Below, in pieces: positions 1 through 64,000 of a stretch of 64,000 bases of DNA. The DNA is taken from positions 1 to 64,000 of the forward strand of contig NW_021835997.1 in assembly GCF_006345805.1 (NCBI RefSeq), read 5' to 3'. The position numbers were made by a program, and so were the translations under genes. Numbering within the stretch: the stretch's first letter is position 1; every line of letters begins with the position of its first letter. The stretch comes from Octopus sinensis. Its lineage: Eukaryota. Under the pieces are notes generated by a model, which saw nothing but the letters and a program-made list of their open reading frames with translations, had not been told where the DNA came from and did not search any database.

Positions 1-3000
1 TCAAATCGAAGGAAACTGAGCCAACCTTTTGGAGGAGTGCAGCACAGTCACCACCCTCCACATACTGCATTACCATACATAAATGTCTCTACCATATCAC
101 CACCCACCACCGCAGTTTTCAAAACTGCAGAACAATGACCAAAACACAAACGGATTGTCGTTGAATTTGAGATGTTCTCTCTCAGTGAAGATGTAGGTCT
201 ACGAACAATCCTCGCAAAGAATACAAGACCGAGCAAATGTTGACACGTCGACTGTCATTTGGTCTCAATCTGGGAATTAAAACTACTTGTGTCTAACGTG
301 GGAGATGAGGACTTAATGTTGCTTTCAAAGAAAATAAAAGTCGTTGGAAATTGGAGAATCACCGTTCTTTATTCTGTTCAACAATCTCTGGCCATAAGAC
401 TTTGATTGTGCAGAACATGCGATTCATATGGCAGAAGATTACGGAATTCTAAGAACAGGAACAGTCCATTGTTGTAGATACGTCTAAAACTCCAGTTTCG
501 TCATTTAAGATGAAATTTTCATCCAAAAATGACTAAAACATGAAATTTCCCTAAAAACCGAATATGTAAAAATAATTTTCGCATTCACGTCAGAACAGTC
601 CACATTCTGACGACCCTTAAATCATCTGATTTATTAATTGAACGGATTTAGATGGAACAACTATTCTAAAACATCAAATAAAAAATACTCTTTATGCAGA
701 ATAGGAGAACATAAAACCTTTCCATCACACATTAAGAAAAGGATAGAGAGATATATAGACTTTCCCGCATAAACAATCATTTTCTCTGATCCTTCCAGAT
801 AGACACAAAAATCGAGTGAGTGATTATTGCAAATCTACGATTCAAAATGATTAATATCACCTCCACAGTAGGCCGTAAAATTAATCCCCATCCAAACTGG
901 AGTGTTACTACGTCGATCATAAGCTGGATTATTTTCCCGTTTCAAAAATTTTTAGTTAAGTACAGTCTTGTGTGCACCTCTCACCTTGATCAAAAAACAA
1001 TCTCCATTTTCTTTCAACTATCACATTATTTATAATTTTTGACTTTGAGTGTGAACATTTAGATTTATATTCATTTCTTTGAAAATTCGAGATATTTTTC
1101 TTTGGAAAGAAAATCGTTATTTTGTTAAAAACTCTCAAATCATCAGTTCCCGGCATTATAACAGTCGATTTTTCTCCCGTCGACGTCATCAGAATTTCGT
1201 CAAATATAATTTTAACAGGAATCCACAATAGTTTGAAAATACAAATTCTGGTTTATTTTCGTGAGTTCCGAAACCAATGTTAATCAATTCTGATGAATCA
1301 TCAAATTCCTAAAATATGCAACATAAAACAAACATTAGTCAGACTTCTTAGAAAATCGATTAAATGTGTGGGAACTGTAATTCAAGACAGTCATTCGACG
1401 AAAGATCCACTAAAATTTTTTTTTGGTTCACATAAACTAATTCCGCCTAATTAATCAAAGTATAAATACAAACTTCAACTGAAGCAGTCCATGGTTTAAA
1501 ACACTCCCCTGATTCCAGAGGTTCTAAAATCGGTTCCCAGCATAGAAATTGTTTTATTGTAATATCCAATACTTAACTTTAAATCCATTTTTAAAGACAC
1601 CACAAATAAGGTTTTCACAAACTTTATTTGACAAATTTTCCCCCTTCGCGTAGAGAGAACTTTCAATTAAAACCAAAGACATTGCAGTTGGACAAAACCC
1701 AGATAGAAAATATTGACATCGACAAAATCGCAAATCAAACTTAAAATAAATTAGTTGAAAAACACTTTTTTAGTCTAGGTGAAAGTATCGGACGAATCGA
1801 ATCCTCACTGCTCCCAATATTAAATTTTTTTAAAAAGGAAAATCAGATTCAATAATATTCCTTTCGTGTAATAAAAGATTCAAATCTTTTTCACGTTTTT
1901 CCGTTATTACCTAAATTTAGCTCACTCGGAAATTACACCTCAGGGGAAAACAAAGAACTCAAAGCTATAGACAGACTTGCAATTATCGCAGGGAGACCAG
2001 TGAAGATAAACCTCAGGTATTGTCACCAATAGTATCTCATCCAATAAACAACAATAAAAACACGTAATCAAAGTACGTTCCAGAATCTAACACATTTAAT
2101 GATAAAATAAACATATGATCCGCATTTATTTTAAATCTCGATCAAATTTGGAAGCATATATTATCAAATCACCAAACTCTATTTTTAGAGTTGTCTGGTT
2201 TGAATTAGCAGTATAATACATTTTAAAAATACACTAAAATTTGAAATCAATATTAACCTGTAAGACAAAAGCACGAGAATCGAGAACAGATGCATTCTCG
2301 ACTAAAACAAAATCAGCCCGAGCAGCAGTCTTGAGAATAACACATTTCTGTGACTTTCTGACATCTAATATTGAAATAAATCTCCAATATACATTTTTTT
2401 GTCACTGCTTTATGTGGTAGCCTTCTTTCCCGAGTCATCTTGTTCAAAAATACTCAAAAGACGCAAAATGAATTCCAAAATTAAAATAAGAATGATATCA
2501 CAAATTTCAAATTTACTATAAAATAGGAAATTAAATACTGAACAAAAAATTTGGTTTGGATTAATCAAGCAGTGAATTTTCACGAGCTTATCAATCGAGT
2601 TTGGATTGATTTTTCGACTAAAAAATCTAAACGAATTAAGTCAACAAAAAATATTAAATTTAAGGTAAAAAAACCTGTTTATTTTATCATGTCTGCTTAT
2701 TCTGTTGTCCAGAATAGTCAAATCATCAAAGAAGTTGAATACTCTGCTTCATAATTGTCATATTTTGTATATTTTACGACATTTTGTGATAATTTAAAGC
2801 AGGTATAACTGAACTGAACTTCGTGCGAAGTAAGTCTGCCCTATTGATATAAAAACGATATTTGTAACGATTTTTTCGTCAAAAAACAACGCAATCTCAA
2901 TATTAGAAACTTCTAAGATGGCGAATAAACTAATATATGCCCTCACTAGATTAAACTCAATATTTTGATCTGTTTAGACATAAAAAAATATCTACCGATT

Positions 3001-6000
3001 TGTGTACTTCCAGTGAATCTCCTAATTCCGAAAAAGTTGAAACACACCATCCAATATTTCAGTAAAGGTATAATCATCAAAATTTAGTCCAATCTTAAAA
3101 TAATATTCAAGTTGAAAACTTTAATCGACTGAAGATCCGCATTTACCTCAATTTGAGGACATTCAAAACACGCAAATTATTGAGAAGCCTTTTAATTGAC
3201 AAATTTGTAGTTATGGGAAGAATAAGCATATAGTTCTGGTCAGTTTCATTCACTTTTAATACTCCTACGATTCGTAGAAATAATTGATAACCTGGAAATG
3301 GATAAGTCAGTAAGAAAAATTTTAATATTTTCAGCCAAAGAACTTTTTTCAAAACTATTAATAATTCTTAATCTCCCAAAATCGAGAATGAGTGCTTGAC
3401 CAAGCTTGACAGGATGGGGGATAATGATCTCGGAGCGTCGAGTTCAATCTAAAATTCATATAAAACAAAACATTTCAGTAAATGAGTTTAGACTGTTCAC
3501 AGGTGACCATTCTGTAGTGCGTTTGGCAAGTGACGTCAACTTTGAAATCAAATGAAGACCTGATGTATTCGTAGTTGTTGAAAATTGGATAATTTCCATA
3601 AGACGGGAGGATAGTACACAATATAGAGTTTTGAAATGTTGGATGTCACTTCAATGTCAGGAAACGTTTCGTCGTGTGTTCGGCGAGTCCAAAAAACAAA
3701 TTTGCACGAAAAACTAGCTCATTCTCCACATTGGCAATAATGTGGCGATAAAGTCCAGGAAATTGACTCTTTTGTGACAATAAAATATTCGACAGAGAAA
3801 ATGTCATTTCTGTCTACCTTTTGTAAATTCTACGGTGGAGTGCATTCCGCGGACATTAAAATCTATTCCTTCAGAGTTCACAGTCTTCAATGTCATCATT
3901 ATCTCCTGGATGTCCGCCACAATAACCAGATCCACACCATAAGGTGCTTTTGACAACTTTCTACGTTTTTGTCATCTTGAGCTAACAAAAATTTATCAAA
4001 AATAAAAACGTGTTTCTTATTTGGGAAATTCGTAAGAAATACTTGATAGATTACTCACAATTTCAGCAATTGAAGAATCGACAATAAAACAGTCTAATAT
4101 CAACGTCGCACGTCTTCTACAATTCTAACCGTCTAGAACCCCCACAATTCTAAAAATAAATAAATGTGCAATAACCGTGGATTGATAAGAAATTCTAAGC
4201 GACCGGACAGATTCTTTCTTATTGCTGGGGCGATGTTATAATTTGAGTTTGTTTATTTCCTAAACTAAAATTAAAAGTTAAAACCCGAAAAATGAATGAG
4301 TCCAATTGAAATTCAGAATTTTTTTAAAACGCGGGCAGTCTGCCAATCACTTTCTATTGTAGAAAGAACAAACCTAACCTTTGTGAGCATATAATATTTG
4401 TATCCCTTCAAGCGACAAATATACTTGTTGATTGGACCACAACAAATCTCGTGGTCAGAAGTAATCCTCAAATACCCGAGATCCACAATAAGTGCACGAG
4501 ATCCCCTTGCGTCATAAACAATATGTACTCTCCCAAATTTCCGTTATCCGGAATTATAATATGGAGAGGATTCAGTTCAACGTTGAGATTCATTCGGTCT
4601 TTACTATCGGCAAGCTTTGTGAGTGTGGTCCCTGAAATGTCCTTCAGTTCTTCTAGTTTCTCGTATGCCATAGTTTTGAATCTAAAATATCCAAATTCAA
4701 CAACTCTTGGAAAGCTACGGACTTTGGGGTATAAAAAAGTTATAAATTTTGTTGATGGATTTCTAAAATCATAAGTTTAGACTTACGTAATCATATGCCA
4801 TAGACATTGGACTTGAGAACACATTAAAAATGCTGTCAAATGGTTGGTTGATTGGATTTTATACAAATTGGAAATCCAGTACAGGCAAATTTTGTTTTGT
4901 GTTTGTAGATTCTTTGCACAACAAATTCTCTCACGTCCCGCATTTGTTTTGCCGCAAACAAACAAATCCTCCAACGAAATGTCAATTCAGAATCCGTCTG
5001 AAATAGCCTCGTAAGTCGACATTAGTTTTTTGCTTCTAAACACTGCCAGCGATCTGCTAAACATTATTTTAGTAGTAAAACATCAGTTGATTGTCAAACA
5101 GAGATAAAGTCACATTTTTGAGCAGAAATTCAAATTTAAAATTCACATAATTACAAAATTAACTAAAATAATACAGAATCTGGATATTTTGACATTTCTC
5201 CGACATATCCAATAGCCTTACATCACTTGTCTTCTCTTCGGCGGTGAATTCTCTCGACTCGGCAGATTCAAGTTTGGTATCAAACCAACTAGTAATTTAA
5301 CCCAAGTGGTTTTTTTAGAGTTATTTGCTTTATTTATCCGACAACTTTACAGTCACTTTGAAAGAAGCCAACTTTCGTGCAAGAAAAATATTAAAGACGT
5401 CCAAATCCCGTTCCCCTTTCTGCCAATTTTAAATAAAAATCAACATTTATATCCTCGTCATGTGAGGGATTATTCGATTTGTTTAATTTATGAAAATATG
5501 CTTCCGAATATTACTTAAACAACCGTCTATGTGCCATCATCTGAGCTATATTTCTCATCTTTCTGTGAGATTGGGTGTCCATTACACATTTTATAGCATA
5601 TTGCCACCTAAAAAGAATCAAAATATTACTAATGGTACATATGTCTCCAATTCGTGTGCAAATCCATGTCATTTCTGAATTTTCTGAACTTGGTCCTTCT
5701 TTGGGACAGAATTATGGAATCACAAAACCCCATGAATCCAAAATACTGCAAAAATATATTTATAAGCAAAACCTGCGTGTTTATAAGATTGATTTCAACT
5801 TCGTCAACACGGATATCGGCAAATACCTTTGGCTGCTGGTACTCGGTCAGATCAGGCCGAGAGTCTATTCTAATCATACAAACAGCATGGATCGGACGTA
5901 TGACTAAGTTAAATACTCAAATACTATATGAATTCTCGTTTATTTCTTTAACTTTATTTGTTTGATTAAAATAAAAACCAATCGAATCAACTTTAAACAA

Positions 6001-6636
6001 CTAATCAAATAAATGTTCAATTCAAACCTTATTGAAGATAAAATTGCTGTCAGAACAGGGTGCCTCGTGCCACTCTGAGTCAGTAGTCTACCCAATATTA
6101 TATATTTATGGACCTTAAGGGTTGCACTCTTCAGAGTCAGTCCAGAAATGAAGGGCATTTCACAATTCATGTCTTCAAAGCGAATATGTACACGATTTAT
6201 GACAATTTCCAAATTTTTGAGCATTCTTATAGTCAACATTTGTAATTTATAAATTAAAAAGTTGGACTGTCCAAAGGAGATGTGCATAACAACAAATCGT
6301 CCAAAACGACTTCAATCGGTGACGAATATAAGTTTTTCCAAGGGATTTTAAGCAAAAGGCGTTCTATTGTGAATAAATGAATTATTTCTAACCAATACTG
6401 CCATGTAGTAAGACAAATGGCAGGTCTAGTTGATTCTAGCAAAAAATTAACAAAAAAGTAGTATACGAAGGCAGATGCTTTAAGTTTTAAGTTTGTTAAA
6501 TGAATATTTCCTATTTATGTTGAATTTGAAGTTCACCTTGCCATATGTTTACTTTTAGTTGAGATTTATCGAGATTTTCAAAGTATTGACCGAGAAATGA
6601 ATTACAGAATTCCACCGCAACAGATTCGAATACCAT
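1..6636 (-). CDS. VPS13: VPS13A/C-like lipid transfer protein, 5' portion (multi-exon, continues off window start)
   Basis: Spliced N-terminus from ATG at 6636 reads MVFESVAVEFCNSFLGQYFENLDKSQLKVNIWQ|GNIHLTNLKLKASAF|NQLDLPFVLLHGSI|ERLLLKIPWKNLYSSPIEVVLDD (chorein N domain). Downstream exons include KNLEIVINRVHIRFED and LNVELNPLHIIIPDNG. Continuity below ~4400 is inferred from exon-like segments, not traced exon by exon. Confidence 0.8.
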
Positions 6637-6969
6637 TTTAAAAATTTTATCTTTGATGTTAATTTATAATAAATTCAATTGAAGGAATAAAAATAAATAA
6701 ATAAAAATAAATATTATATATTTTGTATAAAATAACAGGTCAGACTATTATTTTTATAAAAAATTATTGAGACTTGTAAATTTTTTTAAGTATAATCAAA
6801 AAAAATTTAATTTATAATGATCAAATATATATTTTTATTTGTGAAATTGATCTTTGATGGTCAGCATAAATTTAAAATAAATGTTCAAAATGGAGCGAAA
6901 AAATTATCTTTACGTTTTTTGTCTTGTGGGTTTTTCATTAATACTAATCATACAAATTCTAGTCATAAA
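6637..6969. promoter_or_regulatory. Putative bidirectional promoter between head-to-head VPS13 and DMC1
   Basis: 333-bp very AT-rich gap between two divergent ATGs; position only, no motif validated. Confidence 0.4.
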
Positions 6970-7959
6970 ATGTCTTCAACGAACAAATCACAACTTGAAA
7001 CATCTATTAATGGGGATGAAATCGTTATCCATAAAAATAATGTTTAGTTCTTTGGCTACCACGACATTGACTTGCTTGAAAACTACGGAATCGTTTATTT
7101 TTGTTATAAACATAGAACGTCGCCGACATCAAAAAACTAAAATCAGCAGGAATATGCACAATTAGAGTTTATATAGCAAGAAATAATTTAAGGGAATCCA
7201 AATGACCACAACCAAGAAACTCCTCGGAATTAAAGGAATTTCCGACACCAAAGTTGAAAAAATCAAAGAAAGCGCTCGTAAAATAACCGTAGACTGACTA
7301 ATCCCCACTTTATTAGGAAAGCACGTTTATAAGTGCCTCTGAATTTTCAATGAGAAGAGAACAGTGTTTCAGAGTACAAACAGGAAGCACTGAATTAGAG
7401 TAAGTTGAATATTGTTAGAAAAAGTTCAATTTTGGGTGGAGGAATCGAAAGTATGGCAATCACTGAGTTCTTTGGGGAATTCCGTTGTGGGAAGACTCAG
7501 TTAGCCCATACTCTGTGTGGTTAGTCCTGTCCAGTCAATATAAGTGAGTTCAACTGGGCAACTAAATGGCCATAAAGTGATGTATGTTGATACAGAAAAC
7601 ACATTGTTGGGATATTAATCTAAATTTGGTAGTAGACCTTCTAGATTGCGTCCAATTGCACTTCGATTTAAAGTCAATTTGGACGAAGCTTTGGAAAATG
7701 TGCTTTACAGTCGTGTTTATACCGGTTTATTAAGATTATTGACCTTAGGCGAACATCAAATGGAAATTATGGATCATGTAGCAGCCAAATTTTATGAGGA
7801 GCCTGGTGTTTTCAGACTATTAGTTTGATTGATTGATTAATTGGATAGATTGTGGATTCTGTTATGGCATTGTATCGAGTTGATTATTCTGGGAGAGGAG
7901 AATTGGCTGATCGACAACAAAAATTAGGCCAATTTCTATCTAAACTACAAAAAATAAGC
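6970..7959 (+). pseudogene. DMC1: Meiotic recombinase DMC1, 3'-truncated
   Basis: Exons joined over ~23-30 nt GT-AG introns give DIDLLENYGI|NVADIKKLKSAGICTI...[29 protein letters not shown]...YVDTENTF|RPSRL...EHQMEIMDHVAAKFYEEPGVFRLL|[37 protein letters not shown]. Homology then stops with no splice donor; the C-terminal ~85 aa are absent. Confidence 0.9.
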
Positions 7960-8460
7960 AATCTCTCCACCAACTCCCTAATGAAGGGATCACCACTACA
8001 CGACCAATATTGGTAGATGTGCGATATCAGTTCTCCCCCTTCTTGTCTAGTGGAGTCAGACACACTCCCCACCCAGACAACTCTCACTGATCATTCCCAG
8101 TGCTTTCAAAGTCTTTTTCATATCGTAAAAGGACACCTCAATTCGAGTCAAAATAATAATCCACAAGCTCTTGTTTGAGGGAGTATTGGAATGCCTACGT
8201 AACTAAGCTAGACAAATAACCTTCAGAACTAAGTATGGAGTGCCTGATTCCTCTCGATTGCCTGACATTGCCTGCACTTTGCCAAACAGCCAGCCAATTT
8301 CCCTCAGTCGGGAGGCCTGGTCTGCCAATGGCTGTGACAACTACACCTAATTTAACCCAAACTCCTTCTCTGCAGGGCTATACCCCAACTCAATGTTCGG
8401 GATTAGGTTTAAAACGTCGCTGATTACAAAATCTTGTTCCTTACTTTTCGACCACTAAAT
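7960..8460 (+). mobile_element. Possible degraded CRE-type non-LTR restriction-like endonuclease remnant
   Basis: RLPDIAC and FPSVGRPGLPMAVTTTP resemble the RPAD...GRPAALDVxVxSP region of CRE-like elements; frameshifted, weak. Confidence 0.3.
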
Positions 8461-8479
8461 GATCATTTCCACACAACTG

Positions 8480-11090
8480 CTAGTTTTTGGAACAATTTGT
8501 CGTCCAACCGGGAGAATCCTGTTTTCCGAGACAGAATGTTGTGAGTTTCGAAGTGACAGTGTGTGTCTGTGGAAGGGAAACCACATTTTTTGACAAAGTG
8601 ATAAATAAAGGCGACAAATCTTCCCGAATCATTCCTCGATTGCCGAATTCGTCTCAATAGTTCAAAGAGTCGAGTGATTTGCCGTCCTGGTCAAAAAATA
8701 GCCATCACTGCATCTCGAATAATCGGCAAAATTTCAGGCTACAGTCTGAAATCCATTTTTTCCAAATATCCCGTACTCCTCACTCACTTGACCTGTTTAA
8801 CGTCCAATGTCGACGAAAAGATGAAACGGTCTCCTACTGTCTCAATTTGTTGGAACAAGCACAATTTCTCTACACAACTCCCCGTTCTAGAGGTAAATGT
8901 GTTTATAATATCTCAGTTACTGCAAACGTGCTTTAATAAGCTGTATAATGAAAGAGAATTGTGAACAAATTCCTACGTGTTTCCAGATTGCTGCCTCATA
9001 TTTGCTGTGTCGACCTTTCTGAGACGTCGAATGTTCTGTCGCAGTTACTGAACGCGCAGTGGTTGGTAATAAACAAATGCTATGCCAGGCTGAGGGAGTA
9101 TCCATGTGTGTAATTACGACGATCTTCACCCAAAGGCCGAGGACTCGAACCGGGATGCGTTCAGATATGCATTTCTTGGTGTTTTTGGTTTGTACTATTC
9201 TAATGAACTCAGTGAACATTCACCGGGAGGAATACAAGACCATAGTCCACAACATTATCCTGGCAGTCGTCCGTCACATTACTATCATTGCTGTCACTAG
9301 AGATCTCGGTTTTTTGTTTTTGTTACTATCTTCAGGCATGACTCAAATGTCGGACATTCACGTTAAGAAGGAGACTACGTCCATTGTGCTGATGGATGCG
9401 TTTCTCGAGGCTCTGACTCTCGACCACTCCCTCTTTACTTCCGTGCAGTCTTGTATTTTTAATCTCATTGAAACTGCCTCGTGTGTCTGTCGTTCTAAGG
9501 AGAGGGTTTTGATTTGGCAGTATTGTAGGCTCTTAAACTGTCTTTTTTCGCCTAATTTTTTGAAAAGAGTTACAATTCGTGTTTTGGAGACATGTTGCCT
9601 TCCAAGTTTGGAGGGTATGTCCTTGCGGAATCACATCTGCAGTTGTCGGGGAATCCGCCTCATGCTCAACTTTATTCCTGACTTTACTATTCGCTATTCT
9701 TTGGAATGCGTCAAGGCTCTACTTTTTGTATTGGGTAATTTAAGTGAAGTGGTTGTATTTGCGGAGTTAATGTTACAGGCGTCCATCAGCGACATGTTTG
9801 GTTAGAACATTCTGCATTTTGTCATTTAGAATGCTCAGGCTGCCGCTATAAAGGATAAAAGATATTTCGATAGTTTTATGCTGGTGATGAAGACACTCAT
9901 TCACGAGGCCTTCTCTGTTTACCCGAATTCCCGCAAACTGGTTATTTGCTAAGTTGACAAAAACAGAGCCAAAGTCTGCTTGCCGATATTTATTTGAAGT
10001 CGCCTGATCTTTTGATGGATGCAATTGTCGAGAATAAGGACACAATAGTGCACTGTCTTCATTCTCTCCCCACGTGGATATTTAATGAAACTTTTTACGT
10101 CCGAGTCGGCTTGATTGTTTTGAGTTTTGATTATCCTGCAGGAGGGAATTATTTTCTTTCTCCCCAGGATTTCTCATTTGTGTGCTTATGATTTTTCATT
10201 GGAAAGCCACCGCAAATGTGTCGAGTTGGTCATTACCATTTTGGAAGATCCCGAAGAACGCCTGACAGCCATGAACTCATTTAAAGAAATGAACGAATAT
10301 ATCGAATGTCTTTTGAGTAGTGATTACGTACAGTTGACAGGATTCCTCTCTGCCTTAAGCAATGCCGAGTTTTGCAAGCACAGGACTTTTGGACTTCTTT
10401 GCATGTATTGGTACACCAGGAAGTGCCGATCCGAGAATTCGCCTTTTATTGCACTTCAAAGGTATATTTATCAGTCATTTTTAGTATCTCGAGTTTTTTA
10501 AATACGACCATAAAGTGGTAAAAAACATGATAAACGAGCAGTTTCAAAGATGAGTAATGTTTTTACCACAGATACCGACAGCTTTGAACTTTTCACCAAC
10601 CTTACCCATCTTTTCTTTTCTTTCAAACAGAGGCGATGATTAAACACTTTTAGTTTAATTGTGATGTTTACTGCCAAGATAACTCTAGAAAAGGGGTTGG
10701 ACTATATTGTTAATCAGAGGAGTACGGTGTTCTATTCCTTCAAAACAGGGTTCCTTTTTTTAACATTCAAAGAATTTTGCTCGGTGCCTTGAACAGTTCA
10801 GAATGATTGGGAAAATATATATTTGAAAATTTGCTATTCATCCAGGTTAATTATGATAGGCATATTGTCCAGGAAAGTGATAACCTGAGGATTCCCCTGC
10901 ACTACATTTTTTTAGATTTCCCGCGGAAGCAGTCAGTTACCTCCTCACTGATCTCCCCGCTCGTTCTCAGCAGCATATGAATTTCATGATGGTTGTTTGT
11001 CTTTATATATCGACAGAAAACATTTAAACACCCAGAGTGTCTTATCTCCATTTCATTGTCCAGACAAGATAACCAATTTGTGTTTTTGGT
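8480..11090 (+). CDS. ARM/HEAT-like helical repeat protein (unidentified, multi-exon, possibly partial)
   Basis: Co-oriented ORFs 8674-8964, 9059-9805, 9994-10191 and 10127-10501 with amphipathic Leu-rich helices (e.g. LECVKALLFVLGNLSE) separated by short GT-AG gaps; family not recognised. Confidence 0.45.
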
Positions 11091-11147
11091 TATTGTTGTT
11101 ATTTAGATAGAGACTATGAATAAGGGATATCAAATATAACGACCAGG

Positions 11148-11733
11148 GATAGTAAAAAGGTTTAGAGGAGGTCAAACAAGTTAATATAGTAGACCATCAA
11201 GGGAGGTAGTTGTCCTGAAAAAATCAGGTCGATTGCATGCACACACGTGGGGATCTCGGGGGGTGTTTTGTCGGGAAATAAAGACTTATTTTTAGTTAGA
11301 ATTATGTTCAGCTTTTCAAATTTGTTAATCAACTAATTTATAATATGTTTAGTGAATTTGTTAATGTATTCTAGAGATTTTATCGATAAACTGCATATTT
11401 CCAGGCCTCTTGAGAAGGGCCCTTATAGATAGGCCTTTAGCATACATTGTAGTAGCCTATAAAGAAACTAAGGTCTAGGAACGTCTGACTCCAGTTTTGC
11501 ATGCAAAAACGTTCATAAAACATCAAAATTGATATATAACAATATTTTTAATTTATTTATTTTCTCATTTACATTGTAAGTCTGACATCTTAAGTTACAT
11601 CGTACATGGTTCCTTAGTTTGAGATAGTAAAAAGGTTTAGAGGAGGTTGAACAAGTTAATATAGTAGACCATCAAGGGAGGCAGTTGTCCTGGAAAAATC
11701 AGGTCGATTGGTTGCACACAAGTGGAGATCTCG
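11148..11733. repeat. Dispersed ~110-bp direct repeat pair (11148-11258 and 11623-11733)
   Basis: Both copies begin gatagtaaaaaggtttagaggaggt and run to ...gatctcg with a few substitutions. Confidence 0.85.
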
Positions 11734-12269
11734 CGTTTATTTTTGGTCAAGATAAAAACGCATTTTTAGATTTAAATAAGAACGCTATTATTTTAGAAGT
11801 GATTCATTATGTTTCTTGCCACTAAGGTAAATTTTGTTGACGTATTTGATCAAATTGAGTAAGATACTTGCGGTTTGATATATTACAATAGGGGACTCAA
11901 ATAGATCCGAAGTTGACCCTGAATGCCATCGCACGTGGTGCACCCACTAGAAATTTAATCGCTTTAAAACATAATAATTTATAACTAAATTAACTAAAAT
12001 TGCTCCTGATTCGGAATCACCTCGGTTTTCTCCTCAGACCTTCCTAAAGAAATCAGGGGACAGAATTCATAACTCTATAGGAAGATCTGATTAGATTTCT
12101 GAATACAGAAATGAATTTAGAACGTCAAGATTAATATTTATATATATTTTTTAATTGCTAATTATGTATTTGTGATTTTTTAGAATTAATATGTTTTATT
12201 ACATGTTCTCACTACAAACATGTTAAAACGCATGTCAAAAACGCATTTAATAGTGTCAGGAGGGACTAA

Positions 12270-12883
12270 ATGCTCGAGATTGTCGAAAAATGCTGACCCG
12301 AACTATTTCCAATCGTTTCTCTTGCATATTCTACGCTGAGCAGCCTGCTTTTTCGGGTAAAGTCATCAGGTCAGAATGTGGGATCCAACATGGTGACCCC
12401 CTCTTATTTGCTGTTTGTGTCGACCATGTGGTATTTTTTTGCCAATTAATTTTTAGTATTTGGACGACATCACTTTTGGAGGGTCGTTAAAGCAATAATG
12501 AAGGATTCTTCAGGATAATATTTGAATTCGCTAAAATTGGACTTTTACTAAATGACGCGAAATGTGAAGTAGCTGGACTCTCGGAGCCACTAACGCCCCA
12601 GATTGTTGCTTTTTTGGCCCTTTCGAGGAAGATTTGATCTATGTATAACCGCTCTTGATGATTTGTGATTTTGGGGTCCCCAATTTGTAACAAGGGAGTC
12701 GCGAAGGCCATCGCCTCGCAACGTGGAAAGATTTGGGTTTCATTTAAAGGTGTTTTTTGCTTAAATTATTTTATACATCCCACGTCTGACTGATCTGTTC
12801 CGTACATACAGTGTTTCCGCTCGAATGAGCAACTTTTGGCTTTGGATGACGTTGTTTCTGTGTCGTTACAGCTCCTTCTAAAT
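12270..12883 (+). mobile_element. Degraded CRE-like non-LTR reverse transcriptase fragment
   Basis: SECGIQHGDPLLF (QQGDPLGPLLF motif), IGLLLNDAKCEV, ILGSPI and IPRLTDLFRT across frameshifts. Confidence 0.75.
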
Positions 12884-12960
12884 CGGGGGTGTCAAAGATA
12901 CGGCCCCCGGGCCAGAGCTGGCCCGCGGACGATCTCAAATGGCCCGCGGTAAAAGTTTAA
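12884..12960 (+). mobile_element. hAT (Charlie-like) terminal fragment
   Basis: cgggggtgtcaaagatacggcccccgggccagagctggcccgcgg resembles the CAGGGGTGTCAAA...GGCCCGCGG hAT end; preceded by ttctaaat, close to the NTCTAGAN target preference. Confidence 0.6.
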
Positions 12961-13003
12961 AAGTGTATTTAAAATCTAAAATTATTATTTAAATAGTTAT
13001 ATT

Positions 13004-14051
13004 CCATAACTGAAACGGGCCAGACGTGTAACAATTTGGCCTTGCATTTTAACCTTCAAATGTCATTTAATTGTTGTCTGCCGGTAACTATTATTTTTGC
13101 AAATGAGAATAGCTAATGCAGTCAAAGATGATAATGAATATAATGATATTCTTCAGTATTTACAACATGAGAAATTTCCAGAGGATTGTCAAGAACACAA
13201 AGATCAAGATTTTTACAAAAATGCAAGAAGTTTCATTTTAATCGGAGGTATTTTCCTATCTCATTTCAGGAACACTTATTTAATGAAATAAATGGTGAAA
13301 TAATTTGTTTGAATGATCACGAACAATTAAATATCATTGTGATCGGATTCATTCTCAGTTTCACTTTGATAGAAAATGAAGATGGAACCGAAAAAACGGT
13401 TTTTTACTCTCAAATTAAAAAAATTTAAATAAATTGTTTTGAAATTATTTTTAATAAATCCCTGTAATAGTAGATTGAAAGTATGTTGAGATAGTATCTG
13501 TATCAAAAATGCCGCGGCCGAAGGCCGCATAGGGGAATAGTAGCTATCTTACAAATTTCGGCCGAAGGCCGTTAGGTAGGTAAGGCTTTATTTGATCAGA
13601 AAATCTCTTCTGTATTAACTTAAAAATAAATTAAATTTAAAGGAACTTCAGCTATTGTCCAAATAAGAGAATGATAACAAACTTAAAGATTTTAAACTAC
13701 ATTTTTAAAATTAAAGTAGACTAGGCCTTTATAATTCTTTAAGAATTTTCATTATTTCTATCATTTTATATTCTAGATAAAAATGAAACAATAACAAATT
13801 TTTAGAATGAAATTTATTAAAATAATATTATTTTTTTAAAGATAATTTATCAAATTTAATGGATAACCAATAATATTTTTTAAATAAATTTAAGTACATT
13901 ATATGTTGTTCATTAGATGTTGTTGTTCATTAGATGTTTCAGTTATGGCGCACCACATTATTCCAAAGTTTTGTTAATTGCTAATCAAGGTCATTATGCG
14001 GTTTTCTCAGGGTCAAAATGTTACACGTCTGGGCGCCCGTTTCAGTTATGG
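13004..14051. mobile_element. ~1.05-kb segment bounded by ~30-bp inverted repeats, containing an integrase-adjacent remnant
   Basis: 13004-13033 ccataactgaaacgggccagacgtgtaaca is the reverse complement of 14019-14051 apart from a small indel. A partial direct copy lies at ~13937-13960. Internal YNDILQYLQHEKFPED...FILIGG resembles the pre-zinc-finger region of Gypsy/Ginger integrases. Confidence 0.5.
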
Positions 14052-14289
14052 CGCGCCACATTTAACACCAAATAAAAATACAAGAATCTAGATTCTAGAA
14101 TATAAATAAAATAAAAAAATTATTACTTAAAAAATAATTAATTGTTTAATAATTTTATTTAAATAAATATATTTTGGATTTATATTATTCTAATTGTTTT
14201 TCTTGTCTTGTGCTGAAACTAACAGTAAATGTTTTAAATTCAACTAAAGATGAATTCGAATTCAACTCCCCAAAAGTTAACTTGGATCT

Positions 14290-15653
14290 CCATATATAAG
14301 AGAATGAACAGGAAGATGGGAGTGCATGTGTCTAAATATGAAGAATATCTTATCAGCGGAAGCAAAAGTCTTTGACGAAATTGATGGATCTAAGTATTTG
14401 TGAGTACTTGAGAGTTGAGCTAGAAAAATTTTTAAACCGGACATGATTAAAATAATTCTTGGAGAAATAATCACGAGAATTCAAAGATTAACAAATATAA
14501 AACTAATGGAGTGCACTTGTTCAAAGCAATTAATGAACACACTCTCTCACCGTACAACTATTACATTGGATTAGTCGATATTGGACCATTTAAATATGAA
14601 ATAGACAATACGATTTGGACAAAGTTAATAGAACACAAGATACATTTTCTACGGGAAGAAAACAGAGATTATACCTCCCCCGGAACAATTTTGGAGGAGG
14701 ATTGAGCTCAATTTCTCTTCTAAGTGTACTCATGCTTTTTTGATTTCCTACGGACTTAAAAAAACCAAAGTGGTGTGTGAAAAAGAAGCTTTTCGATTCT
14801 TCATTCTGAAATGCTCAAAAACTCATCTGGAGACTATTGAAGAATATTTGAAGCATAAATATCTTCTTGAAGAATCAGTTTTATTTAACAAAGAACTATT
14901 GGTCGGTGCCCAGAACAAGTACCTACTAGACCAGATTTTTTCAGAATGTTTTCATTCGGAGGATTTTGTGAATGTCAAAAACTCTAGTCACTGAGTGGCC
15001 AAAGGAAATAACTCCCACGGTCTGTCTCGTGCAAGATGGAAATTTATTTTTGCAGAACATAACTCAATGTGTTCTCACTGCATGAGATGGAAGAAGACCG
15101 TCGATCACTGTGCCATTAGATGTGAGAAGATGTTAAATGGAGATTATGTCAGGAGCCATGATGAAGTAGTGAGATACATCCACTTTCATTTTTGTCGAGA
15201 ATTTGGACTCAAGAACGATAAAAAACTCAAAACACAATCGGTAGAATCTGTACCGGCGAATGTGAAGGTTGAAATCAGACTGAAGACACTTCTAAATACA
15301 GACATAATCGTGGAACACAACAAACCCGATTTGTTTGTTTTCGATAAGATAAGGAATCAAATTTTGTTGGTGGAAGTTGGGATAACATCTTCTCAAAACT
15401 TACAACAAGTGGAAATCTAAAAATGAGAAAATATGACCTTTTATCCAAAGAGGTGGAATTAATCTATCATGCGAAAGTGAAAATAGTACCTATTATATTA
15501 ACATGGAATGGGCTGGTTACTCAAAAATTCCTACGATATGCACGTTGGTCTAACATCAGTGAGAGAACGCACGCATACATTCAATCACTCAGTGTAAAGA
15601 AAACCCTTGAAAACAAGATTGTTTCATATAGAAACAGAGTTGAAATGTGGTAA
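14290..15653 (+). mobile_element. Degraded RLE-type (R4/NeSL-like) non-LTR retrotransposon, 3' half
   Basis: KYL*VLE, LFKAINEH and RLYLPRNNFGGGL; CCHC-type CSHC...HC; HDEVVRYIH; HNKPDLFVFDK...LVEVGITS (PD-(D/E)xK nuclease); KYDLL; multiple stops and frameshifts. Confidence 0.85.
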
Positions 15654-16269
15654 AGAACGCTTGAATTGAACAAAAGAATAAACGAGATTTATCACCAAAT
15701 AAGTGAGTTTTCAACATCGCCAGTACCTCAAAGGGAAGGAATACCTAAATCACTTTGCGAATAGACGATGTAGCGACCAGAAAGAAAAGCTTAATTAATA
15801 TCTGAATGTTTAATTATCGATAGTTACTTTTAATATGCGAGTTATACAGGGAAAAATATTTTTAACACTATTAACATTTATTTTATTACACAAAACATAA
15901 TTGGAATAAATGTGAGGATGTCCGTACTGATGGAGAAAAATGTATGATCGGAAATTTTTCTGGAGTTATACCAAAAGTTAAGAAATGGCTCCAAATTGTA
16001 CTATTAGTCATTGTATTCTTCAACGCCTGGGATTTCTACATTAAAAACGGAAAACCCCAAAATAATTATACAACGACCCGGCATATTCATTGATTGCTTT
16101 GAACAAGTTGACTAAATTCAATTTTGTAATCATACCATTAATGATTCTCTATTGTACATCACATTATATTGTTTTTAGTCGTTATTCTTTCAATGAATGC
16201 TCATCTTATCTTATAAAAGTATCCTGAAAACTGTTTCTTCTTTTTAAAAGTGGTTTATATATTAAGTTT

Positions 16270-16620
16270 AAGGAAAATCGAGAAACACAATTACTCTTAT
16301 CGAGGTGGGGATCACTTCACAAAATTGTCTCAAACAGGTCGAAGTGGAAAAGTTCCACAAATACGACTTGCTGGCGAATGAACTGGGAGCAATCCACCGG
16401 GCGAAAGTAAAGATCGTCCCTGTCGTCATGACATGGGATGGAATAGTGTCAAAATCTTTCAAAAACCATCTGGCGGTGCTTGGTGTGGAAAACAGGGTGA
16501 GGACATACATCCAGACACTGGTGTTGGAAAAGATCTTAGAAAGCATGCAAGCCGAGACAAGGCATGGGCTATCGATGCCTGTTGAAGAGGTAGTCCCTGA
16601 ATCTATACCATTTTCAAGTC
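16270..16620 (+). mobile_element. Second RLE endonuclease C-terminal fragment of the same family
   Basis: EVGITSQNCLKQVEVEKFHKYDLLANELGAIHRAKVKIVPVVMTWDGIV...YIQTLVLEKILES, paralogous to 15360-15653. Confidence 0.8.
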
Positions 16621-17989
16621 AATTTGTCAATGCTTTAATTAATTGATTAAAAAATTAGTCACGTGTCTTTGTTTTGATGAGTCATTGTGTTTTTTTATAA
16701 GTTTATCAAAATACAGCTTACTTCTATTAGAACAACTATGTCGCTGATAATTAACAATCGCTATAAATCTCTGAATTTAAAAGAAAAAATCGCCATTTTT
16801 GAATACTGCAAAAAAACAATTAGGCGCAACATAATCTGAATCACTTTGGACGGGACTGCTTATTTTAAAGCTGAGAAGATTGATTTATGGAGTCACGATG
16901 GAATAGTGGGCCCTAAGAGGAAGAGTTGACATGAATCTGCCCATCCGTGCACAGAATGTGGGCCCTAAGAGGTTGATGGAATAAAACACTACAAATAACG
17001 AAAAGGGAATAACTATTAATTATAATTTGTTAATTTTTTATTAAGTTTAAAACAAGTTCTTGACCGTCAAGTGTTGAAAAAAACGAGTACATAAGTTGTT
17101 GAGGTTAATTACCATACTTAAGCTAGACTATTGAATGTAGTGCTCATACATACAGATAGCACAATACTGTAGCATCATTGGGAAACTACCATTGTATGAT
17201 AGTACTATGACATATGCACAAAAACAGACAAAACATGCAGATATAATATTTAACTTTACAAAATTATTAAAATATTTTACATAAAATAATATTATAATAA
17301 ATAATGTATTAAAAAAAGATATGAGTTTGAATTCATTTTTATAACTAGGACAAAGGAATTATGTTTCCTATAAAATAAATGTTCTCCGGCCTTTCATTTT
17401 TGATCAACAATCTTTGAAGCATGTGGAAGTCGAGAATTACATCAATACGATCTTTTTGCAAGCGAATTGAAGTTAATCCTTTAGAATCAATAAATAAAAT
17501 GCGCGATTTAAATTGTTAGTGTAATTTATAAGATCAGTTTTCCTCTGAGTTGACTATCTCTTCGTTTGTGAACTCGTCGTCCTGCCCTTCTCTTTCGCTT
17601 GAAGATTAGTACCGTCCGGAATGTCTTGTTGGTCATCAATCGTATCATTGGACTCCTCATTTGCCGAAAGAGCATTCGTCGAAATCACAATTTTAGGGAT
17701 TGTGTCTGATGGGACTTCTGTGGAATTTGTTCTTCCGTTTTTTTCAATGTTATCATCTGACTCTAATGACTGGAATAAAATATATATTGAAAATGAACTT
17801 GTGTAATTTTAGATGTTCGCTGGATTTTTCATCCCAATAATCTGTCGCCTCCCATGCTGGCTACATGTTACTTGTCAATAGATCATTTTACAAGGTTAGG
17901 TGTCATAATTAACACTGTTTCTACCATGCCTTACTCATATTTAATATTTTTAGCGCTATTTCTGAATTTCAACATTCCCTCTTTAAAAT

Positions 17990-18330
17990 GTTTTTCCCTA
18001 CATATAATAATAGTTTTTGTGAAAAATATCCAGAATATCAATCTATTCAAAAACACAAACAAGTTATTTGCATGGATAATGAAAGTGAAATGCAAACTAT
18101 TGCAGATTCTATTTATCGAAATAGCCATTCTGGAATTCGCAAACTGCAGCAGGAATGTTTACACTCTTATTTTGCGGAAAATTATAGAAGAGTTACAAAT
18201 AATGCACAATTTGTAAGTTTTCTATTCCACTTAAAGTACAAAATTTAAAAATTAATCGCAGATTTCCGATCTAAATTCCATGTTATTGCCAAAAGACCAA
18301 ATGGACGATTCCAAGGAGACTTTGACACGA
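17990..18330 (+). mobile_element. Ginger/Gypsy-like integrase remnant (zinc-binding region to start of core)
   Basis: HSGIRKLQQECLHSYF followed by HVIAKRPNGRFQGD; ICMDNESE resembles ICLNDHEQ at ~13310. Confidence 0.5.
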
Positions 18331-18539
18331 ATTCCAACAGACTTTATAAATTTTTCATAAAATCGACTAGTGGTTTATTTTATTAGATATATGAGATTAA
18401 GACACGTTCGGGGTATCTAAAATAATTAATATGAATCGAGTAAAAAAAAAGACGCTTAATTTTAATAAATTTTTTATTGTTGAAACGCTTATTACTTAGA
18501 ACCAATGCAATTAATTTTGACAGTCACTATGACATCAAC

Positions 18540-18770
18540 AAGAACTCCACAGATCTTCTCTCTACCAAAGACTTCTCCCGCAAGTCGACCTCCGACTTTT
18601 TGAACGCCCAAGAGACACTTCAGTTCTACTCTGACGTACGAGGAAATCAAGCGTTCAATTCAATCTTTCGGGAAAGCAGCTGTGGGGGCCTAGACGGACT
18701 ACGCCCAGGCCACTTAAAAGACCTTATTTCTCAAACGACTGCCGAGGCAGCCATCGACCGAGGTCTTTGA
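18540..18770 (+). mobile_element. CRE-like non-LTR RT N-terminal fragment
   Basis: SSCGGLDGLRPGHLKDL matches the GSAGGxDGLRPxHLKDL motif of CRE-like RTs. Confidence 0.7.
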
Positions 18771-20189
18771 ACCTTGCTTTCTTTGCGAATTTAGCAGTTT
18801 TAATCTCCTAAAGGACTAAAGAACGATTACCTCACAAAACTTAGAAGGTTTGATCACAAAAAGACTTTCAAACATCAAAATCTCGCTAAAGTTAAATACG
18901 TCGTGAAAATCGAGATATGGCGATAATATTATAGACGGAAATGCGGAACTGACAGACGAATATGTATGCATACGACTCCTGTACTGGAATAACTAGACTA
19001 TAATGTCAGGTTAAACCTATTTGATGTTTTATTTTGAACGAAATTTTGACAGATCTAGCGTAGTCCTTGCCTAGATGCTCTCAATTTTTCTGCCAATCCA
19101 AGCTACTGACAATGCTCCTGACCTTAGTTATGTTTGACCAGAGCGATTTTGTGTTGATGCGTTTGTCTTCCGCATTTTATTGGTCGATTTAGGGATCATT
19201 TCCTTTTTCACCGACTGAATTTTTGACACAAGGAAAACTTGGAGTCGGTGGGGGAAGAATTTGGTTGTGGAGAACTGACTCGAAGGACTAATTCACTACT
19301 TTATTTGCCGAGTCGGTGAGAGACTTTTTAGGCTTTTGTGGAGTATGACTGCTTTCTATGTACCAAGATGATCCATTCAGGTCTGCAGTGGTAGAGAAAT
19401 GTTTTACCTGTCAATATTTTAGAATAAATGTCAACGTGTCTGATTGATTTTGGGAGTTTGCTTGATTAGCGAGTGCAGTGGTACCTAAGAATCTTACTGT
19501 GGGAATTGCAATATTAGTAATCTTACTATCTTAATGTGGGCTGATGGCCAAATGCAAATACTCTTTACAATGTGGGAATTGCAATATTAGTATTATTCAA
19601 TTCAAATCGCTTAATTATAGTCAACAAAATTATCTAATTAAGATTCCAGATCGTCAGTGATTTCCTTCTTCGCTTGAAGAAGAGTTTGCCACAAACTTCC
19701 TTTTATTTTCCTTTTTCGTGTCAAGGTTTTTATTCAGCTAAGTGTCTTCTCCGCATTCCGATTTACAAATTAATTGGTATGTCCTTCTTATTTTTCAATA
19801 GATAACTTTCCATATGACTTTTAAGAATTTTGAAGAAAACTCCATTTCATGTCAAGATTAAAAAAAAATCTTTACTTTTGTTTCATAGAACCACCGCCAT
19901 TTCGTTTGCAAACAGTCGCATTTGTACAAAATTCTTCATTTTAACTCACTTTAAGCTGTCGTGTAAGATAATGTCCACTTCAATTAAAGTTACAGTCAAA
20001 ACCTTTTTTAATATACCATCGAAAAATGAGCTCCTTTTTACCGAAAATGAGATTCTGTTTTTCCATTTTTTTTCTATTTTCTTTGAACTCTTTTTTTAAT
20101 TTGCTTTTATTCGAATTTGAGCTTCCGAGTTTTAAAGCTAATTCTTTTATTTGCTCTAAAAGTCTCTAATTACAGAATCATGAATAATA

Positions 20190-21140
20190 TTTGTTTCTAG
20201 GAATTTCCTAGTATCAAATAGTCCAATTGGCAATTATTTTTAAATATCGAAGATATCCACAAGATCAATTGAAGGGGTGCCACTGGTTTCAACCTCATGT
20301 CGACGTTAGAAATATCTTGTTGGTATCTCTTTTGCCAATTGTCAAAGTTCAATATTTCCACAGCCAAACGTCCATTTAGAGACGTACTTTTTTCTTTACT
20401 GCTCGATTCTGAATTATCGTTTAAGTTTCAATCTGGCAACTGTCAGTTTATAGTCACTGTAATTTATCGTTCTTCCATAGAGTCTGACAACAATCTCTTT
20501 AATAGATTGGGAAGGTAACATAGTAAATTTGATTATATATACACATACAGCTGCCATTTTTGGATCTCCTGGTGCCGACCCAAGTGCCTTGCGGAGTTTT
20601 CAAAGGTGATAAAGCTGATGAATTACAAAAATCAATGAGTGAGTGTCCAGAGAGATTTCGAAAAACTTCGTTTTTGTGTCTCAAGCCAGCTTTAGCATCT
20701 CAATCACTACAGATAAAAGTCATTGTAGAATTATTGTTCGGCGGTATGTTTTTCGCAAAGATTTCGTAAAATTCGTCTAATTCATCATTTTAGAAAATTC
20801 TGCTCATACGTGGAGCATAAACGTTGAAAATGGTCATCATGAAATTCTCCGTGGATGATAAATGTCATTGCATAACAGCAACACGGTCCATTGACTGTCC
20901 ATATTTTATGCAGGCAATTCATTAGGTTTCAAATTGATAGCAAAACCAAGACCGCAGTGACGATTGTCAGGCGCGAGTAGAGAATGCGATAGTTACCAAA
21001 GGTTCCTTCAAATCCAAAAGCGTCTTCGTCTATTGAATGCAACAGATACCATTTGTAGCGTGCCAGATCCTCAGCCAATTGTTTCCTCTTGATTGGAGAT
21101 GATAACTTCGAACATTGTATGTGACGATGGTGATCAGGAT
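20190..21140 (-). mobile_element. Degraded RTE-type LINE AP-endonuclease fragment
   Basis: FYAP...DELDEFY...D*DAKAG and TWVGTRRSKNG...IYNQIYYV, related to the copies at 46748 and 56096. Confidence 0.7.
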
Positions 21141-21429
21141 TTTGAATTTTAGCATGCTAAAGTATGATTTTTCCTGAGAAAAACTGAAGCACGTCACCAT
21201 TTCAATCAGTATATTTTCCTGTAAATAAAATAAAATTGGATGAGCAATCGCAACTATTTATGATTATTAAACGAAAATGTAGTGGCGATAATTTGGTAAA
21301 TACTTGTATGTTTTTTAATGGAATTCGTTCTTCATCCCAGCATTTATGTTTATTATTGTTATTTTCGCACTGACGAAAAATCATAAGCTAAAGTTTTCCT
21401 TGTGGCACGGTTAGTATTCTTTTCCAGAT

Positions 21430-22040
21430 GGGTTTCTATGTCTCTCTGTTGTTTGCTAGTGTTCGTAGTGCATAGAAATCCTCTTCAATTTGCAATTTTT
21501 TTTTTATTCCTGCTAAGCCTTTGTTTAATGCGGTAAGTAGGGTGGCTCTGGGCTTTTTAACGGAGCCCCTTCGGGTCTGAAAAAATAGCTTTTCATCGCG
21601 ATTGCGGTGGAGTGAGACTGTCGAGTCAAAATTGGCCAAAAAACCTCCATTTAGAATTCAGGATTTCCATGGAAATGGAAACGGCCAGCGCTACGACGGC
21701 AAAATAGGGAATTCTATGTTTATAATTCTTCTCAATTAATTTTGATAAATTGTTTAAAACTGTTTATTAAGCTTTGGTGATTCCCCATGTCGATCTGTTA
21801 TACGTCAGGACTGGAACAACAAACGCCTTATAAATTTTAGTTTTGTCTCTGTATTTAATCTTCTTTTGACGCCAAATGTTTAAGAGTTTATTATACATAG
21901 CGATTGATGGTATCCATCTATAGGTGACATCTCCAGAGTCACCTAGCAGTAATCCGACTTTTTGTGCTTTCTCCAGGATTCATCATAAGTGCGTTTAGCT
22001 AGAACAATTTTCGTGTATGTCACAGTCCAGACATGAGCCA
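21430..22040 (-). mobile_element. Degraded RTE-type LINE RT C-terminal fragment
   Basis: KKVGLLLG, KTKIYKAFVVPVLTYNRSTW and KPRATLLTALNKGL...LRTLANNR. Confidence 0.7.
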
Positions 22041-22339
22041 CGCCGGACGTGAGTCACTTTTCAAAAATTAATGAAAATAAATAAAAAATAACTAAATAGA
22101 TATAACTTACTCCAATTATACCATATTAGTGTTTTTTATGTTTTTTTGGATAAAAGTTAATAATATTCACCCACAAAAAACAACATTAACGCATTTTTGG
22201 CCCGACATAACGTTTTAACTTAAATTTTTTTGTATTTAGAAACAATTTTAAAATATTAAAAATTATTTTTTTAATTCCTTAGCCGACTAAAATGTACTTT
22301 TTCAATAATTTCCCCCTCTTTATTTTCTAAATCTAATGT

Positions 22340-23045
22340 GCCACCGTCCTGTTTTATCACTCTGTATGCAGATGTATCTATCTGGTCATACAGAGGATAT
22401 TTTCTTGTGTTTTCATTTATATCTTAATCCATCCGTAAAAGTGCGTAATCTTCAACTGATATTTCCTCTTCATCAAATCTCCATCTTCTCCTTTTTTTCA
22501 TTTTTTCCCCTGCACTTTCCAAATTGTTAAGTACGTCTTTTTGCATTTTATTTACTTCTTCGCTTTCTTGATACACAAAATCTACTTCTTCGTATTCATT
22601 TTCTCCTTATCGTAAAATAATTTCATAATTACCAGTAAAAGCAAATAAAGACTGCATAATGTAATCATCTAGTTTTTTTTCATATCCCACTCCCATAAAA
22701 ATGTTAAATGGAATATACTTTGTTGTGTCATGTTTAGAATTATTATATTCGTAGACAATTCTTTAATAATTGGATGATATTTCGCAAACATTCCATTTGA
22801 AGCGCTTCGTTTTATAGATTGGTTAAATCTTAAAATTAACAAAATAAATATACCGTTCTACCTGACCTTGTATCCATGGGGCACGTGGTCTTCCACATAT
22901 GTGCTCAGGGCCAAACTTTGTACACATTTCCTCAATCATATTGTTTTTGAACTCCTTTCCATTATCTGTTTGCAAGATTAATGGAGCTCCAATCATCATA
23001 AAATGTTTTCAATAATAAGCACTATTTCTATTCTGCCATTATAAA
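22340..23045 (-). mobile_element. Ginger-like (retroviral-type DDE) integrase remnant with a 25-nt intron
   Basis: GAPLILQTDNGKEFKN...GRPRAPWIQGQVER|FNQSIKR...YNNSKH; GT-AG intron at 22829-22853. Confidence 0.75.
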
Positions 23046-23049
23046 CTGC

Positions 23050-23660
23050 TTTCGTTACTGCTCGGCGATTGTCGTGTTAAAGTCAGTTTATGCCCTGGTT
23101 CGACTACTGATTAACACGTTTCCCGAAGTCTTTTCCAATTCAAAAGTTGTCCTCATCAGGAACGAACTTGAAGAACTGCAAACACTAAAACAATTCCTTC
23201 AACAACAGTTTTTGAGTGATGCCTTCGTGAACACTGAGATGTTGAGTGGTGTCTTTTCTAGGTTGAATACATCCTCTATCAATGTGATATACAACTCTTT
23301 GTCCTTGCTAAAGATTGGGATGGAGTGTTATCCGACATACGCTGATCTATTTTTGCCTCAGGCATTGAGATGCGCCCGAAAGACTTGTCACTTATTTCAT
23401 CGATAATCAGCGTTTCCAGTGCGAAGGGTTGCACTCAGCTCTGTCAGTAATGGTGCATTCGAATATGTGTAGTCACTGATTTAATTTCGACTGCTATACA
23501 CATAATCAAGCATCGTTGTGGAGTTATGAATTCGAAAACCAGCGACAATTCCTAACTATGCTACAAGAACTAATATTAGGGACAAATGACACCAAAATTG
23601 TGACTTTGATATTGAATGCTGTAGAAACGTGGATATTGAATGCAGTCAGACTTCTCCTTT
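23050..23660 (+). pseudogene. TRRAP: Internal fragment of TRRAP/Tra1-like HEAT scaffold
   Basis: LKSVYALVRLLINTFP...ELEEL, LSLLKIGMECYPTYADLF...RCARK and QRQFLTMLQELILGTNDTKIVTLILNAVETW follow, in order, the remembered TRRAP segments VHSLLSRLMSIFP...ELECL, LMILKSACSNNPSYID and RKNFI...LIEKSPDAKILRAVVKIVEEW; in-frame TAA present. Confidence 0.6.
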
Positions 23661-24031
23661 ACTCATTTAATTAGTCTAGCCAGTCCCAGTCACTATTTCC
23701 TAGTGAACAAAACAAAATTCTCCAATTGAATCCGAAAATGTATTTTTTGACGGCTTTATAATTTTTACAGGAGGAAGAAAATCCGGACTAATTTAATAAT
23801 TAAATTTGAAAAGTTTGTTTATCCTTTAAAACTTGAACAAATTGAAGATCCTTAATTTAGATTTGTATTACATTGCTCAAAAATAATTACGATACTTCTC
23901 GTTTTCGGATTTATAATTTACTAGCTCGGCAGCTCGCTTCGCTCACCGCGACCTAGCTCCTGCGGAGGGCCTGTTTCATCAAACAACTATAAGTTTATGT
24001 AGATGTATAAAACTACCTGGTTTAAGTAACC

Positions 24032-24478
24032 CTATTCTATCGCCTGTTGATAAACGATGTTTGTCGTCCGTCCTTCCTTGGCATATATGAATAAATTTTC
24101 TCTTCTGCCTACCCTCGAGCATCCCACATACAGCTGTCCATGTGAAAAGCACTCACTCTCTAAAAATACCCTACTACCTTAATGACTGTCCCTGGGCCTT
24201 GTTTATTGTCATTGCAAAACTCATCCTCAAAGAAATTGCAGCCTTTTAAATCTACATGGTAATTCATCAGAAATTATCGGAATTCGTGGAATATAAACAT
24301 CCTCACCTCTATACTTACCTGTGAATATCGTCGCCTCTATTACGTTAGCCATCAAATTTTGATAACTAACCTCGTTCCGTTGCATAATTTAGGTGGCGCA
24401 AGATTTCGTAATAAAACCACTGGAACGCCTATCTTTAACTTTAAAAGATGATCGGCATTCCAGAGGGATCTAAGGAGT
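24032..24478 (-). pseudogene. Helitron RepHel Pif1-helicase C-terminal remnant
   Basis: PSGMPDHLLKLKIGVPVVLLRNLAPPKLCNGTRL...FAMTINKAQGQS...FSHGQLYVGCSRVG...NIVYQ with frameshifts. Confidence 0.92.
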
Positions 24479-25039
24479 TTTAAAAATTCAATCCGGTTGA
24501 ATTTTTAGAAAATAACAAAAAATAAAGAAAAACAAATAAAATGAATAATTTAAACAAAAAAATAAAAAAAACAAAAAAAAACTTTAAAAATTTGTAAAAT
24601 GGTATAAACAAAAAAAATCTCTGCCGCCACGGCAACAACCAGTCTAATTTTTAACAGCCAATTAAGATAATGCTTAAGAACCTTTATAGTCCGGAGATTT
24701 AGCTTAGTGACCTTGATTAGAGAAACCACTGGCGGAAATGGGGCAGCCGGAGATGCGGCAGGCAGAGTAGCAGCAGCCAAAAAGCGACCACAAAAAGATT
24801 TAATTAATTACCTTAAGCTGACCGTTTTTTTCTTCAGCTTCGTTTTTCCTCCTTCGGTATCTATTTAAAAAATTATTTTGAATAATAAAAAAGTTTAGGA
24901 AAAGAGGCATACCAAAAATAATTCTATCTTTACGAAAAACTTAACTAAATAGTTAATATTTTTACGCAAATTCTTCTGATCATTGTTAATATTCTCGCTG
25001 TCGTTTTCATCAAGGATATTCTTAATACGTGAGATTTTT

Positions 25040-26308
25040 GCCTCGAAGGTTTTAATAGGCCTCATCATGAATGTCGAGGACATTAACGTTGTTCATTTTA
25101 ATCAAATGCAGAAAATAATTTTTTGATTTTTTGGCGGGAGGTTTTAAGGACCTCATCATGTAAGTCGAGGACATCGTAGTTGTTCATTTTACCCAAATGC
25201 AGAAAATTTTTTTTTAATTTTTTTTTGGGGGGAAGTTTTAAGGACCTCATCATGTAAGTCGAGGACATCGTAGTTGTTCATTTTAACCAAAATGCAGAAA
25301 TTTTTTTTTAATTTTTTTTTTGGGGGAAGGTTTTAAGGACTTCATCATGTAAGTCGAGGACATCGTAGTTGTTCATTTTAACCAAAATGCAGAAATTTTT
25401 TTTTAATTTTTTTTTGGGGGGGAAGGTTTTAAGGACTTCATCATGTAAGTCGAGGACATTGTAGTTGTTCATTTTAACCAAAATGCAGAAAATTTTTTTT
25501 TAATTTTTTTTTGGGGGGAAGGTTTTAAGGACTTCATCATGTAAGTCGAGGACATTGTAGTTCTTCATTTTAACCAAAGCAGAAAATTTTTTTTAATTTT
25601 TTTGGGGGGGAAGGTTTTAAGGACTTCATCATGTAAGTCGAGGACATTGTAGTTGTTCATTTTAACCAAAATGCAGAAAATTTTTTTTTAATTTTTTTTG
25701 GGGGAAGGTTTTAAGGACCTCATCATGTAAGTCGAGGACATTGTAGTTGTTCATTTTAACCAAAATGCAGAAATTTTTTTTTTAATTTTTTTTGGGGGGA
25801 AGGTTTTAAGGACTTCATCATGTAAGTCGAGGACATTGTATTGTTCATTTTAACCAAAATGCAGAAAAATTTTTTTAATTTTTTTTGGGGGAAGGTTTTA
25901 AGGACTTCATCATGTAAGTCGAGGACATTGTAGTTGTTCATTTTAACCAAAATGCAGAAAATTTTTTTTAATTTTTTTGGGGGGAAGGTTTTAAGGACTT
26001 CATCATGTAAGTCGAGGACATTGTATTTGTTCATTTTAACCAAAATGCAGAAAATTTTTTTTTAATTTTTTTTGGGGGGAAGGTTTAAGGACTTCATCAT
26101 GTAAGTCGAGACATTGTAGTTGTTCATTTTAACCAAATGCAGAAAATTTTTTTTTTAATTTTTTTGGGGGAAGGTTTTAAGGACTTCATCATGTAAGTCG
26201 AGGACATTGTAGTTGTTCATTTTAACCAAAATGCAGAAAATTTTTTTTTAATTTTTTTTTGGGGGGAAGTTTTAAGGACCTCATCATGTAAGTCGAGGAC
26301 ATCGTATT
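25040..26308. repeat. Tandem array of ~94-bp units, ~13 full copies plus partial, inside the Helitron
   Basis: Unit core catcatgtaagtcgaggacat...ttttaaccaaaatgcagaaa(T)n aa(T)n(G)n aaggttttaaggac; copies differ mostly in homopolymer length. Confidence 0.97.
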
Positions 26309-26334
26309 GCCAATTTGAAGTTGGTGTGCACACA

Positions 26335-26356
26335 CAGACAGACAGACAGACAGACA
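26335..26356. repeat. (CAGA)n microsatellite near Helitron 5' end
   Basis: cagacagacagacagacagaca. Confidence 0.9.
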
Positions 26357-26916
26357 CACACCATACCATTTTATTATTAAGAAGAAATAGGGATCATTAC
26401 CACACATTTTGTTTTATTGTTAAAAATCCTGAGTATTTAATATTTTTAAAAAAGAATTAAAAATTGTCATTTTAATTTTCAGCCATTTGTTCTAATTATA
26501 AACATTTTTGTTGCTATTTTGTATTGAATGACGTCGCATTGTCATCTTTAATTATTTAGGGGATAGTCATTAGTTTGGTATTATTATCTATGCAAAATAA
26601 GTTGGCCGATTTCTGGACTAATGGCTACCCACATATTGATTACAGTTGTATTCAAATAGCCAGATAAACGCTGATAAAACTCGATATTTGGTATAAAAAA
26701 GAGGCAATCGGAGAAAATGTATTTGGCGACTTTGTTTATCGTTTTCTAAAGTCGACACGAGTACAATATGTGGTCAATGGGGTCGGGAGGGTCAATCACA
26801 ACGAGGTGGAGCGGTTGTTTATTTGGGTAGAAAACTATTCAAAGTCCTTTAAATACTCTTAATAATGTGATTTCAATATCCAGGGGGACTTTGATGTGCA
26901 TGAAGCTTAAACAAAG

Positions 26917-27300
26917 TTGTTGTTGTTTGTTGTTGCATAACCCCGGTCTCACATTAGGGTATGAGACCGGCGGCTAGCAGAAACAACAGCGCTTCGCGGG
27001 TTGCTCCCAAAGGACCTCGGGGGAGTGGACAGCAAATTTCCTGCGGACAGGAGGAGAACAGGCAGCGGAAAAGGTGGTCAGTTGAGTGATCTTCGGCACA
27101 GCAGAGGTTGCATACCGGGGAGATCACGACGTTCAATGAGTGAGCGTAGGAGTTTAGTGAGTGGTGATGGCCCGAGCGGAAACGAGCATGGTTGATCTGA
27201 GCGGAACGCTCCAGAAGCATTTCGGATGGGTGAACTTCCGGAGGAAGTTTGTTGAGGACAGAGTTAGGCTTCAGCCTTAGAATGAGACGACGTTGAAATG
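26917..27300 (-). mobile_element. 5'-truncated I/Jockey-like LINE 3' end with (CAA)n tail
   Basis: ARFRSGHHHSLNSY...SPVCNLC...STDHLFRC (C-terminal CCHC), stop at 26954, then a caacaacaaacaacaacaac tail. Confidence 0.8.
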
Positions 27301-30300
27301 AAGTGTAGCCCTTGTGTGTGTTAACACAGATCTGCTGGCATCCACCGTTGTCCCTGAGACATTCATTGTCATCTATATATGTATCGGGGTAGTCACCCAC
27401 GCACTCATTCATACTCTCTCTACAAATCCCCCCATGCACTGGCATCTGTAGAACCCCTCAGTATTTATGCATTCCGTGCTGTTTGCCCGACATGGGTTAT
27501 CTGTCAAACATTCGTTTATGTCTGAAAGTGGCCCAAATGCCATTACCAATGCATTTGTCGACGTCCAGTTTATACCCACGCGAATATGACTCCTCATTCC
27601 CGCAGTCTGTCGAGTTGACACATTCTTCAATACTCACTAACCACTACCCTCAGAACACGGGTACATCAGGCACGAGTTGTACACCACTTGGCAACGCTCC
27701 CCCGAATACCCCTCCCTGCAGACACACTTTTTTTCTTTTACCATTCCCCTCCAATCGCACCACCCCCCGTTCAAACAGTCGCACAGTAATACTCGCGGTT
27801 CCTCCACCTCAGTTTGCCAAGTAGCCCCTTCCCACTTGGTTGTTTCCAGAGTCACGTTTTTAACAACCGTCATGTTGTCTATTACGGACACGTGGATTTG
27901 GGGCACGCGCACTTTGGTTCGGCACTCCACGTGGACGTAGTCGTTGAGGACAACTCGCAGAGTGGCGTTGCAGAACAATATTTTCTCCATTTCTACCCAA
28001 ATTAGTTCACATTGCACTTGAAATGATCACTTTCTTATCAAATCTGTGTAGAAAGGCGTCGAACTGACTCCTCAGGGACGAAAGTGTGGGGAAACACTCG
28101 CCCGAATAGTCTTTCTTGGGACAAAGATTGTACTCATTGTCCCCTTCCACAAGAATTTCGTCCAATAGATCGAGTATATCCTCATTAATGGTGAAGACCC
28201 AGCCAAGCTCATACAGAGTGATGGAAACTTGGTGTCCGATCAGAATTGTGACGGACGTGGCTATGATTGAGAAGACGTGTTTTCCGTTTAATTGGGAAGT
28301 GGAACCGTTATTAGGTATTTCGTATAAATATAGAGTCTGGTCGTCGTGGATTGCTATTCGGAGGACTGCTGTTCTCAACTCTGAAGAAAAATTGACTTGG
28401 AAACGGAAATTGCGGGACAGTGCTCCTTCGAGAACAACGAATTGTCCGACCATCTTGGAAATGTTTTTTCTCAAAGAATAAACTGTGCCATCCGCAAATA
28501 TAAATCCTAAGTCGGTGAATAGTCAATCCTACCGTGTAACTGCCCCACTCGCCGAACTGACTTAATGAACGGCCTGAGACTGAAAAATTGTGTGCACAGA
28601 CTCGGATAGACACAGCACTTGGCGTAGAATGACCTGTCCTTGTCCAATTTCTAACACTTAAACTGATCGTCTACCATCACGCCCAAAGTGTCGAATCCGT
28701 CTGAATATTCGCCGTGTGCGACAAGCGAGTGGTGAATCCGGTCATAGCAGCACGTGACTTTCTCTTCTGACATAATAACCACTCACTTACTCATGTAAAG
28801 ACCCACTGTCACGTCATCGTAGCACTTTATGTTTTTGTTCTCTGCTGACAACAATTTGAATTCGGATTCCATGACTTGTGCTTCCGTGAAGGGACAGGAC
28901 AAGTCTTCGGCATTCACTTTATTTTCCTAACGTGAAAAATCATCAATCACTTTTATCCACCGGTTGCAGTCGACCATGTCCTCATTCTCCGTGAATGAGA
29001 CCACCGTTTCGCATTCATTGCTGCTTGTTTGGGAGACATTTATATTCGTTGGAATATTGGTCATGTTCTCCCATTTGAAAGCATTGCCTGTCCGATAAAT
29101 CAGTCCCATCTTCGCCCCATTCTGCGGAGTCACCCTGCCAACCTCCCCCAACAGAGTTACGTAGTGTGGGTGCACCACTCATATTTCTCAAGTGAGTATA
29201 AAATGAACAAATCGTAATCCTTGAGCACCATAGTCAGGGTAAAGGATTCCCTCTATTATTCAGACCGAGTGAGACCACTTGATTGTCCGGATAATGTATG
29301 TTGGCGATGGACATGTCTTTCCACACAATTCTGGCTGAGAAGTTGACGTAGTCCAATCCAAGTTTGTCAGAAATGTCGGTGGGAAAATAAACTGCCACCT
29401 GTGAGAGATTATTAGTCACGAGCACATGGCCTTTCTGGGAATCGTAATTTGCCCACGAAGCAGCCACCATTCCCACCAGGTCTTCAATAAGTGAGAGTCC
29501 TTTTTCCAATTTCCCAAAGTCTTGTACTTCATGCAAGTCTTCGGTCATCGAAAGAGGCCATTCGGACTTGAGAAGTAGAACAAACCCATTTCTAGACACC
29601 TCGACGTGACTTGCCCAAAGAATACTTCAAATCCTTTAATCATGGGACTTTGTTCCAATTTGACTTTATACGGGAATTTGACATATTTCTTCCAAATGCC
29701 AGTTTCTTGCAACACTGAGGCTTTTTTGGATGCTTTACCTACGATTGAACAGTCGTCACCAATGGCAAATAAACCCCCGACCATTGTTAGTAGTCGAGCA
29801 GAGTCTCCCGAACTCAACTCCGCAAGGGTCCGAGTCACAAAAGTGGAAATCTGAAAATGAAAACTCATGTGACCAGCTGAGCAGGGAGAGGAATGACACG
29901 TTTTGTAGTCGAAAAGTGCACCTTCTCCAACATGTTGTGTGCAGTCAATCTGTTGGTGGCCGATGAAGCACTTCCTGGTTCTCTGGGAGTATCCCACGCC
30001 ACAGTCCGAGATGCACTCACTCCAACTACTCCACGGACTCATTATCGGCCATTCTGAAATATTGACTCGAGTCACCCAATTCACAGTCTCGGCCATAGAA
30101 CTGTGCATTGCAAAGACATTGGTGTCCCTCCGACAACTCGACGCACTCTCCGTTGTTACTGCAACTGACGGACTCGCAGTCGTTCACTTCTAGAAATGAG
30201 TATTGCATGAACTTGTGCACTCGAATCCTTTCCCTTCGAAGCCATGACTGCACTCACAAACATACGAGTCCATCACTTTACTGCATTTCGCATTCTCGTC

Positions 30301-32648
30301 GCAAAGATTCTTACATTTGTTTATTTCTGGAATATGTCTCATCATCACCTTCACAGAATGTCTTGTTTTGTCTGGTCACTCGTGCATAGCCGTCCACACA
30401 CTTGCAAGCGAACGACTCGGCTGTGTCCTCGCAGTACGCTCCGTCTATTTTCAGACATTCTTTCGCACCACCACTTGCACATTTGGCGCCAAAATGGGTG
30501 ATTCAAAATATACTTTTTTTTCCGTCAGCACTAACAATGCACTTGTAACCTTTCCCGCCGTAGGGCGAAGAATAAGTTTTTGGACTCGAACGCACTTTGC
30601 CCCACGATTATTTGCCAAGTCAATATCAAAGTGAGCGTATTCTTGAAAAGAGATGTCACCGTTTGTTCACAAATAATGAATGTTGCTTTGTTTAGTCCAA
30701 TTTTGAATTCTTCTATGTTTAGCTTGGAGTGGTAGTATTTGCTTGTCATCTACGCTCGACATGCACATATCACCAATGTGTTCTTCCATTCCTCTCCCAA
30801 CTGGGCGAGTACCACCGAGTAGTTCCCTGCGCGTGCGCTGAGAACTGGACGGAACGCGGATTTATGGAAACGGACGAAATCGAACGAGAATGCGGTCATT
30901 TCTGCCATAATTCCGAAAGGCTCGTTCGGCCTCACAACACTCCTGTTTGGTCGGAATTGGAATTTCTCGACCCTCAAATCCACCCCCACTGACGTGTTAG
31001 TAGAACAATACGCGGACACGTCGGATTTTCCGAGTTTTTGACGACAAGGACTTTACCCACTTTCCCCCAAACCCCCAGATCACAGTCAATGTGGTTCTCC
31101 AAGTCCTTTACGCAAATGTCCGGATGGTCGGACATGTTTAAATCAAAGTTCGCTAAAACTCCGGTCTCAATCCTGCCAGAATAAATGAGTCTGTTGTTGG
31201 GCGTCAGTCTGCACTAAATGTGAACGGAGAGGTAAAAACCTTAATTGGTATGGGACGGAATGTTTTGGTGATGAGAGACAACTCATTGTGGCCAATATTA
31301 AGAGTATTATTCCCGTTAATTATGACTGCTGCTAACAGGTTTAGTTAATACTGCTCAGTGAAATAGTTTGCCGGCGTTCTCGGCTTTTCCTCACTTGCAA
31401 TGGGCGGACATAAGTATTCGACGCGTAATACAAGTTTTCGGGGTCTTTGACGTCCTCTGCCATTGCACAGAACACGACAACGAATGCATTTTCAATGTCA
31501 AATCTCCCCCGGCATTTGGTCCGCTTTAACTTCATTTTCCCACGACTTTTCTTCATTTTGACTCGATCGAGAACAAGCGTGGTGACTGAAAGTATTTCCC
31601 ATTAAATGTCACGTGTGTTGTAGTCGCTGTCCACAATCAATCCGCAAACACTGAGAATGTACTGGCTCTGCAATGGGTAGAACGTGGTTTCGTAGGAAAT
31701 GCACATTTGGTCAAAATTCTCCTCAAAATGAGTTAACAACAACTCGACTCGAACTACTCAATGCAGGATCAGTGGCTTACATTTTCGACACATCTTCACT
31801 TTTAATGTCCGTTTGTTCTTTAAGACAATCGCCGACCGTTTATTATTAGCCACCAAATTGAGCGAGAATGAGTGGTATGCGCATTTTGTCTGCTGTTGGT
31901 TGAAGATGGCTGTGAAATTGATGTTGTTGTGAAGAGTCATGGAAATATATTCATTTCTACTTTGTTTTTCGCTTGTATTGGTCTAAATAAACCACCCAAT
32001 CTCCCACAATTTTGTATTCCACTCTATTTTTGTCACCGGTAATGCGCAATCCGTAGAACGCATTCCACTTCGAGTTGCAATATTGTAGACCTGATTCTTT
32101 GGATGCCATTTCGAAGCATCTGAGACGAATAGCAATGTCCGAATTTTTCCATTTGATATTTTTGAATTTGGTTATTTCAAGTGACAAATATGACAATCCT
32201 GTGATACATCACAGCACTACCACCTGGTGCGCAAGACAACTTATTTGCAATGGAAATACATTTGTAAGCCAATTCCCCCTTCAATGTCGACACTCGTACA
32301 CAAAAATATCTGATTTTACTGCACTGATTTTTTTTCACTGACAAATACGCGTTAAACTTCAAGACCCGAGATGATCTACCTACACATTTCGCAACATCAA
32401 CAACTCTTTAGTTTGCTTGTTTTGTTAGTCAATGATATTTCCTCAGCATCAGCACTGTCTTGTTTGAAGTAAGTGGAAATGGATGTGATAGTCGTTGTAT
32501 TACTATCGAACACAAGATAACCTCTGTTATACTTGTAATATGGTATAACTAAGTCATTCCTCAATTTCAACTCTAATGTCCATTTAGTGAGGCAACTTTT
32601 TATTATGAGTGGACTGCTTTGGAGAATTAAAAAAAGAAACAATTTCAT
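27300..32648 (-). CDS. Secreted multidomain EGF / Ca-EGF / TSP1 protein, possibly with LamG-like segments; 3' end broken by LINE
   Basis: Hydrophobic N-terminus MKLFLFLIL at 32648. EGF repeats include NDCESVSCSNNGECVELSEGHQCLCNAQFYGRDC, INECLTDNPCRANSTECINTEG and NECLRDNGGCQQICVNT. TSP1: WSSWSECISDCGVGYSQRTRKC. The last EGF is cut at GYT and fused in frame to LINE sequence. Linkage of the 31.3-32.6 kb exons is inferred. Confidence 0.7.
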
Positions 32649-33117
32649 AAACCGTGTGCTCCTTATTCTACAACGGTCCAGCTAAATAGTAATTAAATTG
32701 CCTCGGGCACAGAAAAAGGCATTCTCCCTAATGGTCTCTTCTACTTGGAGCACAACTCAATATTGATAAAATTAATGAGCTGTACGCTTTCTTTAAGAAG
32801 CATTTGGGTCTCAAACATCCGTAAACAAATATTTATATATACATAAATATGTATGTTATATTTAATACTTAAAAAATCAAAATATAGTTCATACTAATAA
32901 GGATATTCGCCGCCAGTGAAAAGATTGGCTTACAATTTCCTCGGAGAAGGGTAAATGAAATCGATTGGAATGGCCAGCTGGTAATATATATTATATATTA
33001 TTTCAAAATATATACAGTTTTGTTGATTGGATCACATAATGATACTTTTCCTGCCTAGATTTATTCACATTAGATAATTTTAGTGGTGTATGCTTGTTGA
33101 CATGTTTAGGCTGATTG

Positions 33118-33554
33118 ATGGCACGAACCAAGCACACAGCACGCAAATCGTCGGGAGCAAAGGTGCCAAGAAAGCAGCTGTCAGTGAAAACTGCCCGTAA
33201 AAGTGCTACTGCGGCAGCAGGACTCAAACGCCCGCGAAGATTTCGGGCGGGAGCGTTGGCTATGAAGGAAATAAGACGATACCAGAAAAGCACGGACTTG
33301 CTGATAAGGAAGCTTCCCTTCCAAAGATTAGTGAGGGAAACAGCACAACACTACAAGACTGATTTGAGATTCCAAAGCTCGGCCATTGGGGCACTCCAGG
33401 TTGGACTGGTGGAGTAATTGGGTAGGAGGCATCTGAGGCGTATCTCGTCAGTTTGTTTGAGGATACAAACATGTGTGCTATTCATGCGAAACGAGTGACC
33501 ATTATGGTATCCGACATTCAACTCGCCAGGAGGATTCGTGGGGAGAAGGCTTAG
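33118..33554 (+). CDS. H3: Divergent histone H3 variant (H3.3-like), one 26-nt intron
   Basis: [45 protein letters not shown]...[10 protein letters not shown]...[10 protein letters not shown]|[42 protein letters not shown]; intron gttggactggtggagtaattgggtag. Confidence 0.95.
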
Positions 33555-33797
33555 TTCATTCACTTTTTATTTTATTCATTCTATTCGGATTATTCCTTGA
33601 ACTAGTGTAAAGTCATATTAATCGATGGACTGGTAGGGGTACTGTAGATGATTCTATGTATTATGGACTTGACCTCCTCTACAAAGCCAGGGAAGGAGGT
33701 GCCATCCCTACTCACTTGGAAGGTCAGGAGGGTGGGATTAATTGAACAAGTAATTAGAAAGCCAAAATAGACAACTCTTGATTAGGGATAGGAAATG

Positions 33798-36685
33798 TTA
33801 ATGAACCTTGTACTTAATGAAGGGAAAGTCAATGTCCTGAGAAGAGTCAAGGAGAGTACAGAGGACATCGAGGACGATGAATTGGACATAATCGGGGATA
33901 CCCTCGTCGAGAACAGACCTGACAATATCAGTGATTCTACAAGCGTGAAAGAAAGTGTTACTCCATGGCCATACGAGTGCGCTGTTTGTCCTTGTTCATG
34001 AAGAAGGAATATAAAGTGGCATTTCCCTGAGACAACACGTCGACGTTGACTCGATACTCGTCCCTCAAGTACTCGAACAATTGGGACAAAGTCATTTTAT
34101 GAGTGATCTCAATGCGATCCCACAAAGTCCAGGCAAACTGGTCATACTAAGAATGAACAAAGAAGGCAACCTTGGAGACAGGACACTTGATTGGAGTGCA
34201 CTTGAGCAACTGGTTGACAGTCGTGTCCACGAATATGCTCGAGTAGGACTCCAAGTCAGTCATGTTCTGCACAATCTTGTACAACTCCAGGCACACCAAT
34301 CCCACCACCAGAGAAGTGGTTGTCGCCATTGCCGGGACTATTTTCCCCGACACGAATCGAGCATTGTAGACCGTCGTCGGTTCGATTCCGTAGTTCTGTG
34401 CTCGCAGGTTGGCCACACACGTCAAAAACTGGGCATGCACATCGTCGTCCTTGTCGTACTGCAGAGGAGTGAGAGTGACCCCGCTCTTGTCCTCCACCAA
34501 ACATTTTTCCAAGTCCTCCCGACTCATCCCCCCGGGTCAACAGGCTGCTGGTCATCCTCGCCAATCTCGAGTCCCTCCTGGGGAGTGAAGACAGGGACTG
34601 TGAGTGACTGGAGTATGTCCACGACGGGAGTGGACTGAGGGACTATTCCCAAGGACTGTGCTCGGAGGTGTGCGGCGAGAGTGATATACTGTATGTGAGT
34701 AGGCTGGGATGAGGAAAGGAGAGTACATTGGCGACATCGAAGGTGATGGGGGAAGGACATCGTTTGGGGGGAGCCCAGAAGGGGAGTCCGTGGATGGTGG
34801 TCTGTGGATGTGTGGGTGGGGAATACGTGATCGGGGGGGAAGTTGTGGAGTAACTGTGAAATATTGTTGGTAAAGTGGTCATGGAACTGTCGGAAGGCCC
34901 AGGAGACGCAGGAAGGCCAGTCAAAGGAGGCGTGTAGTGGGTAGACATCCTTGAGAGCGAGGACAAGTGGATGAGAACAGAGGAGTGGAGGAGAAAGAGT
35001 ATATTTGTGGGCGGCCTCGATCTGGTTGTAGAAGACCCCGCGGAAATAGTCGAGGGCGAACTGAATGCAATGTTCAATGGAGTTGGGGAAGTGTCGGACA
35101 GTGCAGAAGGCAAAGTCGTGAGTGATGGGGTCGTTGGAGGAGTATGACTCGGTGAGGTGGGGAATGACAGGCTGGCAGTGCCCCCTTGTTCCGTGAGTGC
35201 CCGAGTCGATCATGGGGAGTCGGTAGTACACGCATTTGAGATCGACAAACTTGCGTGCGTCAAGTCTGTCGAGGGCAGTGAGGACCAAGTCTAGTCGAGC
35301 GTAGAACTGGTCGTTGAAATAGAAATCAGTAGGATGGCCGACTTGATACTCCAATGCCTGGATGTTCATGTCCTTGTTCAGTTCCTTGATTGCTCGAGCT
35401 GCGGTGGTCGATTTAGGGCGCATCATATCGGTGGAACGGAAGAGAAATTGTCTGTTGAGGTTGGACCTCTCGATTCTCTCCATGTCGATGACCCAGGTAG
35501 TGCCGGGACCACAACTCATTCCCATCATTGCAAAGTTTTTGAGGAGTTCACAGCCAATGGCGCCCATGCCGACGATGAAAGTGTTGAGGGACATGAGTCT
35601 GTTCTGTACTTGGTCGCCAAAAAGGATGGACTGGCCAGCATATCTATTGCCGGGGGTGTACTCGACCTTGTCGTGGGACACACAGGAGAGAGCGTCGAAG
35701 TAGAACCACTGGTGGATGGGAGTGAACTTGCCGGTGCATCCCTTGATGACTTCCTGAGCACACAGACTCCCAATGACTGCGTCCATGGGGCAGAGGCGTG
35801 CTCCACAGTAATAAGAGAATTGGTTGGAGGAGGACTGGGCCAGGTGTTGGAAGGCACGAGTATCAGTCTGGTGGAGAAAGGGGGAATACCTCATCCCTGA
35901 CTGAGGGCATTCGGTGATAAGTCTGGACGAATAATTCGAGAGTGCGGAAGCCTGAATGAGTGGAGGCATATTCGGAAGGACAGTCGTCCAATGAAGTGAG
36001 GAGGGAGTTCTACAATGAGGGGGAGGCCTACGAAGGACATGACCACGGGCACTTTGACAGCCCTGACTACTCCTCCTCCCTCGTACTTGCCGAAAGAGGC
36101 ATCAATGGAGAAGGACGAACTGCCTGAATGATGAGTGATGGTTACTGATGAGTCGGATGGGCATCGGGGGATGCTCGTTTATTCCATTCATTCCTTTCAC
36201 TTGGGAAAACGTGATCAGACTGTCGTCGTCCATGTCGAGTGGGTGGTCGTCGTGGACTAACACCACTCCATTCTACACTCACAGAGCACAGTACTTGGTC
36301 AATACACGTCACCACAGAAGGGCGAGGAACAATCCCGTTCGTGTCATACACTGTGAAGGCCTCCCCAAAGTCGCAGAATATTTGTCTGACAATCACACCA
36401 CTCACCAACCCAAACACGCCCAACGAATTACACAAAATGAAGAGAATATTCGCCCCACGACACCACTCATTTCGATGTTGTCCGTCACCACCACCATGCT
36501 ATACTCACTCAACACTTCCATAGTCAACTCCCCCGTCCTACACTCCACCACCACGTTCTCGTTCAGTTCTCTCAACCGTCCCACACACGCACTCGCTCTG
36601 TTCTCCCCCACACTCCCCCCGTAAAACTACTCCATCACTACTCACTCTCACTTGGCTCGACAGGTCCTCATAGAATATTCTAACT
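33798..36685 (-). pseudogene. UBA1: Ubiquitin-activating enzyme E1 (UBA1/UBA6-like), N-terminus missing, with apparent frameshifts
   Basis: DLSSQ|F, IVGMGAIGCELLKNFAM, SNLNRQFLFR, catalytic FCTVRHFPNSIEH, GKIVPAMATTT, WTLWDRIEI and a complete UFD ending KYKVH*. About the first 100 aa were not found; frame breaks near 36470 and 36000. Confidence 0.85.
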
Positions 36686-37028
36686 CATTTTTTAGTAATA
36701 GTGTTCGAAATTCCGTCAGGGTTCCATTTCTTGCTGCATGAACATTGTTATGACTCATAGCACAAGCCTTGGTCTACCAGAAAATGCTAGATTATCTGAT
36801 TTCTTTTTTTCCTTTGTGAATGCGTTAATCCAAATGAACAATAGTTTTTTACGACAGGATGTATACACCATGTTAAACTTGCATTGGAGTATTTTTAGAT
36901 TAAGATCCTACGGGTAGTGATTTTAGAGGTCAGAGTGGGCAATAAATGAACAACTTGGGATTTATATTGTATTTAAATACTATTAAGAATTATCATAATA
37001 ATTTAAAAATATTATATAAATTTATTTG

Positions 37029-38487
37029 ATGAAGTATTTTACCTTGCGCAATCAGAGACTAATCAAAATCGTTGGCAACTTCTCTAGAAAATCTCTGGCA
37101 GTTGGAGACACTGACAACGACTCGGTATTTGCAGATCAATCTATAATTAGAGAGACGAGATTGTCGTCGGCAGTTTACAAGGAACATTAATGATCTTTAA
37201 AGGCACTGACACGTTTCCAAATTACAAACTCTCAGACTTGGGCTTTGTTATAAATTAACATATTTATAGATTTATATAATTCTTATTGGAAAGGCAGCCC
37301 CGGAAAGTCTATAATTGTTATACTGACAAACTGACGGACTCGCTCAAATAATCAGGCATAAACAACGAAAGACAGTACTTAGGCGTCAGCCAACATTTTA
37401 GAGTCCGTACTCGGCCAATCTATCTTAACTACAAACGAGTCGCGGTACACGACTTAACTCTGCTCCAAAGTCCGCCGTCCTTCGATACATTGGTGGACAT
37501 TTTTTGTCATCTTTCAGAGGCCGAGAAAAAGCTGAAGTTAATACTGCAGCACAAAAACGATAAAATGTTGATATATAACGTTGATAATTACCATTTACAA
37601 AAATAAGATCAATTCCTATTCCAATGGAGGTATGGGAATTTATTTACTGCAAGATCTCTTCATTTACTCTTCACGATAAAAAGACTTGTCTTCGGTTGTA
37701 GCATTTCGCCTCAAATCCTCGAGTTGAATGAGCACATTTTTCCTCCAAAAAAGGACTCCCAGCCATCCGAGAGATGAAAAATATTCCGATTGTTTCTTTC
37801 GTTGATATATTCAGACCAGAGCTCAATGACGGTGACCCCAAGTTGTCATACCTCCCAAGCGATACCAGAATTCTGGGCGATATTTGCTATGATGAAGACC
37901 GAAAAAGATTGGCTTGTGTCACCTGTGATGGTAGTTTCCCTCTTTGATATTTGAAGGCAAGTTTTACTTAATCGAAAACAATTGGTCATTTCTTCCTCAA
38001 TTTTGTCTCCAATCACCTTAGATTTGCAGAAAATGACTAATATGGTGCGAGAGTAGTCATTTAAATACAGTCAATCATCGATAATATTCCCAAGAAGCTG
38101 ATGATGTTTATATTTGTACTCGAGATGGCAACCTTAGTGTTATTTGTGCAGATGGATCTCAATGCTGCTCGAAATTTAATCAGCAAGTTTTATCGTTCTG
38201 TTGGTTTGCCTTTTTAGTTATTTTTTTCAAAGGACGTTATAGACTTTGTGGGCATGATATAAATCCCACTTTACTCTATATTGGGACTGACGGATATTTG
38301 AGAATTTTCATTGATTTTGCTGATGGATATTCCCTTGTGGCGAGAATCGGTCTATATGTCGGTTACTTGTCTCAAATCCGAAAATTTATGAGTTTTTAGA
38401 AAAAAGTATTTTTCATATTTTAGCTTTCCAAGAAAGTATTCTAAAAGAACACTAATGAAGATTATTTACAAAACACATAATATGTAA
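37029..38487 (+). CDS. ITFG2: ITFG2-like (KICSTOR subunit) FG-GAP beta-propeller protein
   Basis: MKYF...GNFSRKSLAVGDTDNDS|RDEIVVGSLQGTLMIFK; later LACVTCDG, YICTRDGNLSVI and SFC.GRY...PTLLYIG follow ITFG2 motif order; 3' end approximate, reading-frame integrity not fully verified. Confidence 0.65.
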
Positions 38488-39448
38488 ATAAGTCATTTAC
38501 ATTCGATCTTTGTATAGGATAATCGAAAAAATACAGAACTAGTTTCAGGGCATAGTGGGTTTCAGTCGCTTGAGTATCTTTCAAAAGACATGATTTGATC
38601 ATCCGAGTTTATTGCGACGCTCACTGAAATTGTCTGAAGGACAATGAGTTGGATCTATTGAACCTTAGTCTTCAAACCCGCTTTTCTTTAATCTCCAGGA
38701 GCCGTTGCCCTTATCTTTTAGAATTTACAACACTCTCAACTATTTCTTATTACATCCACTAGGACCTTAATCGGAAACGTCTTTCCCAGAATCTTCGAAT
38801 CTGATTGAATCAGTGCCTAACAAGAATTTGGGAGGTTATCTTTGACTAGTGCTTCTCCTTTTCTCAACCTATTGATTTCACATGAAGTCAAGTCAAACGC
38901 AAACAAAACGTCCTAAAAGCCATATTGGGCCAATTGTTTGGTCAAGCAATGGAAAACTTACTAATCGTATATAAAGAAATGTGTTAATTACAATTTCTCA
39001 ACAGCCCACAATCTTAACATCGTGTTCCTCTGTCAAGGAACGAAAAATATATCATCGCCACTCTTGCCAACCAGTTGAGACTACTCTCAAATATACCTGC
39101 CCAGAAAAACGGATCAACTATGTCAAAACATATAAACAACCACATTTCTACTCGGGCTATCAAATATCAGACACCGCATCTTCCCCTTATCGATGAATCC
39201 GAATCATTGCTATGCATTGAGCCAACCTCTTCGTTAGCAAAACAACCAATTTAACTTTACTGGATTTCAAATTTATTATCAATCAAATAAAATTCCAATT
39301 CAAAGCTGTAAATTATCGTTTCATTTTTTCCTTGAAACCCAGTTGGGCATACAAGTTTTTTGCTAAATTAGAAAAAAATAATTCCAAAATCAATAAAACA
39401 ATTCAGTATAACACAATCAAAAACAAGCATCAAAATCACTCGATAAAC

Positions 39449-41689
39449 TCAATTGGAGAATATGATTGTGAGAGAACAGAGTAGTGGATTCGAATTAACA
39501 ATTTCTAGGGCTTCCCGAATGAATTGATCTGGATTTATGTATTCTAAACAGCAGCTGGGTTCATAAAAGTAATCCTTCTTCATAAAGCAAACAATGATAT
39601 TTCTGAGTCGTGCCACATCATCTACTGTAATTCAAATCATAAAACCAGCAGTACATAAAGTCTCGATTAATTTTTTCCAAGAATCAATTAAAATGTCAAG
39701 AGAATGACTGTCCAATTTATTCAAAAACGTATATTCCGCTTGAAATATGTTTAATTAACAGGCAATGTCCTCATAAACTGAATCCTATAACAGCCGTGTT
39801 AATAATCAAATACATTGCGGTCGATTCCACTGGACAATGTTGGCTTGAGGAGAGTAGCACTTTTGGAATAACAGAAATTAATCGCCTAATTTTTTTTCAT
39901 TACTGAGAATAATGAATACATCTTTACTTATCATTCCGAAATTGCATATATTAACAGTAAAATCTACCTAAAATATAATCGGCGATATCCATACCATTTA
40001 TTATATCACATGGGAGACCAATGTCATTGAATATACATCTTTTATTAAGCATATTCCTTGAAATATAAAAACCAATGTCACCAGGAAGACATTCTGAGAT
40101 TTGTAGACACAGCAATAATAACATCTCCAACGCAGTAAACAGAATAAATAGGAAAGGGCAACGACAAAGTAGAAATTAGATTCCCAGACGAAGTGAGGAA
40201 CACCCATATATTATTATCACTCGTAGTAACAGCAGTGATTGTACTGATGCGTAAACCCATAAAACACAAACGAGGAAATTGAGATTGCAGTACACGAATT
40301 GGATATAAAAGACTTCCACAAAACTTGATTTTCTGAATTTAATAGATAGCAAAGACAATATTTCGATCCCTCAGAATAGAAGTGTGAGCCCATTAACATG
40401 ACCTAAATAAACAAATTAAAACTCACCTTTAAACTGTACTTATTTAAAACAGTCGGAACTGCTCTCAAAGAGTATGACATCTTTAAAAATAATATATCAA
40501 TTCTTACAGTTTTTTTTGCAATAAAAACAGACGAAGTAGATTTTTCTGTTTTATCAACAATTTCCTTCGATTTTCCCATCCTGTCTAGCAGTCTTAAAAT
40601 AAATTAACACAACTTGTAGAATTGTTATCGCCAGTAGACAAATCCACGTTTTGTTGATCCATTTCTCCGTCACTGTCAAATGAACCCAAAAACGTAAGAG
40701 GAATTCTTCGAGCCCCGCTTTTTTTCGACCCAGGATTAGATGTATGTGGGACACTCACTTTTTCACAGTTAACATTTTTGATTAAACTAAAAACTAACTA
40801 AATATAATATAAACGGAGGAGGGAGTGCTTCTACAGGAATCGGCTTGGGAAGCACCGAGCCAAGTTATTGTTCGTCAAATGAAAAAATAGCAACCGACCC
40901 GTCAATTGAAGCACAGACAACTCGATATCCTGAAGGACACCTGAATTATAGATTAAAATAACAAACCAGGCAATATCTGACACAGAGTCAGAAAATATAT
41001 CGTGTATCACAAATAGTGGTCGCTTTAGACCGGTTTGCTATAATTTAAAACAATTCAATCAAACCCACACAGAAATTGACATATCTCGACTTCCTATCAC
41101 AAAATAAGTGACTATTTCGTTGCTAGTATCACGAAACATAAAAGGACTAGGACTCTAAAATAAAATAAACTAGAAACATACAACAACTTTCGATGCCCAA
41201 CAAGATCAGATGTCCCCATTTGCCCAACTCAAGTCGGCACATCTTAAATATAATATACTCATCAAACCTCCTCGATGGCCTGCTAAAATACGACACATTC
41301 TCCAAGACTCGGGCGATTTGGATTTCTTTCATATTTTCAGGTGATGTTGATCGTCTCCAGAAGCCAGAAATTGGACGGAATGAGACCATCTAAGACAGTT
41401 TACACATTCTAGAATATTATATTCAGTCACTTGTGATATTATCGAGTTGACAAATTAAACTTTGGTCATTTTCATTGGTAAAAAATGAACTAATGAGCCA
41501 CAATTTTATTCTTCCTGACATCTCTCCTGATTTGGGATGATTATTGGAATATTACCTTGTCCTCCAGTTGCCAGTATCAATTTATCTGGGTTTATATCCG
41601 CACAGTAAATCGGGAAATCTAAAAGTTGAAACTAATGGAAAACTTGATTTTAAATCCATCTTAACACATACAGGCTTTATAAGTTGCAT
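39449..41689 (-). pseudogene. HIRA: Histone H3.3 chaperone HIRA, damaged copy
   Basis: MQLIKPVCV...PIYCADINP...ATGGQG, CVNCLRWS...LASGDD, GHR, DLVGHRK, GSRDMSISVW|QTGLKRPLFVIHDIF, ASIDGSVA, B-motif-like GARRIPL and a C-terminal Hira-like region. In-frame TGA at a conserved Trp and TAA; ~110 aa of the WD40 region missing. Confidence 0.85.
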
Positions 41690-42274
41690 TGATTGATCAA
41701 TACTTGTTCTAAAAAGTTATTTGAATAAATTTTATGTATAAATTATATGTAAAAAATCTTTTCTAATATTTTCAACTAACAATAAATGAGTTACAACAAA
41801 AGATCTAATATTTACACAAGTTTAATTCATTTATTTGCTGTAATAAGAATCTTCATAATTTTTTTTAACTTAAAATAAATTTTTAGAATTTTTAATTAAA
41901 AAATAACTTATGTCACAAAGTACCGGTGCCAAAAAATCTCCCTTACCAAGACGTCACTCAACTGCATTCTGACACTGTCCTCGTCAACTAAATTCTCTAA
42001 GATATTTAGAAATCTCTCTTTGTGTATAAAGCAAAAGGCCTTTGACATATCCATCCCATTAATGGAGTAGCTCCCCTGTACTTTCTATGTATTGCACAAA
42101 CCCATCGATGTTCACAGATCAAATTAGGTGTAGATTTTTGACCGCGAGAGAGAAAGTTCTTAATGTCAGATTTAATCCTATTCAACACTATAATTGATAA
42201 TGTGGTGCGGAGAGTCGTCAATAGTACGATGGGTCTTACATTTGTTAAGGGTCTTTAGCTTTGCGCGGTTTTTC

Positions 42275-45200
42275 AAGGGAGGAGAGATGAGAATTAGAGG
42301 GGGTGAATCATCCACGGGAGGCACTTTCTCTATCAACTGAGACACCTCCGTAGCCACATCCGTCAATCCATGACATGCAGCAGTTACATATGCAATTGTA
42401 TCTAAGGAATGAAGACAACTCTGATTGCTCTGTAATAACAAATTGATCCTCTCTTCCACATTCCCTTTCAGCAGGGATATCTGTGCATGCATATTCCTAT
42501 CTCCTTTGTGTTCGACTGGTCGCATAATCCTATCAAATGAACCTTGTTTTAACAGTTCTCCCAGCTTTTCGAGATTTCCAGTGACAACATACAACATGGA
42601 CAGTTTGTTCTAGTTCTTGACTGCCTGATATGCTCTTTCCGCGATCTGAATGTTTCCCTGCATCATAGCGGCGGCGGACAATTTATCCCAATAACAATTC
42701 TGGATCAGATTCAGCGCAGCATTATGAGCAGTCTGGAAAATATAAACACAGAAAACCTCAAGATCCCCACATTGCACTGCCAGTCTAAACTTTGTAGAGT
42801 CATCTTTCACAGAATGTAGTGCCAACTAAGGATATCCCTTCCTCTCGAGGTACAACACAATCGACTTGCCGATGAGTTTGGATTTGCGAATAATGTTCAG
42901 AACTTTATCAAACTCTCTCCCGACGATGACCAACTTGAATCAGAATTGTCGATTTGGAGTTTCTTCAGGCTTCCCTGTCGATCCAGAACATACAGCAGTG
43001 CCCCCTCCACTCTAATCAAGTAGAGTGGGAGATCGATAGTCCGGATTATCCAACAATCACTATTTCTATCACCTACTCAACCCAACCATTCACCAGACAA
43101 TAGTTTATGTGGTGTGTCGTGGAGTACACAAACACATTATTCTCGTCCCAGGCACCACTCTTCACTGAAAAACTCTCCTTATTTCGACACAAAATTTCCA
43201 TATTATTGTCACAAATATAAAAAACTACAAATCCAAAATTAAAAAACCTTTATCCGCTAGAATGGCCAAATATGAATGATTTTTTGACCAAACAACTCTC
43301 TTAACAAAAGGCACGCAAAGGGAGCAAACGACTCTGACATAAATTATCCATTTAATGTTACTTTTTCAGCTGCATGTCATACAACAAGACTTTATCATCA
43401 CAATAGTACAGGAATTGTCCACATATGGCTTGATAAATTGTCTTACATCCACTGATCTGGATTTTCTGAAATCTGCGGAATTATAATAAACAAAATACGG
43501 ATTGATTGGAATCCAAAACTATAAAACGATTTCTGCTCAGCCAAAACCCTTCACAGCCTCCGCAAGGCATATTGTCTATTTATTTATTAAATCTCCAAGA
43601 CCACGCTAAAAACCGAAATCGGCCTGAAAGATGCCGGGTCCCCTCTTGGTCTTCCAGGCTTCAGTATCGGCCTTATTAGGGCCTGTTTCCATATTGACGG
43701 AATCACGTCGTTGTTGATTGAATAGTTGAAAATGGATGTTAGGAACCTGACTCCTTCGACACCAAGGTTTTTTAAAAGAATGACGGGGATTTTGTCCATG
43801 CCGTGAGAATACGAAGATTTTGTAAAGTGCAAGGTATCTTCCACCTCCTTTAACGAGAGGAGGAGAGGTTCAGTCCGTTTTTTAGGCTTCTCTTGGAGGG
43901 AGTGAGTCGGATTTCTTGTGCTCTTTGTGTGCATTTTTCGCATAGAAATTCATGAGGTTGTTCACGTCTTTTTTATCGAAATCTTCAAAAGGTTCGGAAG
44001 CGTCCCCCCCGGCCACGTGCCGAATGGTTTTCCACACTTCACCCGTTGAACGATTACAGTTCACGGTAGAAAGAATGCGATTCCATTTCAAATTGGTTTG
44101 CCCTGATCACTGGTCTTCAATTCCTTGTTTAAATATCGGATGCGGGTAATTATGTCAGAAGACATTCGGTTTGACTTTTTGAGGCGATTTCTCTCCTTGG
44201 CCAGACCGGATATCCTTCGACTACAAGCAGCGTGAGGTGACGTTTAGGAATAGCCCTTGCTCTTGCTTCCAGAATGATCTTCGAGAAGAAGCCAGAGCTA
44301 AAGTTGTACAGATTGCAATTTTTTAGTCTCTTGTTCAATATCTCTTGGAACCATGGCCAGTTGACCGCTTTGTAATAGTATGGAATGGGAATTTTCCTGA
44401 TGACAACTTCTCTTTTGATCTTCACCGTTATCGAATTGTGATCGCTTCTCGTTTCATAGAAGACTGACTCCACTCCGTAGATGATGCGAGAGAAGGAGAG
44501 CATAAAGTTACATCAGGTGACGTAGGTTTGTCGGTCCCTATAAATAATAAATATCGAATTTTAGTTAGTCATTTAACATTTTTGTTAATGTATTGGGTAG
44601 AATAAATATTCCACCTTTTTTGTTCCTGTTGTATTCCAAACTGACAACTTCGTAAGATGAAGCCTCGGAGATCTCACTCCGCATCTGTAAACATTAAAGT
44701 AGTAAACAGACATAGAATATTAGAATCAACTGTTCCGACGGATTGAATGATAACGACGTGACTACACCACGTTTACTAAATTGGAAATATTGGCAGAACA
44801 GGACTACATTGCCATCAAAGACTCCTCTTCCGACCTCTCAAAATTGTACACCATGACATTAATTTTCATCAACCAAAACAGGGAATGGTCACTCAATGTC
44901 GATAAGGACGTTCTTTCCCGATTTTAAACACCATAAAGCCCGAGTCGTGACCTGCAAATAATAAAGTAAAACAATAAAACGACCTCCTGCGAACAGATTG
45001 ATAGCATTGTGACAAGTCAAACTCCAAAAACGACTATCGTATTTAAACCGGGTCTCACAACGCCTAAAATAGTCACAAACACAAAACTTTGAGTTTAAAT
45101 TCCAAATACGAATACTCCCATCTTCCGAATTACTAAGCAAGTACTCTTCTCTAGGGTGGAAGAGGACACGTTGGATGTGTGTCCCTCAACGTTCCATTCT

Positions 45201-45669
45201 CAATCAAGTCCCCATCTGCGTTTACTCAACAGAAACCCCACCCTTCGTTATCCGCATCAGTTTGACATCATCCCCACACGAGGCAATTGCACCCGAAACG
45301 GGATGAATGGCTACCCAGTTGACTCCGCGGTCGTGTTTTTCCAACGTTGCGGAACAAATAATTGGGGAATCACCAAAAAGTTCAGGAAAGCTATTCTCTC
45401 GTAATATTTCGTTGGCCATGTTTCCAGGAGTCGTCAAATTTTTAGAATGAAGACCTTACTGATTAAAAACCGCAAAAAGACTTGATATATTCCAAACCTT
45501 CAAAGTCGAATCGAGGCTTCCAGAGATGACATAATTCAAGAATAGATGGAACTGAGCACACATTGCGTAGTGCATGTGACCAGTCAGAATCCTGTTGGGG
45601 TCACACACAGAAAATAGACCCAAGACATGACCGAGACTGCCAATTCCATACTCTGATTGTCATGTCGTC
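42275..45669 (-). pseudogene. COPA: Coatomer alpha (COPA), truncated at both ends
   Basis: [95 protein letters not shown] and LYVVTGNLEKL. First ~110 aa and the C-terminal third are absent; small internal deletions. Confidence 0.9.
43590..44520 (-). mobile_element. I/Jockey-like LINE internal fragment (end of APE to start of RT) inside a COPA intron
   Basis: RSDHNSI, YKAVNWPWF and SHGMDKIPVILLKNL...IPSIWKQALIRPILKPG...SFRPIS; lies within GT-AG intron 43576-44614. Confidence 0.85.
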
Positions 45670-46057
45670 AAATGTGTTAACAGTAGACCTCCGAATTGGC
45701 TTTTTGTGGGCCTTGAGGAGTTCCAGCAACTCGAAGCATATCCTCATCCACTCCCGGGGAGACACAAACTCGGCTCCCCGGTCGGCTATTCGCCGAATCA
45801 GGTCAATGCAGTTTTCTTGCACTTTCTCATTTCTAAAGTAATAGAAGGGGGATATTCCTATTGCGGAGAATGGGGGTGAGACGGGGCAATATGTCCTTGA
45901 TTGGGGGGTTGATTTTAGCCATCCCAATCACATTGACGATGCTTTTTAGACCTGCCAATATACTCCCCAACACTTCCGGGTACTCTTCTCCCAAATACTC
46001 GTACAACACAACCAACAAATGATTCATCAGCTTATCCACCTGACATATTTTCAGCAC
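45669..46057 (-). pseudogene. SF3B1: Internal ~120-codon fragment of splicing factor SF3B1
   Basis: [30 protein letters not shown]...[16 protein letters not shown]|[53 protein letters not shown], near-identical to the SF3B1 HEAT region; retains a 25-nt intron. Confidence 0.93.
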
Positions 46058-46747
46058 GGTTCAACCAAGTGGATGGGGGCAGTCAAGTCCTCCTGGCGAC
46101 GGATGCGGTGGGGATGGGCCTCAATTTGTATTCCTCATGTTTGATTGCCAGAAATATACGGAGAATTATATTCATGACTGCCGGCAAGTTCGATAATCAA
46201 CTGCTTTCTATTTCCGACGCGAGGCAGATTTCGGGACGGGCAGGAAGGTTTAGTTCAGAGTTCGAAGGCGGACTTGTCTGTGCTACCAACAATTCCTCAT
46301 TAAAGTCGGTGAGGTCACTTCTCAGGAAGCCTCTCCCTCCCACAAACCAGGAAATGATGGCAATCACCTCCGAGATTGTCGAGTCTCTGACATATTACCT
46401 CCCTTCTGCTGATTTGTTGGAAATTATGGTTATTTCCCTTTTAAATATACACAGAGAGTGTTCGAGGGCTATGTAAGCTTGGACACCAAGTTGTATTGTG
46501 TTTCTCCCTCAAATAACCCCGTGAGACGACTGGCACAACTCATCGAGGATATTCCGTTAGATCCCCGTGTGGCTTACAGACTGTGTTGTGCGCCTGTGCC
46601 GGGATCTGACTATTGCTACTCTTTTTTCCGTGAAATAGCCTTGGTGGTGTCTCGAAGGGAGGTCATGTCTTATTACGTTTTGAGTCCTCTGCTTAAATAT
46701 CCGCCTCCAAAGTTACTACCATTGAGTCGTATCTCTGATTTGGAGAA
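46051..46747 (+). pseudogene. SUPV3L1: Internal fragment of mitochondrial RNA helicase SUV3
   Basis: VLLATDAVGMGLNL|NIRRIIF...QISGRAGRF...G.V; continues to CCAPV and LE, then fuses to LINE APE. Confidence 0.85.
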
Positions 46748-47275
46748 CAAATCGACAATTACAATTATAAATGTATATGCACCTACTTCTCCAAGAGCCT
46801 CTAAAAACCCGACGGAACTGGATGACTTTTATAGTTCACTCTCTACGACCCTTATGGAAATATCCACGAGCTATCTACTCTACATAAGCGGAGACTGGAA
46901 CGCTAAGATCGGAAAAGGGACCAAAGAACTGAGTTTCATGGGTACCCATGGGCAGAGGTTGGAGGAACATGTCTGGAGCAACTATGGTCAACTTCGCGAA
47001 CAATAAAAAATTATTCATTTGCAACACAGCATTCCAACACGCTGCACGACCTGGATCGGAGAGCGCAGAAACTCAGACGGACACTCAATCAAAATATATA
47101 ACCAAATTGACTACATACTGTGCCGACAATCACAGAAAGCTTTACTCTGTGACGCCAGAACATATGGAGGAACGCTAACATCGAGTGACCATAAACTATT
47201 GGTAATCAAACTTCTCCTATAGAGAAGATTTTGGATTAACAGAGTCAAAAACAGACACAGAGAAGCCAGAAAGAT
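46748..47275 (+). mobile_element. RTE-type LINE APE fragment (copy 1)
   Basis: IINVYAPTS...DDFYSSL...GDWNAKIG...NTAFQH...NQIDYIL...SDHKLL; ~47045-47272 nearly identical to ~56110-56335. Confidence 0.9.
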
Positions 47276-47808
47276 TAAGACACAGTTGAAATGATCCTAC
47301 TTTGTCTGATATTTGGAGTATTTCTCTCCTTAATGAACCACGTCTCATAGCTTGTCAAGTTTTGTAGGAATAAACTATTAAATCACTTCCGCCTGTATAA
47401 AACTCATTTCTAAATAATTTTCCGAAAGACAAAAATACTCAAACACTCGTCCCATTTAAGAAGTTGTACGTGGTCTTCCTATAGTCTTGTAAGAAACCAA
47501 TTCTCTATCTATTATACAAGGTTTTTATTTTTCTTTATTTGTCATTGTAGTCTATGAATACGTTTATGTTATTATTCAATTCTACTATTCCCACGAGTAG
47601 AAATAGTCTATGAATACGTTTATATTCTATCGACATGTCCACAAAATCTTAGAGAGGATGTTGAAAAAATGGCATAAGCGGAATGCACAAGTTGCGGGGA
47701 AAGCGATATGTGTTAATAATAAATAAGTAAATAAGCCCACAAAATAAATCAAAGGATAACAGTATTAGTAAAACTAACCCATTAAACCAAGAAGAGAGTC
47801 AATATGTT

Positions 47809-48615
47809 TTATTTCCATGCAGTATACCGCAAGTACTGTTTCTCGGATGGCAGAACTATTGTTCTAATAGCAGTAAAGCGGTTTATGGCTTCTTCATCAC
47901 TCAGAGAAGGAATAATAATACAATCGTCACCTTGCTACAAATATACTAAAGTAATTGTCAACCTTCCAATTAACTGGGGTGGCTAAGGCATGAACATCAG
48001 TCATAATGACAGAATCAATCACTCGTAAGAGCTCACTAAAATATTAAAACTACATAAACCTAACATTCCTTCCAGTAGTAGCCGGATAGAGAATACTAAG
48101 TCTCATGTTCATATTTTTATCAATCAAATAAACCTACAGATTAGTAAAACCAAGTAAAAAAAATTTAATATACCGCACGTGCCGGGAGAGTATTATTATC
48201 TGGGCCAATTTCTCGAGGGTCCAGCATCCCCAACTGGGTGGCAATTTTTCTTTTGGAATCGTCTATTATAGGAAATGGCAAACTCTCTGTTGTTATATTT
48301 CCATGTAGAAGAATGTCCTAATTATTTGCAGTGGAATTTGAATGTACTTTAATCCATTCTCGGTGGCTCTCCACGGTATCACAGGACAGGCCAATTAGTT
48401 TGACATTTCTTTGTTTAAATTCAATTGACCTTTTTGCTAGTTCAGCCAATTCGGTCGTACAGACCGGAGTAAAATCTCGTGGATGTGAGAAAAATAAACA
48501 CCAACTATATTTATGTATAAAAGTATTACCTTGATCCAATAAAACTGTAAAGATCAAAATCACCCATTGTGGTCTGCAGTTGAAAATTTGGGAACTTGTC
48601 GGACAGACGTAGCAT
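47809..48615 (-). CDS. PRDX6: 1-Cys peroxiredoxin (peroxiredoxin-6), complete, 5 short introns
   Basis: [11 protein letters not shown]...S|[19 protein letters not shown]...EWIK|DI...LPFPIIDD...LGMLDP...ARA|VYLID...[12 protein letters not shown]|...ATPVNWK|QGDDC...YLRYTAWK*. Confidence 0.93.
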
Positions 48616-49329
48616 TAATAAATTTAACTATTTGTTCTAAATAAAAATTGTCACATTTTAAATATAAAAAAATTATTTCGAATATTTAACAATTTAAAAA
48701 AATGCTTCAGTTTATAAAAGTATTGAGCCTTTGGACTAAACAATGGGCAGTATTCCACATTTTCCCTTTTTCCCATATAAATTATAAAGCAATGATATAT
48801 CAAAAAATAAGGTTTACACGATTCCTTCTGAGAAGGAGAAGGAAATGTTAAAATTGAGGGTGTTATTCAAAAAATTATAATTATTATAAAATCAAATAAA
48901 TCCTCTGCTGCTAATTAAATACTAAATGATTAGTTTAAGCAATTTGTTAATTATAGGAGTATTAAATGTTTGAGACTATCAAATAAATTAATATTTTATA
49001 ACGTGGTTTTTTTTTGGTTGTATAACATCTTTCATACCAATGATAGTTTACAGTAATGATGGCATACGTTTCAATTGAGTTTATTAAGTTACTGATTAAT
49101 ATCAGTTAGTTATCGACATAAAACTACATTTTTAACCTATGATGACTAACGATGGTCTACTTATGATAATGATGACCTGTAATATGACTGAGGCTATATT
49201 GAGTTAGAGCACTTTTTAAGTAATTTAAACAATCTGTTTATGTTTCCAATGGTATTATATTTACTTAAGCAATTATTGCCTGTAAATACCGACTTTCCCG
49301 GACTATTTTTCTCAAATTCAGAAAAGTTA

Positions 49330-50700
49330 CATTTTGGTCAACATTTTACTACACGTTTGCAAAGCCGAACTAAAATCACCCAACTCGGACTCGATGCAAC
49401 TCTTGATCAGGAAAAAGCTTAAATAAACGTCAAATTGAGTTCTACTTTGATGAGGACGGATATTGCATTAAAGAACTCTCCACACATTTGATGGCTGCTC
49501 CATAGTCTTTAGAAGCATTAAAAAGCAACACCAAAAGAGTCAAAGTAGTCTCTTTATGCCAATTAAGTCTGATAGCTAATTTGCAATAATGAAGAGCTCT
49601 ATCAATAGGGCGTAGTAAAGTGACAAGTGAAATGCAGGAAGATAGTCACGTGGGTCAGCTTCATGAGACCTAGAGGAAATCAGAATACCGGATTTGTACC
49701 TGTTCAAAAAATCTAATGCAGCGGATAGGTGAGTAGAAGATTGAGAAAAAATTTCCTGTCTTCTGGCAATCAGAACGTGATAGAGACCACAATAAAGTAA
49801 GGCACGAGAATGAAAAGGAGAAGAACCGTCACACAGATCTAATAGTTGTTTAGTATAATCCTCAAGTTTTTGGTCAATCGGCTATATTTATGTATTGAAA
49901 TTATTTACCAATGGACAATGTGGGTCAAAATGTATACAAATAATGTGTATAAGAATATCGATGTCTCCGGGGACAAGAGAATTACAAACTTTAAGAAAAT
50001 GATAACATTGTTTGTACTAATCAATAAAAAATAAATGTTTACTTTTTTTCTTGGGCCAGTGTAAATGCAAATTGCCGTAAGGGATAAAAATCCCCGAGAC
50101 AGTATTTAAGAATGTCCCACAATGCCTGAAATAAACTGAGAACAAATAACTGAATTGAGTCTACAGGGAGACGATGACTGCCCGAACAGTAGACAATAAT
50201 AATTCACCAATTTGACAGTTTTGGGGGATATTTCAATCTGGGAATCGGCAAGCTGTAAATTTAGACAAAAATATGTTCACCAGTAATGGTTTCATTAATT
50301 TTTGATAGACGCTTATCAAATAGCAAAGTTCCTCTTCCCGATTTAAATCAAGGAGACTAAAAACCTGTAATAAAATCATAAATACGTGGATTGGGATAGA
50401 CTTTGTCCCCCAACTCAGAAATAGACTCGGAAACTGATTCGTAGTTATCAAATGTGGTCTCATGAAATAAAAAATCAATGTATCGTTCAATTATACTCTG
50501 TTATGTTAATTCATCCAACTTTACCTTGTAAAAATTGGTCGATTTCTCAATGTTGTCAACAACTAGCAAATCTCTGAAAGCTCTTATGGCTTGTTTGGAA
50601 CAGAGGGACTTGGAAGCGGTTAACAAAACGCATCCAGGAGAGGGTGGCACAAGCGAGATAACTTTACTAACGTTATTTTGCGGTGTGCTTATTAATAATA
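49330..50700 (-). pseudogene. TTC7: TTC7/YPP1-like TPR protein internal fragment
   Basis: DPRDYLPAFHLSLYYA...ALHYCKLAIRLN...LLVLLFNASKDYGAAI...QYP...LIKSCIE...ALQTCSKML follows the TTC7 pattern; IRAFRDLL upstream; a deletion/frameshift is present. Confidence 0.55.
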
Positions 50701-50902
50701 AGGAAGCAAACAACAATCAATTCTTAAAATTAGTGTAAACGCACTTTGCACGTTGTTGTGGTGCACTTTTTCTGTTTATTTGCAATTCAATTATCTGTTG
50801 TTTCTATCTAATATTTCTGATCTATCTAATCTTTTCCTATCCATCTAATCTTTCTCTGTCTATTTCTTTCTATCCATTATTCGTTCTGTTCTCATTCTTC
50901 AT

Positions 50903-51184
50903 ATGGTGGTCTCTCATCCCACTCTTAATCCCGTTTCTTCCTGCTCAATCTGCAACATGGTTAACAAAAGAAAGAACGGCCGTCCCTACTCATCGGGTTC
51001 TCTGTTCTTTCATCTTTCTTGTGTCTCCCTTTCCCGCCGCACTTTGGAACGTATTCCATCTTGGGTCTGTCCCGCCTGTCTTTCCGGCACCCCATCATTT
51101 TCATTCCCCATCAGCCACTGCCACTCTCGGCTCATCAAACAAACGTCGGCCACTTTGATGTCCCGGATCTTCCTGAGCAAATGA
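50903..51184 (+). mobile_element. Degenerate PHD-finger ORF, probably LINE ORF1/N-terminal remnant
   Basis: CSIC...FFHLSCVSL...WVCPAC (middle Cys pair lost), preceded by a CT-rich tract; LINE origin is inference. Confidence 0.5.
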
Positions 51185-51289
51185 TTAAAACAGAGAGATA
51201 ACAAGGAAAGGACAGCAATTATTAATTTCCGTGACTTTCGTTGAACGGAAGTCTACAAAATAATCAGACAATATTGGAATGTATTAGAC

Positions 51290-52030
51290 GTTGTTGACAA
51301 TCAAACGAGTCTGCCAACCCAACACTCCCAACATTGCTCAGGAAAGGAAGGACATGTTCTACCACTCAGTGAATACATTTCGACAACCAGAAATGTCGAT
51401 TTGTGTGGTTTCGATTGTTTTTTGGTGGCTGCGAAGAGAGCACTTCAAACTGCTGATTAAATTAAGCGAATCGGCGTGTTGGACAGTCAGACCCTCCAAA
51501 CGAAAGTCGAGTTGTGCATTTTCACAGCTTGTAGGTCAAGTCGAGACCGTTCTTTGTGGTCCTCGACTGAATAAATGTGAACAGGAATGTCTACTGGATG
51601 TGTGGACGTCCTCTATGACAGTCTCAGCACGCAAAGTCAGGCAGTCAAAACGACCAGCCAACTCCCGGGCTTTGTTGACTCTGGGAATTATCACTCGACC
51701 CGACCTATCCTCCATTCTTTCAAATTGCTCAGTGTTTATTACATTTTTGTTTCTAAGGATTTATTTCTGGCCTGGGAAGATGCTTCAAGTGAGAATAACC
51801 TTGTAGTCTCTCTTTCAATTGCTCGTTTTGCTTGACGTAGCAGTTTATTTCCATGTCCTATGGCTGATTAAAGTCGATTCGAACTTTGTTGTTCAATTCT
51901 AGCAAGGTCTGTTGTCTTTCTTTAGTCAACTTTTCTCCATCCTTTAACAACTTTTCACAAATCTGCTTTATTTTATTGCAGTTCAAATTTTCTTGGAGCA
52001 TCAAAAGAAACACAGCAAAATATTTTGACG
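51290..52030 (-). other. Unidentified coiled-coil gene fragment with short introns and stops
   Basis: KLTKERQQTLLELNNK|DMEINCYVKQNEQLKERLQ across a 27-nt GT-AG intron. Confidence 0.3.
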
Positions 52031-52659
52031 GTTACAAGGCGGCAAAAATCAAACACTTTCTGACATTTTATTGTTTAAAATAAACATATATTTAACAAAA
52101 CTAAAAAACATATAAATTAATTAAAAAAGTTTAATTTCGAAAAATAAGGGAGTTGATTACAACTGTAGACTGGGAATGTTAGTAAGCAAATTAAACCAGA
52201 ACTGGGGAATGGTGAACATATTTTCCCATTTCCGTGACAGTGGTGGAGTGCATAGGCAGTGCACAGTCCCTCCACCTAAATGAGTAGTTTCCCCCTCAAT
52301 TTGAATTTCCATCAATTTATCAATTGGACTGACATAAATTGTCCCCGTGGGCACTGAGGAGACTGTCCAGGAAAAGAGATAAAAGTTGGTCAAGTCAGAG
52401 GGAAGTACATATTTGTTGAGTGAGTAAGGACAGTATCACATTCCACTCCTCGATTTGAGTAATGGACACTCCATACCCCCCAGATTTATCATCGACTGTC
52501 ACGAAGGGGAGTCTGTCTGAGAAAAGTCACGGAAAATGTATTCAGATGGGTCATTAAAGTGCCTACACCTCCTTGGTCATTAAAGTGCCTGCAATGACTT
52601 GTGTAAATACACCACATTCTTCAAAGTACTCATTTTTATTGATTTAGAACATTCTGGAA

Positions 52660-53410
52660 GGCGACCAACTTCATTCCATTTCCCAACTCAAGACTGACCC
52701 AACATTCGTGGTGGAGGCAATCCACAACCAGCAGTTCCCCATCCTCCACTTGCTGGTCGAGTATGGCTTCACTAAGTCTGGTCGGTCTCTGGGTACTCCT
52801 TCAGGCATATTCCAGTCTCGGGGGCCACTGCTCTTATTGCTGCGGGCCAGTTCTACGAGATCACTGTTGGGCAAGGACTCGGATCCGAACGAATTCGACT
52901 TGCACTACTCCCCTCATGTACGCAGTCAGGGAGAACGACACAGCACTCGTCCGACTACTCCTCCGATATGGAGCCTCCACCAAAGTGCCTCCCAAGCCGG
53001 AAAAGTCGTCGGAGAGTGGGTGGTCAGTTGTAGTCTCGCCGTGTGTTTGCAAGTGTGGGGCAGTGCAGAAGGGGACACCCATTCACGTATGCCCTCTCTC
53101 CATTGATAGGAGGACGCCTATGAGAATCCATCATTCTCAGTATTCGTGAAAAGAACGTCGAGTTGCTTAAATTATTGATGGAGTACAAGCAATACACTCT
53201 CCACAGTGTTGTCAATGGCTATAGTGCTCTCATTGAGGCAGTCAAGTACCGGTCGGATCAGATCATCGACGTGCTGTTGGAGATGCCTGGTTGTCCACCC
53301 AGACTGACTGTGTTTAGATGTCGTCAGTGGAATTAATGATGTCTGTGGGTCTGGGTTAAAGACGGCTCTGTCCATGGCGTGCAAGACAGGATCTCATTTT
53401 TGAACTATTC
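52660..53410 (+). CDS. Ankyrin-repeat protein fragment
   Basis: TPLMYAVRENDTALVRLLLRYGAS, SALIEAVKYRSDQIIDVLL and TALSMACKTG. Confidence 0.7.
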
Positions 53411-53849
53411 CCTGTTTCAACTAATGTTGATAATTCTCGTCTTTTAGAGATATTCTGTTATTTTCAGTTTTAATTGTCGTGCCTGAGTGCGTTGTGCTTC
53501 TTGGTCTTCCTAATTGTGTCGTGTGAAATTATAACTTGTGAGCATTCTGCCACATTTTGTAGTAAGATGGTCAGCTGTTATCTTTGTTGATTTACAATGA
53601 TTGAATAACAATTTCGGTCTAGCGTAAATACAGCATTCCTCAGTTAAAGGAAAGCTATTTCCCTGTATTAGTGACCCTCCAGATTCAAATTTACGTCCGT
53701 ATTTTCTTGTCTCTTAATTGTCGGTTTATTTTCATTTTCTTCTAGCAGATCTCCTTCTGTTCTTTGGACGCCCATCTCTTTGCATTGCCAATGTTTCAAT
53801 AGACAAAATCGACAATATAGAATTGCTTTGCTAATTGGGGAGTTGTCTT

Positions 53850-54890
53850 CTTACTTGATTCAAGATGATGGTATTCACTGCAGGCACACTCAGGCACTTG
53901 AATAGCACAGAATGGGTTGACTTGTCGTTGATTCGTTCTAGTAAAAATTTCTTTGTATTTCTTTGGCAGTTTCGAGGTTTACCCAAAGGAATCCTTACTT
54001 CTGAACGACATGTTGTTCTACCATCGTGGATCCACGGCATAATCCAGAATCAGACTTTGGCCACATTCATTCACATTGTATTGGATATGGCTGTATTCGA
54101 GAGGGCTCTGTTGGGGTGATTGGAAATGTTTACACAAACTGTTTTTTGGATTGTCTTAGCATTTGCCTGTGATATTCTCCTCTAGTTGAGATCATATATA
54201 AAAACATTAATTTATTGTCGAGAAATTAACTGTGTAATAACAGAAATTAGAGAAATAAAAGCATAAATAAAAACAGGCCAATCCGTCACTCTGGAAAGGG
54301 ATTTGTGAATTGTCTCAATCAAACGCCTACATTGAACTATTTCAAAGTCTTGAATAGAAAGTCTCAAAGTAATTCTGTCTCCAAGAGATGTGACAGTTCG
54401 ATTGAGTAACAACCCAAGATTGTCGTAGACTTGTCCACTCATGTCATTCATCAGACAGACACGACAGCCATTGCTAGTGATATGCTTGTGACTGAACTCA
54501 GAGAATACAAAATAGATCGATACACACACGTTTCACCAGTCTGTCCATCTGGCCTATCACTGCTATTAATTGTCTTTCTGAGGTTTCTTTGAATCTCCTC
54601 ACTACTTGTTGGAGTCTTATCACCGAGTATTGACAGTCCAGCCTTTGTGGATTGGAATATGTATTATTAGGCGGGTCAGCGTGGTTGGATTCCTGGTCCT
54701 GCTTAAATGATTCTAATTCTATTTCTACTGCCTTGCATTTGAGTGACCAGTATGTGGACTGATTAATCACCCTACAGTAGCCTACAGTCCGGATTAACTT
54801 AAATCTCTGCAAATTAATGTAGTCTTCCATTTTGTCGTGCTCTGGTTTGGATTTTATCATATAAAGTGCGAGGGTTACTTTCCAGCACAT
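53850..54890 (-). other. Unidentified multi-exon coding segment
   Basis: Consecutive minus-strand ORFs 54498-54890 and 54212-54529 with GT-AG breaks; no motif recognised. Confidence 0.3.
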
Positions 54891-55133
54891 TGCTATCCGT
54901 TCTTCGAAACAGTCATCACAAAAAAATACGATAGGAAATTTTCAGAAATTTTCACTTTAAACACTTTTTAAACACTTTTTAGTGTTTCAGAATTGTTCAA
55001 TTAATTTTCTTATTTTTGAACAAATTTAACCACTTTTAAATTTATGTTTAAAGTTAATATTAAATTTAGTTAATTTCAAATAAAAATATATTTCAGCGCG
55101 TTTGTTGTGTTTTGTATTCCTAATTCTCTAGGC

Positions 55134-55200
55134 CAGGGTTTCTCAAGTTTTTTAACGTCGGGGCCAAATCGATAATTAACCATTGTCTTCGGGGCCGCAG
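55134..55200 (+). mobile_element. hAT (Charlie-like) left end
   Basis: cagggtttctcaagttttt...ggggcc preceded by ctctaggc (NTCTAGAN-like target); partner end not found. Confidence 0.6.
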
Positions 55201-55577
55201 AATAAATTAAATTAAAACTTTCATTAACTTTTAACTAATTTTTTTTTAGATTCATTTTTTATTCAGAAACCGAGATAGTTAGTCTTAATTAATTAAAGGA
55301 AAATGACTAAAACGAAAAATTGTTAACTAAAACGAAAAATTGTTAGCTATTTTAACTAATTGTTAACTAATTTGTCATAACACGGAATATAGGAGGCACA
55401 TGTAGATCGCAAAAGCTGGCATAAGTGATTATCAGTCAATTTATTTCGATATTTATTTTTTATGTGAATCATTTTACTGAAAATTGACTCACATAAATAA
55501 GTGGATCCGAACATTGAAGCATATTTATAAGCATTTATGAGTATATTCGGATATTTTTAGGCCAATAATAACATCAC

Positions 55578-56095
55578 ATGCCTAAATTTTCAGATTTTAA
55601 TTTTGATCTCCGAATATTAAGTGTCAAAATTGGTTGTTGTATTGACAGGGAATAGAAGACCTCGGATGGGCCGAACCAACCCAAATCCAAGAAAAGATAA
55701 TTTCACTTGTGGTGAAGGAAGGGACATTGTGGCTCGAGCCTGCACTGGCTCAGGAAAGACAGGCGCATTCCTCTTCCCCATCATCCAATCGACCCTCTCC
55801 ACAGTTTGCCACCCAAATCACGCCAAAGTGTCACTCTGATGACATAATCCGGATTGTTTTGTGCCCTACGAAGGAAGTATCTCACCAAACACACAAATTC
55901 CTCAAGAAAGTGTGCAAATATGCAGAAAAAGTGACCTCAGTCAACCTCTCCGACGACACAAGTGTGGAATTTCAGGAATATGTCCACGTCTCCTATTTAA
56001 GGTCGTTGCTGACGAACTACAAGCCGAATATAATAATTTCGACATACAAGCCTCTACTCCACCATTTGCACTCCCAAAAGATCCAAATCAACCCA
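55578..56095 (+). pseudogene. DDX56: DEAD-box helicase DDX56/DBP9, 5' fragment
   Basis: MPKFSDFNFDLRILS|GIEDLGWAEPTQIQE...GRDIVARACTGSGKTGAF...LCPTKE; breaks before the DEAD box at a LINE junction. DEAD-box identity is firm, the DDX56 assignment less so. Confidence 0.75.
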
Positions 56096-57098
56096 CTGCA
56101 AGGCATATCACGACCTGGATCGGAGAACGCAGAAACTCAGACGGACACTCAATCAAAATATATAACCAAATTGACTACATACTGTGCCGACAATCACAGA
56201 AAGCTTTACTCTGTGACGCCAGAACATATGGAGGAACGCTAACATCGAGTGACCATAAACTATTGGTAATCAAACTTCTCCTAAAGAGAAGATTTTGGAT
56301 TAACAGAGTCGAAAACAGACACAGAGAAGCCAGATTTGCAGTCGAACTCTTAAGAAACTATCCTGTCTACAGAAATAACTACTCAGCTAAAATATCACAA
56401 ATCATAAAATCGATCAATCTCAATTTACCTGCTGGAAGTATATGGAATAAACTCAAAAACAAAATAAAATCAGTGGCTAAACATACGATTAGGACAATTC
56501 CCAAAACCTTCAAAGGGATACACGACCCACAAATAGATTACCTCTCTTATATACAAAAGGATTTACGTATCAAACACATAAATACCCAAAACCGAGTGAA
56601 AGTAGCTGAGTTCAAAATTCAAAGTAACAAATCATGCGCGAAATCAAGAAAAAATGTCAGAAAAACTACGAAACAAGGCTACAAAACCTTGCAAATGAAG
56701 TGGGGAAGTACAAAAACGAAGCGCAAATGTTTGCATCTGTAAAGATGCTAGCGCGAAAGAAGAAATCGGAAAACCTAACAATTCATGATGAGCTCGGAAA
56801 AACGATTTAAAACAACCAGGAACGCACAGACACTATAGTCGACCACTTTGAAAAATATTTCAATTTCGAAAACGGAGAAACGCTTTACCCTTTCGATGGA
56901 GCGCCCAGAAAACTATCTAAAGAAATCACCTTATCGCAAGTTAAAATATCTGTGTCCAGACTAAACAACTCAAAAGCTCCAGATCCAGATAATGTTAATG
57001 CAGAACTCATAAAATATGCTCATGAAGAGCTCCAAAAACTTATTACTTACATTTTGAACAAAACTTTTGAAAAACACTCCAGAATTAATATCGGAAAG
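56096..57098 (+). mobile_element. RTE-type LINE fragment (copy 2; end of APE to start of RT)
   Basis: RHITTWIG...NQIDYIL...SDHKLL and SRLNNSKAPDPDNVNAELIKY. Confidence 0.9.
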
Positions 57099-57148
57099 TT
57101 AAATTTTTTTGCTTATTTTTTCAAAATTATTGCTTTTATCTAATATTT

Positions 57149-58628
57149 AGTCCCGTCCAAATGTTAGAGGCACCCTATTTTTTTCCTAAAAAAGGCACTT
57201 ATTTGTCATTTTTTGAAAAAAGTTTTTTGTTAATAACAAACTATTGAATAAAAAATCTTAACCTAAAATTTTTGAGCACATTTAGTTTATAATGTGTATT
57301 TACTAAGAAACTCAAAATAATACATCGTTCATATGTTAGAGGCACATTTCAATAACGAAAGACAAAATTATCCAAAAATTTAATATTTAGTCATTCCTCC
57401 ATTATTTATGACTACCGAAGATATTCTTCTTGGAATTGACTCAAAAAGCTAAATAACCACACCTGTATCAATGTTTTCCCAGGCCTTCTTTGTTTCATTC
57501 CATAATTTTTGAATCGTTGATGCTCCACAGTTTTTAACTTCTTTTTTTAAAATTGCCCATAGATTTTCAATTATATTTAAGTCAGGAGATTGACTTGGCC
57601 ATTTTTCCATGAGTTTTATGTTGTTTTCGGCCATAAACGCTCTAGTGAATTTTGATGTATGACATGTTGCTCCATCTTGTTGAAGAAAATAATTTTCTTC
57701 ATAAAAATTTTCAAATCCTTCTTTTATAACGCGTTGATATTCGGCGGAGTCGACTGTTTTTCGGCAAAGGACAATTGATCTTTGCCCATTGCTTTTAATT
57801 GCTCCCCATATCGTAATTGATAAAGGGAATTTCACAGTTTCGATTGAATATTCTTTCTGTAATTTTGATCCAGGGGGTCTTCTTATGTATTGCCTAGACA
57901 TCTGATTTAACTGAATCCGGCATTCATCAGAAAATATCACTAAATTCCAGTCGTTTTGATTCCACGGAATTTTAGTAAGACACCATGTATACCTTTTTCA
58001 ACCTGAGATGCAGTCAATTTTGGTTTTTTTCACTGCAATGCGTCCGAATAAATTGTTGCGTCTCAAAATTCGTTTAATTGTCGAAAGACTCACTTTTCCG
58101 GAAAAGTTACAGCATATAAGAAGATCGTTGGTGGTCATTTTTGGGTGTAATTTTGACATTCTGATAAGATAGCGTTCATCATTTTTGGTTAATTTTTTGT
58201 TCCTTCCCTTTTTTGGCATATCGTTATATAAATATCCGTGTAAAAATCGCTTTTTAATTTTTTGAATGGCACAACGAGAGATTCCCAAATCTTTGGATAT
58301 TTTCACTTGAGATTCGCCAAATTTTAATTTTTCGATGACGAGAAACCTGTTATAGACTGATACACGAGGCATTTGAATTTTTTATTAGAATTAATAATAA
58401 TAAATTATAGAATTATTGCTTTTTACATAGGTGCCTCTAACATATGAGCGACCAATTATTTTTTGTTTTCAAGTTTGAGAATACTATCGGTCGAATATTT
58501 ATAAAAACTTTGGAAATGTTTAATTTCCTTTAAAAACTTAAATTATTCTTTGAAATCTTTCGAAAAATAATAAATAAGTGCCTTTTTAGGGAAAAAAATA
58601 GGGTGCCTCTAACATTTGGACGGGACTG
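57149..58628 (-). mobile_element. Tc1/mariner DNA transposon with IR/DR ends
   Basis: TIR (c)agtcccgtccaaatgttagaggcacccta at 57149 and inverted at 58628, followed by TA; inner repeat atgttagaggcac at ~57333 and inverted at ~58430. Confidence 0.95.
57380..58372 (-). pseudogene. Tc1-like transposase, DD35E
   Basis: HTH N-terminus, IFSDE, QQDGATCH and WPSQSPDLNIIENLW; compensating +1/-1 homopolymer shifts at ~58000-58030 and a TAG at ~57449. Confidence 0.92.
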
Positions 58629-58660
58629 TATATAGTGGCGTGCGGTCCTCTTTGTCTCTT

Positions 58661-61436
58661 TGCCTCCCAATACACAACACACAGAGCCTCCAACCCGCTT
58701 TAAGAGGAAAGCACCAACTATCGACGTTGAGCTTACCTCTATGATTCGCAAAATAATCGCTATATGCGATGAAAAAGGCCTCGATATCAACAATCTGTTG
58801 TCCCTTTCTCTTGGAAGGGAAAGGATTGATCAGGCGTGAGCCCCTTTCTGTCTATTATCGCTGTGAACGCACGTTCTCTAAAGAGAAGGCGTTCAGAGAT
58901 TGAGGATATGTTATCCCATAACCCCGTGGACCTTTTGATCGTAAACGAAACAAAAATCAAAAAACATGATGATTACTACTTGGATGGCTATCGTTCCCTT
59001 GATATTAAGTGGAAGCCGGGCTCGATCGCTGGAACAGGCACTTCTATCTACTACAAATCAACTCTAAGGGTGAAAAATCTAAAAATTGTGTCCGAGGAAT
59101 TGTGTGAATTCCTCACAATCGACGTCCTTCTGGAAAAAGGGTGGGTAACAATCGGAGGGATGTACTCAAAATCCCTTTCCAATTATTCATCGCTTATCAA
59201 GGACTTTTTTGCCGATAAATGCCAAATGCACATCTTTTGGCTGTCTGAGAACCAACAGGGATGGCATCATTCTTAAGAAGCTTTCAGAATCTCTCAGTTT
59301 CTCGGTCATCACATCAAAAACCCCAAATCATTACTCACCAGGAGGGTGGGACTATTTGGGCGTAGCATTGGTCTCTATGTCTACTCTTCAATTTATGGAA
59401 CAACCGTACACCTTAAATGATATTGGAAGTGACCATCTACCAATTTTATACAAACTCAACCTGGGACCTTTAAAGGGTAAACCAACTTTTATACGATATA
59501 ACCTCTCGACTATAAACTGGGAACACTACCGAAAATGTTTTACACTTTATCTGAGCAATTTCGCTCCTAAACTTGACGAAAATTCTTCATCTGAGGACCT
59601 CGAGAAGTCTAGCAATTCCCTTATTGGATACATAAAGTCTTATCTGGAAACATATTCTACAAAAATCGTCTCAAACAATAGGAAAACTCACATGCCAAAC
59701 ATGAATGTTGAAATCCTACTAAGGAAAAAACAATGTCTAAGGAACAAACTCCGGCGCTGCGCAGATTTTCGTGACCGGTCCGTTTTGGAAAGTGAAATCT
59801 TCACCATTACGGAAGAAATAAGAAAATCGGCGAAGGTGGCGAAGGATAAAAAATGGAATACTGAGTGCAAAAAGCTACATAAAGGAAGTCCAAATTTTTG
59901 GAAGGTCTACTCGAAATTAACCTCGACGTCTGAGAAAACTATACCTAAACTGCTAAAACAAGATGGATCCCCTGCATCTCATGAAGAAATCCCGAACATA
60001 TTTGCTGATAGTCTCAAAAGAATACAAGAAGTCAATCCGGATACAAATCTATCTGATTCAGCTTTGTTTGATATGGAAAAAGAGTTGGAAGACAATCTTA
60101 GCTCATTACCAATGTGCTCGGAATCTATAACGTGCAAAGACGTGGAAAATGCAGTTAGATACTCCAAAAATAACGCTCCGGGAAAGGACAAGATAACCAT
60201 GCGCATGTTCAAAGAAGCTCCCAAGCAACTTTACGAATATTTGGGATGTCTCTTCTCCCGCAGTGTGAGCTTGGGATACGTCCCTTCTTCATGGAAACTG
60301 ACGGAGGTAAGGATGATACGGAAGCCTGGAAAACCTGGTTACTTGGCGACAAGTTATAGGCCTATAAGCCTAATTCCTACCATCAGTCGAATAATGGAAA
60401 GGGTAATGTTTGAACGACTCTCTGAACACGTCGAGAGAAATGGTTATCTCAAAGACGTGCAGTGGGGCTTTCGGAGGGGTCGTTCCTGTGCTGACTGTCT
60501 TTATACACTCAATTCGTCGATTGTAAAGGCTCTGGATTTCAAAGAGTGTCTGACAATTGTGTCTCTAGACATCTCAAAAGCCTTTGATATGGTTTGGCAC
60601 CTCGGTCTCCTTAGACATCTGGCGAAGTGTCACATAGACAAAGGACTATTCCTATGGCTAAAAGACTTCCTCCGCGACAGGCGCTCTGTGATAAGCTTTC
60701 TGAACTATGACTCGGATGAACTGAAACTTAAAAGAGGCGTCCCTCAAGGATCAGTCCTCAGTCCTCTATTATTCAACATTGTGATGAGCAATCTGCCGTC
60801 TCCTGTCAACACACGGACGGAAATTTTGATATACGCCGATGATGTTGTAATCCTTGACATTTCATCGAAACCTGCCTTATCCGAACAAAGGATTATATCA
60901 TATATGAATACAGTGGAGCAATGGTGCGATGAAAATATGTTCATTATTGCGCGTGAGAAGTCCGCATTACTGAGAATCACAGAAAGCAGAAATTTAATAA
61001 ATTTACCGTGCCTGATCAAGAACATACCTCGACAAAACTCAATTAAATATCTTGGCTTGTTCATCGATGAAAAGGGAAACTATCTCGAAAACGCAAAATT
61101 AAGTAAAAGGAAAGCAACTAATGCTCTGTTCTGCCTGAGGAAGTTAAATTTGGAGCCTGATACTTTCCTCTACGTTTTCAATACGGTGATCCTACCGGGA
61201 CTACTATACGGAAAAGAGGGATGGTACTTCTCTAAAAAGAAGGACACCATCTTAACTAAATTTGAAAAGTCTCGCAGGCTCGCTTTGAAGCTTGCTTACC
61301 ACCAAAAAGTTGAAGATCCAATCCCCCTGTGGCTTGAAAGTAAATCCTCCATGGTCGGTGAAACTGTCGAAAAAGCTATAAGTGGTTATAAATCCAACTC
61401 AATTGTCACTGGGACGTACCTGCAGAGGTAGAAAAG

Positions 61437-61474
<38 letters not shown>

Positions 61475-61597
61475 ACTTGAGGGGGTCTCTTTTTTTCTGG
61501 GAAGAAGTCGATAGGGTAGTCCTATTGTTTCATTATACAAACTCCCCCCTAACCTTTAACCCTTCTCTGTTTCCAATAAAACTTCCTTCCTTCCTTC
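58661..61597 (+). mobile_element. 5'-truncated I/Jockey-like LINE with 11-bp TSD
   Basis: TSD ctttgtctctt at 58650-58660 and 61598-61608; end of ORF1 (stop 58839), ORF2, 3'UTR with internal A-run, AATAAA and (TTCC)4 tail. Confidence 0.92.
58836..61431 (+). CDS. LINE ORF2 (APE + RT), one frameshift near 59210
   Basis: NARSL...NET...SDHLPI (APE); APGKDKI, YRPISL, QWGFRRG, LDISKAFDMV, GVPQGSVLSPLLF, YADD and KYLG (RT). Confidence 0.93.
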
Positions 61598-62728
61598 CTT
61601 TGTCTCTTATTGCGCCATTTTGCGTTCCCCCACATTCTATATTTTTGTATATAATTTTTGCTACACGAACCTCTCAACAGTCTGGGTATGTGCACCGGTC
61701 TTCGGGTCTACAAAATTTCGTCTGCAAATTTATAAATGAATTATAATAAACTTGTGATTAACTGCAAGATGCACATATGCAAGAGCATTAAGATCTGGGG
61801 TTGAATAACCTATTAACAAGAATAAAGTAATTACAATTACCCTTCCATTTGTCAGAGTGTATCACTGAACCCGGTGCGATATTTCGCTGTATCGCTGCGG
61901 TTAACGTTCTTTTGGAGCGATCTGGTACCATCTCCAGGAAACAGTCTTTTGTTCCACGACAGATTCCCCCAAACACCCATTGTTGAGGGAGAATCCGTCC
62001 CGCATTATTTTTTCTTTTCGAAAACATACTTTCGTCAACTTCTACGACATTTTCAATTCCACCTATGCAATCTAATAATGTAATATAATACCAATCAGTG
62101 TGTTCGGACGATTTGCTAAATATGCAGCACATACCTCCAGCAGCGAGTGAGACCAATTACATATCGTTTGGCCACTCCATTCCAGTTGACGCCGACACCA
62201 TAAAATGGTGTGTCTGTCGAAGCTCCACATATAAATAAAACGAATACAAGATTCGAAGGACACTTTTCGTGATTCATGAAATAGAAAAGTACCCTTTTAT
62301 GTATTAAAATTGGTATTTAAAGGCAGCTGAGTAGTCGAGAATCTGTTGGTAACTCTCTTGTTCTCTAGTTTGACTTCAAGCGGCTGCCTGCGCGAGTAGC
62401 TCCGTTTGGGTTTGAGAAATTACGCCGTCATGGATATCTCTTCACATACAGATTTCAAACATGATAAAATGTCACGAGTTTCCTACTAGCCAACAGTTGC
62501 ACTCCAACAGAAATAAAACTTTAGCCACCCACGGTTCTCGGATTTGCGATGTTCTTGTTGGAAAATTAAATATTTTTCAAATTAGTCACAAAATTTTAAA
62601 GAACCAAAAATTGCAAATTTTCGAGAGTCAAGGTTTTTTAATAATTATTGAAAATAATTTTGTAAAATTTGGTGACAAAGGTTATTTAAAATATATCAAC
62701 AAGACTATTTATTTAAAAAAATTGAAAA

Positions 62729-64000
62729 ATGTTCGACTCGCCTGAGAGCTCACTTCAGACAGGAAATAAACTAAAGAAAGAACTGTCACTGTTCAACTCG
62801 GTGTCCCTGCTTGTTGGAAGTATCATTGGATCAGGAATTTTCATAAGCTCAGCATCAATTCTACGGCAAACAAACAGCATTGGGTTATCTTTGATTATAT
62901 GGGTCAACGCTGGTCTGATTTCGTTGTTTGGCTCCTTTTGCTATGTGGAATTAGGGACCATGATCCCAAGCTCAGGGGGTGACTACATATACATCATGAA
63001 AGCCTTCGGGTCTTTTGCCAGTTTTTTGAGGATTTGGATTGAGTTAATGGTAATCCGACCCGCCACGAATGCGGTCGTATCACTGACATTTGCCGTTTAT
63101 TTATTAAAGCCAATTTATTCGGGGTGTCCCCCTAACCAGCCCGCCGTAATTCTCCTAGCCAATTGTTGCATATGTACATTTGGTGTTAATATGTACAGTT
63201 ATTGTGGCAGTCATCAACTGTTTGAGTATCAAGGCCTCTACTGTGCTTCAAAATATTTTCAGCGGAATCAAGATTGCTGTCATTTTTATCATAATATCCG
63301 CAGGAATATATAAACTAGCATCTGGTGCTTTTTAACCGTCACTTTTAGGGAGTTTGGACACGTTGGCGTCGGGTTTTCAAGGAAGCACCAGCAACATAGG
63401 ACAGATTGCAGTGGCCCATTATGGAGGGCTATTTGCATATTATGGCTGGTAATTCATTTTTTGCATTCTTAGGCAATACTTGAACACTGTTTCCGAGGAA
63501 ATGAAAAATTTAAAAAAGAAGGAATTATTTTTACATTTTTTAGGGATATGCCCAAGAGCATTCTTTTTTCTATCCTGTTTTGCATGATTGTCTATACTCT
63601 CTGTGTTTGTTCTTACTATGCTGTGCTTACCAAATCCGAAGCAATCAACGCAGATGCAATCGGACTGGTGCAATTCAAGTAACAATTCTAGTCGTTCGGC
63701 AATAAATTTCACCATTATTTTGGCTACTTCATTTCCATCGGAGTCGCCTGCTCAACCATCGGAGCTCTCAACGGGAACATGTTCACTTTTTCGAGGTATT
63801 CTATTGCCATTTAGTCAGAGAATGTTTTTCATCGCCGCTCGTCATGGACACATGCCTGGTATTGTCAACGTGGTCAATATTCGGTTCAATACTCCGATCG
63901 TCGCAGTAGTCCTTGCTGTAAGGATCGGAATCAGTTTTAGGCAATCATTTCAATGTTGTATACGTTTTATAACGACATTGTCTTCTTGCTAAACTATTGT
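62729..64000 (+). CDS. SLC7A: SLC7 L-type / y+L amino-acid transporter light chain, runs off window end
   Basis: LKKELSLFNSV...IIGSGIFIS...CYVELGTMIPSSGGDY...WIELMVIRP...GLFAYYGW|...LNTVSEEMKN...GALNGNMF...R|MFFIAARHGHMP; 23-26 nt introns. Confidence 0.93.

Follow-up and report, generated by a model that had tools for sequence, protein, structure and literature searches.

Truncated housekeeping genes in a probable dicyemid contig of the Octopus sinensis assembly: likely decay of a redundant gene-dense segment

The window analysed in this work is the 64,000-nt stretch VCDQ01005470.1:1-64000 of the Octopus sinensis assembly GCA_006345805.1. The patchwork of truncated genes that it contains is probably a redundant copy of a gene-dense dicyemid segment, decaying by deletions and transposon insertions while working copies reside elsewhere. 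The evidence consists of gene fragments with disabling lesions, a duplicated EGF-H3-UBA1 block with a fuller partner on another contig, and small deletions bearing microhomology. The DNA itself most likely belongs to a co-assembled dicyemid, a parasite of the octopus renal sac, that was labelled as octopus.

Gene fragments and intact neighbours

An earlier note on this DNA had described a patchwork of about ten fragmented genes. Truncation or internal deletion was confirmed for DMC1, UBA1, COPA, SF3B1, SUV3 and the EGF/TSP1 gene, whereas the matches to TRRAP, HIRA, TTC7 and DDX56 are weak. Outside the duplicated block the genes and gene pieces are:

1..6636, minus strand: VPS13, 5' part (Pfam VPS13_N, profile positions 1-47 and 146-187)
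6970..7959, plus strand: DMC1, 3'-truncated (PDB match and spliced alignment)
7956..8039, minus strand: gamma-tubulin complex protein (GCP) fragment (Pfam GCP_N_terminal, E 2.3e-6, profile positions 104-167 of 297)
9155..10501, plus strand: tentative TRRAP-like piece a/b, HEAT ring region (Pfam Tra1_ring, E 6.8e-5, profile positions 147-311 of 1682)
23002..23602, plus strand: tentative TRRAP-like piece c (Pfam Tra1_ring, E 5e-4, profile positions 1397-1433 of 1682)
39850..41689, minus strand: tentative HIRA-like gene (Pfam Beta-prop_CAF1B_HIR1, E 8.5e-6, below cut-off)
42277..45669, minus strand: COPA pseudogene fragment (PDB COPA, E 6e-70; spliced alignments)
45670..46060, minus strand: SF3B1 internal fragment (PDB SF3B1, E 1e-52)
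46060..46745, plus strand: SUV3 (SUPV3L1) internal fragment (PDB SUPV3L1, E 2e-21, chain residues 361-577)
47812..48612, minus strand: PRDX6, apparently intact (spliced alignment; Pfam AhpC-TSA)
49342..49881, minus strand: tentative TTC7-like pieces (PDB TTC7B, E 0.004, residues 519-576; weak Pfam TPR matches)
55587..56089, plus strand: DEAD-box helicase N-terminal fragment, DDX56-like (Pfam DEAD, E 1.4e-4, profile positions 44-114 of 167)

VPS13 and DMC1 form a divergent pair with a gap of 334 bp between them. The former begins with a start codon at 6636 (peptide MVFESVAVEF at 6607-6636), extends off the start of the contig and is apparently in its native place. DMC1 possesses a start codon and nine or ten exons separated by introns of 23-28 nt, and was assigned as DMC1 (PDB E 2e-35 over residues 166-257) as opposed to RAD51 (E 4e-19). 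It covers human residues 21-257 of 340, with the C-terminal exons encoding the last 83 residues absent from the whole window, and its truncated end meets the GCP fragment tail-to-tail with an overlap of at most 4 bases. The HIRA-like gene also starts with its own codon, at 41689, and presumably comprises residues 1-90, 260-361 and 746-828 with the middle propeller blades missing, as judged against the human sequence. The claim that these genes occur only as pieces therefore needs qualification: the fragments are real, but DMC1 and HIRA retain their start codons and, given also the divergent gap between DMC1 and VPS13, look cut down in place rather than like loose pieces. With native 5' ends, these two could perhaps even be the sole copies of the organism, degraded where they stand.

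Both Tra1_ring matches are sub-threshold, with piece a/b falling below the Pfam curated cut-off, and neither the TRRAP-like nor the HIRA-like pieces returned any PDB sequence match. The two TRRAP-like pieces are nonetheless collinear and on the same strand. The DEAD-box fragment, tentatively assigned to DDX56 by alignment to the human sequence, has probable frameshifts and is cut off by a LINE at 56109.

The COPA, SF3B1 and SUV3 pieces abut one another. The COPA fragment covers human residues ~114-800 of 1224 and is interrupted by a LINE insert at ~43560-44720, at least two frameshifts (~42941 and ~45200) and in-frame TAG codons at ~42828 and ~42612, both at conserved positions. Indel errors in long reads cannot yield such nonsense codons. 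The SF3B1 fragment (human residues 942-1096 of 1304, with 94 of 120 aligned positions identical) reads in frame directly into COPA at residue ~114, and at 46060 abuts SUV3 head-to-head. Direct junctions are located at 7956-7959, 45669/45670 and 46060. A protein database query with SF3B1 plus COPA returned distant COPA orthologues only (≤44% identity) and no parent from the same organism. Where divergence is high the spliced aligner produces spurious stops and jumps. Examples are an apparent stop in DMC1 at 7522, the distal part of HIRA and the intron of SF3B1, a 25-nt interval without a GT donor; only events checked by eye were counted as lesions from spliced alignments.

The intact neighbours that the earlier note had listed were H3, PRDX6 and SLC7. 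The first two are supported, H3 (33118-33551) within the block described below and PRDX6 (47812-48612) with six exons, introns of 25, 30, 40, 24 and 28 nt, coverage of human residues 5-221 of 224 and no stops or frameshifts in the spliced alignment; SLC7 extends past the window end. Intron retention was likewise confirmed, with 34 GT-AG introns of 22-40 nt (median 26 nt) counted across the fragments and neighbouring genes. A search for RNA families in the window (Rfam) returned none.

A duplicated block with a fuller partner

A second contig, VCDQ01013399.1, carries a collinear version of the following features:

27301..36669, minus strand: 9.4-kb block with the EGF/TSP1 gene, H3 and UBA1 (blastn against VCDQ01013399.1)
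27299 to ~31000, minus strand: EGF/TSP1 gene, 3'-truncated, with four internal deletions relative to VCDQ01013399.1
33118..33551, plus strand: H3-like histone gene, intact (spliced alignment; Pfam Histone)
~33798-36669, minus strand: UBA1 pseudogene copy (PDB UBA1, E 6e-152, chain residues ~85-1000)

The two versions are 96.8-99% identical by blastn, ~98% overall, with substitutions of 1.2-2.8% by region, including 92 in 3.3 kb of intergenic DNA. The block was either duplicated from VCDQ01013399.1 or is common to both; its flanks are unrelated to those of the partner, and in the window both of its ends are cut within genes. In the partner the UBA1 N-terminal exon is present, the UBA1 coding sequence is unbroken and the EGF gene continues for over 3 kb more; 9 kb upstream of UBA1 this contig runs out in transposons. 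Relative to it, the window copy has seven deletions, of 25, 3 and 1 bp in UBA1 and of 62, 65, 100 and 173 bp in the EGF gene, the latter four with microhomology of 1-3 bp. Downstream, the 3' part of the EGF gene is directly replaced by a LINE piece, with one ORF running from an EGF exon into the LINE C-terminal motif where VCDQ01013399.1 continues with EGF domains. The H3-like gene encodes 136 residues, of which 106 are identical to human H3.3, and has one 26-nt intron.

UBA1 in the window is cut at its 5' side inside the first adenylation-domain exon, with loss of the N-terminal exon, and contains frameshifts near 36473 and 34534, where the 25-bp and 1-bp deletions shift the frame. The N-terminal exon was found only in VCDQ01013399.1 and in a third contig (L003), whose own UBA1 has suffered a 417-bp deletion and a 3' truncation. 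A breakpoint at ~36669 common to all three contigs was considered and rejected: the other two both extend past this point, and the UBA1 truncation is therefore private to the window. In the UBA1 coding sequence, window and partner differ by 24 substitutions compared to 3 indels, and dN/dS is ~0.6, an estimate from only 23 substitutions (7.5 synonymous, 15.5 non-synonymous).

With a fuller similar copy elsewhere and disabling lesions, UBA1 and the EGF gene resemble non-processed (DNA-duplicated) pseudogenes. Copying at the DNA level, as the earlier note had argued, is supported by what the block contains, namely introns, the DNA between genes and genes in both orientations, the same features by which processed pseudogenes or retrocopies were rejected; no poly(A) tract was seen 3' of the fragments in the junction views. 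The expectation of working copies elsewhere holds for UBA1 and the EGF gene, on VCDQ01013399.1, and its demonstration is confined to the UBA1 block.

Source of the DNA

Introns shorter than 30 nt have been reported among animals for myxobolids and Dicyema only (PMC13644364). The intron median of Dicyema sp. is 27 bp (PMC6543705) and medians in the literature for dicyemids are ~26-27 nt (PMC6543705, PMC13644364). Most introns in the window are below 30 nt and the contig stems from the assembly of a cephalopod host. D. japonicum lives in, and was collected from, O. sinensis, and its genome has a GC content of 36.7%, 49% repeats and abundant LINEs (PMC6736024).

Proteins of the window are 33-47% identical to their best database matches. 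In a database of 5.8 billion proteins, the maximum was ~47% for UBA1 and ~44% for COPA, for which the best matches ranged over 33-44%. No UBA1 relative between 47% and 90% identity was present, which means either that dicyemid data are missing from the database or that the organism is something else; no dicyemid sequence match surfaced in the database searches run. For the LINE ORF2, only one relative exceeded 35% identity; it is located on a 1.29-Mb contig of the O. sinensis assembly that also bears tiny-intron genes. Exact look-ups of the ORFs of the LINE and of an EGF exon returned no record. We infer the dicyemid identity from these features, and the guess at such an origin in the earlier note agrees with the host, with the size of the introns and with how far the proteins have diverged.

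Octopus genes typically have long introns. The 22-40-nt introns and the low identity to molluscs (40% to Crassostrea UBA1; 33-44% for COPA) speak against an octopus nuclear origin, and a ciliate, apicomplexan or nucleomorph source was ruled out by the metazoan-type EGF-CA/TSP1, LINE, Tc1 and HIRA-like content.

The literature searched on the O. sinensis assembly contains no mention of parasite contigs. At least four contigs of this reference (0.1-1.3 Mb) appear to be parasite-derived, as do the RefSeq proteins XP_029655530.1, XP_029654955.1 and XP_029653915.1, which would mislead comparative work on cephalopod genes. As with parasite or symbiont contigs in other host assemblies, they are unplaced, stand out in intron size, divergence and transposon families, and yield proteins labelled as those of the host; unlike such contigs, they are long, and hence also a resource. 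Dicyemid genomes are hard to assemble, with one short-read attempt reaching an N50 of 942 bp (PMC6543705), so that long-read contigs lying unnoticed in a host assembly would be useful.

Mobile elements and the unlikely case of transposon capture

The mobile elements and satellite in the window are:

12400..22980, strand not assigned: mobile-element debris block, separating TRRAP-like pieces a/b and c (Pfam rve fragment, an integrase remnant; retroelement-like ORFs)
23919..24450, minus strand: Helitron Pif1-type helicase C-terminal remnant (Pfam Pif1_2B_dom, E 6e-11)
25045..26306, strand not assigned: 94-bp tandem repeat, 13.4 copies (Tandem Repeats Finder)
26954..27298, minus strand: LINE C-terminal piece, directly replacing the 3' part of the EGF gene
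41700..42270, minus strand: LINE reverse-transcriptase fragment, flanked by the end of COPA and the start of HIRA (RT-motif ORFs)
46758..47270, plus strand: LINE endonuclease-domain piece, after SUV3 in one ORF (46458-47006)
56109..57400, plus strand: 5'-truncated LINE, in the same orientation as the preceding DDX56-like piece (ORFs)

A 226-bp stretch of the endonuclease-domain piece (47045-47270) is repeated at 56109-56334.

It is very unlikely that transposons captured or moved the fragments, whether as Helitron or Pack-type elements or through LINE reverse-transcriptase template switching or break patching. The Helitron proposed as the capturing element proved to be a C-terminal helicase remnant (23919 to ~24450) and nothing more. 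It adjoins TRRAP-like piece c, as capture would have it, but a simple scan for perfect hairpins found no Helitron 3' end of hairpin plus CTRR in 22.8-24.1 kb on the minus strand. Furthermore, the remnant is 98.7% identical to positions 17905-18205 of another contig (L004) and the 94-bp repeat ~94% identical to 18930-20369 of the same contig, where the helicase-remnant-plus-satellite unit starts at the equivalent of window position 23919 and lacks the TRRAP-like piece (23002-23602). At each of the four places where a gene truncation meets a LINE piece, gene and LINE point the same way (EGF at 27.3, COPA at 42.27, SUV3 at 46.75 and DDX56 at 56.1 kb; 1 in 16 by chance), which would favour a LINE route; three of the four LINE pieces, however, are not the LINE 3' ends that target-primed reverse transcription would need. 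Retained introns, and a duplicated block that includes intergenic DNA and genes on both strands, also speak against capture. In plants, Helitron and Pack-MULE capture likewise places intron-keeping gene fragments side by side in both orientations with some chimeric reading frames. The window differs in that no termini were found and the Helitron trace is a remnant, in that the repeated unit occurs on another contig without the gene piece, and in that the block consists of three genes with whole intergenic regions.

Probable decay of a redundant copy and its alternatives

The earlier suggestion of a graveyard of decaying duplicates is the best fit, given the nonsense codons and frameshifts, the deletions with microhomology and the three UBA1 copies that are damaged in different ways. 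On this view, a segment formerly dense in genes would exist here as a redundant copy that no longer needs to function and would erode through point mutations, through insertions of LINE, Tc1 and Helitron-type elements, and through deletions, from tens of bases up to kilobases in size, whose repair would use 1-3 bp of microhomology. One deletion ending inside two neighbouring genes would join two internal gene pieces directly. Same-strand neighbours may thus have given SF3B1|COPA and HIRA|UBA1, divergent neighbours the head-to-head SUV3|SF3B1, and convergent neighbours the tail-to-tail DMC1|GCP, with the tiny introns retained because the copying took place at the DNA level. By extension, we infer that the joined pieces were former neighbours and that the remaining fragments, like UBA1 and the EGF gene, would have intact partners; among the sequences searched, none turned up for COPA, SF3B1, SUV3, DMC1, HIRA, TRRAP, TTC7 or DDX56. 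A copy decaying in this manner would illustrate the way in which a very compact animal genome sheds surplus gene copies, by kilobase-scale and small microhomology deletions together with transposon insertion. Such decay would leave genes abutting one another directly and, in places, even chimeric ORFs that stay in frame.

The fragments could instead derive from unlinked loci and have been stitched together at double-strand breaks (by filler-DNA capture, end joining, chromothripsis-like events or template switching) into a true mosaic. Junctions free of spacer with overlaps of 0-4 bp and in all three relative orientations, transposon pieces that are also cut at arbitrary internal points, and the unrelated flanks of the 9.4-kb block would all suit such an origin. 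It is nevertheless unlikely, since DMC1 apparently still stands in its original divergent arrangement with VPS13, the start codon of HIRA is preserved, the TRRAP-like pieces are collinear on one strand, and small deletions were documented directly whereas insertion of foreign pieces was not. The proposal that the patchwork was made by end joining is accordingly weakened: joining of separate pieces is unnecessary, as every junction is accounted for just as well by a single deletion between two genes that adjoin each other. That the patchwork is an artefact, produced by chimeric long reads or by misjoins in the genome of a contaminant with low coverage, is extremely improbable. The coverage of a contaminant is probably below that of the host, and single-base frameshifts such as that at 34534 could be consensus errors; the differences between copies, however, are mostly substitutions, in UBA1 coding sequence and intergenic DNA alike, COPA carries nonsense substitutions, and the third UBA1 copy is damaged differently. 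Pieces of 0.1-0.7 kb, with at least 10 junctions in 50 kb and microhomology deletions, are unlike ligation or amplification chimeras, and pieces down to 0.4 kb unlike library chimeras, so that the assembly or amplification chimera raised earlier is not upheld.

Decay of a redundant copy has a close likeness in the duplicated pseudogenes of primate pericentromeric and subtelomeric regions. These are also copied at the DNA level with exon-intron structure kept, cut arbitrarily within genes, juxtaposed with pieces of other genes and surrounded by repeats and satellite, and they differ by a few percent from a fuller partner while accumulating stops, frameshifts and deletions. The present case departs from the primate segmental-duplication mosaics in the size of the pieces (0.1-9 kb, against tens to hundreds of kb) and in the type of genome, which is tiny and compact and has introns of 26 nt. 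Its juxtapositions may also have arisen by local deletion between one-time neighbours, with no need for segments to transpose.

Possible relation to dicyemid genome rearrangement

Eliminated DNA in other animals combines satellite, transposons and redundant gene pieces, and the window holds the same combination. Chromatin elimination, differential amplification and circular DNAs have been reported in dicyemids (PMC6543705). Both observations lend some colour to developmental rearrangement, in which the window would be DNA confined to the germline and due to be eliminated, a version with somatic deletions, or extrachromosomal circles that have re-integrated. This too is very improbable given that the stretch includes intact-looking PRDX6 and H3 and that window and VCDQ01013399.1 differ by 1.2-2.8% substitutions and not by deletions alone; substitution divergence of 1-3% between copies points to different loci or haplotypes, not to soma and germline versions of one locus. 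A broader variant has a slim chance of being correct: the patchwork may be a record of dicyemid rearrangement, a germline-limited or dispensable segment or a degenerating non-recombining haplotype from which microhomology-mediated deletions remove redundant copies of meiotic and housekeeping genes, and these deletions might be the same ones that yield the dicyemid circular DNAs. If so, the long-read contigs would for the first time reveal, at base level, which substrates and junctions dicyemid chromatin diminution involves.

Germline-restricted or eliminated DNA, as in lamprey, Ascaris, the songbird germline-restricted chromosome and the internal eliminated sequences of ciliates, similarly unites redundant or fragmentary genes with transposons and satellite, and the dicyemid lineage has reported chromatin diminution. 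It differs from the present case, which is known from sequence and in which the copies are separated by substitutions as well as deletions. The stretch offers concrete loci at which to ask whether gene decay connects to chromatin elimination in dicyemids.

Gene content of the window

An exact match of the 481-residue ORF at 34524–35969 (−) locates the window on contig VCDQ01005470.1 (353,329 bp) of the Octopus sinensis assembly GCA_006345805.1, at bases 1–64000, and the two coordinate systems coincide; PMC10700109 confirms the identity of the assembly. The window is AT-rich, with a GC background of ~33% and coding patches of 40–53%, and no Rfam families were found within it. Genes were mapped by six-frame translation, with ORFs of at least 45 residues concatenated and scanned against Pfam, and the map was refined by PDB sequence searches and a purpose-written protein-to-DNA spliced aligner.

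Genes, gene pieces, junctions and mobile elements of the window
start codon 6636, − strand, VPS13, 5' part
6970–7959, + strand, DMC1
7956–7959, DMC1(+)/GCP(−) junction, tail-to-tail
7956–8039, − strand, GCP fragment
9155 to ~10500 and 23002–23602, + strand, TRRAP-like pieces, ~10 kb of transposon debris between
23919 to ~24450, − strand, Helitron helicase remnant
25045–26306, 94-bp satellite
end at 27298, − strand, LINE C-terminal piece
27299 to ~31000, − strand, EGF/TSP1 gene
33118–33551, + strand, H3-like gene
~33798–36669, − strand, UBA1, including a 481-residue ORF (34524–35969)
start codon 41689, − strand, HIRA-like gene
between the HIRA-like gene and COPA, LINE RT fragment
42277–45669, − strand, COPA
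45669/45670, SF3B1(−)/COPA(−) junction, same strand, in frame
45670–46060, − strand, SF3B1
46060, SUV3(+)/SF3B1(−) junction, head-to-head
46060–46745, + strand, SUV3
after SUV3, to 47270, LINE endonuclease piece
47812–48612, − strand, PRDX6
~49.3–49.9 kb, − strand, TTC7-like pieces
~52.9 kb, + strand, ankyrin repeats
55587–56089, + strand, DDX56-like DEAD-box piece
following the DDX56-like piece, a LINE, a Tc1/mariner element, then a second LINE with a 740-residue ORF2
61788–62156, − strand, Merlin-like DDE fragment
right end of window, + strand, SLC7 permease, start of gene

The patchwork of gene fragments described in the earlier note is real and far above chance. DMC1 matches PDB DMC1 with an E-value of 2e-35, as against only 4e-19 for RAD51, and covers human residues 21–257 of 340 with its own start codon and introns of 23–28 nt; its last 83 residues were not found anywhere in the window. 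UBA1 covers residues ~85–1000 of the 1010 of the PDB chain (E 6e-152), COPA human residues ~114–800 of 1224 (PDB, E 6e-70), SF3B1 human residues 942–1096 of 1304 (PDB, E 1e-52) and SUV3 residues 361–577 of the PDB chain (E 2e-21). The note had named ten genes, and four of these names (TRRAP, HIRA, TTC7 and DDX56) rest on weak matches. TRRAP gave two sub-threshold matches to Pfam Tra1_ring (profile positions 147–311 and 1397–1433) and no match in the PDB sequence search, HIRA a sub-threshold match to the Pfam CAF1B/HIR1 propeller, the TTC7-like pieces an E-value of 0.004 to PDB TTC7B, and the DDX56-like piece a Pfam DEAD-domain match (E 1.4e-4). The HIRA-like gene tentatively aligns with residues 1–90, 260–361 and 746–828 of human HIRA, and the DEAD-box piece is presumably DDX56, judging by an alignment. 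The description as pieces also needs amending for DMC1 and HIRA, which look like genes shortened in place and not loose internal fragments. PRDX6 (six exons, no lesions) and H3 (136 residues, a single 26-nt intron) are intact.

The start codons of VPS13 (−) and DMC1 (+) lie only 334 bp apart (6636–6970), a spacing that suggests a shared bidirectional promoter in a very compact genome. Within the TRRAP-like region, a 111-bp direct repeat is present at 11148–11258 and 11623–11733 with 92.8% identity.

COPA carries a TAG at ~42828 in place of a conserved glutamate codon (KGYP*LALH), a second at ~42612 in place of a conserved aromatic codon (AVKN*NKLS), at least two frameshifts and a LINE insert of ~1 kb. 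The 25-nt intron of SF3B1 lacks a GT donor that would preserve the conserved RLTPILRNR stretch.

A duplicated EGF-H3-UBA1 block

Positions 27301–36669 are collinear with a second contig, VCDQ01013399.1, at 96.8–99% identity, the common block comprising the EGF gene, H3, intergenic DNA and UBA1. The working copies that the earlier note expected elsewhere have a counterpart here, where both UBA1 and the EGF gene are more complete: the UBA1 N-terminal exon is present and the coding sequence unbroken, and the EGF gene extends for more than 3 kb further, a stretch that adds EGF-CA domains, TSP1 domains and a membrane anchor. The window copy of UBA1 is cut at 36669, inside the N-terminal exon, and carries two frameshifting deletions, of 25 bp near 36473 and of 1 bp near 34534. 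The window EGF gene breaks off at 27301, giving way to the LINE C-terminal piece. Compared with VCDQ01013399.1 it lacks four stretches of sequence encoding EGF domains (100, 173, 62 and 65 bp), and 1–3 bp of microhomology is present at the edges of every one of these deletions. The two contigs differ by substitution at 1.2% of UBA1 coding positions, 1.45% of EGF-gene positions and 2.8% of intergenic positions; the dN/dS of UBA1 is ~0.6, calculated from only 7.5 synonymous and 15.5 non-synonymous differences. A third UBA1 copy, on VCDQ01005863.1, retains the N-terminal exon and has a 417-bp internal deletion and a 3' truncation.

The H3-like histone, encoded in both the window and VCDQ01013399.1, shares no more than 78% identity with human H3.3, has an altered N-terminal tail and is unusually divergent for an H3.

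Organism of origin

The 34 GT-AG introns measured are 22–40 nt long (median 26, mean 26.6). Among animals, introns below 30 nt have been reported solely from myxobolid myxozoans and Dicyema japonicum (PMC13644364), and the median intron of Dicyema sp. is 27 bp (PMC6543705). Octopus sinensis is the host from which D. japonicum was isolated; the D. japonicum genome spans 67.5 Mb, has a GC content of 36.7% and a repeat content of 48.9%, and includes numerous LINE copies (PMC6736024). The window's proteins are extremely divergent. The best identity to UBA1 among 5.8 billion proteins was ~47% (40% to oyster UBA1) and that to COPA in a protein database search 44%, the sole closer relatives being RefSeq models that carry the Octopus sinensis label and lie on further unplaced contigs. 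Likewise, the window LINE ORF2 has a single relative above 35% among 1.8 billion representatives, XP_029653915.1 (69%), which lies on VCDQ01000492.1, a 1.29-Mb contig that also holds a tiny-intron gene and a helicase-remnant-plus-satellite unit as in the window. Because of the intron lengths, the host match, the divergent proteins and the placement of their relatives on unplaced contigs, the tiny-intron contigs very likely represent a dicyemid genome co-assembled with that of its octopus host. No mention of parasite contamination of this assembly was found in the literature searched. If the contigs are dicyemid, RefSeq XP_029655530.1, XP_029654955.1 and XP_029653915.1 would be mislabelled as octopus.

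At least four contigs of GCA_006345805.1 look dicyemid (VCDQ01005470.1, which holds the window, VCDQ01013399.1, VCDQ01005863.1 and VCDQ01000492.1), with tiny-intron, highly divergent genes and young transposon families in common. The RefSeq UBA1 model (VCDQ01013399.1 10001–12016; equivalent to window 34700–34830) reads through two introns of 25 and 23 nt, which total 48 nt and hence stay in frame, and calls a 33-nt intron where one of 24 nt fits better. Introns this small seem to be handled poorly by standard gene prediction.

Origin of the junctions

Three junctions in the window join internal pieces of unrelated genes without spacer: DMC1/GCP, SF3B1/COPA and SUV3/SF3B1. The in-frame SF3B1-COPA fusion creates a chimeric ORF at 45601–45927 (−). 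End joining of pieces, as the earlier note proposed, is not needed, since in a compact genome, with neighbouring start codons as close as 334 bp (VPS13/DMC1), a single deletion with its ends inside two adjacent genes would leave a direct gene-gene junction, a simpler route that fits all orientations. Same-strand neighbours would give the SF3B1/COPA and HIRA/UBA1 junctions, divergent neighbours SUV3/SF3B1 and convergent neighbours DMC1/GCP. Deletions ranging from 25 to 417 bp are documented among the UBA1 and EGF copies, and in-place erosion also fits the retention of native 5' ends by DMC1 and HIRA and the collinearity of the TRRAP-like pieces. The neighbour-deletion step itself we infer; VCDQ01013399.1 terminates in transposons 9 kb upstream of UBA1.

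An assembly or amplification chimera is not supported. The copies differ mainly by substitutions (the UBA1 coding sequence has 24, as against 3 indel events), the stops in COPA likewise stem from substitutions, and neither pieces of 0.1–0.7 kb nor microhomology deletions are what chimeric long reads produce; among the lesions, only the single-base frameshifts could be consensus errors. As for elimination-related readings, the substitution divergence between the window and VCDQ01013399.1 argues against taking them for the somatic and germline forms of a single locus. Transposon-based accounts must contend with the retained introns and with a large block that is clearly a DNA-level copy. Capture of the gene pieces by a Helitron, another of the earlier proposals, is not supported: the trace is a remnant, a scan of 22.8–24.1 kb (−) for a perfect hairpin followed by CTRR detected no terminus, and the repeated unit occurs on VCDQ01000492.1 without an adjacent TRRAP-like piece. 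There are hints of LINE-associated break repair: in each of the four places where a truncated gene abuts a LINE piece, gene and LINE share the same orientation (chance expectation 1 in 16). Three of the LINE pieces involved, however, come from parts of the element other than its 3' end.

On balance, the stretch is probably a redundant copy of a once gene-dense dicyemid segment, decaying by deletion, point mutation and transposon insertion. It behaves like the non-processed pseudogene mosaics of duplication-rich regions in other genomes and belongs to that established type, as a new case from a parasite genome that is unusual and very compact. It allows parasite contigs and mislabelled proteins to be recognised in a reference assembly, and offers a clean view of deletional decay and precise loci for asking whether such decay ties to dicyemid chromatin diminution.

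Mobile elements

A helicase C-terminal remnant (23919–24216) is followed by a 94-bp satellite array of 13 copies (24728–26398), and the same order recurs on VCDQ01000492.1 (17905–20369) at 87–99% identity, an arrangement that resembles a Helitron-derived repeat unit carrying a satellite. The LINE at 58709–61470 encodes endonuclease and RT in one ORF of 740 residues and bears an A-rich tail, and its family appears lineage-specific and is possibly still active. The ORF at 61788–62156 (−) contains an ISXO2/IS1595-like DDE transposase domain (Pfam E 1e-5) and is probably a fragment of a Merlin-type DNA transposon. The Tc1/mariner element at 57449–58700 (−) has its transposase split across two ORFs, and since its 5' part matches VCDQ01005863.1 (15448–15836) with 97.7% identity, the family is young.
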